Origin: Iphione sp. A-MEVVRFRX5
Lineage: Eukaryota
Length of the DNA: 64,000 bases
Reading direction: 5' to 3'
Assembly (NCBI GenBank): GCA_976226885.1
Contig: OZ320320.1
Span: 29,264,001-29,328,000 of the forward strand
The notes under the pieces are model-generated. The model did no database searches. It was not told where the DNA came from and worked only from the letters and a program-made list of their open reading frames with translations. How positions within the stretch are numbered: position 1 is the stretch's first letter; each line of letters starts with the position of its first letter. This document shows, one piece after another, positions 1 to 64,000 of the stretch. Position numbers and translations under genes: made by a program.

Positions 1-2591
1 TTCCTTGTACTGATTAGGAGCTGCGTATCGCTTGGAATCGGTGCTGACGTTCTTATGATATTAGCGTAATTAACATCTAGGTAAATTGGTCGTTTCCTCG
101 GGACTCGAGCCACCTAACCAGCATTATTGCAGAGGCCGTCCCTGGCCGAATCGCTGGCGAAGGAATGTCCTGTTTTGTATCATTAAAGTGTTTTTTTCTC
201 TCTTCTCATATGCCTTTTCAGTACAGCTTGTAATACTCAATCTCCTTAACAGGATGTAAAGCAGGTAGTCTTACGCTTCTAATGTTTTTTCTCCGTTAAA
301 GTTTCTGAGTGTACATTAATGTTTTGTATCGCTCTCCAGTATGCATGTAGATGTCTTTTCAACTGTAAGAGCTTGACGGCCGTTGGCGACGAAAAGGTCT
401 TTTCTTCCAGCACCAGGACACCGACTGGTTGTTTGGTCGCTAACAAGGAAAAACGATCAGAGGGGCCTGTGTACCGTCGACCCCACGTTACAGCCTGATT
501 TGCCACCTGATGCTTCGAGACTCCCGCAGTTTTTAAATGTAAATCTTGAAATACGCTAACCCACCTTTGGAGACAGAGATTACAAAAGGCCACCCAAGGG
601 TCAAGATGGATTAAATATCAAATGTGTCTCATCATTATTTTGATCCGAAAGAAGATTTGTTACCGACCGGGCGCCATTTTCATAAGTTCAAATATCCTCG
701 TTGTCGCTCTCCGTGCCACAAGAAGAAAGGTAAGTAGTATGGGGAAAGTTGAATTTACGTGGGGAAACATCTGCATCGACTATGCACGGCGTTAACTTAC
801 CAATGGCCTTGTGTTATGCAAGGTAACCATACAGTCCATCATTGACTATTGCAACATTTACCTAACAACATGTAACACCTCTGCAAAGAATCCAAAACCC
901 TGCAAAATAGAGTACTTAGGATTATCTACAAAATGAAGATCAATGGACCAATAAAAATTGTTGGGATTGTGAATAAAGCTGCCTAAAACTGTACTTCAGT
1001 TTTTTGTTGGTGTGTCTTATCAACTAGTTAAACTACAATATTGTAGACACGTTATATTATAATGTTACCTGAAGGTCATGATCTAAGGTTTATACAATGC
1101 TGTGTCAAGGTTGTTTCTAACCCAACCAAACTACAACGTTGTAGATATATTGTGTGTTAGCCGGGTTACTTGTGTAATTTATGTCAACAATGCAGAGACT
1201 GCTTGGTTAGGACGACAGTTTATAGAATAAACGTTTTTGAATTGAGATAAATAAATTTGCAGAGGTGGTCTGAGATTACAAGCTTCTGGTTTGAAACATT
1301 CAAGTATACTTTTGAAGCATCATTGACCCATAACAAACTCCCATGAAGCTTTCATATCATAGTCATGTGCGACATCGTTCTGCTGGACTGGTAATGGAAG
1401 TCATTTCAATGACAAAAATGTACAGAGATCACATTGTTACACATTTTGCTCCACCTAGCGATAGTTGACTGAAGTCTCTGGGCTGGAAGTCTTGGTTTGA
1501 ATCCATATTTCTAACAGGGAAAGTTGTCCCTACTACATGCGTGATATTCAAACATAATTTGGATAGATTACTTAAATCTCCACAGAGATGGTGATTGTTT
1601 CCGCTGCAATGCGTACAACTGAATCTGTTTCTAATAATAACACCACTTTTATCACCATGGTTATGCTGTACACTTACCAGGTCTCTTTCAGGGAATATTG
1701 TGCTTTCAATACCTAAGAACTTGTATCTCATACCATGAATTCAGTCTTGAACTGGAGAAGTTGGGTCTCGAGCCAGAATTACTCTGGCTCAAAACATGAA
1801 ACGTTGGGGCTCAGTGTAATCTGCAGATATTCTGACTCAAGGTGGAACTAGGCAATTAAGAGGTGTTAATTGTTTGTAAATTTAGATAAGCCTGCTCAAC
1901 CTGAGGCTAATTTTAGAGCCAGACTTTGTAAATAAGAGACTGAATTTTCCTGAATGAAGGGTGGTCTCTCACTACACTTGAAGAGAGCAAAACTGAATGC
2001 AGATCTCATATGGACATTTTTTCTTAGGCCAGCACTCATCCAAGACCAGGCACACATCACAGTATATAGCTATGTATGCTTAACAGAGATTTTCAATAGA
2101 CTAAATATAACTACTCTAAAGACAACCTAGATAAAAGAAAAAAATTAAACCACATGTAATCCTTCATGGTAGCAGTATAAGAAGGTCAACGGAATCCGGT
2201 GTTATCATCTAAGTGATTAGGGACGGCAACAAGTGCTGGGTCAGGATCTCCCAGTGCCGATGGCCGAGGGCTTGGATGCAGTCCAAGCCTGAGGCCTGAG
2301 GCACAGGGAGATCCGAGCCAGCATGAGGAAAAGTCATTAATCATGGTTCTGACATGGTTTTTGATGGAACTAACCCTTAGCATGGCTTGAAATTCTCAAT
2401 ATTTTGTCTATTTGGAAGCATTTCGGATGAAGGAAGTGCACATGATTGATATAATTTTCTAGGTCATGAGCATTTGCATTGGCTAATCAACACGCCATGT
2501 TTATCCAATGAGAATGCAATAATACAGGTTGGGACGACTTTTGTACTAAGGACTTGGCCTTAGGTTTTAGACATTTCTTAGACATTGAAAG

Positions 2592-2740
2592 TACAGTAGA
2601 AAGCCTCTAATCAAAGCCTCTGGTTCTGTCCCAAAGTGTCCCTATTTGAGACGTGTCCCTGTTAGAGGCTTCTTTTAATGTAGAACAAATAGAATCTGTT
2701 CTTCCCCGACATGTCCCTATTGGAGACATGTATAGGAGTG
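2592..2740. mobile_element. Possible pogo-type MITE remnant (one terminus)
   Basis: TA|CAGTAGAAAGCCTCTAAT, an internal inverted TTAGAGGCTTCT and repeated TGTCCCTATT.GAGAC. A similar TGTCTCAATTGAGACATGTCCCC lies at about 30825. No second TIR found. Confidence 0.35.
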
Positions 2741-4317
2741 TCATCGCCAACCATGTTAGAACCACAATCATGAAGTATCGGATTGTTCATTAGTCACAAC
2801 AGCGGCTTGTGCATAAAATTATGGACTGGCGTGACTTTGACCATCTGACAACCAGGCGGTACTTTCCTACCACAAACGAGATATCTTCCCTACATAACAC
2901 AAAAAATAGGCGTGTTTCTGGTCACCCACCCCTACCTAGTAAAACCACACCCTACCTAAAAATTGTTGGGCCCCAAAGAGTTTCCTAGGCTGAATTTCTG
3001 TAGATATGTGTTTTCACACCACATGTTTTTGGTAAATTCAATAGAAAAACAACAAAAAACATGGAAATTCAACAAAGAACTGTAAAACTCATGCAAATTG
3101 GTCAAAATTCTGTATAGTGGTTATCATAGCCTTTGTTGCGTGCTGGTGTGGCATGGCATACTGCAATGAAAAACCATTATTAATATCATCAAGGATAATA
3201 CAGTCGTCATTATGAACATGTGCCATCTCGTATGGTGGGAGAAGGACGTCAAGGTTTGTCGCCGTGGTGAGGGTGAGGGGGCAACCAAACTGATATATAT
3301 TTGAACAGTAGATGACAGAAATTGATGTGACCATACCAAAGACCGAGACTAGAGAATGTGCCTCGAAGATGGCTCCATAATAAAGGAACACCCCTCCCCC
3401 AGATTATTTAATCTATTACTCTCCCAAAAAGACACACAAGACAAATCTGCTAGAGAGAAATGTTCTACAATATCTTATGTGACAAAGTTTTCACCTGTAT
3501 CATTTGTATATAGTTTTTAACCCTGCATATTTAATGATCATGCTTATTGTATCATAATAGAGATAGAAAAGACACCAGTGTAGGACAACCACCAACAAGC
3601 AACACACTCTAACGAACATCAGGATTAAAAAAGACCTCAGGATGACAAATTACAAAGTGACATCACAGAGTTGACACAAGACAGACCCCCTCCAACAGAT
3701 TTCACCACATCTGTAACCACACAGACTGATGTATTCTACCAAAATCTTGGAATTAAAACCAGCCACACTCTAGCAAAAGACTCCCTTGCAACTTAGGGTG
3801 GAACCACTAAGTCTGCATGGTCCAAGGTGACATAGATGGGACATACAGTCCCTACCTTGTGTGGCATGGGATTTCCTGCTATGCATCTCTGCCAACCCTC
3901 CAGCCAGAAACATGGAGTCTCCACAACTGTGACCAAGACTGACATCATCAAAAGAAAACGATTCTATTACTTTCAAAATGATTGTTTCCTAGTGTGCATG
4001 GTATGTGGTGCATGTGCAAGGTGCAGAGAGGTCCGTAGGCCAAAAATGGACCTGGGTCATAAATTTACACTTTTCCACACTGCGGAGAGCCACAGAGAGC
4101 AGTAGCATATATAGATGGGGGTTTTCAGATGGATAGACACTGTCTATCTTATGAAAGATGTTGTGAATTATTTTGTAATTTGCATACCATTTGCATAAGA
4201 ATGGCACAATGTTGACTGATATGCTTTGGCCTCCATGAAAAACCGAACAATTTTGACTGCCTCAACCTCCATTAAAAACCACACAATTTTGACCGATAAG
4301 CCTCAGCCTCCATACAT

Positions 4318-4390
4318 ACATTACATACACACATACATACACTCTCTCTGTGTCTCTGTGTCTGTCTGTCTGTCTCTTTCTGTCTCTCTC
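4318..4390. repeat. Compound microsatellite (ACAT/AC, TC/TG/TCTG)
   Basis: Directly visible. Confidence 0.85.
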
Positions 4391-6849
4391 CCCACTCATG
4401 CCTGGAAAGCACCCCTCCAGACAGGTGCGGGAACACAGCCGATTTTCACACAGCCAAGCAGTGCAGAGAAATCTCCGTATACAAGGAAAGTGGTGGGCCT
4501 TAGTGCTACCCAAACTGGCGGGTTTAAACAAGGACTACTAATACAGGAATACTTGAAGAAGGAAGGGTGCGTATCATCTATCTGGTGGACAAAACACATA
4601 ATTATGTATATGATCAATGGACCTTCCGTGTCTACCCTTCCACTCTCCCTGCTATGTTGACCTTTAACATCTAAGCCTGAATCAGGCCGGAGAAAACAGC
4701 AGTATCCTCCATGTTAAATATGTCTTTTTTAAACAGTTGGAACATTGGGAAAAACACTTGTTGCTAGAGATATCACATCCACTTGACGCCGCATGCACTC
4801 TAGAAATAGGTTGAGGAGAGTTACTTTGCCCACTTCTTCTAGCCTTGGTATAGGTAGTAGTATTTTTTCCATTGCCTAGAATGATAGGGAACCTGATTTT
4901 CAGGCATGTTTTGGAATTCTATGTACCTGGTACTGTTACCAGACAAATTGAATTTCAAGGTACACTCTCAGTGGCGTTGACCGACAGGTTCGTCCTCCAT
5001 CCATTTGATATTCTTGACAGCCATGTGTAACACAGTGGCTGTGTTATATTATTTCACATGGGTATGTGATAATCCTCTGACGCTTGGCATTCAGATAATG
5101 TTATGTGACAAAATGAGGCATCGTCCTGGTAATGGGATAAAGCAATGTTTAAGATCGTATTTATTATAAATGTGGAAAGTGACTACATTGTATAGTACAG
5201 AGATATAAGGATTGTACAATTTAACAGCAGAGTCATATTCTGTATGTGCACTGACGTGTTTGATGACACAAGCATTCAAGAGGTTATTTTAGTAAATGCA
5301 CTAACATGATAAAGTTCTCAGAGTAAGGTGTCAAGGAGAAGCTGTTGAGGGTTATCTGTGCAAAGGCACATGGAAAGGACGTTAAATAGGGGCTTGTGAC
5401 CCAAGTGCGGAGTTAATAAAATAATTGGCCCAACTGTAACCCAGGTTGGAGTCTAGAGGTTAAAATGCAACCCCAGGTTATGACCTCTTGTTATATGATG
5501 ATCACAGTTGTTTGTACTTTTCAGATTCTTCTGACAACTGTGCGTGTACGTCTATTTCAGCAATAAAGGATTAACTAAACTGGAAAATGAGTCTTCCCAA
5601 ATTGTATTGTGTTACAAATATTTTTTGCAAGTGTTTAAATCTGAGCCATACTACCATATAACCAGCCATTTTTTATAATTGTTTCTTTCTTTTATTTTAT
5701 CTTCACTTATGATGGCTAGCTCGTTGTGTCTTTGTTTTGGATTTCAAAGCTGACTTTTTGGTAGTGACTTGCTTTTTATACTGGATTTTCCCGGTCCTGA
5801 TTGAGTGCAGTCTCCTGACTTCTTGGTGTTGGACTTTACAGATCTGACCCACATGTAAAGATATATATGACTAACAGAAAGTACTTGTAACAATCATTTT
5901 CTTTTTGTGATAATGTCAAGTCTACATTCCATTGTGAATCAATGTCTTCAACGATGACTCTGTTTATACGACATTTCTACTTCAGGACTCAGTTCAGAGC
6001 CCATGTCCTCTTTCTGTAAATGTTGAATGGTATCTCTTTTGGTCAGTTTTTGATAATCTTTTTGGGTACAGTGTACATTTCTTGGGACCCTGGAACCTTC
6101 CTGGTGCTGAAGAATCATTCTATCTCTTCTTTAGACACCCTTCCAGATAGGCTCCTCACTTTCCTTCACACTCTCATCCTCCTCTGTCTCATCTTGCCTA
6201 TTAGCAGGGTGATAAGAAAGCAAGATATCTACCATGACTCCCAGTCAAGCGCATAATGTTGGAATTTGTTGATGCTTTTGAAATAACTCATACTTTTCAG
6301 TGGGAACCTGGACCATTTTTCATATACTGTATATTGTAATAGACTATTCAGCACTGGTTTGACTGCATTCATTAGGAGAACTATCATTTGGGGATTGTCA
6401 ACACTGCGAGCTTCTCTGTGTCTCGAGATATGGGATGAACTTTCTCTATAGTAAATTTCTATGATTATCTCGTCAATGCATGCTTATCTGCCTCTGAGAT
6501 ATGTATGGTTCCATACAATAGAGTTCACCTATTGTACTCCCTTCTTCCTCTGTTTACCACGTATCTTACTCTAGTGGTGAAGTTGCTAATTTCTGTCATG
6601 TCTATGCCACTTTTTAACATAGAGCTTGATTCCCTGGTTAACATGGTTAATAACATCACCCCCTGTATTAAGACATATCGCTTTCTCAAAGTCATGTCCA
6701 CTTAACCCCCTCCCATCCCTGCAGATCTGTCCCCCCCCACCTCCAGTCTACCTAGCTTGCCCCCCCCCCCCCAAAGCCCCGCCCTCCTCGGATACCCAGT
6801 GAGCATGCCCACTCACTGCACTGGGTGCAGGTGGCTTATTAAGGTCCCC

Positions 6850-7230
6850 ATGTCATGACACTCCAATCAGTATGACTTCTTCCTCTTCACCCAACCCAGG
6901 TGACCAGTGCCCAGTGCACAATTCAATACTAGTATCTGTGCATAATAGTTGAATACAATGTGGTCCCACCATAGGAAATTGTTGTGTTCATTGGTGTGCA
7001 GAGCAGGTATCGATAAGGTATGGTATGGCACAACATGGTAGTCTATCAGTAGCAGTATTGCTAGTCTCTGTGAAACATTTAAAGAAGAAGACTAAATTCA
7101 TGGCACCTTGTTGTCAATGAACATATAGAGTCAGGTAGTACCCAGGTTTGCTTATGTACAGCACCATGGAATGAACTCCATTGAAAGAGTGTACACACAA
7201 GCATCAACACCCCTAAGACTGACTCTCATC
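6850..7230 (-). mobile_element. Probable highly decayed non-LTR retrotransposon (CR1/L2-like) post-RT fragment
   Basis: Frameshifted remnants resemble the consensus YLG..ID.KL / SQRL..L / Y...IRP.LEYA..WSPGL (FIDNK, VSQRLAIL, YYAQILVLNCA, WSPGL). Judged by eye only. Confidence 0.4.
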
Positions 7231-9751
7231 AAGATGACAATACTGTAGGTGATTGCAACAAGGAAATATTAGCAACAAACACTCTCGTGGCTTGCACACG
7301 AGAGAGGTGCAATGGTCTGGGTCAAAAGTGCACTCAATCTACAGGCAGATACAATATTTCTACCTGCAGAACTGTGATCTAGTCCTCATTAAGAATGAAA
7401 CAGTCAGGATAAGACACAGGTTAACTGCCTCTTTGTTGCAGAAGCAAGAAAATCTCCATAATGTGAATATACTGTATGCTTGATCATGTTACTACTGTGT
7501 ATTCTCTGACTATCAATTTGTATTCACTAGTAATTAAGTAATTTCATGTATTAACAAAGGAAAACTCTACTACGCCTGAGATTTGGTTAATAAAAGCAAT
7601 TCAATTCAATTCAATATGTTCACAGCAATTTCTCCTAGAACATCAGTTTGAGCAATGAAGTCAGCACAGCTTTCTGTTGTCCTTTAGGGGTGTCAGGCAT
7701 GAAAAACTATAGTAGAGGTAAGTGTTATAATAGTGATTAAAGTAAGACTTAATCATTCAATTCGGTCATACATATGAGAGTTTCATAGAACTAAAGCTTT
7801 CATGTACTTATTTGGTAGAAAAAATCATGGGAAGAGAAGTCCCATCGCTTACAGAATATACAGACCCATTGACTAGAATCGCTTAATGCCAATGCATATA
7901 CATCAGGCTAGATGTGCTAAAGCAATGATTTATGCTATCAGTTGTATATTTTTTGATAAATGATATCAAAGTTTAAGGTATCAAGAAGTTGAATATATTG
8001 AAAGCATAAGTGAAATACTTTAGTCAGGTGTAATGGTATACATGTAAGTTTGAAGAATTAGTAGTAACTACACTATATATGGTTAGTGTTCAGTGCAAAT
8101 TATGAAATTTCTAAGGTCATGTGACCAGTAACACAATGTTAGCCATTATTTTGGGCAAGAATCACATAAATAGTCTTCCTAGATGAGATATCTTGATAAC
8201 TCAAGATTGCAATACTCACATAAAAAGATGGAGTTCAATCCTAATTATATTTTTGGACACTGTACAGTATGCAACATTTTGATGCTGTGTAATATATGAA
8301 TTAATCATAAATATCAATTATTGCATAGATCCAGTTCTAAAAAAAGATATTTTCAGATAGATTTCATTTCCTGGTAGAGACTTTGTCATATTTATATTTG
8401 GTATAGGTGTTAACAATATTCTTACATCCTGTTGCTATGGTAACCTATTTAATGTTTTTGGAAATAGCGTGTCTAAATATCTCATCATATGGCTCAAAAT
8501 ATCTGTTTAGGAAAGAATTTTCCCCCAAAGTCTTGCAACAGATTACGTTTTTCATGACCACGTTTTTCATTTTTTGTTATTTCTCGTTCTTTTAAATGCT
8601 TGACATTTTATTCCAAATGCCTTGGATACCACATTTCATGGCTGGTTACCTATGTAGTAGTTCCCTTTACTGAGATGAAGGAGAACAAAATAAGACAAAC
8701 ACCGAGGTGAAAGAAATGAAAAAAAAAACCTTGGCAATTTTTGCCGTCCTTTGTGTGCATCTTACAACATCATAACGGAAAATCCAATGTCTCAGGTGGA
8801 TACAAAATCAACTGTTTTTCATCCAGAAATGCGATGACTCAATCACTTTGTGTCACCCTAACTTTTGTAATATTTTCCATCATTCCACAGTAAAGAACCT
8901 TAAGTACTTGAATAATCAAAATTGGAAATGTGATAGACATCTTTATCTATTGAGAAGTGACAGATGGTTATATAAGTCTAAAAGATAGTGTTGTAACAGA
9001 CAGCCACACTGTGCATTTTCCGCGTTTCAGATGCAAAGAACACAGTGAAATGCGTTGCAGTGCTATGGAATACAGTATAACCTTCGTATCCGATTCAGTG
9101 CAAAGCCTTTTAACAAAGTAACTGGTGATCTTGACTACATCAGCGTACGTGTGAAGAAGTAGGAGAGTAAAGTCATGCTAAAATAAACACGTCTCCTGTG
9201 ACATACAAAAGTCCTTTGAAGTCTACAGAAGGCAACAGTTTGTTTTGCAGATGATGGTGATATGCGGATACCCATATTTTTTCCCTCTGTGTGTTTACTG
9301 CTTGTATTAAGAATATGTACTTGTTTTAACTACAGTAGAGTCTTAATTGCCGACCAGTCGTGGGGACCAACCCCAAATGGTCAGAATGGCGAGTATGGTT
9401 GGAAATCAGTTTGTAGGGGGTCTGGGCTTTAAATCATATCCTTTTTTCCCATTATCTTTATTAACATGTGTAAAATACAGAAATTGATTGGGAATAGTTC
9501 AATACTCAATAATCAAAGTTCAATAAAGAAAAGGATTTAAAAAATATTTATAAATAAAACAAAATAATTCAGACTGAAATGTTCATTTATTCAAGCATAT
9601 ACATCAGACCAATAAATCAATACATGGAATGCACATGGTATGTATGAATAAATGAAATGGATGTAAATATTTAAAACATCTTTGTGACTTAAAAAAGAAT
9701 CAATAGTGGCCTGTATCTTCTTGGACTGCTGGAGATGTTTCCCAAATGAGT

Positions 9752-10913
9752 TCATTGTTGCCAATAGGGTTTCTGAGGGGGGGGGGTATTAGCACCATGG
9801 TGGAGGAAGTGATGCCTCCACTGTTCCATTATGTCCATTGCCTTTGCATGGGAGATTGTAGGAGGTGATGTGTCTTTTTCTTCCTCTTCTTCATCTTTTT
9901 CTTGATCTTTCTTAGGCAGCAAGTCAGAGTCCACATCCTGATTGTGGGATGAGAGTTCTGCATCCATCCCACAATAGTCATCTGGTAGGCAAGAATCCAC
10001 CACAGGGAGCACTCTCTGTGCCTTCCTCACTAGCTCTGCCAGTGGGATGTCATCTTCTTCATCTTCTTCTTCCTCCTCCACTGGACAGGTCTGATCAGGA
10101 AGCTTCACCCCAGCTTTGAGGAAACATTTCCTGACTGTCTCAGGTTTTACCTGCTGAAGAGAGTCCTTCACCCAGTAGACCACCCGGTGTAGATCTACAG
10201 ACTTGATGAGTGAGTGAAGGTCTATGGGACCCTCCATAGAGTCAGCCTTCTGGAGGAAATAACTGAGCAGCTTCTTCTTGTAGATGGTCTTGAGATTCTG
10301 GATGATGCCCTGATCCAGGGGCTGCAGTCTTGACGTTGCATGTGGAGGGAGGAAGACCATCTCCACATGGCTGAGCTTCATATCATGTGGGTGTGAGGGT
10401 GCATTATTAGGAGAAGAACATGCCTCCCTTGCCTCTTCATCTTGTTGTTAAATTTCTGGATCCATTTCTCAAATATGGAGGCTGTCATCCAGGCCCTGGA
10501 GTTAGCCTTCCAAGTGACAGGGAGTGTAGACATGTCAACATGTCTGAAGCACCGGGGGCCTTCTGGGCCTTTCCTATCACCAGCGTTTTTTCAAACTCTC
10601 CCTCCATGTTGCAACAGAGAGAGAGAGTTATCCTTTCTTTGGATTTCTTCACCCCACTTGCTGTGGCTCCTTTCTTGACAAGGGTCTTGTCAGGGATGAT
10701 CCTATGGAAGAGATCTGTCTCATCCATATTGTAAATGTCCCTGGGGGCATATCTCCTCAGCTTCTCCTCCATGATCTCTCTCTTTCTCTTCAGGATGCAC
10801 TGCATCTGAGTCTTGCCAACCTCGAATTCCTCAGTAAGACTTCTCTGGCTTCTTCCGGTGGAGACCAAGATGAGTCTAACCTTGTCTCCAAGGGATAGCT
10901 CATTTCTGGGCAT
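9752..10913 (-). pseudogene. Disrupted pogo/Tigger DDD transposase
   Basis: HTH-psq-like N-terminus, IYNMDETxLF, K(S)KERIT, GK..PRCF, W.ANSRAWMT and FLPPHATSRLQPLDQGII. Frameshifts at about 10555 and about 10410; the second removes the catalytic D of the DNA motif. The CENP-B-type second HTH is missing. Confidence 0.92.
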
Positions 10914-11050
10914 CTTGCTGCATGGTCTGGAGCTGTTTGGAGCTGGCTGGAGCAGTGTGTCCTTGCTGGAATCCAGGAGAAGAGAGATTTCTTCAGCTGT
11001 CTGTAGCTCCTTATGTAAGAGAGAAGGCCCAGGTTGGGCGGAAAATCCTG

Positions 11051-11358
11051 CCGACCTCTTCCAATACCTTCTCTAAGGTGTGAGCAGATCAGAGGAGTGG
11101 TTGATACCTCCGATCTTTCCCACCAACCTCTTCAGGGTGAGAGGTATACATCAGAGAGGTCGCTGTTGACACCTCCGACCTCTTCTGCCACCTTCTCCAG
11201 GGTAAAGGAACATCAGAGAGGTCGCCGTTGATGGCTCAAACCTCCTCCGCCACCTTCTCCAGGGTGTGAGCAGATCAGAGAAGTCACGGTTGATGCCCCC
11301 GACCTCTGCCGCCACCTTCTCCAGGGTGTGAGGTATACATCAGAGAAGTCATGGTTCA
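11051..11358. repeat. Degenerate minisatellite, about 5 units of 59-65 bp, inside the transposon 5' region
   Basis: Recurrent CCACCTTCTCCAGGGTGTGAG..ATCAGAGA.GTC...GTTGA...CCGACCTC units. Confidence 0.9.
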
Positions 11359-14300
11359 TGCTTGGTCAGTTATCAGTAGTAAAATATACTTATTATTGAA
11401 CCTTTATCAATTGGTCATAGGTGAATATGGTTGCTGATAGATTTGGTCATAAAATCAATAATCAATCATATTCGTTTTGTATGGAGATCGTTTCACTTTT
11501 GAGCTGAAATGGTCGGAATAGCCTGTTTGGTCAGTAATTGCATAGGTCGAAATTAAGACTGTACTGTACATATAACACCTTGCTATTCCAAATCCTCGTT
11601 CTTCCAGTTCATTTGTTATTCCAGGTGGTAATCTGAAATGGCATGACTTCCTCTTTTGTTATATATGCAAGGCTCTCAGTATCCTAGCAAATAAGACGAG
11701 ATGAAAAAAGATCCCCTCACGCCACAAATTATTTAAATCAACTTTTGATATCTACTTCCTGGTTTTCATTTAAAAACTCGTATTTGACTCTCTCATTTGA
11801 TTCAACAGTACCCGACGGGCCAATAGTACCAATTAGCAATTACTCTCTCAGTCCTGCGAAGAATCTTGTCTTCACTCTATCCGGAAATAGTAGCATTGGT
11901 TGGCGGAAGGTGTCTTTTATGTCGTGCTGTTGGTGGCGCCCTCTTTTTTTCAGCGTCGGTATCTAACTGTTTCAGAAAAGGTTGACCAGCGTTCAGAGAC
12001 ATCTTCACTGACGAGGGAAGAGTGAGAGGAGGTTTCACCCGTATTCCCAGTCACAGTAAATAGACTCATTGTCATTCAAGCCACTATCAAACATATTATA
12101 ACCCAAGGTTGTTTGAATGAAATCACCTATGGTAGGATATTTGCTTCAATCTACAACGCTACGAAAGACATCACAATTTCTCTAATACCTTTATAAAATG
12201 TTGCCTGAAATAAAGCCACCATATCAGTTGTTTAGTATTTGCATAGAGTCTTGATAAAGGTGCTTTGTAAATGTTCATATAATATTGTATATAGATATGT
12301 GTGCTCTAGGGAGACTTTTATAGGTTGTAACATGTTTTTTCCAACAGGATTTTACGCTCTCTTGCTTCTCCCTCCCTCTACTACCCTCTTACTCTGCCTC
12401 CTACTAGTGACAAATAAAATACCAAATGATGTCCCAATTTTTACTGAAGGAGCTATTTATTACTTTAGTGTCGTAAATGTCTCTTAGTGATATTTGCTGC
12501 TGCAGCGTTTATAGAAGCACACTAAACACAATTTAGCAGAATATAAGTAACCCTAAAGAATATTTACTTGTGCACAAAAATATCTCAGATAGAGTGAGGT
12601 ATTTTCGGAACTTTTCTTCACAAATATCGATATCCCATTTCCATAAAATTCAGTCATTCATAAGGAAAATATCCCAATTTCGTATTTGATACTGACTAAA
12701 AAGCGTTTACCCCTCATAACATGAAAGATAAAAAAATCACTAAAAATTTTTGTAATTGTTAAATTATTGATGAAAAATGCAATGTGATAGATGCCATTCC
12801 GTTTACAAAGTATATATCTGACCCTGGCCATTTTCACTTGCACGAGATATGACTGATCTTTATCTAATTTAAGTATTGATATGGGATATTTTGTTGTCTG
12901 AATCAATATTTGTTTAATCTAGACGGTAAAAAAGTAAACTGAAAGCAAGTTTTATCTCTTTTCTATACATGAAATAGGCAGATCGTACCTGCATTCATTA
13001 CTGAATTAAACTTGATGTCTCTTTTAATCGCTAAAAAGGAACGGGAGAAAGTCAGAAGACAGCTGATGAGACATTCTTCAAAATATTATCCCGGAAGACA
13101 TTGAAGTAATAGAAAGAGACCACAAGTATGTATCATGTTATTCTTTTGAATCCAGACGGATGGGGGTGTTTACTCCTCTCCGGCACTGTGCTTCGACTAT
13201 GGGCAGCTGTTGGTATTTAAGAGAAAACTCTTCCATGTAATGTTTGGCCTATGGACGAATATTGGAATGGCGCTGCACGGATCACAGTATCAGAAACGGA
13301 TATGATATTTGGCATGGGATTCTTCATTAACTGGAGTAATTGTGCAACGGTGGTACTTCTAGAAACGAAAGTCAGGAAAAAGATTTCCTGTATATGGTAG
13401 CCTGTAAAACATAAAAGATTGTTACAAAATAAACGAACATATATAAGTAACCTCAGAATATATTTATTGATGCTCTACATGGTGATTTTATCAAATCATC
13501 TATCACAGAAGGAAAACTTCCTATTTGATTTTATTACCACAGTAAAACATGGATATATATCTTAGCATATCTAGACACAAAATATCATCGTGGACGATTA
13601 ACAATCGATCTGAGAAGGAACACTCACTCTATCCACAGATTTAACGCTAGAGTTAGATTCTGGAATGTTCAGAAATGTTTCCTGTAGAGCCTATGTCGAC
13701 GAGTACACTTAATTTACCGGAGGTTGTTTTTCGTGGTAGACTTTACATTCGTGTTGCTCATATTACAGTGTGCGGGTAGGTCTAGACCATACTGCCATTT
13801 CTAATAAGTAGCACTCCATGTTTTCTTAATTTTCAGAGCAAATTCCTCACTGAATACAACTCATTTTCTTCTATTGCATTATATCTGAATGACGGAATAA
13901 ACGATATACATATTTGGTGAGAATTTAAAATAAATAGTCTAAACTTGATTGTCTGAAGGAGACGTGATCGCCAACTAATATACTTGCGTATTTTGTTCTG
14001 AATTCATATATCACACGTTAGTCATTTCCGAAAACCCATCATACACGTCTGTGTAAATACCTAAAATGGGACTATTTCACAAGTCATAAGAGCCTTCTCA
14101 ATCTTTAAGCCATGATAAAAAAAGATCATCAGTAAAGTAAACTTCAAAAGGTGTTTTTCAAAAGCCTTAAAATGGAAGGGCAAGGTGGCATATTAACACT
14201 CCTGGATTGGGAGGATTTCTAGTTGTAATTCTGGCCAATGGAAGGGAGCGTCATAATCATATCTAACTTAGGTTGCTGTCAACATATAGCTTTTTATTAT

Positions 14301-15839
14301 TCTCGTTCTTTGTTTGCACAGCATTACAAAATTCAAACAGGAAAACTCTTTTTAAAACAGTCTACATATACCATAGGATTTCTACCCAGGTGAACATTAG
14401 AATAACCTTAATCCCTCGAATAAAGCTCTGCAATTTCAAACTTTATATTGTGAATTCCCTTTGGTTCAATTTGATGGCACATTGGCAGTGAAAAATAGTC
14501 TATGTTATACGTGTTCACACTGCTTTCCTGGCATATGTCAACCTTGGTTAACATCTAGTCAGTAAGAGTCCCTTTCAATATGAGCAGCGACCCTGTCTCA
14601 CTGGCTCAGCAGTGTGGTAGCAGATGCGTCCTCTACCGGAGAATCATAGAATTAACAGTGAACACCCATTTTCAACTCTGTCCTCCCGTTCTACATCTCT
14701 TGGCTCTCTGAATCAAATAACCTTGATAAAACTGGTTATTCTGGTATATGAGGTGCATCTTATGTTGTGCATATATATAAAGATTTTTTTTATAATGTAA
14801 GCGTTGGTCAGGAGGCGCTGAAAAGTCTGTGGGCAAAAAGTGGGACGGGGGAGATGGATCGGAAGGACTTACAGAACGCTCGGGGAATGCCACCAAAGCA
14901 ATATATGTTGGAAAAGGTGACGGCTGCAATCGGGGAAGAGAGGGGAGGTGGTGTGTGTGTGTAAGGGCGGGGGGTTGTTCCACTGCACCCTAGTTGAAGC
15001 CAGAGGTTGGTGTAGTGGGAAGGGAACCTCTGGGTGCATCAGACTTTCATGGTAGCGCATGGAGGTAGTTGGGTCGCCGAGATGTATGAGTGAGGAAGAT
15101 GGAGGCGCTAGAACAGGGGCCGTCAGGCTGGATGCTGGGGGGGGGGGGAGAGGGCACCTGTGAGTAGGGCGAACGGGATGTTGGAGCTGCTGTGTGGGAG
15201 CTGCTCGTGGTCGGGAGTAGCTCAGCATTGCCATTTTTAGCTACGGACGGAGGGCAATGTCTGGAATCCAGCACGTAGGAGTGTTCGTGAGTAAGCTCCC
15301 GGGAAGGGGCTGTGTGGGGTCGTAGGGATTCACTCCCAATACTGGAGAAACTGCTGAGTTGAAACTACAGCTTAGCTACCTTTCACCTGGATCGTGTCGG
15401 CCTCGCACTATTACTTGATCAAGTGGACAAATTGAATATAAAGGAACTGGCATATTACAGCTCTTAGTCATTCTTTTCTCGGGCAAGAATAAATAAAAGA
15501 ATTGTAACAACAGGCATGCGAACAATTTAAATGCATTATGGCATCCTGTTTCCCTCTAAAAATGATTCGAAACATTGTCGAGAACCAGTTGTAAATTTTA
15601 TGTAGGAAATACGATGAGTAGAAATATAGAAACCACCCACGGTGAACAAAGCTTAACGGGTCCCTTCCTAACGTTTCCCAGTGCGGTACCCACAACGGTG
15701 TTCCTTTGTCAGAGGGTGTTTGTCAGCAGTAGGTCCTACCATTGTCAACATGTCCCCTGCACCCTGGGCCTAGCAGCCCTTTGAATTGCACCCCTGCTTC
15801 CTCCAGTAGCCCCTGTGCCACCCCTCACCCCTCACCCCT

Positions 15840-16450
15840 CCATGCCGTCGTGCACCCCGGTTGCTCCGGCCCTAATATTTCCCGGCGGGCTCACGGGGGT
15901 CCGCTCGGCCCCAGGAACTTCTAGGCCGACTATTCTTAGCACGTTGGAGAGGCGCCGTGTTGGGTAGATTGCCGGAGGAGGAGGAGGACGAGGAGCAGGA
16001 GGGGGGGGGGGAGGGTTGGGGGGCCGGGAGGCGTGGGGAGGCAGGCTCCGTTAGGCTAGTGTTTGCCGCTCTCCGGTTTGTCGGCCGGCCTCCAGCAGCC
16101 AAGTCAGCACGGCACATCGCAGATCTGTCCCGAAACAAGCTGGGCCTTCCCCTTTCCACCTCCACCATTCTGCGAGTACGGGCGTCGTGCGAGCCGGCCA
16201 TTTTCGTCAAACTTTTGCATCCTTAGGTAAGTTCATTTACATTGTTATCTGCTCAGTATTCAGTTGTTTTGTCCTCGGAGATCAGCAGTTCAGCTTTCCC
16301 GGTACGCGACGGATCCTGGCAGCAGGCGCCACTAGCTGGCCAATCCCTCTCCCCGATCGGGAGGAAGGCTCCGGGCCCTTGAGTTGCTCTCACGCTCATT
16401 CCATATCTCCATCTCACATCAATCTCCTCTTTACTTCCCTCGCCTGATTA
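15840..16450. promoter_or_regulatory. CpG-rich promoter-like island (YY1-like GCCATTTT, CCAAT, + strand donor at 16227)
   Basis: High GC and CpG against an AT-rich background; GGCCATTTT near 16197; TAG|gtaagt; CCAAT near 16339. Confidence 0.5.
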
Positions 16451-18201
16451 TCTGTCCCACAGTGATATACCCCACCTGGCCTATTCCACAATGGACTGGG
16501 CCCCGCATGACATACCTTGATCAAAACAAACCGAGTAGGGTTCAATAGTCCACAGACCAGTGTGGTCTCGGTTGTTTTGGGTTATCTTGAGTTGCTCCAG
16601 GCTTTACATGGTGAAGCAATAAACGCAGTGTTACCACTTAGCAGTAGCATATATCGTAGCAAAAGGCAACAATCTAACTGCTTTGCAGTAGGAGAAACCA
16701 TAGACTCTGATAGGCGTAATACCTGCAGCTTCATGAATAAGGCTTACAGTTGCCACCTGTGGAGTCTTTAGATCATATAGCTCCGAATAGAATTCGTATG
16801 TGATAGATAAATGTCTCCTTTTTTCGCTCACGTGCCATTTTGTCCCTTTATCTCGACAAAAGTTGATTTGATTTCAAGAATTAAACTCCTTCTGGGAATA
16901 ACAAGGACCTTTCTCTTAATGTCCCCTCTATGGTTATCTTTCGATATATATTTATAATATTCAACGCATCAAATGCATGCATTTTAATTTCAAACAATAT
17001 AAAGTCAAAATATCTGCGAGCCATAAATATCTGTTTTCATGAATTTTCTTGATAATTCTTGGAAATCACAAATTGTCGATGGCTTGTGAAATATATTTAG
17101 ATGCAGAGAATTTAATAAGATGCATTTGTACTCAGTATCTTACCTCTATTTAACCTTACCCAAATTACTTCCAACATGCTACTCTTTGGTTGGGAGACGT
17201 GAGGAGACGCTAGTAATTTGACAGCATGTATAGACGTTCTTGATTTCCATTATGTAATATTTCTGGTAATTTCACAGGCAAACTTTTGCATCGATAATAG
17301 TCGCTTCTGCTCCGGAAGATGGTATACAAACACATTATGACAATTTATAGAATATCTGTATTCCAGTGCAGCTTGGTTTTGAAGGCATTTACTGCAATGG
17401 TTTGGTCGTTCAAATGCATGTATCGTGTGTTTGAAGATTAAAATGAAGTCATGATATAAGCTGGAAACATTCCTTGCACGCCTTTATATGTAACGCATAG
17501 TTTCTTTAGCTAGGCGAATGTATAATACGCCACGGTATTCTTTGTCACATGCTCTAGAGGGCACTCTTCTCGCACCTTATCACTCGGAGTGGTCGGGGGC
17601 GGGGGGCGGAGAGCAACCCGGCGCTGCATCCCTTCTAGTTGAGCAACTCACTTAATAGACCAGATGTGCTGAAACAGGTGATTTTGTTTTCGAAGCGATC
17701 GTCTCTTTTCCCGCCTCCACTGAGCGTGTTGGAGAGGTCAAATGTACAATTACCTGTCCCTCGACACATTTTGGTCCTTTTCACCACTCGAAAAGTGAGA
17801 GGGAAAATGTTTAATTACTTATGATTTATGGTTTAAACAAGTCTTCTTCCAACTTCCAATCAAAAGAGAAAACTTTTTCTCTGAAACAGTTGAAGTGGAG
17901 AACTTCCCAGGCCTGATTAGGATAAATCTACACCCTACACTCCTAATTTCACGCGTACTTAAACCTTTTTATGTTTCGCTCTCCCCAATGACACTCCATT
18001 TTCAACGTTTCGGTCCTCGCTATAGTCCCTGCTAATATCAATATTACTTGCGCCTGTGTTTTCTGGCGGCGTCTAGCCGAAACCTTTTTCAATGCGGCCA
18101 CAACAACTGGGAGGCTGCGAAGGTATCAGGTTGCCCTTCCACACTTATGTCTATCTATGGCTCTACGGACCAGGCCTCGGACCCGTAGCTTCCTGACCCT
18201 G

Positions 18202-18229
18202 CGGAAGTGAACATTTTTTTTACTTCCGG
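18202..18229. promoter_or_regulatory. Inverted pair of ETS/GABP-type sites
   Basis: CGGAAGTG ... ACTTCCGG within a CpG-containing patch; an arrangement common in housekeeping promoters. Confidence 0.4.
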
Positions 18230-21200
18230 GTCAGACGACGCTTTAGTGTGAGGTGAAGGTTGAAAAGTGAATGTGATTTACAAGGCATGCCAGTAGGGCC
18301 CACTGCAGTCGTTGCAGTGGCAACTGCTGCCACAAATGCTACTTAATAGGATACCTGGTATTGCTCCATGGAGCCATAGGACAGCACGAGGCAGGTATAA
18401 ATTTTCCTCTGCTTGGGACGTGTCGACCCACAACATGTACAATAACAGCACTGATGCAGCCTTGTTAATGTCAGCGTTTCGAGCATGTGGATACTGCTTA
18501 AGCTTGCTGCTCAAAATGCTTAACAGAAGGTGCAGCTGTAACAAATTGGCGTTTAGCTTCTTTCAACATGTGGTCTGATTTTTCACGTCTACGTTTCATG
18601 TATAGCTTAGGCATCTGTTGCCCGAAATGCTCACACACGAGACCTACCTACACTTATTTAAATATGTATATACGTATGCAAAATATACATATATATCCGG
18701 GCGTCAGCGGGTAGATGATACCTCATTAGTTCTTTCATTGCCGTCCTTTATATTGAAGGAAATGTTTTCTTCTTTTGTAAGCTATGAACGGTCAACCTCA
18801 CCAGGACGAAGTTATATGTGCAGTACGTGTACAGAATGTGAGCAATACGCATATGGTTCCATTATTGCTCTAGATTATAGTAGGCTGCATGTGTAATTCA
18901 AAACTGCAGGCTGACATTCAAATAGTATTAACCAGTCTTAAAGAATCAAGTTACATTGTGGAGGTCGCCATTTGACTTATACGGAGGATGTCCTATAATA
19001 TGGACAATTTTGATCAGGAACATTGTGGATTTAATTCATTTCCCTAATTTCATTGATCAAGACATTTCTTCTGATTTGGGCAAAGTCTCTCCTAGTCTAT
19101 AAGTTTGGTTTTAATCTACTGATTGTAAGTAAAATGTGTTAATATTTAAGTTAAATGTGGAATTATATAGATATATTAAGGTAGAGTCCAAATTTACAAT
19201 CTATATATGTAGTTTTATTACATAATGTTACTTTTTTTGCAATGGCATTGACAAAAAGGTGGGAAAAGGTATGAGACTTCAACAGGAGAAAAAAGGACCA
19301 TCCACTTCAGCAAAAGATTTTAAGTAGCCAGTCTCAAGATCTGCTCCAGCAATAAGCTGGTTCTAACAATTTGTAGAACTAATTGTGGTGTTCCCTGACA
19401 GAAAATATTCAGTAAGATGAATCTGTACATAAATTACATGAATACTGCATCAAATTGATAAACTGGCCTTAATTTTAAGAAAGATAACCTGTTTGTACTG
19501 CACTGCAGTAATTGCTGAATTGTGACATGCTGATTCTAGTATTTGCACAATCCTGAGTCCGAAAGTACACGAAGATATCCTTTGCCCAAGGATCCCGAAT
19601 TATTAACATTGATTATAAAGGTCCTCCACTAGGGCTATCGATATCTAAATTGGCCTCCCATATCCTGAAGAGACATCCAAGATCGATCAACTTCAGGATC
19701 CTTATATGTCCCTAGGAACAGATTTCTGGGAAAGAAACGAAGTTACTCTGACAAAAACACTGATGTAGCTAGGCTTGGTGCAATAGTTTGAGCCTATTTC
19801 AACCTATCTCAATTTTCATATCCAGCAATGCTATTTTTCATCAGCATGAACAGTTACTTGTTGAAAATATTTTTCCAGGGATGATATATTCTTCCATCTA
19901 GATAGATGTGCATTCTGCCTCTGAGCTTGTTTATATGTACAATCAGGAAAGAAAAAGGACATGAAACAGACATTTCTTTGAAGCACATACATTTCTTTGC
20001 CTCACTGGTTTTGCCACAGTGTTGTCAAGTAGATGTGCAGAGGGTGAATCTGATATGACTTGTTACTATACCTTTTATATATCAGTGATCATATTTATGT
20101 GTACAAATAAGAAATGAGCATTTTCTCCATGAAGTAAGGATATTAGTGGCAAGGCCAATCAGTAATGTATTCTAGAAATAGTTTTTTTTGTTAATGCGAG
20201 TTTGATCTGTCCTAGAGGATCGCCCCGCTCTAGGGTCTGTTTTTCCGCCATCAGTCAGATGTTTCTCAGCTGGAGAAAAAACAACTTCGAGGACAAATAC
20301 ATGTTGACCTGCAGAACAGACTTTCCCTCAGTATTTATTATCCTATGTCAGCTTCAATATCAATATAAACTAGAGAAAAACGGAGATAAAATCTCACAGG
20401 GACAACATACACATACACACACGCAGACACACACACACATCAACCTTCTGGGAGAAGTTCCTCGCAGGGCTTTATGAGGGTAGTTGAGAGATTTGTCTGC
20501 CAGTTGGCTATTTTGATACTGCACACGACTGTCTCAGGGGACTTCCAACGAGGCCATGTGAACGAACTCTCTTCTAGTCGTCTTTTTTATCAGTCATGGG
20601 TTAGACGAAGCAATGGGAATAGGTACCACCGGCTTAGCAGTGCGTCGCTGTTAACATGGGTCATAAGCAGGTTTTATGAGCGTAGAGATGAAAGAAGAAA
20701 TTAGTAGCTAGATAAGCAGGACACATTTTCGACCGAAATGACAAACTGGGGATATAGGATAGTTGAAAATGTGGAAGCCCCTGAATTCTCCCTCATTCCA
20801 ATTTGTCTTTTCACTAAACTCATATTGGGGGTTATTGTTAAGGAGAAAGAGAACTCTCACCATTCAGCATGAAAGAAAATTTGCATTTGGATTTGTAACA
20901 TTTACCGAAAGTTCCTTTGATGCGTCTTCATAAATCGGCTCTCAGATCTTGTCAGACAGTGAATCTATACATGTATGTAATCTTGTTTGCCCATTTTCTA
21001 TTGCAAGCTGTCGATTCGCCCTTAGGGCGAAAAGTTTCACTCTGCAACATGAAAGTGATCTGTTCTGATTTGTTGCAGGAATATTTCGCTGCTAGAAACA
21101 ACATCTCTTATAAAAACGAGTAGTCGTTCTAGTGGCAAAAGCTTTCCAGTAATGGGAAAGTGATTGGGAAGTCCACTTGGAAAAAATACATAAGCCTTAG

Positions 21201-24200
21201 GGGGCATATGCCTAGAAGGTCCTGAAAAAATAACAGGATAAATTATTGAACTGGCTTGGCGGGTTCTACTTCTGCAACACTAGTTGCTTTCTGTTACGTT
21301 TATAAAATGAGTTCAATTTATAAAGGAACTGTACACAGCATGTTTGTGTAAAGAACATCGGTTCTCATTCCGGATTCACCACCCCTTCTTGAAAGTAGTA
21401 ATTCCTACGAGGCAGGCATTATATATCATGCCCTCGTGGAATAATCCCTGAACCAACTCCAGGAAAGCAGAAGGAAAGCTAAGGGACGCCGGACAGGGCT
21501 AGTACAGACTGAAAAGGAGAAAGGCAGATAGAGATAGACAGAGAGCACGAGTGGTACCAGGAGAGATAGAGAGACAGAGAGAAATCTATGATCCCGTTAA
21601 TTTTTAAAACGTATTCCTGTTATGAATTGTGTGGATTACTGCAAAATTCACAGTTGACAGGCTATGAGATCACATTCAAGCGTGAATGATCCATTGACTA
21701 GCACCTGTTTTCTAAAGCAGGAAAAGCAAATTTTATGTGCATGAACACGACAATCAAGATACATATGTATATTTTTATGAGTAAACGTGATATTTGTTGT
21801 ACATTTTTCATTTTATATTACATCATTTAGCAAAAGATCCTTCCTTTGTTTATTCTTATACAAGAACTATATTTACTATGGCTAAAGTAGTCTAGATGGT
21901 AATATACAATAAAGATAATTTAAACCCCCCCCCTACCACCCTTTTCTCTCTATATCCCTACCGTCCCCCCAAGGACATTATATCATGCATTTTACCAGCT
22001 GATCTGTCATTATGGAAGGCAGTCTGTTGATGTTTTGAACACCTCTGAACACAATCTTGTACAGACTGTGTCAGGATTCGAACCCAAAACCTGAACATGA
22101 GTTAGAACATGGTTAGAAAGTTGAACTATGGTTAGACTGTGACCCCCCCCCCCCCAAGTTTCCTCTTTCTCTTCTTTTTCAAATCTTAACCATGTTATTT
22201 CAATTATAGATTCTTGTTAAACCAAAACGTATTTTCATGCATGCCTACAATATATGCTTGGCAAATCACTCCCAAACCTTTTTGACGGATTTGACAAATC
22301 GCTCAGTTGTGATTGGGGTTGGTTTAAATCAGTTAAAATCCTCGGACCAGATCACATACTATAACGGACTCGGTGGCAAGGCCACCTCGTCCATTATATC
22401 GTGTAATTGCTGGTCCTCGGATTTTAACTAATACAACAATGTACTCAATATAATCAGTCAGAACTGGCATCATTTGCAGCACCTTTGTCTGTAAATGTTG
22501 AGGTTAGGGTTTTTTTTCTGGTGAAAACAATTTTTCAGAATAATGGAGGAAGAAAATGTAAATTTTTGGCTCTTTTGTTGTTTTATCCTGTTTGTATGAG
22601 TCTTCTTTCCCTTTCTTTTGTTCATAGCGTTACATTTCACGGTCCCTTGCTCCTTTCAAATATTTTATTCTAGATGTCAATGGAATGCTAACCTATTATC
22701 CAGACTTACTTTCCTTAAATATCGTGAATTAAAAAGTATACCTAAAGTGTACAGCTAATAATTATATTTTCAGCTGGAAAAAAACATGGAAAGTTTGGAT
22801 TCTAAATAAACAAAATGTACCCCATTACAATTTTCGTACACTGATTCTACTGAACTTACCTTACAAGGAATACGAGTTATCTCAAACAAGTTCGGTTATA
22901 TTTGATGATACAATGTTGCTCTAATGACAAAACTCTATAGTTGATTCGTTAGGCTAATTGAAGAATTTTGTCAATTTCTGTCTGCATCCGATGGAAAAAG
23001 GTAGTTTTTCGATTAAAGTTATTTCCATTAAAAAACATGCCAATTCGGATAGATTCTTATGTCTAACAACAGAATTTATGGAGGTAATATGGTTGGCCTC
23101 CACCATAATGATCATAACTGTGATGCTGAAATTCAAAGGTTTTGTATCTGAATGTTCACAGCAATTGAACTATCCTCCGCCCGATCTCCATTAATATATT
23201 ATCATTCCATCAAGAAACTGCCTCTGCCCAACAAATACTCTGGTCTTCTCAGAACCCGTGCAACTTTACTACAAACATACCAACATACAATGATAAAGAC
23301 ATTATCCAGGCCATCAATATTATGGTATCAAGCAAAGCACTTTAAAAATTACCTAGACCCGCATCATGTTTTTAGAAATGCCTTTAAGTGTTCCATACTT
23401 CATGTCCACAGTTATCATCTTTCCCTTCTTGTTGCAAGCCTGTCAGGCAGGCTGTATTTTACTGTACTATGATGCACTAGGGGTTTTATCTCAGCTGGTA
23501 GTCATAGATTATTTTTTGAAAGATCCACAAAAAGGCTCTTTTTATTTCACTTAGGCTTATGTTTACCTGCGGAAGTTTCCAAGAGAGTTTGTTAAGTGAC
23601 CATTCAGCTTTACAGTGAAAATTGGTTTAAAGACAAATCTTCACTAGAGACATGCCTAAAATTGAAACAGTTTTGGGAAGAATAGATTATTCTCTCTACA
23701 TAGTAACGACCTATTGTAGGGCTGCACCTAAAGAATTGATTGTTGTGGAATGAACTAAGCGTGTCCTGATCTGGGGCTTCTCAGTATACATATGTATTTA
23801 TGGCTGTGACGAACCGTCATTGCATCCTATTCCATGTCAGATGTTTACCATAAAGACTTTCTATGGGAAAAAACAGATAGCATAACAGGAATATCAGACT
23901 GAAAGTTTCAAATTGCTCACTAAAAAGGATTGATTTTGAGTAGACACTCTCACTGGCTTACTTTATTCAGAAGTAGGTAACTTTTTGACAAATATACATT
24001 TCCATGAGTGATCCAATGGAAATTCATGCTTTAGTAAAAGGCTTCTTAATTGGCCATGTTCTAGAACAACAAGTCTATCTTAGAACTGCAGAAGTAGTCT
24101 AATAAAACGCATTTCTGAGAAGCTCTTGGGTCACTACGTAAAATGATATGGCTCCGATTTCATTCTTCTGATGACTGTCTGTAAATTATTTTCATCGATA

Positions 24201-26041
24201 ATAACGCCGGTAATATCAGCTTAATATAACATAACCTAACATAGCATATGCCTTCATTCAGAATCTTTGTTTACATGTACAAAGCTATTCGTCCGATTTG
24301 TGTGGTGAACTGGCAAAGTAAAAATCGTGCCAACAAAACTGTGTTATGCCTTATAGATTATTAGAATACATACATACACAATGAGTCAAAAACGATCATA
24401 AATAATATCATGCAGGTTCACAAACACTATATAGCCTTAACTTCTGAAATGTCATGGAAGCTCTTTATTACATGGAAAACGTTATTTGTGTGCTTACAAC
24501 TAATAGATTTTGAACGAAGTTTACTCTACATATGAGATTCACGTTTTCAAACAGTATTTTTGCTTAGGGACTTTTGATAAGGATGGAAGCCTACAGTCTG
24601 CGTTAACTTGCAGATCTTGATAATAAGTGAATTCACATACCGAATATGCAACGACCACAATTTGCCTGAATGTGGTTTATCAGAGATCATCCAACAGCTG
24701 CACACGATACCTATCGAAGTACATATCAGTACAAAAGATTTATGCGCATTCGTCCATTGTCGAAGTGTGACTCACTATACATGAGAAGGGTCGATAAGCA
24801 AAAATCCAGTCACAAAACAAACTTCAGGGAAACACACGGGACTTGTTTTAAGTTTTAAGGGTTACAATTTTTCAAATGTATACACGTGCATTTTGTTACT
24901 CATGGGGAAAGCTCGTCCTATAATATAGTTCGTTGATTTTCATGGTAAAGACCTATTTGTAATGTGATTTTATCTCTTATCTGCTGCCTCGTATCACTAA
25001 AATGATTGTTTTTTCACTCAGCTTTGATTGCTTCTTTAAAAGGAATAGATTTCATTACGCATACCTGAGAACCATACAACGTTTAAGGCCTACTTTTTGT
25101 TTCATCCTTTGTAGGTAGCAGGTAGTTTAATGTTTGATAGATTCACTCCGATGAAACAATTCTTAGAGGATCTGTAGAGAGCACACCCTCCATAACTATG
25201 TGAAACTAGTCCATGTCTGTTTGAAAGTTAATGGACAAAAAAGATGCGATATGTTGTCTCTCAAAGGAATGCTTTCAGTTATCACAAGTAACTAATTATT
25301 GCAACATTGTTTTTGTAGAAACATTACTTCTTCAAAAATAACCATTAATCTTTAACGAAAACATATAGTATCAGGAACAGATCACGAGTCCGTATTGACA
25401 CAGGGTTGATATGTGTCTTAAAATGTGAGAAGTAGTTTTACTCTAGAATTAATATTTCAAGGAATGAATGCAAATCTAGCCAAAGGAGGGTTCCTCGACA
25501 CCTTAATTTTGGATGCACTAAGGCATCTTGTATAAATGAAATCATGATTCAACTAAGAATAGATAAATCTACAAAAAGGTATGGAATTTTCATATAGAAA
25601 TAACCAAATGATAATGAGAGTATTATAGATGCCTAATGAAGTACAAGAATATAGGATGATCAGTCGAACTAAACTAAATGAACAGTTGCTTTTGAGATTC
25701 ACTATCACTTAAAAGGTGGTACGTTAACTACTAATGGGTGTTTGCTTGTAATGAGTGGCTTTTATTCAACTCAGTTAAAACCGAAATTGAAGAAAGTTAA
25801 ATTACCATGAGTGGCCAATAATTACAACCGTACAGTCATTGAAAGAGCTAATCTGAAAAAAAACCCTGCAAATTTAGTAGGCAACTACAGATACAGAATG
25901 GGATATTCAGCTAAAAAATGTACGCCCTTTTGACATAAGATTAATATACATGCAGTTTAAACTTGCTTATAAAGGCGCTAGGCGTGTGGCTGCAATACCT
26001 AATTTTCCTAGGATCATAAATGCCCTTTGATCATAATATTA

Positions 26042-26216
26042 CAGTATCCCCTCAGGCTATGGCCACTTCTCTAAACAGACCACCTCCCTATTAAGACCAT
26101 TTTAAAGGAACACAATGACCTACAGGTATATAAATACCCCTCTCTAATAAGGCCACTACCTATTCAAACCTTTTAAGGCCAGAACAAAGGGGGGTCGCAT
26201 TAGCGAGGGGATATTG
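26042..26216. mobile_element. 175-bp Tc1/mariner (pogo-type) MITE
   Basis: TA|CAGTATCCCCTC ... GAGGGGATATTG|TA (11/12 TIR match, TA TSD), with internal AAGACCA-like direct repeats. Confidence 0.78.
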
Positions 26217-27301
26217 TATATGAAAATAATAGTTGTGAGGACGGCTACATTCGATCTACTGGAAATCCAGCAAATCGAATTTCAATACAAATTCATGTTC
26301 TTTTATCATGTTAAAAATATATATGTTAATTTGTCATGCACTGAAGCAATGGTTATTAAACTCATTCAGGAGAACTCTTTCAATACATTAGACTTGAATA
26401 GGAATATAGAATCATCAGATTGCCGCCATCGATTGGATTTATATTTATGAAATCCTTGTTAAACAGATTATCCTCCATTTCACTGCCATCTACCAGGATG
26501 TAAAGGTGATATGTAATTGCGTATGATAAATAAGATTTTTAATCAGCACAGTAAAATTAACTAGAATAAATTTCTTTAATGTAACAGCTCCTGCCGATCG
26601 TTCGTTTGTCCTTTATCTGATATTTTTATACACCTCATCATTCAAATCTCGAAAATTGTTCCTCTAATTCCTGCTGTGCCGTGTCAGCTCATTTAAAGGT
26701 AGCTATTGCTCTAGTCTGCTCACTCTTGCTCTCTATTGCTCCCAACTTGCTCCTCAAGCGTTGTACCTTGTGTCTGCCTAGGTGTGTATGTGTGTGGGGG
26801 TGGGGGCCAAGAGAGGGTGTGGACGGTGCACGGGTTTACTCTATCGGACCACAAACACAGCGTTACGTTTCTCGGTAACCAAGACGATCTTCAGAGTTGA
26901 GAACTCTCTGTTTTTCGCGAGTCGGGCTGGTAGCAGGAAGCATCTAAGGAGTGGTCCTCCTCCTCCTCCTCCTCGGCCTTCACGATCCAGACTTATCATA
27001 TCTCCTGCTCCACGCCGATCGAGGCCTATTTCCAAAAGAATCCTCGAGAATGCACCATTGGCCTAGGGCTTAAATGATCGCCGCTCAATTGAAGTCCTCA
27101 ATTGCGAGCTGCTCATCGGTTCACTTGAGCTGCTGGTTGTTACGAGAGTCACATTGAGTGGTCAGTAAACCACAAGCGGTAGTGTTACCTCGGTATTTCA
27201 AGTGAACTGGCTTCTTGGAGGACTCTGTACTATCGAAACCACCAGAACATTGGAAACTTTCGAGACCATTCTTGCTTGACCAGCAACCACAAACACCAAG
27301 C

Positions 27302-27391
27302 ATGGGCGGAAAGAAGAACTGGGTAGACAAATATCAAGATAGCGACCATCATGTCGATAGGTTTGTCCGCAAAAAGATGGATTACGAAAAG
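27302..27391 (+). CDS. Orphan gene, candidate first coding exon A (MGGKKNWVDKYQDSDHHVDRFVRKKMDYEK)
   Basis: Good Kozak context agcATGG and donor AAG|gtaacg (phase 0). Preceded by a long UTR-like region from about 26.7 kb. Confidence 0.65.
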
Positions 27392-30300
27392 GTAACGGGG
27401 CAGCCATATGCAGGTCAGTCCTTCAATCTTCAACCACAATAATTTATATTAAAACTAAGTTTGGTGATGTAGAGCATTTGCGATGCTTAGACCCTATTAA
27501 GGTGTGTTGAAGACAAGCAAAAACTACGGCACGTTGCTGAGTATATTAAAGAATATTTATGTAGGGATGTTGAGGCTACAGACGACTAGGATCTAGTTTA
27601 TGAGGACGGTTAATGGCAGTGCATCATCTCGATACTTTTGGATGTAGGTCTTTGGTGGATCAGCTCAGTCTTATCTGGATAACGTACTCCTCCCACCATC
27701 AGGCTGTTTCTTGTCTACACATACCAGCAAATGTAGGTCAAAGTGAAAAGCAACGTCAGCACATTTCCCTAGGCAGTATGTAGGTCATTGAAAAGATTTA
27801 TTATCTTCACCCATAAGAATTATACACTTAGTATGGTCGAAATTATCGGTAGAGAGGAACCTCCATGTGTTGCCACTAAACCTTGAATCTGTAGCATCTA
27901 CATACCAGCCTGGTCGTTGTTTCTGGCCAGGATGCAGCATTGCTCTGGCGTGGAAACAGCCAGTGACGCCAAGCATATGCCATACCTAAAAATAGAAGCA
28001 GTCTCCTATTGAAGCGAGTTTGATTATCGCAGCTTGAACAAGTTTCGACCCCACGTGACCTTTAGTATAGTCTGTACCGTCCCTCAAGTTTACTTATTAT
28101 TTACTGGGGGTATAGAAAATAGATCAATTTTTACATGAGTTCATATAGATATATTATTGTCGAAAATATTAGCCTCACAAAATGTAAAAGCTAAGCGTTT
28201 ATTTTCTTACAGTAGCCAAGAAATAGCAATTGATTTGGTATCCTTGAAAATATACCTGTATTCAAGAATACTCAAATATAACGCTAACTAATGAATATTA
28301 TATTCATAAAGAAATTATAAACCGCTGATATATAATATCATACGTAGAAATCAGTGAAGAAATCGAGATTTAGAACTAGGAAGTTTCCCTCATAGGCCTA
28401 TCATATGCTTAGCGGTAGGGAATAGTAAGTGATCTCTATTAAGTAAATAAATTCGACAGTGATATCTTAGTAAATTCAGACAGACTAGAGGGCTGTGTCC
28501 TGTCAGACAGGTATACGTCTGTACACGGTCTAGCATATCTTGAGCCATGTTTACTTGCCTCTTCTAAACAGGCCCATTCCTAGTCGGCCATCGAGGGTCT
28601 CCTATCATGTGAGGTACAGCCAGAGATACTGAATGGTATCCATATCATTCGGGGATAGTGTTTTTCGTACTTTTTACCTTATGGCTCATCACTGGAAAAA
28701 CCAGCACATAGAAAGTAGGAGAAGTAAACAGAAGAGGCTTGTCTCTATTCTGGTATTCTGTAAGTATTGCAGGTGAAGGATTTTGTCCATTTTTTTAGAA
28801 GAGGGGCAGGTAAATATTGCGAATTTTGTGGGAGGTAGTTACTGTCATCAGGAGAAGAGAAATAACCTCTTTGTTTCCATTTTTTACATAAGACTGATGT
28901 GGCTGGCTCGATATTTGTTGGGGGTCAACAAAGATATTTAAGCCAGAATCTAGTTCCTCTATGTTAGAGTTTTAAAACTGTTACATCGGTGGAGGAAACA
29001 TCACATCCAAATGATTCTTCCCGTTATTTTACAGGAGAACAGTCAGGTGACTATTGTATATTGCTGCCTCGTCACTCGTGGATTGGGTTTTGTTACGATC
29101 ACTCTTCTTGTTTTTTTTTACTTAAGCTTGGTGTAACAGTAATGTACAGTAATTCTCCCCTTATCCCACCTTCCTTATCGTTTTTCTTTTAGTTACTTTG
29201 AATCAAATGTATTTTTACACTATCCTCTTTGCTATTGATCATACTTGCTTGACGGTGTGATTGTGTGTACTTATATGTATGAACAGACTTTCCAGTGAGT
29301 GACTCTTTCTGTATACTGCACATATCTGAAGAAGCATGGCCTATGAAGCGTTCATAAATCTCACTCCACCTGTAGCCAACCACCACATGTATAGAACGAG
29401 GAAATACTCCACTTTGTCCCACTCATTGTATTAGAATACATTTCCCTTCTTGCAAGTTTTCCTTAGTGCATGAGACATGAAACAACACAACACCAGCTGT
29501 ACATCATACATCATTAACCACATTAAATAACCACTCAACTCTGTATATCACGAACACATTTTGAAACATTTACAAGAAAACGATCCAAACGTTAATATGT
29601 TTTTAATGCATTATATACCTGTAAATGTAGTAAAGCGAAAAGACTGATGATATACCAGACAGCATACACCTCATTAGCGGTTTGGGATATGGAGCCTGGT
29701 TCCTCCTTGGACTGACACTGATAGCTGACCATATATCACGCATTCATGGGTGAGGGCGAGGATCTGTTTCGTCCTGTCAGGGTTAAATTGGACCCCACCC
29801 CCACCAGCTACAATCTTCCCAAAGGGGCCTTCCTCTCCTTGGCACCCCTCCTAAGCTTTGATACCAGGGAAAGAACACCAGACTAGACTCTCAACTAACT
29901 TTAATTATTTTTGATTGCTTGTATTCAAATACCTAGCCCCAGATCCGTGGGAGCCAAAGAAAAAACCAAAACCAGAGGTAAGTTTATATTCAAGAAGTTT
30001 CAAATGGAGCTGTTTCCCTGTATATATATGTATTGACATTCAGTCTAAGGATCCTTTGATTGACTCCAGCTGTTTGAAGGTCGTTATGAAGAACGGGGCA
30101 CTTTGAAGCAAATTACATAATGTAACTCCCCTTAGCTGAACCAGTTATGGTAGATACTTTGCCGCTTTATATAAGTAATAGCAGCTGTTCTATTAAGTTG
30201 CACTCTGTAAATAATAACATTTTAGTAGGTAGTATAAGTGTTATGGTATAGAGGTAGAAAGTTTCAACTGGTGATTAAATGTATTCCGTCTCTGGAATCT

Positions 30301-33300
30301 TTCCATTTGCCATTAGTTATGTACAGATACTTGGTATCCTCACACTCCTAACAGATCTTGAGAGGCTGAAGAACAAGAACTAGAGAATGATTAGTTACAC
30401 CCTGAAATCACAAAGATAATTATTCAAGTTTCAAGTCCAAAAGGCAGTACGCCGATTAATTAGCTTGATGGGATATACATAATGGCTTTGAATTGTTGCA
30501 AAGGCAGATGATTATTGTTGCACTGGTTTATTATCTGCATCTGTGTAATATACTGCCGTTTAGAAATATCAACCAAAATGATATAACAAGATATGCGTTT
30601 TATTCATCTTCTTTCTATATAAAAAATCATAAAACACGACCATAATACTTAAGGATCTACTGCCGTGGAAAAATTCGTTATTGGGAACTTTGAAGAACCC
30701 CCAATTTCAAGAAAAATGCAGGCTGAAAGGAAAGACTCATGAGCATATGAGAGCCTACTTTTCAAGGAACTTTACTATGTTGGAAAGTCTCTAATCAGGA
30801 CATCCATGTTTTTTCCAAAAATGTCTCAATTGAGACATGTCCCCATAAAGTTAAGAAAAATGATCTATTCTCCTCAGATATGTCCTTATTAAAGGCATAT
30901 TTATAGGGTAGACTTCCCCTATACATCTATATCCTTCAGATTTTCTTTTGTTATACGATCTTAAGTCCCGTAACATGTAAAATATATTTTTAATAATGTC
31001 ATCGAGATGCTTGGGTTGAAATTATCCATGGCTAGTTTAGTAGCGCTTACGTTTTAATTATTTACTCGTTGTATTTCAGAGTTGTTGCAACGACCCAAGC
31101 GATAAAATGGTGTATTTTGCAACTCGGAGGTGCCGGTCCGTGCCACCAACTGTAGGTAAGACCACATTCAAAATGGGTATTATGGCAAATGTGTAAACTT
31201 GCGTCGGAGAACACGAAGCCATGTTCCACCACAATGTACTCAAATGCAACCGGTGAAAACAGAGCTCTATTATACCATGATTTTGCAGTTGTTTTCTCTG
31301 TGTGCGTGGTATGCAGGCATGTGTGGATGGTGTGGATGTGTATATAGGCATGTAAATGTATGTATGAAAGTGTGTATAGGTTTAGATGTGTATATGCCTG
31401 GAGTATGCATAAAGGTGAGTGTGTAGGTTGCTGTATATCTATATGAGTGTGTGTAGATATGTATGTAACTAAGCATGTGTACAGATAATGTAAATTGTAA
31501 GCGCGTGGACGTAGGTATATGTATATGTGGGCATGGTAAGATGTGTATACATAGAGGTATGTATTTAGGTGCGCGTATGTGTGTGGACATAGGTAAGAAT
31601 AAAGGTGTGCTTATACATAGGTATGTGTGTGTGTACCTATAAGGTATAGTTGTGTATGTCTACATGTAAGTATGTGTATGTAGGTGTGTATAGATGTGTG
31701 TGACAGCTTGAGCACGGCTGTCTACGCTTGTCTATCCATGTCCCTGATTTCCGTGTGCTAGGAATCCTCGTTTTACATGTGACTCTGGGAGAGTCCTCGG
31801 TTTTCGTTTACCGCTATCAGTTAATATCTATCGCATCCATCTGTCAAATTAATAGACGTAGGTTGCCTTTAAATTTGGAAAATCATCTGACTTGACATTT
31901 TCATACCATCATAGCCTATACATGAACTGGTCATTTTTGTTTTGCTGCTGGAAAGACTTGGAACGTCAAGAATGTGATTGTTATACTGAAATTTACAAAA
32001 TATGTGTTGTACTATGGACTCTTCGAACTGAGTGATTTTAAGGTTAATAATTTAAAAAAACTAAGTTATAAACGTATCCATGATAGTGTTGAATCCAAAT
32101 CACTGAGATCAGGCACGTTACTGGTGGTGAGGGAACCTGCACACGCTCAGTCCGTTTTGGCCTAAAAAACCTGTGTTTCTGATAACATGCTGGAAAAATA
32201 GAGGATCGGTAGATTTGTTTTCTTTTTTTTACTACTTTTGGATCCTCAAAGCAACAAACATATATATGGTTATATCACCTCTACTGCTTAGATTTTAATG
32301 AAACATGTATCACATGAAAGTCAGTGTTCCAAGGAATAGGCTATAATGGTGGATAGTATGGATAGTATGAATCTGTATCATTATTCACTGTAAAGGTATT
32401 CCCGAAACAAGAAAAATATAAAAAGTTACTATCGGCTTCCAAGTAGGGTCAGTCGGGTTACTATTGACACAGTTATTTTTTTGAGAGGCATAATCATAAT
32501 TGCGGTGGGGAACCATAGATCGCTTAGATCATCTTAATTCAAACGGCCATAAACCATTTGCAGAATAGAGGTATTTAAAAAGTAACTGGAGTAACTTTTT
32601 GATAGTATCTTCCTTCTTTCAACAATCACAATATATACATGTACATGTATAAGTCATCTTGCAGCTCATTCCACCCTACAGGAGTAACCAAATTGGGATG
32701 CTATAATTGATTTCAGTCGAGGTCAACTATGACTACGGGATTGGCCCGGCATCGCGGAAGGCCCACAGGATCTCTCAGTACGTCTCTGATGATCACGACG
32801 CTCTGAGAATGGCCTCCAGGCGGCAGGACGCTGCCCTCCTCCGGGACATTTCCTCCCGTATGGTAAGACACCCCCCCCCCTCCACCCTGATGGTACACCC
32901 CCAAACTCTTGGCTAACAATCACGCTAACCCACCAAGTACATGTAGTTTAGTGTAGTGTAGTCTTAGCAATACTCAATCTAGTGGTTAAAGATTACGAGT
33001 AGAATATGTTACTTCTTCAAGTACATGTCGATCCTTCTATGTTGTTGTAATTAGCTTTTGCATGCACACTCTGATAAGTGTCTCAGTGTGTACAACGTGC
33101 CCTTTAAAAGTAAAATATGATGATTGCAAGATTAAATGAATCATTTCAGAATAGTAAAATGAGAGATTAATTGACCTTTACATCTATTACCTATCAGAAT
33201 AATACGAAGATGTCAATTTTGTTATCTATTATTTTTGTGGACATGTGTGAATCTATGAACATGTTTTGCTTTTGTATAATGAAATGAGTTTATTTTGGAA

Positions 33301-36300
33301 GGGTACAACAAAATCACAAATTTTACCAATTGATATCAGGCTAAGATGTCCACTTGGATAATTATGAATAATCATAAAGCCTTGATCTTGCAGTGTTTGT
33401 GTTGTGTGGGTTGTACATCTGCGAGTTTTGTACCTTTGGGAGTGAGATTCTATTCGGAAACGTCTTTCATCTGACCGCCAAACACAAAGAAACAATCACT
33501 CATTTATTAACTCTAAATGTTTAAAGAATTCTGTGGCAGGTAGATGATAACGACTTCCGAGTAAGAACATACATGTTCTATTTGCATTTTTGTGTGTTTT
33601 GAATGTGATCTTGGTGATCCCTCCATTGTCTTGTAACAAACGGGAGATATGTCCTTCATCTTTGAGACAAGCATGAATCCAGCGAAGCAAATTATTATAC
33701 CACACTATTGTACCGTACCTTGTTCCAATGGATTGTAAATGATCCCCTTAATTATATCCTACCTGTAACGTTCTCTGTTTCGTTTTTCACGAAAAAAATG
33801 CTTGAAAATTACTCTTCCACCATGTCATATTTTACTCAAGTACACTGTAAGAAATTTTCCCCATCTGTGGAGGCATAATTTAAATCTACACTGAAATTAA
33901 CGAAACAACTTTGGGGATCTTTACTGATAAGTAAACCCCACGAAATACTCCATGTATATTAGTGTATAGCTTTGTTCTCCACATATTAGGTGTTCTGTCT
34001 TTTCTAAAGGTATACATGTCGCTTGCATCTATGTCTTAGTTGCTCATAATGCTGTAATGTCTTTAGCTCTAAGACAATGCCTGCGTGTTACATACTAGAG
34101 AGACCGTCCTCGTCATGTCTGGGATGCCCCCGCTGTGTACCCTACCACCTCTACAGGTATCGCTGACATTAACATCTATAGATAGCTGATACATTGTACA
34201 TGTATGTCTGTACTGTTCACTGTGACATACGAAAGAGATTTTTAAAGTTCATAAATGTGTAAATATTTCTAATGTTACGCACAATTTTCTTCTCGAGGAA
34301 AGAATCCTTTTACTTGTGAGGCCATTACTCGTGTAAGACACTAAATGAAGTGGACAATTCATGTGTATGGCCTCATTTTTGTTTCGAGCTACGGATTATT
34401 CTGTCGTGCTCGCCTGCGCTAGACATAATTTTAGTGAAGTTGCATTTTTAAAAAGTAAAGTGAAACTCTTGATAATGCTAGAATGCCAGAGTCACCCAAA
34501 TGTATACATGCACATGTATATGCAGTCAAGATTATTGTACACAGTATCGTCTGGACTATGACAACGTCAAAGTTGATCCTGAGATAGCCATGAAGACGGG
34601 CTTCCGGCGTCTACTTTACCACAAGAAGCGCGCGCCAGTGACCCAGGAAGCGCGCGCCGAGAGGCGACGGGATGAGCTACGTTATCCATGGAACTACACC
34701 AACGACAACTTCTACCGTCGCAAGGGGAAAGCTCGCCACCAGGGCGGTAGCGGCAGCGGCGGCGGCGGCGGCGACCGGGAGGCAGGGGACCGGGAGGAGG
34801 GTTCGAGACAGCAGCTGGCGCTGGCTCTTCTGCAGGCGGACCACTACCCGGAGCACGACCCTTACGGCCTCTACCGGCCCGTCCCCCGCCGTCATCGCCC
34901 AACCCTGCAGGAATACGGAGCTATCGGGGAGGAAGTGAAGAAGATGCCGCTGAGCGAGGTGATCTTCTGGGCGCGCGTACGCTCGGCGCTCGGCTGGAGG
35001 GAGCGCGACCAGGACGAGGAGGATGACGTCACTTTCACGCGGTTCGTGAAAGAACTGGTCCCGCGCTCGGAAGCCAGACCTTACACTCCCAGGTCGCGGT
35101 ACGACTATGACGCCGCCTGCGAGGACGACGAGCAGTTCGCCCAAACGATACGTAAAAAGGTCGCCGCGAGCCGTAAGGATTTGGCGGAGTACAACCGCAT
35201 GCTGGACGCTCGGTTTGGCTGGCGCGGCCGGTCCAGGTTCGCACAGGCCCTGGAGGCGGCGCAGGCCCCATTGGACCGGATGCAGCGGGCGCAGTCGCTT
35301 CCCGCTCGGGCCAGCAGGGCGGCGCCAGTGCGGTCAGCAGGAGTCCAGGAGGTAAAGACTACTGAACTGCTCTCTGGTGTGACCATGGCCTCCGCGTGTG
35401 TGGCCTGACTTTTTGGTTTCTTGCAGTGAACGCTCCTTATGTTAAGTTCAATAACGTAGCAACCACCAACCACCACCACTGTCACCACCACCATCACCAC
35501 CACAAACCACCATTACCATCATCTTCTACAGGCTCCTTACTTGTCTTCAGCACCCTGTACGCCGCCATGGGTGTTGTCTGTCTCTGATCTCCTTCTTGTT
35601 TATTTGCGTGGTATATTTTTAAGTTAACTTGAACTGTGTGTCATTTGACAGATGAGGATGGTCAAATACCCATACTGACTGTGTACCAGTGTGTCCCTTC
35701 GATTGTCAGCTCTCACGCCAGTATATGTATACAGCTTATGTACCTGCGTTAAAAGGTCCAATACAAAACTGCAAGAAAATGTCACAAAATTTTAGAAGTT
35801 GGACTGGAAACAAGGGGACATGTTGATAAGGAGTATATCTGTTCCTCCCGTTGTACCCTTCCAATCCAATTTGTGTTCAGGATGCCAACGTCCTTGTCTG
35901 GTATCGTTGACAGTTTATCTCATCGACAACAGCACCTTTCTTCTCCCGCATTACCCCCTAATTTCTGCCACTCCAGTTGTCCATGTACCTCCTCGAATAC
36001 CATAGCCAATACTTGTGCATCCTTGCCTGTCACCTGGTCTTGCCTTCCTATGTTCTAAAATATATTCCTACATTCCGACATTCATATACATCTGCTGCAT
36101 CGCCCCTGCTACTAGAAGCATCTTTTATAGAACCACTTTCCTACTAGACACGTCCTTTGCAGTTCTAGCCACTTACGACCGTGAAACCTTTAGTTTAGAT
36201 TCGGACCGAGTTCACATCCACTGCTGAGGATGTAGGAAAGCCCATTCCCTTTTAGAAAGATCCAGCCCGCGCTAATCCAGTCTGCCTCCTTTAACTTTGC

Positions 36301-39300
36301 CCGAGCGGCCAATAATTTCAGGGGCAAATAAAAAAAACATCCCTAAATGACCCTTTGCCGTCTGATTGACCTTGTGCGGACCCCTCGTCTCACAGGAAAC
36401 GTCCAGCTACACCCAACCCGCCTGGACTGTGCCCCGACGTGCGCGCGCACGCTCGCCGGTCATGTTCGGCGTGGCCAGAACGAGGCGGGCCAGCAGCGTG
36501 CCGCCTCGTTTTCGCGAGACGGAGGTGGACGAGGAGGAGCTCTTCATGCCCGTTAAGCCCCGAGCGACATACCGCTACGAGGAGGTACCAGTTACTGTGG
36601 CGCCGGAGGGGTGGGCACCCCAAATGCCCAATACCCACCGGACGTGACAACAATAACCCCACACAAAAACAGTTTACAGAGCGCGTGCTTTTTACCGCCA
36701 AAAGCTATAGCTTTTCACTCCATGGCTAATTCAGCTACAACCGCTTCGCCGTTAACTCAGACTGACAGCAAACATGCAATAATGACCGAAATAACCGCAC
36801 CATCCAAGAGGTTGGTCATGCAAACTGCATGTTGACATTTATTCAAGAAAAAAATGAAGAAAATTCAAAGTTAGCTATTATTTGTACGGGAATGATGACT
36901 AATAATCTCCCAGCCGTTTGCTGACAAGCAGGGTGCGACAGTGGCCCAACATAAAACAAGGGAATGAGACACATTCGGTATTTCATTAGTAAATTTTCTG
37001 AAAGAAAGATGAGAAAAGGCGCAGGCGTAAAGATGTCTCCTTGTTGTCTCTCTGTCGTCAGAACTTCAACTGGGCGTAATGTCTGAACCACCCTCTGTCG
37101 ACGCATGGTTCTCTCTGCTTCACTCTATCGTTATGTTTCTCTATCTCTGCCTTCAAGTGAATGTTAACTTGACCCATACATGAGCATTGTTTCTCTCGTC
37201 GACTGAAACTGTATCGTTACATCTCTAGACTGATTGGTCATGCAAGTTACGAAATATGTAAAATTCTTATACATATTATCTATATGATATGTTAAAGATC
37301 ATGTGCTTGAAACTTTCAAGAAATCTTGCTTTTGGGTCATACTATTACAGCTTTTTCTACGTTTACTTGATCTATTTTATCATTATTTTGCATTGTTTTG
37401 GTACTACAGAATGGCAAATGGATATGCAAAATACTTCGTTATCATGCCTGTAGTATCAGTTCTGCTTCACTCATTCATGTATATGTACACATCTGTGTTG
37501 TTCAAACCGATATTTGTAGGTCAAAGCAATGGTAGAGTACAAAGATGGATGGATGGTTTTACAAGTGTAAAATATGGTAAACAAATAATGTACACTTTAA
37601 AATGATAACCTAACAGTGATGTGTTGATGAAATATTCATTATGTTCACAATAACCTCAGCTTTAGCATACATTCAGTGACCATTGATATATATATATATA
37701 TAACATTATTTAAACATGTGGCTAGGGATCAGTTTCATTATTGGAAATGTTTTCTGCAACTGGAGATTAACTGCATGGCATTAGTTTCCTAATGCTTTTA
37801 GAGTACCGTTTAGCAAGGACATCGTCAATATATACGATTAACACGCTTCGTTGTTTTGCTGCCTGCCTCATCTAGCCAATGCATATCCACATGCTGCATA
37901 TCCTAGATAGAAAAGTATCCTGGGAAGATTTTTCCAGATAAAAAAACATGACGAGCAAGTTTGGCCTGAATCGAGGAATGCAAGAGGAATTTAATCGGAA
38001 TATTTGCACATTTCTCTCGCGTATCAAGGACAGTGACAACTTTCACTTTCCACTTCAAAAATATCAGGTTTTGCGCACTCGCTCTGCATCATTTCTGCTG
38101 GCCGTACTGTAAGCCAAAGAAACCTGGTGCATCATGGCAAAGGATAGCTTACCGTGATGATCAAATCGAAGGATTGGTCACCGGCTGGATTAATTAGCTG
38201 TTTGCATCTTCCATTTAGAGTTGATACTAAAAGAAATATCATTCACGCATTTTGACGCACATTTTTAACATTCGGAATGACGTTCGAAGCGCATCGCAAA
38301 GCCACGCCTCCTCCCGCATGGCTGCAACGCCGTGATTGATAACAAGGCAATCGGCCTTTTTTTCTGCCACCAGGGACCGTTCAGTCCTCAATCCTTATGA
38401 TTAATACTCATGTGTTCACCATCATGCCAGGACCTAGCTCTGCCCAACCAACCCGGTTGCATATCCTTTATGAGGTGGTACCTGGCCCCTAACCGAGCCA
38501 TGTTGCCACTTCTTGGTCTGAGAACCCTCTCAGACCGGAAGTAGAGCCTTTTCACTATTGAAGGTGCCGGAACTAGGGGTGGGGGCGGGCGACCGGAGAG
38601 AGTTGGGCAGACGGGTCCCCCTCCAGGGTGATCAATTAGTGACACTTCTCCTTCCTTCCTTCCTTCCTTCCTTCCTTCCTTCCTCCTTCCTTCCCATCTC
38701 CTCTGCCCCCACAAATAAAACGCCGGTTGCTCCAGAAGGACTGGATGCCGTACTACCACAAGCCCATCACCACGTACGTGTCGCACCACGCGCGCCGCCG
38801 CGCCGGAAGCGAGCCGCCCGCCGAACGGAAGACCAGCGTCTACTCCAGCTCGCTGCCTGGCTATATGCCCTCGTCCGAGCTGGCCATGCGGACAGCCCGA
38901 GGAGCGCTCTCCAGGCTCGAGGTAGGGTATCTCTATCACGTCACGTCTTGACAGCGACAGCAAATAAGTATACGGGAGTGAACGGTCTGCCTTGCATTAG
39001 GAAAGCTTGAGAAGGTTCATGAGATGACTGATGGTAATTATAAGAAAAAAAAACCTTGCTCTGATGAATTGTGTATACCTTTTAGGATGGTTCGGATAAA
39101 GAATATGTATCCTTATGCACACAATAATAAAACTTTCCTTTTTTTTTTTTTTTACAAAAAGCAACCCCAACCTCAAAACAGGTAATCGATTCGTTACCGC
39201 AAGAATCTAGAGTAAAAGAAGGGGTTTCCTGTGAGCTCTTGGTTTGAGTCATATTTGCTTACAAAACAGGGCTCTGCAGAATCATCTGGAGACATCGTAA

Positions 39301-42300
39301 CATGGTTTGTAGAGATAACGATAAATTCAGATAAGGTAGTAAAGTCATAAATCAATCAAAGTGAGCCGAACGTGGAACAAGAAGCTGCTCAGTTAAAGCG
39401 CATACATAAACACATTGGAGATAAGTTGATTGAAAAAGCAGGTCTTGGTTTGGAGTTGTAAGTAGTACAGGACTGTGGTATATCCCCTTCATCACCAGGT
39501 ACATTTATCAGACATGGTAACCATGCCAACGCTGCCTAAGGCAACAGTTAGGTGCACACCTCCATCCTCCGGCACACACCTACACATACACACCCACCAA
39601 CACACACAGAAGATACCCCTGGTGAAAGGTGGCAGAGGGGGGTTTGTTATATAGTACGGATAAGTAGTAAAACCAGCCGTTCCCTGGAGAGGCTTGCCCC
39701 AGGTCTGGCATCACTTTGAGGTGCAGGAAGAACAGCAGGAGGGGATGGGTCGAACTCAGTGAGTTGCTCTGAGCTCCTCATCTCTCATCCCTTCCAGAGC
39801 ACCCTCTGGTGGTAGGTGCTGGTACTGCTGCTGATGGTGGTGCTGATGCTCCGAAAAGTGGCGGCAGCATCTGCCTCCAGTAGTTGTGCTGGCATCACCT
39901 AGACGGAGCTTCAGTCGCTCCCTGTATCATGCTGCTCCGAGCAAACCATCCATCCATCCTTGTAGGCACGAGAAGAAGGTCTAAATAGTGGGCAACGACG
40001 AGGCCACGGGGCCAGAGAACAGTCGCTTCTCTCTCCCCCTGAACCCAACCACTTCGATCCGTTTGATTACGATCCTGGCACCCTTTGCCTCCCGAAGAGG
40101 AGACTTATCTTCCTGGCACCACAGCCACGTTTCGTTGGGTGAGCAAGTGGTGGTAACAAGCGGGGAGGTTGAGGAGAGAGAGAGAAGGGGCAGGCTAGGT
40201 CACGCTGGTGTCCGTCCACTGTAAACCAGTACGGACGTTCGACAAGCCCACTGTTGAGCACTGAGCACTGCGACTGGCGCACCTTGTGCTGAAACTCTCT
40301 TCTGTAAAGTCCGTGGTGTTGTGTTGTTGGTCTTCTAATTGCTGTCGGTAACTGCTCCAATGATGCGTTCACGCCATTCCTACAGCACGGGCAATCTCTT
40401 GCAGCGGGAGCTGAAGTCCGGCTTGGAAGATCCCTACTACGATGTCGAGGATTATTTCAGTCGTCCGGTGCGGCCGTACAGGTACCTGAGTGACCTCGGG
40501 GTGAGTACCGCCGTAAAGCTCTATATACCCGTAAGTAAGACAGCTCCCTCTGTATGTCCATCTCCGTAATTAAGTCCTCTTGTGGGTTTACTGTATAAAT
40601 GTTGATTTGTGGAGAGACAAATATTCGTTCCGATGTCATGTTGTGAGAATGCGAACGTGACTAAGTGTTACTTTTCTCCATTTACCTGAAACTCACAGTT
40701 TTGCCAATGCCTTTGATATATATAAGAATATACTGATATATTGTGGGTGTGTATGTATGCGTTTGCATACCATCTGCATCACTATTCTATTTGTACACCA
40801 TTTTATTTGTATACCATCGCTATTCTGTACCACTGCATCACTTTTCTTTCTTTTAAAACGTCTTGAACTATCTTATACATGGATCAGAGCCAATATAACC
40901 AGCTCTTCATACGAAGTCAGCAAAGAAAACATGTGAGATCTTAGGTGTGGCCGAGTAATCGTCAAGATTTGCACACGCTGTTATAAGGTGTCATTGTAGT
41001 GTACTGCTCACTGTGAACAAATCTGTGTGTTTTTATAGCTGGGTGTGATGGCTGAATGGACACGTCTTGACGTGGGTATGTATGGACATCTAGGTACATG
41101 CCCTTAGGCGTATCCGTCTGTATGAACACATAAATGGATAAATGCAAAATATGATGACTTGCATATTCGTGTGAAACTAAAACCAGTAAAATGGCATTTG
41201 ATAGCGCGAAGGAGATAACAATGTGGGTGCATATAGTTGCTGACGATTTTATGTTATATTGACAATTTACTGCTGTAGTAGACACTGTACAATCAGGGAA
41301 ATATAGGCTGTCCACATTGCCGCATTGAGGTACATGTATTTGTGACGAGTTATGAGATTGTTCAGTTGGAGCGTCATACATGCATAATACTTGCGAGCAT
41401 AATGCTTGCCAAGATGCAGGGTGATGAAAGCTCCTGATAAACAGTGACAGAAACCTAAGGTGCCATAATCTACCTGGATGGATTATGTTATCATCGTCTT
41501 TATGTGCCCGTAATCAGGGAACATTTGTTAGTGCATGACCAGCATACCTGGCTGCAAGTGAAAGCTTACTGTTTTTAACTATTCTGATTGTCATGGGGAA
41601 GGAAAGGTAAAATAATACACTCGCGGAACACTCACATCTTAGCTTCTCTTCACATAATTTCAGTGGCCGGTATCCCAAGATAGTTACCTTCTCTGAATGT
41701 CTGGAGCAATCATTAGATCCAATGATAATGGACCAGAAGTCTGAAGTCTTGCCAATTGAATAACCTTTATACAGTGTCTAGTATCCTGAGATGCATCTTT
41801 TATTGCATAGTTATCACCTACTTTGAATGTCTGGGGCTGTGATATATCTGATAACAGACAATCCAGCCTCCAACTATTTACTCAAGTGTTGCATCCAGTG
41901 CCATACTGGTCACCTATTCCAAATGCCTCAGCTAGTGATAAATCCTACTACACTGTCCCAGAAAACCTGGGTGCGAACTATTTACCTACGCACATCTGTT
42001 GATCAATCTGTCAACATCCAGCTCACCTACCTGAGTCCCACTCACCTTGGAAATTCTAGAGGCCAGCCCAAATCATCTGTGTCCATGTTGATGGAAGTGA
42101 TACAAGTAAAAAAAAGAATTATTTTGAATGTACCGTCTTAAATATTTTTTCTATAAACATACATTGCAATTAATTGGTGCACGTTTTCATGGACCTCCCC
42201 GACCATCTTCCATTGGGGTATTATCAAAGGAAGACATTTAAGACTACCATCGATCTATAATATACATGAATTGAGAAAGTTTTGAATGTAAGTCTAGCAG

Positions 42301-45300
42301 CTGGGAACCAGCACGTATGCGAGTGGGCGTTTTTATCCCCAGATTCACCCGGGGTGAGTGTGCGTTCTTGAGTGGGCGATGCCCGGAGCAACGGTACGCG
42401 CTGGTTGTCTAGCTTACAGTGCTGACAAGGCAGAATAAGGCATGTTCCAGAAGTAAGTAAAAACCAGAGGCACAGAACCTATAAGAGTTATGTTAGTTTT
42501 CCGTACTCTGCAAGCCTGGAGATTGCAGTGTGGAAAAGACATGGAAGACACTGAGGGCGCAAACACTTATAAAACTAACATTACTTATTACCTAATTCTG
42601 TTCCCCAAGAGATTTCCAAGTTCTCTATTTCGTAACAGGGTGTACGAGGACATGGATGTCGTGACCTTAATGGTTGCCATTCATATAAACTCCATAGTAT
42701 CTACATGTAGCACATGTAATATGTATCATCGTATACATCATTCTATCCGCCGGATTTCATTATAGAACTATCATATAAACAGTTTTTTTCCTTTTTCCCA
42801 AGTTATTTTTTAAGGGACGACCCAACCAGTGCTTTTTAACACCAAATCGCGAAAGGTGAAACCGTTATGCGCACATTATACCCGGAACCACCTCGACCCT
42901 CCTGTAGTCGTTACAGAAGGTGCCCCCTACCAGGAACTTAGATTACCAGCTACCTTGCAATAACTGAGCATTCTTGACTGGCAGATCATCGATAAAATGT
43001 TTGGATGTACAGGTGGCGTGTCTAAGAAGGGACTAAAACGCATACTGGACCATTCATAATTTCTATTCCTTTTTGTTTACCTGCACATGTTTATATGTCA
43101 ATAATCCCGATAAACCTGTTGAAGGCGGCTTCGGCTGGTGACTGAAAAAACAGTACACGTGTTTCCTTCAGCAGACCTTTCCTTCCTGTTATAATCAACG
43201 TTGGGTAATAAGCGTTAAATCACTCGGACAAACCAACTCCTTCAATACCGCCACCATGAAGCAGTCCTTACATTAGAGTACCGTGAGCCCGTACCTGGGT
43301 CGCCATGGTAACCTGTCGTGCTATAACGCCTGCTATTCCTAGAAGCCAAGAAGGCAGGGCCAGTAGGGCGGCCCCGAACTAGGCCACGGGATTGACGGCT
43401 GCAATAGTAAAGAACGTGTTAAGACGACCAGATTAAACACAGGGCTAGTTATGAAATAGTCAGGGACCATTTACAGTGGTGACTTCATAATTAGATTTGT
43501 GTGAATCTGATCGTCAAATTGAGAGAGAAAGATAGGAACACCGTTCAAAACGAGACTCTTCATAGACTGATCTTATGACTTTAATTTATGATTGGAACCA
43601 GGCGTGGTAGTTTGTGGTATGGTATGAGGTATGTGAATTATTCCAAAGACATTCATCTTAAACAGTATAGTTGGCAATAAACATTAGGCTCCGGAAGAAG
43701 TGCAAGCATTAATGTGCACTTTGGTGGGTTTTCCACGCACAGTTGCATATTATAGATCTGTCTATGCAACCCTTTGTGTGCCCATCGGTCTGTAACCTTT
43801 TGAGGCATTCATTAAAGCATTTCCATGTCATTATTTATAACACGTTCGGAATGCATAGATTTAAACAATGGTTGTACAAGTGCCTTTTCTTCTGTGTATC
43901 TCTCAGTCACCTGGAATGCAAGCGTCCACAGAAAACGCCCTATTCCAATCTGTACCAAAATCTTTGGTTCCCATACAACGTGTGTGGTTCTGGCGGATTT
44001 AGAAGACAACCATAGATCGCAAACTTGTCTCTAAAGGGCGAGGAGCTTATCATAGAAAATCGTCATCAAAGGTGTCCTAATTGACGAGCTGTGGATTGAC
44101 ATATTACGAATAAATACATGTATGTGGACGTGCTCTGAATCTGGAAGTCTCTCAGCAAAATGACGCTCAGAGACGGTTATAAGTCTATGGGATGTCGACT
44201 CTCAATGGTTTTGGCATCGTAAGAAAGGTTGTGGCCACCCAGCCTTGACAAATTGTCTCAGGACTGACAACTGCACAAGGTGAGACACCAGGTACACGTT
44301 ATTATGAACCAGTTTGAGCCCCTGCCTTCATCCTACCTCCAATAGCAACAAGTTAGCGAAAGGGCTAAAGAGACCTTCGGTTTGTTTACAGGTTGTGTCA
44401 CTGGTGCCGACCTATCCTTGGGCACCGTGCCACGAATCCTGGAGGTATATATGCCAGTGTTTGAGGAAGGTGGAAGGGGTCGGTGTATTAAAAGAGCGCA
44501 TGGTGTTTCTGAGTGAACAAATATTGTGCATGTCTACCCAGACGCAAAGAGAAAACGTTTACCAGCATGAAGTGGAGTTTACTACAGTGCCCAAGCTGAT
44601 CGAGTAGACGATAAAGGGAGCTCTGGCTGGCTTTGTAAGACTTTTCATGCAGTGTGCATTGGCAAAGCCAGGTCACCAATTCAAACCTTTCTTAACATTT
44701 CCACAGCTCATTATTACTCAACGTGTGTTGATGTACGTCGCAGACGTAGAAAGGCGCAGAGTGAGGATGTTTATGCCAGTGGGCGGAAAGTTGGACCACT
44801 ATCGCTGGGCGTATGGGAGAGTCGACCCGGGTGGGAGGAAGGCGCTGATATAGAGGAGTGGACTATTTCTGTCTCACCCAGGGATGATTCCCGTGACGTA
44901 GTTCAGCCGGCTGCTGCTTGCGCCTGCGCCGTGGATGCCTCCGCGGGGAAGGGCGGAGAGGTGGGGGGAAAGGAAGGTCAGAGCGGTCCTTCTGCTGGGA
45001 GGCAGGCTCATGTGAGAAAATACGGACGTGTAGGGGAGGCAGTACCAGCAAGGAAGGGGTCTTACCAGTCCTCCACCACCCCTGCCCGTCTCACTGCAGT
45101 ACAGGGGCAGGGGAGTACCTCAGCCAGCCTACATTGACTCGAGCAGCTCCAGCTGCGGCTGTTGGCGCTGCTGCTGTAGCGGTATACATTGCTGCTGCTG
45201 CCGCTGCTTCTACTTTCGTCCTGCAACTCAGAAACACCAAGCCGACCGGGGAACTACACCTAAACACTTGTATCCTTCTCCCTGAGACAATCCCAGAGCG

Positions 45301-48300
45301 GTGACGACGATCTGGGTACAGTGGGGCAGCGGGGAACAGAAGGAGTACAAATTACAAGTGTTACAGAGCTGCCGAAGAACCGGCTTGGTTGATTCTGTGT
45401 TTTTCGTCCCGCAGAGGCAGCTCAACAGCTGAATCAGACGGCGAGATGGTGTTCGTGGTGGCTACCCACACCATGGTGGTGGAGGCGGATGCCAACCCTG
45501 ATGGCACGCTGAAGCGCAGGCCGCCGGCCAACTTACCTAAGAGCGATCTACGCGGAAAATGGCAGAAGGAGGATCCCCGTCTGGCTGTTGTACCCAGCCA
45601 GCAAGCTAGCAGTCGGCAAGAAGGTGGTTATACCATCACCACTAAGTCTACCTCGCTCAGGACGAGGGAGGACTACCCGACATCCAGCCCTGGGGTCCGC
45701 TTGGGAGTAGTGGACACCTCCCCGGGCCTTGGGAGTGGCCTAGGGCGCGGCCGCTCCCTCGGTAGACGCGGAGTAGAGGGGGTGCCTACTCGGCCCCGCT
45801 CCTGGTCGGCCGGTCGCAGAGCATCCCTGGCCACCACGGGTGAACTGCTCGCTCATCGGGCCGGCTACACTACGGACTACATGGAGCCTATAAGTACGGT
45901 GACAGAGAAGTTCAAGAGTGTCACCACACGCACGCCCATCCGCACCGGATCGCATATCGCGCCCCGCGAAAGCCCGCCGCGTGAAATGCTGTCCCGTTCG
46001 TACTCCTTGCCAGCATCTGCCATCGAGACAGACCGCGTGCTGCCCAGCGCGGCTGACCTGTATTCGGGAGTGACAGTAACCCGCCGACCACCCGTCTATT
46101 CCTCTGTGTATAGACCGCACCGCCTTCCGCCTGAAACCGAAAGGACCATCGCCATCGCCAAACAGGCGACTGCGGAGGCCCAGGTCTATGGATCCCTGGT
46201 GCCGTACCGGAAGGGCGCGGCCGCGGCTGCCGCCGGCTATCCGGAATATACAGCGATGAGCGCGGCGCCTCGCTCCCCGCGTTCGGTGTCAGCCTACCCG
46301 ACGCTGCATGCGATGGGTGTTCCCACCACCTTCCGCGGTTTGCGGCTCATGGAAGCCAAGCACGAAATGGCTTCGCGCGACTATGACATTCCGATCCGGC
46401 CCTACGAGCCGTACCGGCCTCCGGAGGTCCGCATTAGACCGGCCGACATACCCATAGCTAGGCCCGCGCCGACCCCGCGGAGGATCACACCTCTGGAGCC
46501 CTTTAAGTTGCCCAAGGGCTTCTTCCGGCGTCGCCGACATTCACTTCCGGCCCGTCCTGTCGAGCTGTACACCGACGATGAAGGCTACGACATGTACACA
46601 GCAACACGAGCCAAATTCCTTACTTCCTCACCTAGGCGGACTCATGTACCTTCTGTTCAGGTAAATTTGGATTTTCCCTCGTGTGCCGTGCCTCTCCATT
46701 CTGCCGGAAGTCATAATCCCGTGCGCGCGCAGCCACCAGCCCAAGAGCGAGGCCGTCGCCGGGTATCCGTCTGTTAAGATCTCCATCCGGTTCTTGATGT
46801 TCCTCGCTGTGTGCTCTGCTGTGTAGTTTCGGGTTGTTACAACGTCAGAACAAGTATACATCCAAGGTAGGCTCCAAGCAGCCTTGGTGTCTTCCAAGAG
46901 TGGTTGCATGCCCCATCCTACTACTGTCCAAAAGGCATCTTAACAGGACGGTGATGAGCCTAACCGTCGGCACAATCCTGTTCAAGTGATTACTTCAACC
47001 CATGCAATAACTGCTTGGTGTGTTTATTGTCCCAGAAAAAAACAAAGAAAACCTTCGATTTTTTTGGTGAATAAATAAAATTAGCGATAACATTGACCGC
47101 CTCTCAAAATGCAGACTGTGTAGAACTACTCGTCCATGTATACATGTCCGCATATATGGTGTATATGTGTCTCTCTGTTCGTCTAGATCGTCCAAAACTC
47201 CACTACTTCTTTTCCTTCTCTACACTTTCTACGTACATCCTTAGAATGTCTCCTATCATAAACTTACTTCCAACAAGACCAAGACAAGCATCTTAGACTC
47301 CTTTCTACCCAGGTTACACGGAGTATAGCCTTCTGCAAATAGCATCAAAATATCATCTATCAATAGAAACTGGCACATGACTACTGTCAGAGACCCCACT
47401 GACACTGTCAATAAAGATGACCTTGTACCACGCCTACATGCATTAGTCCAGACCGGTGAGGCAAAAATATCTGGCCTCCAGAAACAACTCCTCTCCATGT
47501 GGCGACACGTCAAAGTTGAAGATAATGGTATGAAGAGCATATTTCGAAAGGTCTGTTCTGTGATCCCTTTGCAATATACAAAGCAGAAATGTCTGTTGTA
47601 TGTATTTTGTCTGATATTCAAGAACATTTTGAACACGAATCCCAACTCTAACAGAGCATAATATTTTGTTGAGCATCTTCTGAAGGTTGGATTCTGAACA
47701 TAATGGGTAGGCGCATTATACTATATTTTTTCGGGGACCTATCTTTCTGTAAGATAAGACACTGCGCGGTTGCCTTCTCTGGCTTGATTAAATCTTCCTG
47801 TTGGTGAATACTGGCCTACATGCCTAACAGGTTTCATCAATAACAGGAGCGACTGCTTACACGGTAAACAGTTCTTTCGTCGACTCCAGTCTACCCTCGA
47901 GCAAAAGGTGTATGCCTGAGCATATTATCTGTTTGTGTTGATTGGTTTTTTCTCTGTACGGGCAATGCGGAGGCAAACAGATGCAAAAATGAGCTCGTCT
48001 AGTCCACCAGGTTTGTTTTTGTATGTATGAGCTTCTTTTGAAACGAACGGGTAATTCCCTTCTGGAATTATTCTTTGTGTCTTCTATCTTTTCAACAAAA
48101 ATTGATTAAGGGAAATGAATGACCGAAAATTAGTGGAAAAGGCAAGGCAGTGTTTCAAAAGCAGCTTTATGGTGTCGAGCTTAAGAATGCGGGTAAAGAC
48201 AGAAAAAGGTAAATTGATAAAAACAGAGCAACAGAACCAAAGGCAAAATGGGAGACAGAAGGGAAAGGGAAAGGGTAGAAAGGTATGAAGGAAGAAAGAC

Positions 48301-51300
48301 AGTGGGGCGACAGAGAAGAAAGGAAAGACAGAGAAGGTGGAAGACAGAGAGAACGAGGAGTAGAGCTACTCCTCGCGGGTGGTAGATTAGCTCAGCCAAG
48401 GGTAGTCAAGGGTTCCTATAAATACTGACAAGCTCAGGTTTCCCCGCATATCTTAGCTATGTACCTCCTCTATAGTCCATGCAGTTCCCTCTATGTTCTA
48501 GAGACTGCATTAGTGTCCGTACGTAGGCAGTAATACACAGAATAGGTTAGGTACAAGTTTCAATGTCGGGAGCGGTAGTCTATGACACTGAATCGAAGGA
48601 AAAGCAGCCTGGGTTAACCAATATGGTATTTGTAGGGGTTTTTACGAGACATAATTTTGCGTCCGTAATGGGGAGAGAATACCTCCTGATTATTGAACTG
48701 AGATGATCTCTTAAGTTTTCTGCGGAATTGCACATCCATTGTTTTTTTTGGTATGGAGGCCTTAGGTCGTAAATCCAAACAGCGGAAGTGTTTAAAGACC
48801 AAGCTGCACAAACCCTTTTTCTTTTTCAAAAGTATACACAATATGTATCAGGGGAGTAACGTATGGTTGAATCTAAAGGAGAGTAAAGTAGAAAAGGCAG
48901 TTATAGGCAACGCTTGAACATTATATCATCTGTAATTACTTCAGTGTATGAAAGAGGATAGGCTTTCAACTAATTTTCCTTTTTAATCGCACTTCTCTGC
49001 TGCTATGAAAACATTATAGACACATGATAATTCTTCCTCATGGGCTGACCCGTACTGTTCCATTGGGATATCATCATAACAATAGACACTGATTTCAGGA
49101 TAAATCAAAGCCACAAAACTGATTAACGTTATAAGAACTTAACGGTATGTAAGTCTTCGTGCACAAAAGGAACCATATTTCATTTTGTTTTGTTAATTTT
49201 GGTTCACTGCCTCCTTGCTGACGTTCCCTGAATGCCCCTACTCTGTGTATTATGAATTTTATACTCAAAGTCGAATAATGCATTCAGTCACCGTGGAGAC
49301 ACGATTCGAAGGGCGACGCGCCGCCTGGAGGTCTTCTATAGGTGTTAACCAATCATGTGACCGTCTGCTTCCATTTTTCTCCACCAGGCGTACGAGCACA
49401 GCGTGCCCACGTACTCGGTGACCCACGTGCCGCGTTCGCCCACCGTGCCGCGCCGCTCTCGCGCTGCTGCGATCGAGGTGAGTGTCCATCTTTATCAATC
49501 CGCGGCTGCTGAACTGTCTCTGCACCTCTTCTTCACCCATACCCACTCAGAGATCTTCAGTTTGCTCATCTCTCATCTACCTGTAACGTCATTCGTCATC
49601 AACCGTCACCAAAAAGACTGATTTCAAAATATGCTAGTAAAACATGAAGTCACAGTAGAAATGCCCCAAGAGACTTCACTTTTGACCAGCCTGTTTTCTT
49701 GTCCTCCTGAAGTTTATTTCCTTAATTTTTAAGATATGATGGATTGTCATCTTTGGTTCTGAAAGTCTCGGTCTTTATCAAGCTGTGGTTTCCTATAGGA
49801 GTTTTTCATTCAGTAGGTTTCTGCTGTAATTGTAAATGCCTAAGCCTATTTCACTGATTTTTGAATTTTCCCGCTTGTTCATGCAATGCCAATATCGTTA
49901 TCTATAGGCAAAAACCATACGACTTCTTCACTCTTTGTATTATGATTTTTTCCTTTTACATTTGCTGATCGATTCTTAAGAATAGTGAACACATTCTGAT
50001 ATTTCAGACCAAACGGAGTTCTAAGGTGGGTTATACTAGTGAGAAAATTAATGGAGTTTTTGAATTTTTATTCAATTGTTTTTCACGAAATTTCGCCAAT
50101 GAAATGTAGGAAATCTGCTTAATTTTTCATACTGTCGCTACATTGTTTTTCACGGAGCTGTGAACCAGCCAACCTAGATGAATTTAAGAGAAATAGTCCT
50201 TTTACATGCCCCCCTTTTAATGCTTAAACTAGTCCCTAATTGTGGGCCTCCTGTGTGACCATCTTGCTATAAATACATGCTCGCATCACGCACGTATTAT
50301 GCACTTATACACACATGGATACAAGACCTTACTATCCATGTGAATGTATTTCTCGTCCATGCTCATGCCTCTCTATATACGAATACGCAAACGTGAATAT
50401 CGATGCTGTGCCTGCTTTTTCACGCATACGGATAGGTCGCCGAATGACGCACATGTGGAGGTTAGGGCTATAGTCCAGATGGTATGTACACTAAGGTGAT
50501 AACTATTTTTTTTCGGGTTTTCGCTGAAGGCACGGCTGGAGGCGATGACCATACCGGACGTCCCCGTAACATCCTATGCCGGACTCCGCTCCCGCGCTGC
50601 CGAGGCCCGCAGTAAGATTGACCATCACAAGGTGCTGCTCGACCGCTACATGCCCGTTCGCCTGGGGCCGGAGCCCGAAGTCGGGTATGAAGTGGAAAAA
50701 AAATATGACGAGCTGGCCGCCAGGTACACTCGGTAAATGGCAGGATGTTGGTGTGCCAAGCTGAGCGGTCGCAGTCGCCAGCCCTTTAAACAAAAAAACA
50801 TTGTCCCGAAAATCCTTTTGGTAAACAACGAACTTGTTCGTAAACCCACTGGATAAGTGGTATTCTTGACCATGCTTGAAATAACGCCGAAAATTCGAGC
50901 CCCAAGTCAGCTGCTTTTAAAATGACGCGATGTGACAATGGAAGAAAAAAAGACCAGTGTGTTTTTTTTCAAAATACACGTTTCATAAAATTTTGTTCTA
51001 AATTCTATTGATCTTTCATTGATCACATGCCTAAGCTGGACCGGCTTTAGTTGTTCTAACCATTTGACAAAGTGTGATGTAATTCATCAGGTACTCTTGA
51101 GTTGATAGGCTCAGATTGACCTGCCGTCTGTATATTTCTAGCTTCTTCGGGAGGATAATATGGCCAACACCACTCCGTTAAACATTTACCGTATGGCTTG
51201 GTAAAGTGTTCCCACCCATTTTCACCCTCCACATTTACCGATAGTAACAGTTAACATGGCCTGGCTTTTCATGACGCCCGCACTCTCCCGCCAATATACC

Positions 51301-54300
51301 GATATAGAGCGCACCAACATCCTACACCATTGGTTTTTCTTAACTACATGTAGATAGTAAAGATTAGTCATAGAGAAGGTAAAGCCAACCCCAGCCGTTG
51401 TTGGGCTGAGGTGCTTTGATAACGAAGTATCAGTGGTTGATATTGATATCTAACGCTGCTTCAAGTTGATACATCTTAGGTGAGACATGTCATTTGAGAA
51501 CATGTTTTAACATTAATGTGTACGATTCATGATGTTTTCAAATCATGGTGGTTTCTGATAGACCGACTAGAATGCACGTCACCTTGAAATATACTCTTTA
51601 GAAGAGATGAAAACACAACATGAAATCTCAAAGTTTTGACTGATAACCACTTTTTGAAAAAATTGTCCCATTTTATCGTAACACTTACAATTCACCAAGA
51701 TGAGATGTACGTTAATGAAATCCGCGACAAATAATTCAGAATAGCTAGAGTAATTTTGAATTATGGTCGTACCAACAATTACCAAAGCATGCCGTATAGA
51801 ACTTGGTATATTGCTGCTACAGCTTGCTTCCCGCCCCTGGCAAGGGAAGCCAACCCAGCTTCTTTATCCTAGGTTAGTTCTTTATCGCTTGTATCGCAGC
51901 AAACCACTGGACGTTGGCCTTCAACTCAAGGTACACGTATCTATTCACAATTGACCACCCAGCTACAGAGGATTCTACTCTAAATTTTCTTGCAATGTCC
52001 TCTGATGATGTGTGTCTCGTTTCTTTCCCATATTTTCCAAATTTTTCGCAACTATCATTTTTCCTATAAAAATAATCTTATTTTCATTTTGCCTCGTGTA
52101 AGTTGGCTTTCTCCATTACCATAAGTGGTCTTTGGTTTCTGTTAAAGTCTGCGTCCAAGTCATCTATATTGGTCCTCTCTGCACGCAAACTTTTTCTTAT
52201 CTATACTGTCTACATGTTAACCACACTATCACTGCCCTGTAGCTGGGTTGCGTCGCTCTGTCGCCACGAGCAGAGCTTTCTCTTGTCACTAATGACAGCT
52301 GCTCGGCCGGCACATCTCTTGTACCGTCTAGAATGCCGGAGCTGCAGCGCTACAAGGGTCGGCCCTCGCCCGCCCCGGCTCCTAAGGTGACTCCCTACCG
52401 GCCGGCGCCCGCCTCGACGCGCAGGAGCAGTCTGCCCCCCTCCGAGCCCAGCAGGGTAAGCCACCGAGTGCCACCTTCTCCAGTATGATGGCGCCAATAT
52501 GAACTTGTGACATCCATGGCGCCAGGCGCTGCGAATATGTACTTGCGTCAAGACTAGAGAGACCATCCCGCACCTTTCATAGTCTGCACATACGGACGCT
52601 AGGCGGTGCCGTAGGTCTCGAATAAACTTAAAACGCCATGTACTTCTGTACATAATGCACCCAGTGCGTATCGAAGTGATGAGGCTGAAGCTGCAAGTAA
52701 ATCTCTAGCATTAAATATACATGTTACTACATAATCGTCTGCGTGAAGATAATTGTATCAGAAAAATTTCAAGATATTGTTGTCAATGTTGTTGATGTTT
52801 CGTTTGTTAATGTGACAGTCCGGCCACCTGTACGCTACTCGAGACAGAAGGGTAACTAACCCCTTTATCTCCAGCGCTGCTCGGTGATATAGATGTTTAA
52901 CAGTAGCAATATTTATCACATTTCAGCACCAGGAACATTGATCAAAATGTGGTACCAGTAATGTTCGCTTGACCTTGTGGTGAGCAGTGCTTGCCATTCC
53001 TTGGCACCAACATTGGGTACCACCCCGTTCATACCGGACACAGAAATGAGACTTGAATAGCACCAGTACATATCTCTATCCTAGGTACAAGTTCAGTGGA
53101 TTTATTGTCATAAAGGCAATTTAGAGACCTCTGCTATTTCATTCGGAGGCTATTTAGGATAATTGAGCTTGTGCCAAAGCAGCCCACAAGCCACATCGTT
53201 TCACCTGGATGTAGGCAAAGACAATGCAGACGCCTCGGTTGGTCGCTGATGTCCAAACGGGTAGGCAAATGTGTGGCCCACAAAATTAAAGACAGCCCCC
53301 CCCAGAGGGTTCATGCGATACACAGCAGCATGGCTCTGTTGTTGATAGTATTTTCTTACTAAAGTCATTCTTGATTCGGTTCGGTTCTTAGTTATTACAT
53401 TTATTATTCTCTGTTTTGGTCATTTGCGTCTGTACTCACAGTGCACGTTCGGACATCAACGCTGAGGCTAATGCTTTGGAAATGGTTCGGCGCATGTCAT
53501 AGTTTCCTCCATCCTGTCATGTCCATCAAAAAATACACACGGTTTATACTTCTTTATGGAAGGGCCGCATGGAAAAGGTTCCCGAGCGCATGAACCGTTA
53601 CAAAAGAATAGCCTATTCATCCACTGTTGCCAATTGGTGTTTGTCGTTCCCATATATTTAAGCCAAAAAAAGCACCACCTAGCGCCATTACTTTGGGACG
53701 GTTGTGAAATAGTCTTACTAAACAACAAGCGCGTTCATTAAAATCTTATGCGTAGCTCATGCTTTCCCATTAGTCAGTGTGTGACCTTCTTAACTGGCTG
53801 ACAGACCATTATAGTGTCCCGGTACTAGTGTTTAACCGAAAGACCCGAATTAACATGACCTTACCTTTTTGGCAGGCGGCGCCGCAGCGGCCTCAGAGAC
53901 CTCCTATGTCTGATGCTCGCAAGAGAGCCCGTGAGGTTCTATGTAAGACACGGAAGGACCCCGAGTACTTCACTTATTAAACACGTCTACTCGTATCCCA
54001 CCCACGGTGAGTGCCTCTCGTTATCTCGCTCTATTGTCCTTCGATCGGGTCTTCTTGAAATTCTCCATTTCAGCCTTCTCCCTCTCGATTTTACAGACAA
54101 CAGATGTGCAATATCAGTGAAGGATAGGTACGCATTGTCATCTTATCTTCCCTGTCTCTTTTATTTTGTCTTTCAGAAGCCTGGTGGTCACCAGCTGGCT
54201 TCATCACGTCCTCGTTGAGATCCAGGATCCCCTCTTACATGATTCGCGATGACATGGTTCCGATTCGTCGTTACTGGAAGAGATACACGGGCGCCCCCAC

Positions 54301-54322
54301 CACCTACTACATCAGTTATTAA
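27302..54322 (+). CDS. Uncharacterised multi-exon gene; low-complexity R/Y/P/S-rich protein. Reference model join(27302..27391, 31080..31155, 32717..32862, 34545..35351, 36396..36584, 38736..38921, 40405..40500, 42343..42353, 45415..46660, 49388..49477, 50530..50732, 52332..52455, 53876..53980) = 3369 nt, 1122 aa; alternative last exon 54177..54322
   Basis: Thirteen mostly GC-rich islands, each with AG/GT boundaries, chain with matching phases into one open frame. Composition is consistent across exons and RxxSxP motifs recur. No recognisable globular domain. Confidence 0.75.
27493..27502 (+). promoter_or_regulatory. CArG (SRF) box CCTATTAAGG about 100 bp into the first intron of the orphan gene
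   Basis: Perfect CC(A/T)6GG; several such sites are expected by chance in this window. Confidence 0.25.
27986..27995 (+). promoter_or_regulatory. Canonical MEF2 site CTAAAAATAG between candidate first exons of the orphan gene
   Basis: Perfect match, but a chance occurrence in 64 kb of AT-rich DNA is not unlikely. Confidence 0.3.
29746..29977 (+). CDS. Orphan gene, candidate alternative start B: join(29746..29749, 29937..29977) = MAPDPWEPKKKPKPE
   Basis: ATG G|gtgagg, a 187-nt intron, then tag|CC and GAG|gtaagt. Ends in phase 0, compatible with exon 31080. Confidence 0.55.
31080..31155 (+). CDS. Orphan gene exon SCCNDPSDKMVYFATRRCRSVPPTV (not in the ORF track)
   Basis: tatttcag| ... G|gtaaga, phase 0 to 1; contains RCRSVP. 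Confidence 0.75.
31300..31705. repeat. Degenerate TG/TA-rich simple-repeat tract
   Basis: About 400 bp of gtgtatatg/gtatgt variants. Confidence 0.85.
32159..32490. mobile_element. Older, inverted copy of the same MITE family as 58418..58742
   Basis: Both ends align in opposite orientation (GGCC.AAAAAA..TGTTTC.G.TAACAT...GAAAAA.TAGAGG.TCG; GACCCGAC.GACCCT). The TSD is degenerate. Confidence 0.6.
32717..32862 (+). CDS. Orphan gene exon VEVNYDYGIG...LLRDISSRM
   Basis: atttcag|TC ... ATG|gtaaga, phase 1 to 0; GC-rich island. Confidence 0.82.
34545..35351 (+). CDS. Orphan gene exon, 269 codons (YRLDYDNVKV...RAQSLPAR...SAGVQE)
   Basis: Within the 302-aa ORF 34500..35408; acag|TAT and GAG|gtaaag; strong GC3 bias. 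Confidence 0.88.
35460..35522. repeat. (CAC/CAA/CAT)n trinucleotide repeat
   Basis: Directly visible. Confidence 0.8.
36396..36584 (+). CDS. Orphan gene exon ETSSYTQPAW...RRASSVPP...YRYEE
   Basis: tctcacag|GAA ... GAG|gtacca (weaker donor), phase 0-0. Confidence 0.8.
38650..38696. repeat. (CCTT)n microsatellite just upstream of the acceptor at 38735
   Basis: Directly visible. Confidence 0.9.
38736..38921 (+). CDS. Orphan gene exon KDWMPYYHK...RRAGSEPP...LSRLE
   Basis: ctccag|AAG ... GAG|gtaggg, phase 0-0. Confidence 0.82.
40360..40500 (+). CDS. Orphan gene exon; either internal (acceptor before 40405, RELKSGLEDPYYDVEDYF...SDLG) or an alternative first exon from ATG 40360; in-frame alternative donor after 40530
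   Basis: ctcttgcag|CGG, GGG|gtgagt and CCC|gtaagt. In-frame stop upstream of ATG 40360. Confidence 0.75.
42343..42353 (+). CDS. Candidate 11-nt micro-exon (ATT CAC CCG GG) of the orphan gene
   Basis: gtttttatccccag|ATTCACCCGGG|gtgagt. It provides exactly the phase 0 to 2 bridge needed between 40500 and 45415. Confidence 0.55.
44744..45137 (+). CDS. Candidate alternative or degenerate exon of the orphan gene (RRKAQSEDVYASGRK...SASLH*)
   Basis: Phase-2 acceptor tcgcag|A, GC-rich, 130 open codons. The reading frame and donor are ambiguous. Confidence 0.4.
45415..46660 (+). CDS. Orphan gene largest exon (1246 nt; RSYSLP and RRHSLP motifs)
   Basis: Within the 462-aa ORF 45389..46777; ttttcgtcccgcag|A and CAG|gtaaat. 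Confidence 0.88.
49388..49477 (+). CDS. Orphan gene exon AYEHSVPTYSVTHVPRSPTVPRRSRAAAIE
   Basis: tttttctccaccag|GCG ... GAG|gtgagt, phase 0-0. Confidence 0.85.
50530..50732 (+). CDS. Orphan gene exon ARLEAMTIPD...KYDELAARYT(R)
   Basis: gctgaag|GCA ... CG|gtaaat (phase 2). An alternative phase-2 donor lies after 50723. Confidence 0.83.
52332..52455 (+). CDS. Orphan gene exon (R)MPELQRYKGRPSPAPAPKVTPYRPAPASTRRSSLPPSEPSR; 124 nt (3n+1)
   Basis: ctcttgtaccgtctag|A ... AGG|gtaagc, phase 2 to 0; this frame is not in the ORF track. Confidence 0.78.
53876..54006 (+). CDS. Orphan gene 3' exon; frame 0 ends AAPQRPQRPPMSDARKRAREVLCKTRKDPEYFTY* (stop 53980); the +1 frame is open to the donor at 54007
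   Basis: cttttggcag|GCG acceptor and CG|gtgagt donor. Confidence 0.8.
54177..54322 (+). CDS. Orphan gene last exon; coding as (E)AWWSPAGFITSSLRSRIPSYMIRDDMVPIRRYWKRYTGAPTTYYISY* in one isoform, 3' UTR in the other
   Basis: Long pyrimidine tract plus cag| acceptor; 48 open codons with the same R/Y/P composition as the other exons. Confidence 0.65.
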
Positions 54323-56782
54323 ACAGCACAACGCCATGACGTCAGCCAGGCCCGAGGTGCGACGTCATGAGTATTGACGGCCCGGAAACACGTCAGCGTA
54401 TTTAAGATCTCCACCCACCATTTACACAAAAAAAGCTAAGAAGTAACCCCCCTTCAGCCATGTCCTACCAAGCCCCTTGTTAAATTTTGTTGTACGCGAG
54501 GATGGGATCTCGACGTGACCGTTAGGTCTGGTGATGCGTTGATAGATGGATAGTGACCTGGAAGAGTGACACGATGGGAAACAAGCAGCCCCATCTCCCG
54601 CAATTGTTTACACCAGTGGCAGGACGAATTATGTTATTCCCGTTATTGGCTCAAAATATAAAGGCTTGAGTATGCGAGGGCCCAGCCAAGATTAGACACA
54701 TGGACCGTTAATGAGAGGAGAGGTCTTCAAATGATGATGGACAATTTCTTTCTTATTCGACAAGCTTTCGGAGGATTCCTTTCATGGAAATTAGGCCAGA
54801 TATGTGTATTGATATAAGGTTGCCGCCACATTCGCGTTGTCTCTCCCTATTTCTTTTTTTTTCAAATGGAAGACTACTCGACTTGCGGCGAAGCAACGAT
54901 AGCTCGTAGAGTAACAACGATTACAAACTAGTCATGACGAAGAAATGTATGCACCTGACAAGACGAGATTATTTGTGTATAGTATTTTGTGGCGCCTTAT
55001 GTGATGCTTGCAGCGCCAATGGCTGAGTGATTGCCTCGAATGCCTTCAATTAGGTGCACATTGTGGCAAAGGTAGGGCTTCTGCTTCCAACGTTAAAACG
55101 GCTCTTAACCTGTGCAAGACGCATCCCTGGGAGGTATTTCTACAAAAAAGAAAAGCGGCAGGTGAATGGTCCCATGTCGTCCCCGTTCCCCAAATGGAAT
55201 AAGTGGCGTTTTCCATCGAATATATATGAAAAACAAGCAATTCAAAGCCTCAGACGAGAAAGGAAATCACGAGCGAGGAGTAGGTCGGACACTGAAATAC
55301 TGAAAGAGCTTTGTTCATGTTAGTTACGCTGACTTTTACTAAAGAGCTGGTCCTGCCCTTATAACTGCCCCATATAAGGGTGCCATCACCTCTTGGTTAT
55401 TAGTCATGGTGAAAATCTGGGTACAGGAAGTCGTTCCGCCGTATAATATGCTCTGTGTATTCATCATCGCCCAACGACAACAATGGAAGACAGTGCGTCG
55501 CCAAAAAAGGCAGTGTTGTACAAACACGTTTGCTCCCTTGACCCACCGACTGTATGCTGCTCGTTTGCATTAATTGGTTCATGTGCTTTTTCTACTTATC
55601 TGTGTATTCGAATGAAGAAAAAGATGTTATCACACTGCGCTAGTTCCATATGAGTCAACCAACATGCGCTCACCATTAGCAGAGAGTACGTCATGTGCGC
55701 CAGGCAGGTGATTCCCAAACACCATGCAACCGTGTACTGCGTGTAGAGGAGAACCATCGCACCACCAACATCATCCACACGTTTCACGAGTAGTACCACT
55801 TTTATTACACGGTACTATCCACTGCAAAGCTGTAACCAGCTCGAAGTCACTGCCTTTAAAGAGAATAAATTTAGACTGACAGATCGAGATGTTTGGATGT
55901 TGTCTTCCTTGAGTTCTTTTACCAACGTCACCAGCTATATATAATCTATCGCACATATATATATGTACATGGGTTTCCAATATAAGTTTCGAAGAATGTA
56001 AAGACAAAGAGGAAAGCAATGTAAATAATGTTCTCAATTTATTGTCTCTCTTTCCATTTACATGATTGGTAGGGCGACGAGGAATATGCAAAAGCAAATA
56101 CATTCATATAAAAGCAACCGTTTTATTCTTTTGGCCATACTGCTGATAACATTTGTATATTACATATAATTATATATGCAACCTAAATTGCTGAAATCTG
56201 GCAGACATCATGAAACACTCTGATCGTAAAAAAACATTCATATATTATCTTAGGAATAGTAGCATGCTTCTGGCCCAGTGCTCATGAGTAACGGACAACT
56301 CTTCCACGCTCTATGTTATTTCTAAAAGATTACGGTCGCAAACGTTAAAGAAGCACCAGTGACACTAACATTGTAGTCATATAAACGCACACATGATATA
56401 AGCAAGAGATACATCTCAGTGGGATGGCACAAACATTAGCATTGGGCAGCCCAATAGATTCCAGTAATATACATATCATTTCAAATAAGCAACGAAAGAA
56501 GTCTCAGGACAATTAATGAAATGTTCATGTAAACACTCGTGCGTGAAACAATAACATGGCAACCTTTCCAATTTCCTGCGAAGAACACGGTTAATGAAAT
56601 GTTCTGACATGTTTGAAAAAAAACTCTAGAGCTTACCAAATGGCACTTATGTTGGTGTTAATGTTGGGATGGGGAACATACCTGTATGAAATGTAATATT
56701 TACAGTAATTTGGATAGAACTGTGATGACGGTATTTCAAATGAAAAAAAAAATGCTACGTGATGAAAATGGGGTCAGTCGGG

Positions 56783-57807
56783 CTAGAACTTTGTGACGAT
56801 GCTTGGTGCTGGATACGCCATCTGTGAACTTTGTTGAGGCATATCGTGCTCAAAAGCAGGGTTGATATACTCGCCATTTTGCATGCTACTGGCAAAGTCA
56901 TTAGAACGACCAGACACCGTGGTCACTTCTGTTAAGCCGCCATTTTTGGCTACCATGGACAATGCCTTGTCTCTCTCGGTGCCCGGTCGGTAGCAGATGT
57001 TATCGCAGCATTTGCAGAAGAAACAGGCTCCAAACATCCTGTCGAGAGGTGCAAGCGAACGCAGTGGCTCGGGAAGCCACATCCACGTCCGCAGTGTCTC
57101 CGGAAGCATCTGCGGTCGTTTCTTTTGCAGAATGTTGACAATGATAACGAAAATAATTATTAGCACTACGGGTATGCCAACCGCTGCCAGGACGTACCAC
57201 CCAATCACGGAGAGTGCGAAGACAATGGCGGGAAGCGCGAAGAATATTAAGATGATATAGAATATAGCAAACCATCTGTAATCGGCTGTTATGTTACCCA
57301 GGCCCTTAGCCAACTTGATCGGAACTTTCCTCATGAATGGGACCGGATACCATAAGATGATGCCGACGAGATTGAAGAAGAGATGACACATAGCAATCTG
57401 CATGCTATTCCTGAAGCTGTCGCCTGATGTGGCGAGAGCAGCCAGCACGCTGGTGCAGGTAGTACCGATGTTAGAGCCAAGAGTGAGGGGGTACATGCGT
57501 TCCAGGCTCACCATACCTATACCCACAAGTGGTGTGAGTGTGGAGGTAAAAATCGAGCTGCTCTGGACAAGGATTGTCATTCCAGCACCGATCAGTATGG
57601 CGACGTAACCCGTCAACCAGGACAGGTAGCCTGGAAAGTTGGCATTGATAACCTTCTTGATGACGAGTGCCACCTTGCCCTTAAGCATGGCCTGAAGAAG
57701 CTTGACGATGAGGAGAAGGCACATGGTCAGGATGAGAAGCGAGAAGACCAGGAGGACTCCGCCGATGACAGCGTCGGGCCAGTCGACTTGGGAAAATAGA
57801 GCCTGGC
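56783..57807 (-). CDS. SLC34A: SLC34A coding exon 7 (1025 nt, entire C-terminal half)
   Basis: tttcaag|GC acceptor; the ORF track 56783..57937 contains the second QSSS repeat, [22 protein letters not shown] and YRWFAIFY. Confidence 0.96.
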
Positions 57808-58025
57808 CTTGAAACGGGAGAATTAAAACGTATGAGTTCCTACATTGCAAGCTAAACAAAAACAAACAACCGTGTCGTCTTATAAACTTTGTAAAGTATG
57901 AAATTCTACTGTACAAAGATGACAGGACATTTCCCAAACGGGGTTTCTACATAAATACTGTCAATGCAAAAACATAGGGCTGAGAGAGAGGGAGAGAGCA
58001 AGATAGGGAAAGAGGTGAGAGAGAG

Positions 58026-58081
<56 letters not shown>

Positions 58082-61000
58082 TCTTCTTCAAAGGAGTTGC
58101 ACCTGGTCTGAAAAAGATTCCTCTTACCTCCTACCAAAATTACATAATTCTGACACGAAAAGATCTCAAAGGGTATTTAACAAAAGTATTCTTATAAAAT
58201 GGCTTTTAGTTGTAAACTTACATCTCTCCTTGGTGACGTTCACCGCTGTAGAATTTTCAGGATTATGACAGACCAATCCCTTGCAAAATCGTTTCACTAC
58301 TGGACATATTGCTTCCCCTTTGGCAGCATCCTCAATTACTTTACTGTCGATCTGAACATGAAATAGAGATCAATCTAGGCGACTGAAAGGCCTTCAGAAG
58401 GAGAAATGCTAGGGTAAGGCCTAAATAAAAAATACATGTGTTTCCGATGACCCGACCGACCCTGGTTCTAGCCAAAAAAGGAATATTTTATTTTGTTTTG
58501 TGAATATCTTTATAATAAAAAGAGATAGAGACACATGCTACACACAATTTTGTCCCTTGAGTCAGAAACTATCATTTGATATAAATTTTAGTAAAATATA
58601 AGCAGTAGAAGTGATATTATCATATAATTAGTGGATTTCAGCATCTGTTAACATAGCAAAAAAAGAAAAATAAAAAAATACCATCTGTTTATCGACCCTC
58701 TAATTTTTCATTATGTTACTGGAAACAGATATTTTTTATGCCTAATCACAATACAGGTCGCAGGTTATTTTATGTTAACTGATATACATGTACATGTTAG
58801 TTATTAGGACAACTGCTCATGGGTACCTGGATAATGAGCTTCGTGAATGGTTCTGTTATGACCTTTAGGAACTTTTGATTGCTCCCCGAGGTTTGATGTG
58901 CATGGTCCATTATTACATCGGTCAATTTTGTCAGGAAACCTAAGAATAGAAGGAACGAAGTTAATCAGCAAATCAATCACTAACGACAGAGCTAAATGGG
59001 GGGACATACGAAATCATACTGTCATATCTCGCAAATCCAGTTTACAAGAGTCGTGCATTTCTGGCGGACCATTGTCCTAATATACAAACATCTTACCAGA
59101 CGTTTTCTTACTGATTGGTCTGCAGATTGGGGTCGTTTCATAAGTCAGAACCGTTATCATTAATTTTTCATGCATTATGATGAAATTCCCATTTTACTAA
59201 TCCAACATAAACCAGTAGGTGACGAACCTGTTTTTGTCAGGGATAGTACATGAGTAACTAACATATTCCTTTTTTCTTAATTTTTTCATATTTCTCCCTT
59301 TTTTCTCACCGGAAGAATTTTTGCATCCTTATCTATGAAAGAAGTGTGAATAAAACATTCAACTGAATTCAATTCAAACACGGGAAGGGTTTTTCTCACC
59401 AGAAGCTACTTCTATCGGTAGAATAACGAGAACGGAGAGCCAGTTGAACATATCGTGCACGGTGGCGCCCGCAAACGCCCGCCGGAATTCATTTTTGCGG
59501 CCAGTGTGGCCCATCGAAACGAGTGTATTGGTGACAGATGTACCAATGTTGGCCCCCATGACGATGTACACTGCTTGGCTGACTTTAAGGACTGAAAGAG
59601 GGAATGTGGCCCATAAGCATTGGAAGTCTTGGCAGATTGGCAACATTAAATTTAGCATCTCAGGAATCAATCTTGTAAGTTGTGCAAGCCCTCCTGGACC
59701 GATAGCTCTGCAAGGGGACATTATAGTGGCCCAGTCTTATATAATTATGTATGTATGGTCCAACTGACAGCAAAGAACGAAGACATATGAAGGGCAATAG
59801 GTACAGCAGAGATAACGTTCCAGATATAGGTCGTAGCGAACTAGGATCTATGATCGCCCTATCCTTGCCTAAATTACGTATCGAGTTTATCTATGTAAAA
59901 AAATCGTTTCAAAGCTCAGGTAGATTAGAGGCTTAGTATATACAGAAGTGTAGAGTAATCTTCGATATCGTCAACTCATACTCACTGCCTGCGGAGACCA
60001 TGGTGACAACGATGGCAGTAGACGTTGAGGAGCTCTGCACCAGAACAGTGACGAGAACACCTATCATCAGGCCACAGATAGGGTTACTCAGGATTTCACT
60101 GTTCGTGAAGATCTGCCCCGCCGCTTTACCTGCAAGCAATCAAGCCACACTCGCCGTTGTTGAAATGGATCCTAGTATAAGGGAAAATCTTTTTTTTTAA
60201 ATTCAGGGTCATCTCACCCTATCAACATATAGTACAGTATTGTTGAGAAATGTGTTAGAATATATACCCATGTATCTAACGTAGTGCAAGAACAAAATGT
60301 AGTGAATGGGGTGGTTCTGCTGTAGTTTCTACCAGTAACTGAGCCACACATAAGCTTAACGAAGCCTTAAGTTTTGGTGATGTAATCTACTGCTTTAACC
60401 CTGGGAAAATTAAGTACATGCAAAGTTACTAACACCAGAACCGCTTGCACCGTAAAGCAGCATAGATGTAGCCTTTGTTGAAATCTTCTATAAATCATGT
60501 TATGTGTCTGGGCAATATCTTTTCCCATTAACTCTTCGCACTTAATCTATTTGAAGTTTACTTCGCGCCACCAAGAGCAAGAGGCCATCATTCACCAATG
60601 GAACGGCAGAAATTCACGTATGTGCTAAGAAAAATATACACTTCTATATCCTATAGGCAAAAGAATGATAATACCCATGTATTACGTAGTAGGGTGACGG
60701 CGTGCACATATCATCGTGTGCCGCCCGCTATCAGGTTTGTTCATTCCATGCAGTATGCTCGAAAGGGACAGGTTGATGTGGGGATAATCGAGCACACATG
60801 CACATGCCATAGATTACCTCAGTGAGCTCGTGCCGCAGGTACATCCCCAAGCCTTATCAAAAAGAGTACACGTGTGTCCTCCATGATAGTATACAGGTCA
60901 CTTACATATATATGTATGTTTCCTTTGCATCGCTATCGTCTATGTTCAAATCAAAACCACCAAATATGTATAGTAGAAATACCCTTGTTGCCTCTCATTG

Positions 61001-62459
61001 TAATACTCATATCATTCATAGGACCTCGTATTAGGGACCAGAAACGGACTTCCGGACCTAGCCAATCATACTTGGGGAACGGACCTGCGTCCCAGGCTAA
61101 TTGTTTGTTCTGCTGTTAAAATACCACACAACCTCATAAGTTTCTACGAGAGTACATCGAGGCTTCTATTTCCTTGAGAACGTAAAGCGTTTGTATGAAC
61201 TTCTGCTAAATTCATTACTCGCTGTAGTGTCACTAAGCTATGTTTTCGTTTATCTTAGGGATGAATAGAGATGTACTTATGTATAAGATGAATTCTTGTA
61301 GTGACTGGGAAGAATGGTTGTAACCAATAACAGCGTCCAATCCTCGTCATTAAGGTGATGAGGTTATCAAATTTATCAACTCAATGTAAAGATTAGTGAA
61401 TACACGTTGGGGAAGGTGCATTTCCCAACCCTACTACATTTCAAAAGCGATCGTCTTTACTGAAAACAAAGAAAAGAACATTTTGTGTAAGATGTGAAAG
61501 CCATGCTTACCACCAAGAGCTTTGAATGCCGAACTCAGAAGATCGATGGAGCAAATGAACATGTAGAGGAGGCCCAGTAGAAGAACGAAACGTCCGATAT
61601 ATTCCCATAACACGCGTTTAAACTTGCCGGCCGTCGACAGTTCTAATATTGAATAATTGAAAAAAATTATTGGACAATGAAAAATGGGGAAATGTTGACA
61701 AGAAGGAGCACAGGCCCCAGTTACGTGTGTAGGTATGAATCTAATAGATACGAAAAATGTTTCATTGAAACATGACTTCGATGGCTACATCTATGACAGA
61801 CAATAGACAGTCTACAAACGCATAGGCTACCTGCAATCATTTCAAACTAAGTTTCCCGATAACGGCAGAGTGGAACATGTTCTTTCTTTATTTACATACT
61901 CGTTGCGGTCCAAGGAGGGGTATGTTTGTAGACATCTGGTGTTAGTAGGTTGTGTGTATTTAAACCGGTTTTGTCGAAAGGATACGTGCTGGCGGAGCCA
62001 TTACTAACACTATGGTAAATACACTAGTGTACTTTGGGAGGGGTGGGAGTTTTTCTGACATAAAAACTCAATGAAGACCTAATACTGACCAAACAACAGT
62101 TGTTTTCGAGCAATTTGTTTGAGCGAGTATTCTACATACAAACTAATTCAATGCTCTATCTGTTTGGAGGAAACCGTGTAAATGAATATTCTGCATGGGT
62201 TCAATAAATGGCCTTGCACAAAATTGCTTTTTAGCAACAAAACTACTGTTGCCAGCCCCATGTTTCCTAAATAATTATAGGTATGTCTGTAAGATTGATG
62301 TGTGGCACATATACTGAACCTACCGCTCCAAGATTTTTGGGGAATGATGGTTTCAGTCAAGGCCCAGGGGTCCTCCTCTTCCTCCTCCTCCATCTTCTCG
62401 TTCACGACAGGGTAGGGAGGAACGGCCATCTTATCAGCGTATTGACTCTCGGAACCCAT
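56783..62459 (-). CDS. SLC34A: Type II sodium-dependent phosphate cotransporter (SLC34A/NaPi-II family), complete spliced CDS join(62459..62324, 61642..61511, 60129..59986, 59591..59400, 58939..58827, 58351..58222, 57807..56783), 1872 nt = 623 aa + stop
   Basis: All introns are GT-AG with matching phases and the joined frame is open. Family hallmarks are present: [25 protein letters not shown], two inverted repeats [18 protein letters not shown] and [33 protein letters not shown], a Cys/N-glycan extracellular loop (NST, NVT), a C-terminal Cys string ([11 protein letters not shown]) and a PDZ-type end TKF. Paralogue number cannot be assigned. Confidence 0.96.
57982..58078. repeat. (GA)n microsatellite in SLC34A intron 6
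   Basis: About 25 pure GA units at 58029-58078. Confidence 0.95.
58222..58351 (-). CDS. SLC34A: SLC34A coding exon 6 (extracellular loop)
   Basis: cag|ATC...AGA T|gtaagt; [43 protein letters not shown]. Confidence 0.9.
58418..58742. mobile_element. About 325-bp MITE with TAA TSD and GGC..GCC termini (PIF-Harbinger or Zator type)
   Basis: TAA|GGCCTAAATAAAAAATACATGTGTTTCC ... GGAAACAGATATTTTTTATGCC|TAA; lies in SLC34A intron 5. Confidence 0.72.
58827..58939 (-). CDS. SLC34A: SLC34A coding exon 5
   Basis: tag|GT...CAG|gtaccc; [38 protein letters not shown] matches the LKVITxPFTKLI motif. Confidence 0.92.
59400..59591 (-). CDS. SLC34A: SLC34A coding exon 4
   Basis: cag|TC...TCT G|gtgaga; [23 protein letters not shown]...[26 protein letters not shown]. 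Confidence 0.95.
59986..60129 (-). CDS. SLC34A: SLC34A coding exon 3 (first QSSS repeat)
   Basis: cag|GT...GGC A|gtgagt; [48 protein letters not shown]. Confidence 0.95.
61511..61642 (-). CDS. SLC34A: SLC34A coding exon 2 (TM1; not in the ORF track)
   Basis: tag|AA...GGT G|gtaagc; translates [44 protein letters not shown]. Confidence 0.93.
62324..62459 (-). CDS. SLC34A: SLC34A coding exon 1 ([10 protein letters not shown]...[20 protein letters not shown])
   Basis: Acceptor atttcag|GA-ATG and donor G|gtaggt. EDPW is the typical SLC34 N-terminal motif. Confidence 0.88.
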
Positions 62460-62772
62460 TCCTGAAATCTGTGTTGATCCACAAACAAAACAAAAATCAA
62501 CGTAGGCATAACAACACAGCATCATACATTCTTTATCACTGACTCTGTCAAGGTGGATCAGACACATTGTAAGACAGCGGCAGACTTCCATCTCCTACCT
62601 TTCTATTCAACAAGTATTCACTGCATGGCTATACTATAGATTGGACTGGATAAATTTAAGATTTACAGTTCACAGTTAAGGTATTCCATTAAAATAGGAC
62701 TGTATATCCGGCCCACTCAGTGTCGTGTTCGAGCACCCTAAAGACAGCTGTGTTATCGGTTGGCGCACCTAT

Positions 62773-62903
62773 NNNNNNNNNNNNNNNNNNNNNNNNNNNN
62801 NNNNNNNNNNNNNNNNNNNNNNNNNNNNNNNNNNNNNNNNNNNNNNNNNNNNNNNNNNNNNNNNNNNNNNNNNNNNNNNNNNNNNNNNNNNNNNNNNNNN
62901 NNN
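62773..62903. other. Assembly gap (131 N) in the SLC34A first intron
   Basis: Run of N. Confidence 0.99.
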
Positions 62904-63254
62904 TTTTAGGTGGTGGCGCTAGGGGTGTGGGCAGGAAACGTTGGGCTGAATAGACGAAGCGAGATTAGGCGATTGACATTAAGGTGAGGACATTCACAAT
63001 GCTAAAGGTGAGACAATGTAACATAAAATGGCTAGCTTCCTAAACTGTTGTCTTAAAACTGCAAATCACTGAGACAGATCGAGAGAGTGCGCAGTCGGAT
63101 ATTGACACTCAGGAGCTATTGGGGAGAACTGGGTAAATACAGGTAAGGAAGAGATGAGGATGATGCGCATTAAAGAAAACCTAGTGCATCTTCTTATTTG
63201 AAGTGTCCCACCTTCTTACATGTTAAAGTAATTAAATTAGAAAATACTCCTTAC

Positions 63255-63510
63255 CTTTAATTCAATTCCTGTGCCTCGATATACCTACTGGCTCCTGGTC
63301 CGTTTGAAGAAAGATCGCCGTGTTTTCGTTTCCTTCCCCTGTTCTCACTGTGCCAGTGTTTTAGAATGCCGAGATCCCGCAATAGAGTGGATCTGCTAAT
63401 AGGGGAACTGACCCGTGTTCTTATAGAAAAGGACCCCGGGGGACGAAGGGCAGGGGTTGGGGAGGTAGCGGGGGGCAACTGGAATTGGTCGAAGGGTGGG
63501 CGGGCTGGTG
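63255..63510 (-). promoter_or_regulatory. Probable SLC34A non-coding first exon (about 63395..63255) with TATA-like and GC-box promoter
   Basis: Strong - strand donor AAAG|gtaagg at 63254. CTATAAGA lies at about 63420-63427 with GC-box-like GGGTGGGCGGG upstream. After splicing there is an in-frame stop upstream of the ATG at 62459, so the exon is untranslated. Confidence 0.55.
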
Positions 63511-64000
63511 GCTGGGAGGCAGGTTCGAGTGTTCAGATCCGGTATCAGTCCAGAGAACCAGGAGCGAATCAAATTCAACCCGACCACTCGTAGTTGGCGT
63601 TGTGTCACTCGTGAACACCACAGGTGACACCCGACTAGTTCCTTCCTCCCCCGCCCACCCGACTCGCAACCAGCTTTTTGTCCCCTTACGGTCTAAGTAA
63701 GAGATGCATGTTTAAATACTACTGCGTCGCCTGTGCTGTTTTACCAGGTTGGCCAGAACTGCAAATGTCCTGTGCACTCTCAGAATTCAACAACAGCTGT
63801 ATATATTCCATATGAAATGAAACTGAAAAATACATTCCAATACATACAAAGCACTTACCTAGAAACTCAACACGCAACGTACTTCAGGAAACCGAAACAT
63901 ATAATTCTGGAAGAAACGACTTAAAATGTCCCAATTGATAAATAATTACGGGGGTTTTCTCTACCCTGTAAATATTTTTAAAATCAAATCTAAGGGATCA

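Follow-up and report, generated by a model that had tools for sequence, protein, structure and literature searches.

The stretch of Iphione sp. DNA analysed here, 64,000 nucleotides long and referred to below as the window, raises the question whether a row of mostly small exons that repeatedly encode an RxxSxP motif makes up a single gene, and what such a repetition could serve. In the mode I pattern of 14-3-3 proteins, a Ser (position 0) within a disordered region is preceded by Arg at -3 and followed by Pro at +2. 14-3-3 proteins recognise phospho-Ser/Thr motifs in disordered regions, and their affinity is greatly raised when two sites of one client are bound together (PMC12017986). The original prediction saw in the locus a 14-3-3 scaffold whose valency is set by splicing.

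On the + strand we obtained a 13-exon GT-AG model that starts at the ATG of the original prediction (27302), stays in phase throughout and yields 1156 aa (Table 1). While the predicted number of 13 in-phase exons was thus borne out, the claimed product length of 1122 aa was not, so that part of the exon boundaries must differ, e.g. the exon 7 acceptor. Canonical AG/GT borders were found at every exon. Hereby, exon 8 is the doubtful member: its donor is weak, no counterpart was found in any relative compared, and the sole argument in its favour is the rare FMPV..YR motif that it has in common with exon 5. The reading frame is intact with or without this exon, and the spliced model lacking it comprises 1105 aa. 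An ATTAAA is located at 54318.

Table 1. Exons of the 13-exon model (window positions; a slash marks the exon border).
Exon	Position	Strand	Features
1	27302..27391	+	30 aa, begins at ATG, MGGKKNWVDKYQDSDHHVDRFVRKK...; donor AAG/gtaacg, phase 0
2	31080..31155	+	RCRSVP at 31128-31145; acceptor tttcag/, donor TAG/gtaaga
3	32717..32862	+	conserved ...SRKA.RIS.Y..DD.D..R.ASRRQD..LL.DI..R[ML]
4	34545..35351	+	269 aa, phase 0 both ends; RAQSLP at 35286-35303
5	36396..36584	+	RASSVP at 36486-36503; phase 0 both ends
6	38736..38921	+	RAGSEP at 38799-38816; phase 0 both ends
7	40405..40500	+	RELKSGLEDPYYDVEDYF...; acceptor TTGCAG/CGGGAG, phase-0 donor
8 (doubtful)	44707..44830	+	FMPV; good acceptor, weak donor CCGG/GTGGGA
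9	45417..46660	+	about 405-414 aa; RSYSLP 45995-46012, RRHSLP 46532-46549
10	49388..49477	+	30 aa, RSPTVP 49433-49450; strong acceptor, donor GAG/gtgagt; phase 0 both ends
11	50530..50723	+	LRSRAAEARSKIDHHKVLLDRYMPV..GPE.EVGYEVEKKYDELA
12	52332..52455	+	124 nt; RRSSLP at 52420-52437
13	53876..53980	+	C-terminus ...MSDARKRAREVLCKTRKDPEYFTY, then stop

Of the 13 exons, 12 are matched elsewhere, either by colinear exons in eukaryotic contigs or by spliced transcript-like contigs of relatives. Hereby, contig SB carries exons 3-7 and 9-13 and contig SA exons 4-7, 9, 11 and 12 in colinear order. Splice sites are conserved across several species: the exon 6 donor (GAG/GTA) and the exon 7 acceptor with its phase-0 donor are kept in the window, SA and SB, and the exon 9 donor CAG/GTAA is conserved as well. 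The junction between exons 3 and 4 finds an ungapped match in transcript P0005, and the split-codon junction between exons 11 and 12 agrees with the transcripts of relatives (..ELVDR/MPELDPY). The related genome L009 has a matching exon 7 that opens with RELG.., and so do transcripts P0008, P0013 and P0015. Exon 1 shares 50% identity over 30 aa with the N-terminus of transcript P0016, in which this exon-1-like stretch is spliced to sequence resembling exons 2 and 3; among the relatives compared, P0016 is the only one with an exon 2 counterpart. Exon 3 is 65% identical to SB and also occurs in L009, L010, P0005 and P0013-16. Identity of exon 4 amounts to 37-45% with SA and SB and to about 29-35% with more relatives, and its conserved elements are YRLDFDNVK..MKTGFRR..LRYPWDYT.DN, DPYPEHDPFGLYRPR and a helix KKI..SR.DLAEF..MLD..FG. 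A helix-like A.R.AR..L.RLE stands at the C-terminal side of exon 6. Towards the 3' end, exon 11 reaches about 60-75% identity to SA and SB, and exon 13, at 79% identity to SB, forms the common C-terminus of transcripts P0008 and P0014-18. Exon 9 is 33-38% identical to the exon-like ORFs P0001-3, which were also the only matches when its profile was run against the whole library; the L009 and L010 lineages showed no equivalent of it. As far as sequence comparison goes, exon 9 is confined to a single clade.

The transcripts of relatives differ in their exon sets. Transcript P0008 consists of exons 4, 7 and 10-13 and is devoid of exons 5 and 6, both of which are present in the related genome L009. 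Transcript P0015 joins exons 3, 5, 6, 7 and 10, another exon, and exons 12 and 13, without exon 4, and P0016 joins exons 1-3 to exons 10-13. Since motif exons of phase 0-0 are included or skipped in them, these transcripts carry between 0 and 5 motifs. The claim that splicing sets the valency is thus supported at the level of the family only: the transcripts with differing exon sets stem from different, related species, and lineage-specific exon loss, rather than alternative splicing, may, though less probably, lie behind the differences. Because distant relatives keep the exons in colinear order, and because transcripts join the equivalents of exons 1-3, 4 and 7 to exons 10-13, the comparisons support a single gene, belonging to an unnamed conserved eukaryotic family that is presumably animal.

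As predicted, no domain was recognised: Pfam searches with all window exons and 13 relatives gave no accepted match. PDB sequence and profile searches with the family queries A1, A2, A4 and P0016 found no match, and no source searched names family members beyond "hypothetical protein". The same holds for the conserved blocks SDHH.DR.VRK, MKTGFRR, LRYPWDYT.DN, LRSRA..A..K.D.HK..LDRY.P and MSD.RKR.R.V.C.T..DP.Y, none of which was found in any named family. The profile searches with exon 4 and with the full-length sequence covered 148-472 and 257-817 aa, respectively, so that longer annotated relatives could be missed. A match of window exon 9 to PRRC2/BAT2 (PF07001, BAT2_N; 14.6 bits versus a cut-off of 25, E=0.045) was rejected, because, even with E allowed up to 1, it does not recur in any of the three orthologous exons. 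Myofilin (PF15929), SPATA6 (PF14909) and ZM-domain proteins emerged as language-model neighbours with values of 0.79-0.84, below the lead threshold of 0.9, and were discarded; Pfam at E up to 1 yielded no myofilin, SPATA6 or ZM-domain match for any family member. Three ESM Atlas queries returned nothing at 0.9 or above, and the neighbours that kept recurring, namely a molluscan hypothetical cluster, myofilin and SPATA6, were probably drawn in by composition.

The "apparently disordered" character of the protein agrees with two AlphaFold models, which reach a pTM of 0.21-0.25 with pLDDT values mostly below 50 and show no tertiary fold. According to these predictions, made from shallow alignments, disorder is interrupted by isolated conserved helices. 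The product is thus predicted to be a long, mostly unfolded chain to which exons 3-4, 11 and 13 contribute a small number of short conserved helices; in the exon 11 region of the homologue P0014, two helices are predicted with pLDDT up to 93. That the motifs lie accessibly in disordered segments is likewise an AlphaFold prediction: in P0014 (pTM 0.25) both motifs fall within or next to stretches of pLDDT below 50, and in window exon 9 (mean pLDDT 42.6) the RRHSLP block averages about 50, just before a stretch below 50 (379-413). The three basic segments proposed to recur are present and each is conserved, whereas they are not detectably repeats of one another (hhalign P 0.09-0.25). The recurrence of [FYW]MP[VYS] motifs was confirmed, with 5 observed versus 0.05 expected.

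All seven RxxSxP motifs were recovered at their predicted positions in open frames of the + strand, and exon 10 contains an eighth, overlooked in the original prediction, in the Thr form RSPTVP. Their consensus is R-R-x-S-[L/V/E]-P-P, and most of them sit in a small exon of their own with phase 0 at both ends. Conservation differs from motif to motif. In exon 5, R..RASS[VL]PP constitutes the sole invariant columns (window, SA, SB, L009, L010, P0015); in exon 6, RA.SEP is invariant in 6 sequences and the only invariant block; in exon 9, GF.R.RR[HY]SLPARP is invariant in 4 species. Seven of 8 sequences retain the exon 10 motif, RSPTVP aligning with RSYSLP in SB, RPGSLP in L009, P0008 and P0015, RTGSLP in P0013 and RAGSLP in P0014. 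The motifs of exons 5, 6, 9 (RRHSLP) and 10 thus form the conservation peaks of their exons, although the sequences are otherwise only 30-45% identical. Other motifs are kept in some relatives only. RCRSVP of exon 2 aligns with RRAYSVP in P0016, and RRSSLP of exon 12 is kept in 4 of 8 sequences (counterparts RRMSLP in SA, RRASLP in P0014 and RASSLP in P0016), the alignment showing no motif in SB, P0008, P0015 and P0017. Neither RAQSLP of exon 4 (RSSTLY in SA, RARSNL in SB) nor RSYSLP of exon 9, among the four species aligned, is conserved. Taken together, the alignments support the view that the motifs behave like functional short linear motifs.

The number of motifs might also follow simply from a composition rich in Arg, Ser and Pro, the exons being chance ORFs. 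Indeed, the spliced protein contains 13.2% R, 9.3% P and 8.0% S, and the P-values given here are post hoc, since the motif was chosen by eye ahead of testing. However, composition-preserving shuffles of the spliced protein contain 1.14 +/- 1.06 RxxSxP motifs versus 7 observed (P=0.0002) and exon-wise shuffles 1.30 (P=0.0004), with no enrichment of the control patterns RxxSxA, RxxAxP and KxxSxP. Moreover, conservation within these exons is highest at the motif columns, and the exons are conserved together with their splice sites in several species, which makes this explanation highly improbable. More serious, if still unlikely in our judgement, is a function of the conserved R-R-x-S-[LV]-P-P motifs other than 14-3-3 binding. 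They could be plain basophilic-kinase sites that switch charge or conformation, or they could be ligands of another reader, a PPxY-like WW ligand (SLPPQY, SLPPRY) overlapping the exon 5 motif in the L009/P0015 lineage. Conservation extends beyond the 14-3-3 consensus, an extra Arg at -4 being common and Pro at +3, found in all motifs, being kept; this Pro and the Glu at +1 in the exon 6 motif may count against the 14-3-3 reading, and PPQY and PPRY follow directly on the serine in L009 and P0015. On the other hand, the window, SA and SB (PPRF, PPHF, PPCC) do not bear out the PPxY reading, and the eight window sites follow the textbook mode I pattern in a context predicted to be disordered, with Arg at -3 (or -4), Ser/Thr at 0, Pro at +2 and no Pro at +1.

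A different objection concerns the unity of the transcript. Exon 9 may open an internal-promoter isoform comprising exons 9-13, in which case the full 13-exon, roughly 1100-aa protein would perhaps never be made. Exon 9 qualifies as a possible first coding exon because its conserved ATG stands in an RNNATGG context in four species and follows, in the window, a GC-rich stretch (GC 0.55 at 44-46 kb). Its start, AAG or GAG followed by ATG GTG TTC, is conserved, and in SA a stop codon precedes the ATG by three codons. In addition, the phase of exon 7 does not suit the strong window acceptor at 45415/45417, only the weak-context GAG/ATG at the alternative phase-0 start (45446) fits, the phase-bridging exon 8 is unsupported, and exon 9 was found in no transcript. 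Yet the AG preceding the ATG is itself an acceptor of phase 0 and as such matches the conserved donor of exon 7, likewise phase 0, in all species, and L003 possesses a strong in-frame acceptor 27 nt upstream. As the equivalents of exons 1-7 and 10-13 are joined in transcripts of relatives, the locus would still be one gene, and we regard several transcription units as improbable. We lean slightly towards the reading of one gene with a disordered product, in which R-R-x-S-[L/V/E]-P-P motifs are candidate 14-3-3 docking sites whose set is varied by splicing.

Under this reading of candidate 14-3-3 docking sites, the motif serines would, going by the consensus, be phosphorylated by basophilic kinases of the PKA, AKT or CaMK type, and the phosphorylated sites could dock 14-3-3 dimers through one site or two at once. 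With kinases acting on motifs and exons being skipped, signalling and splicing would therefore jointly set the number of 14-3-3 dimers held, which in turn would determine conformation, partners, location or stability of the protein. A bolder version, which we advance tentatively and consider rather doubtful, regards this undescribed, deeply conserved family as a splice-programmable multivalent 14-3-3 scaffold with one RRxS[LV]PP site per cassette exon. Here, exon choice would cap how many 14-3-3 dimers a molecule can hold (0 to about 8), kinase activity would decide how many it does hold, and the chain would be tethered by its conserved terminal helices, possibly to a cytoskeletal structure.

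The synaptopodin family (synaptopodin, myopodin/SYNPO2) combines two 14-3-3 sites with PPxY motifs and splice isoforms, and, like the window protein, it is disordered, Pro-rich and without globular domains. In this family, phosphorylation by PKA or CaMKII creates 14-3-3 docking sites that calcineurin removes, and 14-3-3 binding governs stability (PMC4228912). Within the reach of the Pfam and PDB scans no sequence relation was apparent, and the window protein has more candidate sites (up to 8), most of them in separate cassette-type exons. Tau/MAP2c and the CFTR R region also bear several basophilic sites, as the window protein does in candidate form, in a disordered chain; they possess known folded or functional domains and a known cell biology, whereas the other conserved elements of the window protein are short helices only. 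One 14-3-3 dimer is able to occupy two sites within a chain or to link two chains, so that the complexes formed are heterogeneous (PMC12017986; PMC12001206). Alternative exons in general commonly carry short linear motifs, and short exons in disordered regions add or remove interaction motifs, as described in PMC3424572. In the window gene, many exons bear one and the same type of motif, so splicing would here adjust how many sites there are instead of switching one interaction.

For annotation, the analysis provides a supported exon model and assigns exon-level ORFs of several public assemblies to one gene family, while its value at present lies mainly in a well-defined hypothesis. If the motifs bind 14-3-3, the gene would be an unusually clean natural case of the same docking motif spread one per exon, with the valency of a scaffold under the joint control of splicing and kinases, and would give functional work a first point of entry to a conserved family without a database name.

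The gene model rests on open blocks, on AG/GT sites and on the comparison with relatives. Its 13 exons join stop-free and in phase into a protein of 1156 aa, or of 1105 aa when e8 is left out and e9 starts at 45446; the 13-exon architecture of the original prediction was thus retained, but not its exact length of 1122 aa. Both boundaries of e4, e5, e6, e7 and e10 fall in phase 0, and the same holds for e9 with the start at 45446; split codons occur in the pairs e2-e3 and e11-e12. The protein contains 13.2% R, 9.8% A, 9.3% P, 8.0% S and 5.6% Y. Exon e8 has a weak donor (CCGG/GTGGGA), no counterpart of it was found in the relatives' contigs or transcripts, and its sole support is the rare FMPV..YR motif common to e8 and e5. 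Skipping of e12 would bring e13 into another frame, with a 113-aa unconserved tail ending at 54218; all relatives' transcripts reaching the e12 region have an e12-like sequence in place and the canonical C-terminus. A (TCCT)12 microsatellite (38649-38694) lies ~40 nt 5' of the e6 acceptor, an ATTAAA at 54318 beyond e13, and the single N run of the window (62773-62903) away from the gene. Minus-strand ORFs over e4, e6, e9 and e12 overlap GC-rich coding exons and are without support of their own. Downstream, the neighbouring gene encodes a Na+/Pi cotransporter and lies on the opposite strand.

Features of the window and of the full-length relative P0014; motifs are given with their positions and their forms in relatives (SA, SB and L-numbers, contigs; P-numbers, ORFs or transcript-like sequences)
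Feature	Position	Strand	Details
pogo/Tigger-type transposase remnant, two ORFs	9752-10913	-	one ORF Pfam DDE_1, E=2.6e-15
e1	27302-27391	+	
e2	31080-31155	+	RCRSVP (31128); RRAYSVP in P0016, sole relative with e2
e3	32717-32862	+	
e4	34545-35351	+	RAQSLP (35286); conserved only as basic-Ser patch
e5	36396-36584	+	RASSVP (36486); SA, SB RASSVP; L009, L010, P0015 RASSLP
e6	38736-38921	+	RAGSEP (38799); SA, SB RAGSEP; L009 RAHSEP; L010 RAASEP; P0015 RASSEP
e7	40405-40500	+	
e8	44707-44830	+	
e9	45417-46660	+	alternative start 45446; RSYSLP (45995), no conservation in relatives; RRHSLP (46532), GF.R.RR[HY]SLPARP invariant in 4/4 species
e10	49388-49477	+	RSPTVP; SB RSYSLP; L009, P0008, P0015 RPGSLP; P0013 RTGSLP; P0014 RAGSLP; P0016 none
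e11	50530-50723	+	
e12	52332-52455	+	124 nt; RRSSLP (52420); SA RRMSLP; P0014 RRASLP; P0016 RASSLP; none in SB, P0008, P0015, P0017
e13	53876-53980	+	
[FYW]MP[VYS] copies FMPV, WMPY, YMPS, FMPV, YMPV	36396-36584, 38736-38921, 44707-44830, 50530-50723		
Na+/Pi cotransporter (SLC34-like) exons	56783-57937, 59374-59721	-	Pfam Na_Pi_cotrans, E=2.9e-12, 3.9e-6
P0014 predicted helix	residues 39-80		e3 into e4
P0014 predicted helix	residues 275-292		e4, DL.EF..ML
P0014 predicted helices	residues 413-437, 445-462		e11
P0014 predicted helix	residues 516-529		e13

A word search with e9 yielded three exon-like ORFs (P0001-3, 33-38% identity), and the relatives' contigs were extended (SA = L005 + L001; SB = L006, reverse complement, + L002; L003/L004). 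By tblastn, the window exons are colinear and on the same strand in SA (e4, e5, e6, e7, e9, e11, e12) and SB (e3, e4, e5, e6, e7, e9, e10, e11, e12, e13). The e6 donor (GAG/GTA), the e7 acceptor (TTGCAG/CGGGAG) with its phase-0 donor, and the e9 donor (CAG/GTAA) are conserved among relatives. Profile searches with e4 and the full-length protein gave more genomic relatives (P0007 on L009, P0009 on L010) and short contigs without introns, from JGI or Logan samples (P0005, P0008, P0013-P0018), which we read as spliced transcripts. Hereby, the e3-e4 junction of P0005 is exactly that of the window model; P0008 (L007) begins with intron-like sequence and continues with e4, e7, e10, e11, e12 and e13; and the N-terminus of P0016 is a clear e1 homologue (SDHH[VI]DR.VRK, 50% over 30 aa), followed by e2- and e3-like sequence and then by e10-e13. 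A look-up of RNA runs with the largest exon listed none, and the comparison with relatives was used in their place. Based on the colinear contigs and the relatives' joined transcripts, 12 of the 13 exons thus have counterparts elsewhere, and a single gene, whose splicing in Iphione itself is predicted, encodes both the N-terminal and the C-terminal half.

The exon sets of the relatives' transcripts vary, in line with the proposed modularity of skippable phase 0-0 exons. The L009 genome holds e3, e4, e5, e6, e7 and e10 in order; P0008, 75% identical to L009 in e4, passes directly from e4 to e7 without e5 and e6, and P0015, nearer to L009 than P0008, passes directly from e3 to e5 without e4. P0016 leaves out e4-e9. 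P0015 keeps e5, e6, e7 and e10 and carries, instead of e11, another exon with an e11-like start (SLRSRAAS...), probably a mutually exclusive duplicate of e11, for which tblastn of the window gave no counterpart. This exon (residues about 296-344) diverges after its start and holds RRGSLS and RIPSSP. Per transcript, Rxx[ST]xP occurs five times in P0015, three times in P0016, twice in P0014, once each in P0008 and P0013, and not in P0017. Since none of the sampled genomes lacks the skipped exons, alternative splicing is the parsimonious reading of the differing sets; lineage-specific exon loss could produce them instead, given that the compared transcripts come from different species.

All seven RxxSxP motifs of the original prediction were found in open plus-strand frames, compared to 1.14 +/- 1.06 in whole-protein shuffles (n=20,000; P=0.0002), this and the following P-values being post hoc for a motif chosen by eye. 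Rxx[ST]xP occurs 8 times vs 1.98 by shuffling (P=0.0007), and within-exon shuffles without e8 gave 1.30 RxxSxP vs 7 observed (P=0.0004); the control patterns RxxSxA, RxxAxP and KxxSxP showed no enrichment in the same whole-protein shuffles. Conservation provides the independent test. Including RSPTVP in e10, which the original list lacked, four motifs are strongly conserved (e5, e6, e9 RRHSLP, e10) and two partly (e2, e12), but two not at all (e4 RAQSLP, e9 RSYSLP). In e5 only the columns R..RASS.PP are invariant, and the consensus across relatives is R-R-x-S-[L/V/E]-P-P. A chance origin of motifs and exons is contradicted by the data. The recurring F/Y/W-M-P motifs are present and enriched (5 [FYW]MP[VYS] copies vs 0.05 expected by shuffling), but are kept in relatives only in e11 (LDRY[MLT]P[VLI]) and, partly, for one e6 copy (Y[ML]PSS).

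As anticipated, no domain is recognisable: Pfam gave no family match for any window exon or relative, and PDB searches gave no relative. Database names do not go beyond 'hypothetical protein', and all Atlas neighbours fell under the lead threshold. A weak BAT2_N match of window e9 (E=0.045), missing in orthologues, was rejected. AlphaFold predicts isolated helices in P0014 (23 aligned sequences; pTM 0.25) with pLDDT up to 93, and its two RxxSxP motifs fall within or next to stretches of pLDDT <50; for window e9, mean pLDDT is 42.6 and pTM 0.21. These low values point to a mostly disordered protein, as had been proposed. Three conserved e9 islands, MVFVVATHTMVVE (45446-45480), YTITTKSTS.RTRED (45626-45670) and STVTEKFKSVTTRTP (45890-45934), show alternating beta-strand-like patterns and are modelled by AlphaFold as low-confidence strands (block means of at most about 62). 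The three 'basic amphipathic segments' noted earlier are conserved predicted helices, but hhalign found no significant mutual relation (P 0.09, 0.13, 0.25).

Outside the window, e9 was found in SA, SB and L003 only; its profile gave no further relatives among 1.84 billion representatives, and no e9-like block was found between e7 and e10 in L009. An internal start at e9, yielding an e9-e13 isoform, may exist: a conserved ATG in Kozak-like context (RNNATGG) opens e9 in 4/4 species, and a GC-rich stretch just 5' of it (44000-45446, GC 0.55) is a possible internal promoter. This stretch also holds long ORFs in other frames.

In conclusion, the gene encodes a conserved, disordered protein whose skippable exons carry conserved basophilic Ser-x-Pro motifs, and it represents an unnamed new family within a known type of protein. 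What the original prediction observed is confirmed, and its interpretation is supported in part, for the conserved motifs and the modularity at exon level. 14-3-3 proteins read phospho-Ser/Thr motifs in disordered regions, and the affinity is higher by orders of magnitude when two sites are bound at once (PMC12017986). In disordered synaptopodin, a precedent, 14-3-3 docking is created by PKA/CaMKII and erased by calcineurin (PMC4228912). The motifs could alternatively serve another reader or pure phospho-regulation. On the basis of the established 14-3-3 knowledge and the synaptopodin precedent we favour 14-3-3 docking: phosphorylation of the motif serines would create putative docking sites, and exon choice would set their number per molecule.

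Follow-up and report, generated by a model that had tools for sequence, protein, structure and literature searches.

The locus analyzed here raises the question of whether a single cassette exon can determine in which of two reading frames the 3' end of a gene is translated, and with which C-terminus the encoded protein ends. The gene is located in a 64,000-nt stretch of DNA from Iphione sp. A-MEVVRFRX5 (GCA_976226885.1 OZ320320.1:29264001-29328000), which is referred to here as the window. According to the original prediction, inclusion or skipping of exon e2 switches the reading frame of exon e3; the exon coordinates, splice sites, phases and both translations on which this was based were all reproduced from the sequence (Table 1). 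The orthologous ORFs P0001 and P0002 start at the same Met as the first coding exon of the model, and both relatives have in-frame stops directly upstream of this Met. Matches to the 90-nt exon in the orthologous loci L004 and L047 are weak, and e1, the most conserved domain of the protein family to which the gene belongs, shows 70-82% protein identity to the same two loci. An alternative e1 donor, CCAG/gtacac at 50723/50724, is possible. This donor is likewise in phase 2 and yields the family-consensus junction ...ELAAR/MP..., and the frame logic is unchanged whichever of the two donors (50732 or 50723) is used. Since the other upstream donors (46660, 49477 and 52455) are all in phase 0, the path from e1 to e3 to e4 is the sole in-frame route among the known exons. 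Two ORFs further upstream (32707-32862 and 34539-34715) show homology to the N-terminal regions of family proteins, which indicates that the gene has upstream exons beyond those in the model.

Table 1. Features of the gene model and conserved elements in the window. Slashes mark exon boundaries; intron bases are in lower case.
Feature	Position	Strand	Length	Splice sites and phase	Sequence or reading
First coding exon, short form	45446..46660	+		donor TTCAG/gtaaat, phase 0	ATG MVFVVATHTMVVEA...
90-nt exon	49388..49477	+	90 nt	phase 0 to 0; splice sites read in the sequence	AYEHSVPTYSVTHVPRSPTVPRRSRAAAIE
e1	50530..50732	+	203 nt, 3n+2	acceptor ...gctgaag/GCACGG; donor CACTCG/gtaaat	...LDRYMP...KKYDELAAR
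Invariant element	50722..50756	+	35 nt	covers the two candidate e1 donors and ~25 bases at the start of the intron	AGGTACACTCGGTAAATGnnAGGATGTTGGTGTGC; three-species alignment
Intronic box A'	51184..51206	+			ATTTACCGYATGGCTTGGTAAAG; invariant in three species
Intronic box B'	51312..51323	+			CACCAACATCCT; fully complementary to AGGATGTTGGTG in the donor-proximal element
e2, candidate cassette exon	52332..52455	+	124 nt, 3n+1	acceptor ...cgtctag/AATGCC; donor AGCAGG/gtaagc	R/MPELQRYKGRPSPAPAPKVTPYRPAPASTRRSSLPPSEPSR
e3, candidate dual-coding exon	53876..54006	+		acceptor ...tttttggcag/GCGGCG; donor CCCACG/gtgagt	
e3-e4 intron	54007..54176	+	170 nt	phase 1 without e2	3'UTR intron with e2, coding intron without e2
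e4, terminal exon	54177..54322	+		acceptor ...gtctttcag/AAGCCT	E/AWWSPAGF...TTYYISY-stop; coding only in the phase given by the e3 +1 frame

When e2 is included, e3 is read as AAPQRPQRPPMSDARKRAREVLCKTRKDPEYFTY and ends with a frame-0 TAA at 53978-53980, 26 nt before the donor. When e2 is skipped, the +1 frame of e3 offers 43 open codons (RRRSGL...YSYPTH), crosses the 54006/54177 junction in phase 1 and ends in EAWWSPAGF...TTYYISY with a TAA at 54320-54322. This agrees with the predicted passage of an open frame through a textbook intron into the exon at 54177, and the translations are the same. Within the +1-frame tail, the stretches ...YSYPTHEAWWSPAGF... and ...YTGAPTTYYISY would be unique to the e2-less product. 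Provided that the 50-nt rule holds in annelids and that no exon follows e4, NMD is predicted for neither isoform, as in three species the frame-0 stop is 26 nt from the junction, and e4 contains the alternative stop. The geometry is thus in line with the earlier expectation that the frame-0 isoform should escape NMD, and donors 6-58 nt past the stop recur at genomic loci of the family. In one relative, comparison of a cDNA (L010) with the genome (L007) showed that the equivalent 3'UTR intron is spliced.

Based on the present data, we favor, with modest confidence, the view that a minor e2-less mRNA exists beside a main e1-e2-e3 mRNA, and that the +1 frame of e3 together with e4 forms an alternative protein end. 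The main mRNA would end in the conserved basic tail of the family (...PMSDARKRAREVLCKTRKDPEYFTY), and its 3'UTR intron begins only 26 nt past the stop, so that it should not count as a premature-stop mRNA. In the minor mRNA, which would skip the 124-nt e2, the phase-2 end of e1 would meet e3 one base out of register; the +1 frame would then pass the frame-0 stop, cross the intron in phase 1 and end in e4. A 92-residue Arg/Tyr-rich tail (...TTYYISY) would in this way replace the 76-residue tail encoded by e2 and e3, the most likely effect being that the PYRPAP and SDxRKRAR-VLCK motifs would be lost while an aromatic C-terminus would stay. Because the second reading is intact in related worms, it probably encodes a genuine alternative end of the protein. 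The frame-switch interpretation is thereby partly supported: from the sequence and its orthologues we infer that e2 is skipped in Iphione sp., and that the product is made and has a function.

The geometry of the locus is conserved in all three species compared (the window, L004 and L047), and the alternative frame is conserved at the protein level past the frame-0 stop and in e4. Exons e1, e2 and e3 measure 197 nt (3n+2), 112 nt (3n+1) and 134 nt in L004, where the e3-e4 intron spans 1605 nt; in L047, e1 has 200 nt and e2 has 127 or 136 nt. The length of the cassette is therefore never a multiple of three but always 3n+1 (124 nt in the window), and in 3/3 species the frame-0 stop is followed by the e3 donor at a distance of exactly 26 nt. 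Judged by its motifs, the gene is a member of an unnamed annelid protein family with the pattern ..LDRYLP..EL..R/MPxL..PYxPA..SDTRKRARxVLCKxKGDPxYFDY-stop. The window carries the e1-type domain (LDRY[LM]P plus [KR]Y.EL..R), and family proteins match it by tblastn. Related family loci were found from a 5-sequence alignment, and an e1 profile search gave 50 matches, 18 of which had E<1e-10. The frame-0 C-terminus, encoded by the exon after e2, fits the motif SD[TA]RKRAR.VLCK...DP.YF.Y-stop and shares 60-77% identity with the ends of P0008, P0017, P0018, P0020 and P0048. Indeed, frame 0 is strongly conserved throughout the family. None of the exons and none of seven full-length family proteins gave a significant Pfam match, and no Rfam match was found in 44000-57000.

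The feature that had originally attracted attention, the 43 open codons in the +1 frame of e3, turned out to be at the level expected by chance. In trials in which the frame-0 protein was back-translated with the codon usage of this gene, the +1 frame was open in 67% of cases (56% for the orthologue), and off-frame open runs of 66-84 codons are present elsewhere in this GC-rich gene. With a chance probability of 0.67, this rules out the possibility that the open frame is significant by itself. The chance-level open frame would fit a rival explanation, according to which e2 is constitutive in this species, the e3-e4 intron is a plain 3'UTR intron of the single mRNA kept near the stop, and the openness and conservation of the +1 frame and e4 result from RNA-level constraint on the UTR or on splicing signals, combined with chance. 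We consider this explanation unlikely. It would account for the finding that the e1-e2-e3 tail occurs in some 24 family proteins, six of them cDNA contigs (6/7 family cDNA contigs contain e2, namely L006, L009-L012 and L028; only L005 lacks it), and also for the donor shortly past the stop, which is found throughout the family even where the +1 frame is closed. It is difficult to reconcile, however, with the 26 nt that follow the frame-0 stop, where conservation at the protein level was observed in the +1 frame only. The corresponding peptides in the three species are IKHVYSYPTH, IKLLYSSPGY and IRHLHSYPKF, in which one Ser is retained with differing codons (TCG, TCC and AGC). In the +1 frame this segment has a sum-of-pairs BLOSUM score of 75, versus 19 and 42 in the remaining frames (column shuffle P=0.006). 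It should be noted here that the column-shuffle tests preserve nucleotide conservation and that, in this segment as well as in e4, they point to exactly the predicted frame.

For e4, the comparison involves two species only, the window and L004, in which e4 is the reciprocal best tblastn match at the syntenic place; blastn does not detect it. The local score in the phase-1 frame is 65, versus 15-27 for all other frame pairs on the plus strand, and this score was reached by 0/5000 peptide shuffles. For the first 19 ungapped codons, the probability of a stop-free frame scoring at least as high as observed is 0.002 (P≈0.002-0.006 across the e4 tests). The two other frames of e4 have early stops in both species, and the lengths of e4 differ by 24 nt, which equals 8 codons. 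Like coding exons, e4 is rich in GC (0.52 in the window and 0.51 in L004, versus 0.35-0.47 in the flanks) and in GC3 (0.70 and 0.60), and past its stop in L004 the GC content drops to 0.35. These properties, too, argue against a constitutive e2 with an untranslated e4. On the other hand, the Nei-Gojobori values for e4 (pN 0.40, pS 0.44) do not give a classical purifying-selection ratio, and a pS below that of the other exons suggests constraint at the nucleotide level. Likewise, the e4 equivalent of siboglinids is conserved as nucleotides and not as a reading frame. Several other origins of the e4 signal were ruled out: a duplication of e3, suggested by the similar ...YFTY and ...YISY ends (P=0.88 and 0.96); a reading directly from e2 or e1, as stops close these frames after 13 or 24-33 codons and the scores are only 20-27; and a gene on the minus strand, where scores are 16-26. 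Coding of e4 across the whole family was also ruled out, as its peptides have no match in 40 other loci and the siboglinid equivalents carry 1-nt and 7-nt indels. Since, in addition, the +1 frame is closed by a TGA in most oligochaete-like family members, coding of e4 is at most lineage-specific. Breakage of the frames in other species, which had been named as evidence against the switch, was accordingly found in these groups, whereas the frames are intact in L004 and, as far as the contig reaches, in L047.

A second possibility, which we regard as rather improbable, is that skipping of e2 represents splicing noise or yields a non-functional by-product with a shifted tail that is tolerated but not used. 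Synonymous divergence between the compared species is near saturation (pS 0.58-0.73), and the original prediction had proposed to test whether both frames are stop-free in orthologues with suppressed synonymous variation. Both frames are indeed open in L004, and in L047 up to the end of the contig, but no synonymous suppression was seen in the e3 overlap: the frame-0 pS is 0.58, compared to 0.58 in e2 and 0.63 in the N-terminus. The overlapped +1 peptide is therefore without detectable constraint of its own. The +1 tails from different family lineages could not be aligned with one another, and a survey of human genes regards most alternative-frame peptides as disordered by-products (PMC13160074). 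Nevertheless, noise would not explain why the alternative frame is protein-conserved past the stop and in e4 despite the near-saturated synonymous divergence, nor the invariance of the 26-nt spacing in three species. Moreover, the pair L007/L010 differs by synonymous-type changes (TCT/TCA, CAA/CAG and TCC/AGT) in its own +1 tail, ...RRFSYQY. A transcript without e2 was seen in a relative: the Logan RNA-type contig L005 (P0039), from a distant family member, has a precise e1-to-e3 join and is read in the +1 frame. The frame-0 e3 peptide is still conserved in L005, which implies that both isoforms exist for that gene of the relative. The annotated Paralvinella and Lamellibrachia models skip e2, though their genomes contain it, and the present data suggest that current annelid gene models are mis-split at this locus. 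That e3 (+1) and e4 are translated from another entry point, such as a hidden phase-2 exon, a promoter of the longer upstream gene part or an alternative splice site, is very improbable, for although the upstream ORFs point to exons beyond the model and the two candidate e1 donors with the conserved intronic boxes indicate complex splicing near e1, both of these donors are in phase 2 and every other modelled donor is in phase 0, no conserved ATG was found in the e3 +1 frame, and the sole e2-less transcript found is the precise e1-to-e3 join of L005.

The proposed switch shares features with several known systems. In the case of XBP1, IRE1 cuts in the cytoplasm at stem-loops. Both there and in the proposed switch, taking out a short stretch that is not a multiple of three changes the reading frame close to the 3' end and exchanges the C-terminal tail, but the present sites are ordinary spliceosomal GT-AG sites. 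In CDKN2A and GNAS, the choice of first exon or start codon determines the frame, and the two frames overlap over long stretches. In these genes, as would be the case here, one exon gives rise to two unrelated peptides through translation in two frames; in our case, however, the frame would be set by skipping of an internal exon of 3n+1 length, and the overlap is limited to the last ~34 codons. The overlapping frames of CDKN2A (INK4a/ARF) and GNAS (XL-alpha-s/ALEX) are cited in PMC1868773 and PMC2329644. The statement in the original prediction that dual-coding exons are rare is out of date, as hundreds of non-triplet splicing events have been reported in C. elegans (Athavudeen, Issac & Norris 2026, PMC13247117) and 1296 dual-coding genes in human, with regions of 95 nt on average that are mostly confined to one exon and mostly C-terminal (Goubert et al. 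2026 preprint, PMC13160074). Alternative splicing that shifts the frame has thus been documented as a common event, and the present case belongs to a known kind. The non-triplet cassettes of C. elegans and human resemble it in that a non-3n exon is included or left out, the downstream sequence is read in two frames, and two C-termini arise without NMD. The evidence for those cases comes from RNA-seq, NMD mutants and reporters (PMC13247117), while ours rests on the sequence and its orthologues, and here the alternative frame outruns the canonical stop and crosses an intron to end in what would be UTR for the main isoform. As in the human dual-coding regions, a short overlap within one exon (here 102 nt) would rewire the C-terminus, and the alternative peptide looks disordered and of low complexity. 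In contrast to the human cases, most of which bring an early stop and about a third of which are predicted NMD targets (PMC13160074), the alternative frame is longer here than the canonical one and its non-overlapping continuation is protein-conserved. If confirmed by RNA, the locus would be a clean invertebrate case in which a frame-shifted reading of a terminal coding exon is maintained by selection over very deep divergence, and the same 146 nt would be 3'UTR in one isoform and coding in the other. For annotation, this would mean that a short exon past an apparent terminal stop can be coding, and an uncharacterised annelid-wide family would gain a first handle in the form of two alternative C-termini, one without the family's most conserved motif.

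The e1 donor and the e1-e2 intron contain conserved elements that could bear on how e2 is included or skipped (Table 1). Quite doubtfully, competing long-range RNA structures between the 35-nt donor element and boxes A' and B' may govern which donor is used and whether e2 is included. If so, RNA structure would regulate whether the protein ends in the basic SDxRKRAR-VLCK tail or in the Tyr/Arg-rich tail, a frame switch conserved across deeply diverged annelids, with box A' combining an anti-5'-splice-site sequence and a decoy 5' splice site. The possibility that a hidden coding exon lies between e1 and e2 and ends with box A' was ruled out, as no consistent acceptor, length class or open frame was found in the three species. 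In its 5' part, box A' is complementary to the CGGTAAAT donor; the 3' part is similar to a decoy 5' splice site. Box B', located 590-780 nt downstream of the donor, can form stems of 14-15 bp with the donor element in all three species.

Reading the window from 50400 to 54500 and translating the proposed exons reproduced the exon coordinates, phases, splice sites and both translations of the original prediction. Together with the two upstream coding exons, exons e1 to e4 form one consistent gene model. When e2 is included, e3 is read in frame 0, giving AAPQRPQRPPMSDARKRAREVLCKTRKDPEYFTY and a TAA stop 26 nt upstream of the e3 donor. Without e2, all 43 codons of e3 are open in the +1 frame, which joins e4 in phase 1 and ends in ...TTYYISY. 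As a signal in itself, this open frame is not beyond chance: re-coding the frame-0 peptide of e3 with codons at the frequencies of this gene left the +1 frame open in 67% of the trials for the window and in 56% for the orthologue, and the first exon holds off-frame open runs of 66-84 codons. The case therefore depends on evidence beyond the window.

Table. Features of the locus in the window and, where available, in the related loci L004 and L047
Feature	Window	Strand	Related loci	Details
First coding exon	45446-46660	+		ATG at 45446, phase-0 donor
90-nt exon	49388-49477	+		phase 0 to 0
e1	50530-50732	+		203 nt, donor CACTCG/gtaaat, phase 2 (sequence read and translated)
e2	52332-52455	+		124 nt, 3n+1
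e3	53876-54006	+		donor CACG/gtgagt
e4	54177-54322	+		strong acceptor gtctttcag/
Donor element and two boxes	50722-50756, 51184-51206, 51312-51323		L004 9052-, 9690-, 9831-; L047 1800-, 2272-, 2393-	three-species comparison
TGACGTCA sites	54337-54395		L004 11325, 11435, 15737, 15919; L047 3634	
Conserved non-coding blocks	55524-55594, 54771-54812, 55342-55395		L004 17242-17315	between the two convergent genes
Na/Pi cotransporter gene (SLC34-like)	56786-62594	-		convergent with the gene studied
N run	62773-62903			

The reading that we favor, with a probability somewhat better than even, is that e2 is a conserved non-triplet cassette exon that gives the protein two alternative tails. Inclusion of e2 would produce the basic tail of the family, the e3-e4 intron being harmless within the 3'UTR, while skipping would place e3 in the +1 frame and let translation continue across this intron into e4. 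For the window's own species we infer the skipping of e2, the translation of the skipped form and its function from the sequence and its orthologues; a search for sequencing runs that contain the sequence listed none.

Two ORFs with 36-37% identity to the first exon came from a word search, and their contigs were compared with the window. The whole locus is present on L004, taken from a 1.4-Mb ENA contig of a related species, and the same convergent PF02690 neighbour lies downstream, which confirms synteny; L047, from a third species, was retrieved with an e1 search. Even though synonymous sites are near saturation between the window and L004 (synonymous divergence, pS, 0.58-0.73) and the introns of the locus are mostly not alignable between species, the exon architecture is the same in all three. 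The lengths of e1 (203, 197 and 200 nt in the window, L004 and L047) are all 3n+2, those of e2 (124, 112 and 127 or 136 nt) are all 3n+1, the e3 donor is located exactly 26 nt downstream of the frame-0 stop in each species, and no stop interrupts the +1 frame anywhere in e3, as was anticipated for orthologues.

Beyond the frame-0 stop, the alternative frame is conserved at the protein level. The 26 nt after the stop read IKHVYSYPTH, IKLLYSSPGY and IRHLHSYPKF in the +1 frame of the three species, with one Ser kept through TCG, TCC and AGC and one Pro through CCC, CCA and CCA. Scored by BLOSUM sum of pairs, this segment reaches 75 in the +1 frame, the two remaining frames giving 19 and 42, and a stop-free result at least as high was obtained in 0.6% of column shuffles, which keep nucleotide conservation intact. 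By tblastn, the e4 peptide of the window matches L004 in the syntenic position, 1.6 kb downstream of e3 and behind a tttcag/AG acceptor in the same phase; the match is reciprocally best when every locus and the entire window are searched, and blastn gave no match between e4 of the window and L004. The local protein score was 65 in the phase-1 frame, 15-27 in all other plus-strand frame pairs and 16-26 in minus-strand frames, and 65 was reached in 0 of 5000 peptide shuffles. Both other e4 frames contain early stops in the two species. Over the opening 19 ungapped codons (EAWWSPAGFITSSLRSRIP and ESWSPPLGFVAHTMRSIIP), P was 0.006 among stop-free column shuffles and 0.002 overall. The length difference of e4 (146 nt in the window, 170 nt in L004) equals 8 codons, and its composition is exon-like (GC 0.52 and 0.51, GC3 0.70 and 0.60; flanks GC 0.35-0.47). 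The e4 comparison covers these two species only, because the L047 contig stops 690 nt past e3. An origin of e4 as a duplicate of e3 was also considered, and no duplication was detectable.

Nei-Gojobori estimates for e4 (nonsynonymous divergence, pN, 0.40; pS 0.44) indicate an amino-acid divergence resembling the bulk of this fast-evolving protein and an unusually low synonymous divergence, which would fit a second role of e4 as 3'UTR. The latter value is also what could be expected if e2 were constitutive and e4 under RNA-level constraint only, an explanation that we consider unlikely in view of the frame-specific e4 scores.

A profile of e1 gave 50 matches among 1.84 billion representatives (HMMER). 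The named members are hypothetical proteins of Capitella, Paralvinella, Lamellibrachia and Ridgeia, and no Pfam domain was found in the family proteins. About 24 members have the e1-e2-e3 frame-0 tail (...EL..R/MPxL..PYxPA...SDTRKRARxVLCKxKGDPxYFDY), so that inclusion of e2 is the canonical form. An mRNA lacking e2 was found in a relative only: in the intron-less Logan contig L005 (1356 nt), encoding the family protein P0039, e1 is joined precisely to e3 and the +1 frame is read. Since the frame-0 e3 peptide (...SATRKKARSVLCKIRGDPHYFDFS) is still conserved in L005, that gene must make the e2-containing form too; its paralogue on L006, a contig of the same run, includes e2. Annotated Paralvinella and Lamellibrachia models also omit e2 although the genomes contain it, and these look partly artefactual, one using a cryptic donor within e3. 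Public models look mis-built at this locus in Paralvinella (L007, KAK2145285.1), Lamellibrachia (L008, KAI0216125.1) and Ridgeia (L049, KAK2184868.1): they break the gene into two upstream of e1, drop e2 or e3 though present, and take as coding a cryptic donor in the conserved SDTRKR codons or a non-coding e4.

In a survey of 38 further family loci, a G/GTA donor was found 6-58 nt past the frame-0 stop at nearly every genomic locus, and in the e2-containing cDNA L010, set against the Paralvinella genome (L007), the post-stop 3'UTR intron has been spliced out; together these results imply that this intron is old. Its nearness to the stop fits the proposed escape from NMD, if the 50-nt rule is assumed to apply to annelids. 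L004 and L047 have an open +1 frame, as do all 'CK/RTK'-type loci, and in the latter it terminates a short way past the frame-0 stop, giving Tyr-rich tails (RRFSYQY, DYYYY and NRYYK, for example); the expectation that it would stay stop-free in relatives does not hold family-wide, as a TGA closes it in most oligochaete-like 'CKVKGDP' loci. Differences between the +1 tails of L007 and L010 are of synonymous type. The siboglinid equivalent of e4 is conserved in nucleotides, but 1-nt and 7-nt indels make it UTR only there, and the alternative frame thus appears to run on into e4 in the window's lineage only. Suppressed synonymous change in the overlap, another expectation of the original prediction, was not seen: frame-0 pS in e3 is 0.58 between the window and L004, like e2 and the N-terminus, and the overlapped part of the +1 peptide shows no detected constraint of its own. 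Real but non-functional skipping of e2 would agree with the latter result and less readily with the conserved post-stop and e4 peptides; we give it a small probability, slightly below that of a constitutive e2. Entry into the +1 frame by a different route is very improbable, all known donors upstream of e3 except that of e1 being phase 0, which leaves e1-e3-e4 as the sole in-frame path into e4 among known exons.

The cassette exon with two tails would be of the same kind as the dual-coding C-terminal isoforms produced by frame-shifting alternative splicing, known from systematic work on C. elegans and human (PMC13247117). Alternatively spliced dual-coding regions are reported in 1296 human genes and typically measure ~95 nt, inside one exon and C-terminal (PMC13160074); given these surveys, dual-coding exons can no longer be called rare. 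The present locus is set apart by its deep conservation and by an exon that would serve as both UTR and coding sequence.

An alternative phase-2 donor, CCAG/gtacac, lies at 50723/50724, 9 nt upstream of the predicted one. It gives the junction ...ELAAR/MPEL..., the same as the family consensus, whereas the donor at 50732 adds the three residues YTR (the split Arg codon shifts); both are kept in L004 and L047, and either may be the one used. Further upstream, plus-strand ORFs at 32707-32862 and 34539-34715 show homology to the N-terminal regions of family proteins, corresponding to the SRRQDxxLL motif in P0017 and to residues 72-130 in Capitella P0020. The gene probably reaches at least 13 kb further upstream, and the exon with the ATG at 45446 may represent an alternative first exon limited to the window's clade.

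The pS of e1 (50530-50730) against L004 is 0.37, markedly below the other exons (0.58-0.73), which hints at RNA-level constraint inside e1. Three species with saturated synonymous sites share, without any change, a 35-nt element over its donor (AGGTACACTCGGTAAATGnnAGGATGTTGGTGTGC), and the e1-e2 intron contains two invariant boxes complementary to it. In the first, ATTTACCG pairs with the CGGTAAAT donor and has a decoy-like TTG/GTAAAG after it; CACCAACATCCT, in the second, can form a 14-15 bp stem with AGGATGTTGGTG of the element, at a distance of 590-780 nt. The box order prevents nesting of both pairings, which suggests competing structures at the e1 splice site; both arms being invariant, there is no covariation. 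Palindromic, CRE-like TGACGTCA motifs, in numbers that greatly exceed the expected 0.1-0.3 per locus, cluster directly downstream of the e4 stop (window, L004) and of the e2 donor (L004, L047), and are followed by a TATA-like TATTTAAG at ~54400 in the window. These may belong to an enhancer or a promoter, or serve as partners in RNA pairing. The best conserved non-coding block (89% identity over 75 nt, window versus L004) holds GTTTGCATTAATTGG, resembling an octamer plus homeobox site, and represents either an enhancer or an element of the 3'UTR; the blocks had no Rfam match. Finally, two long minus-strand ORFs (231 and 195 aa, 9755-11072) with pogo/Tigger-type DDE transposase and DNA-binding head motifs (...LQPLDQGIIQNLK...) are, judged by eye, probably a transposon remnant.
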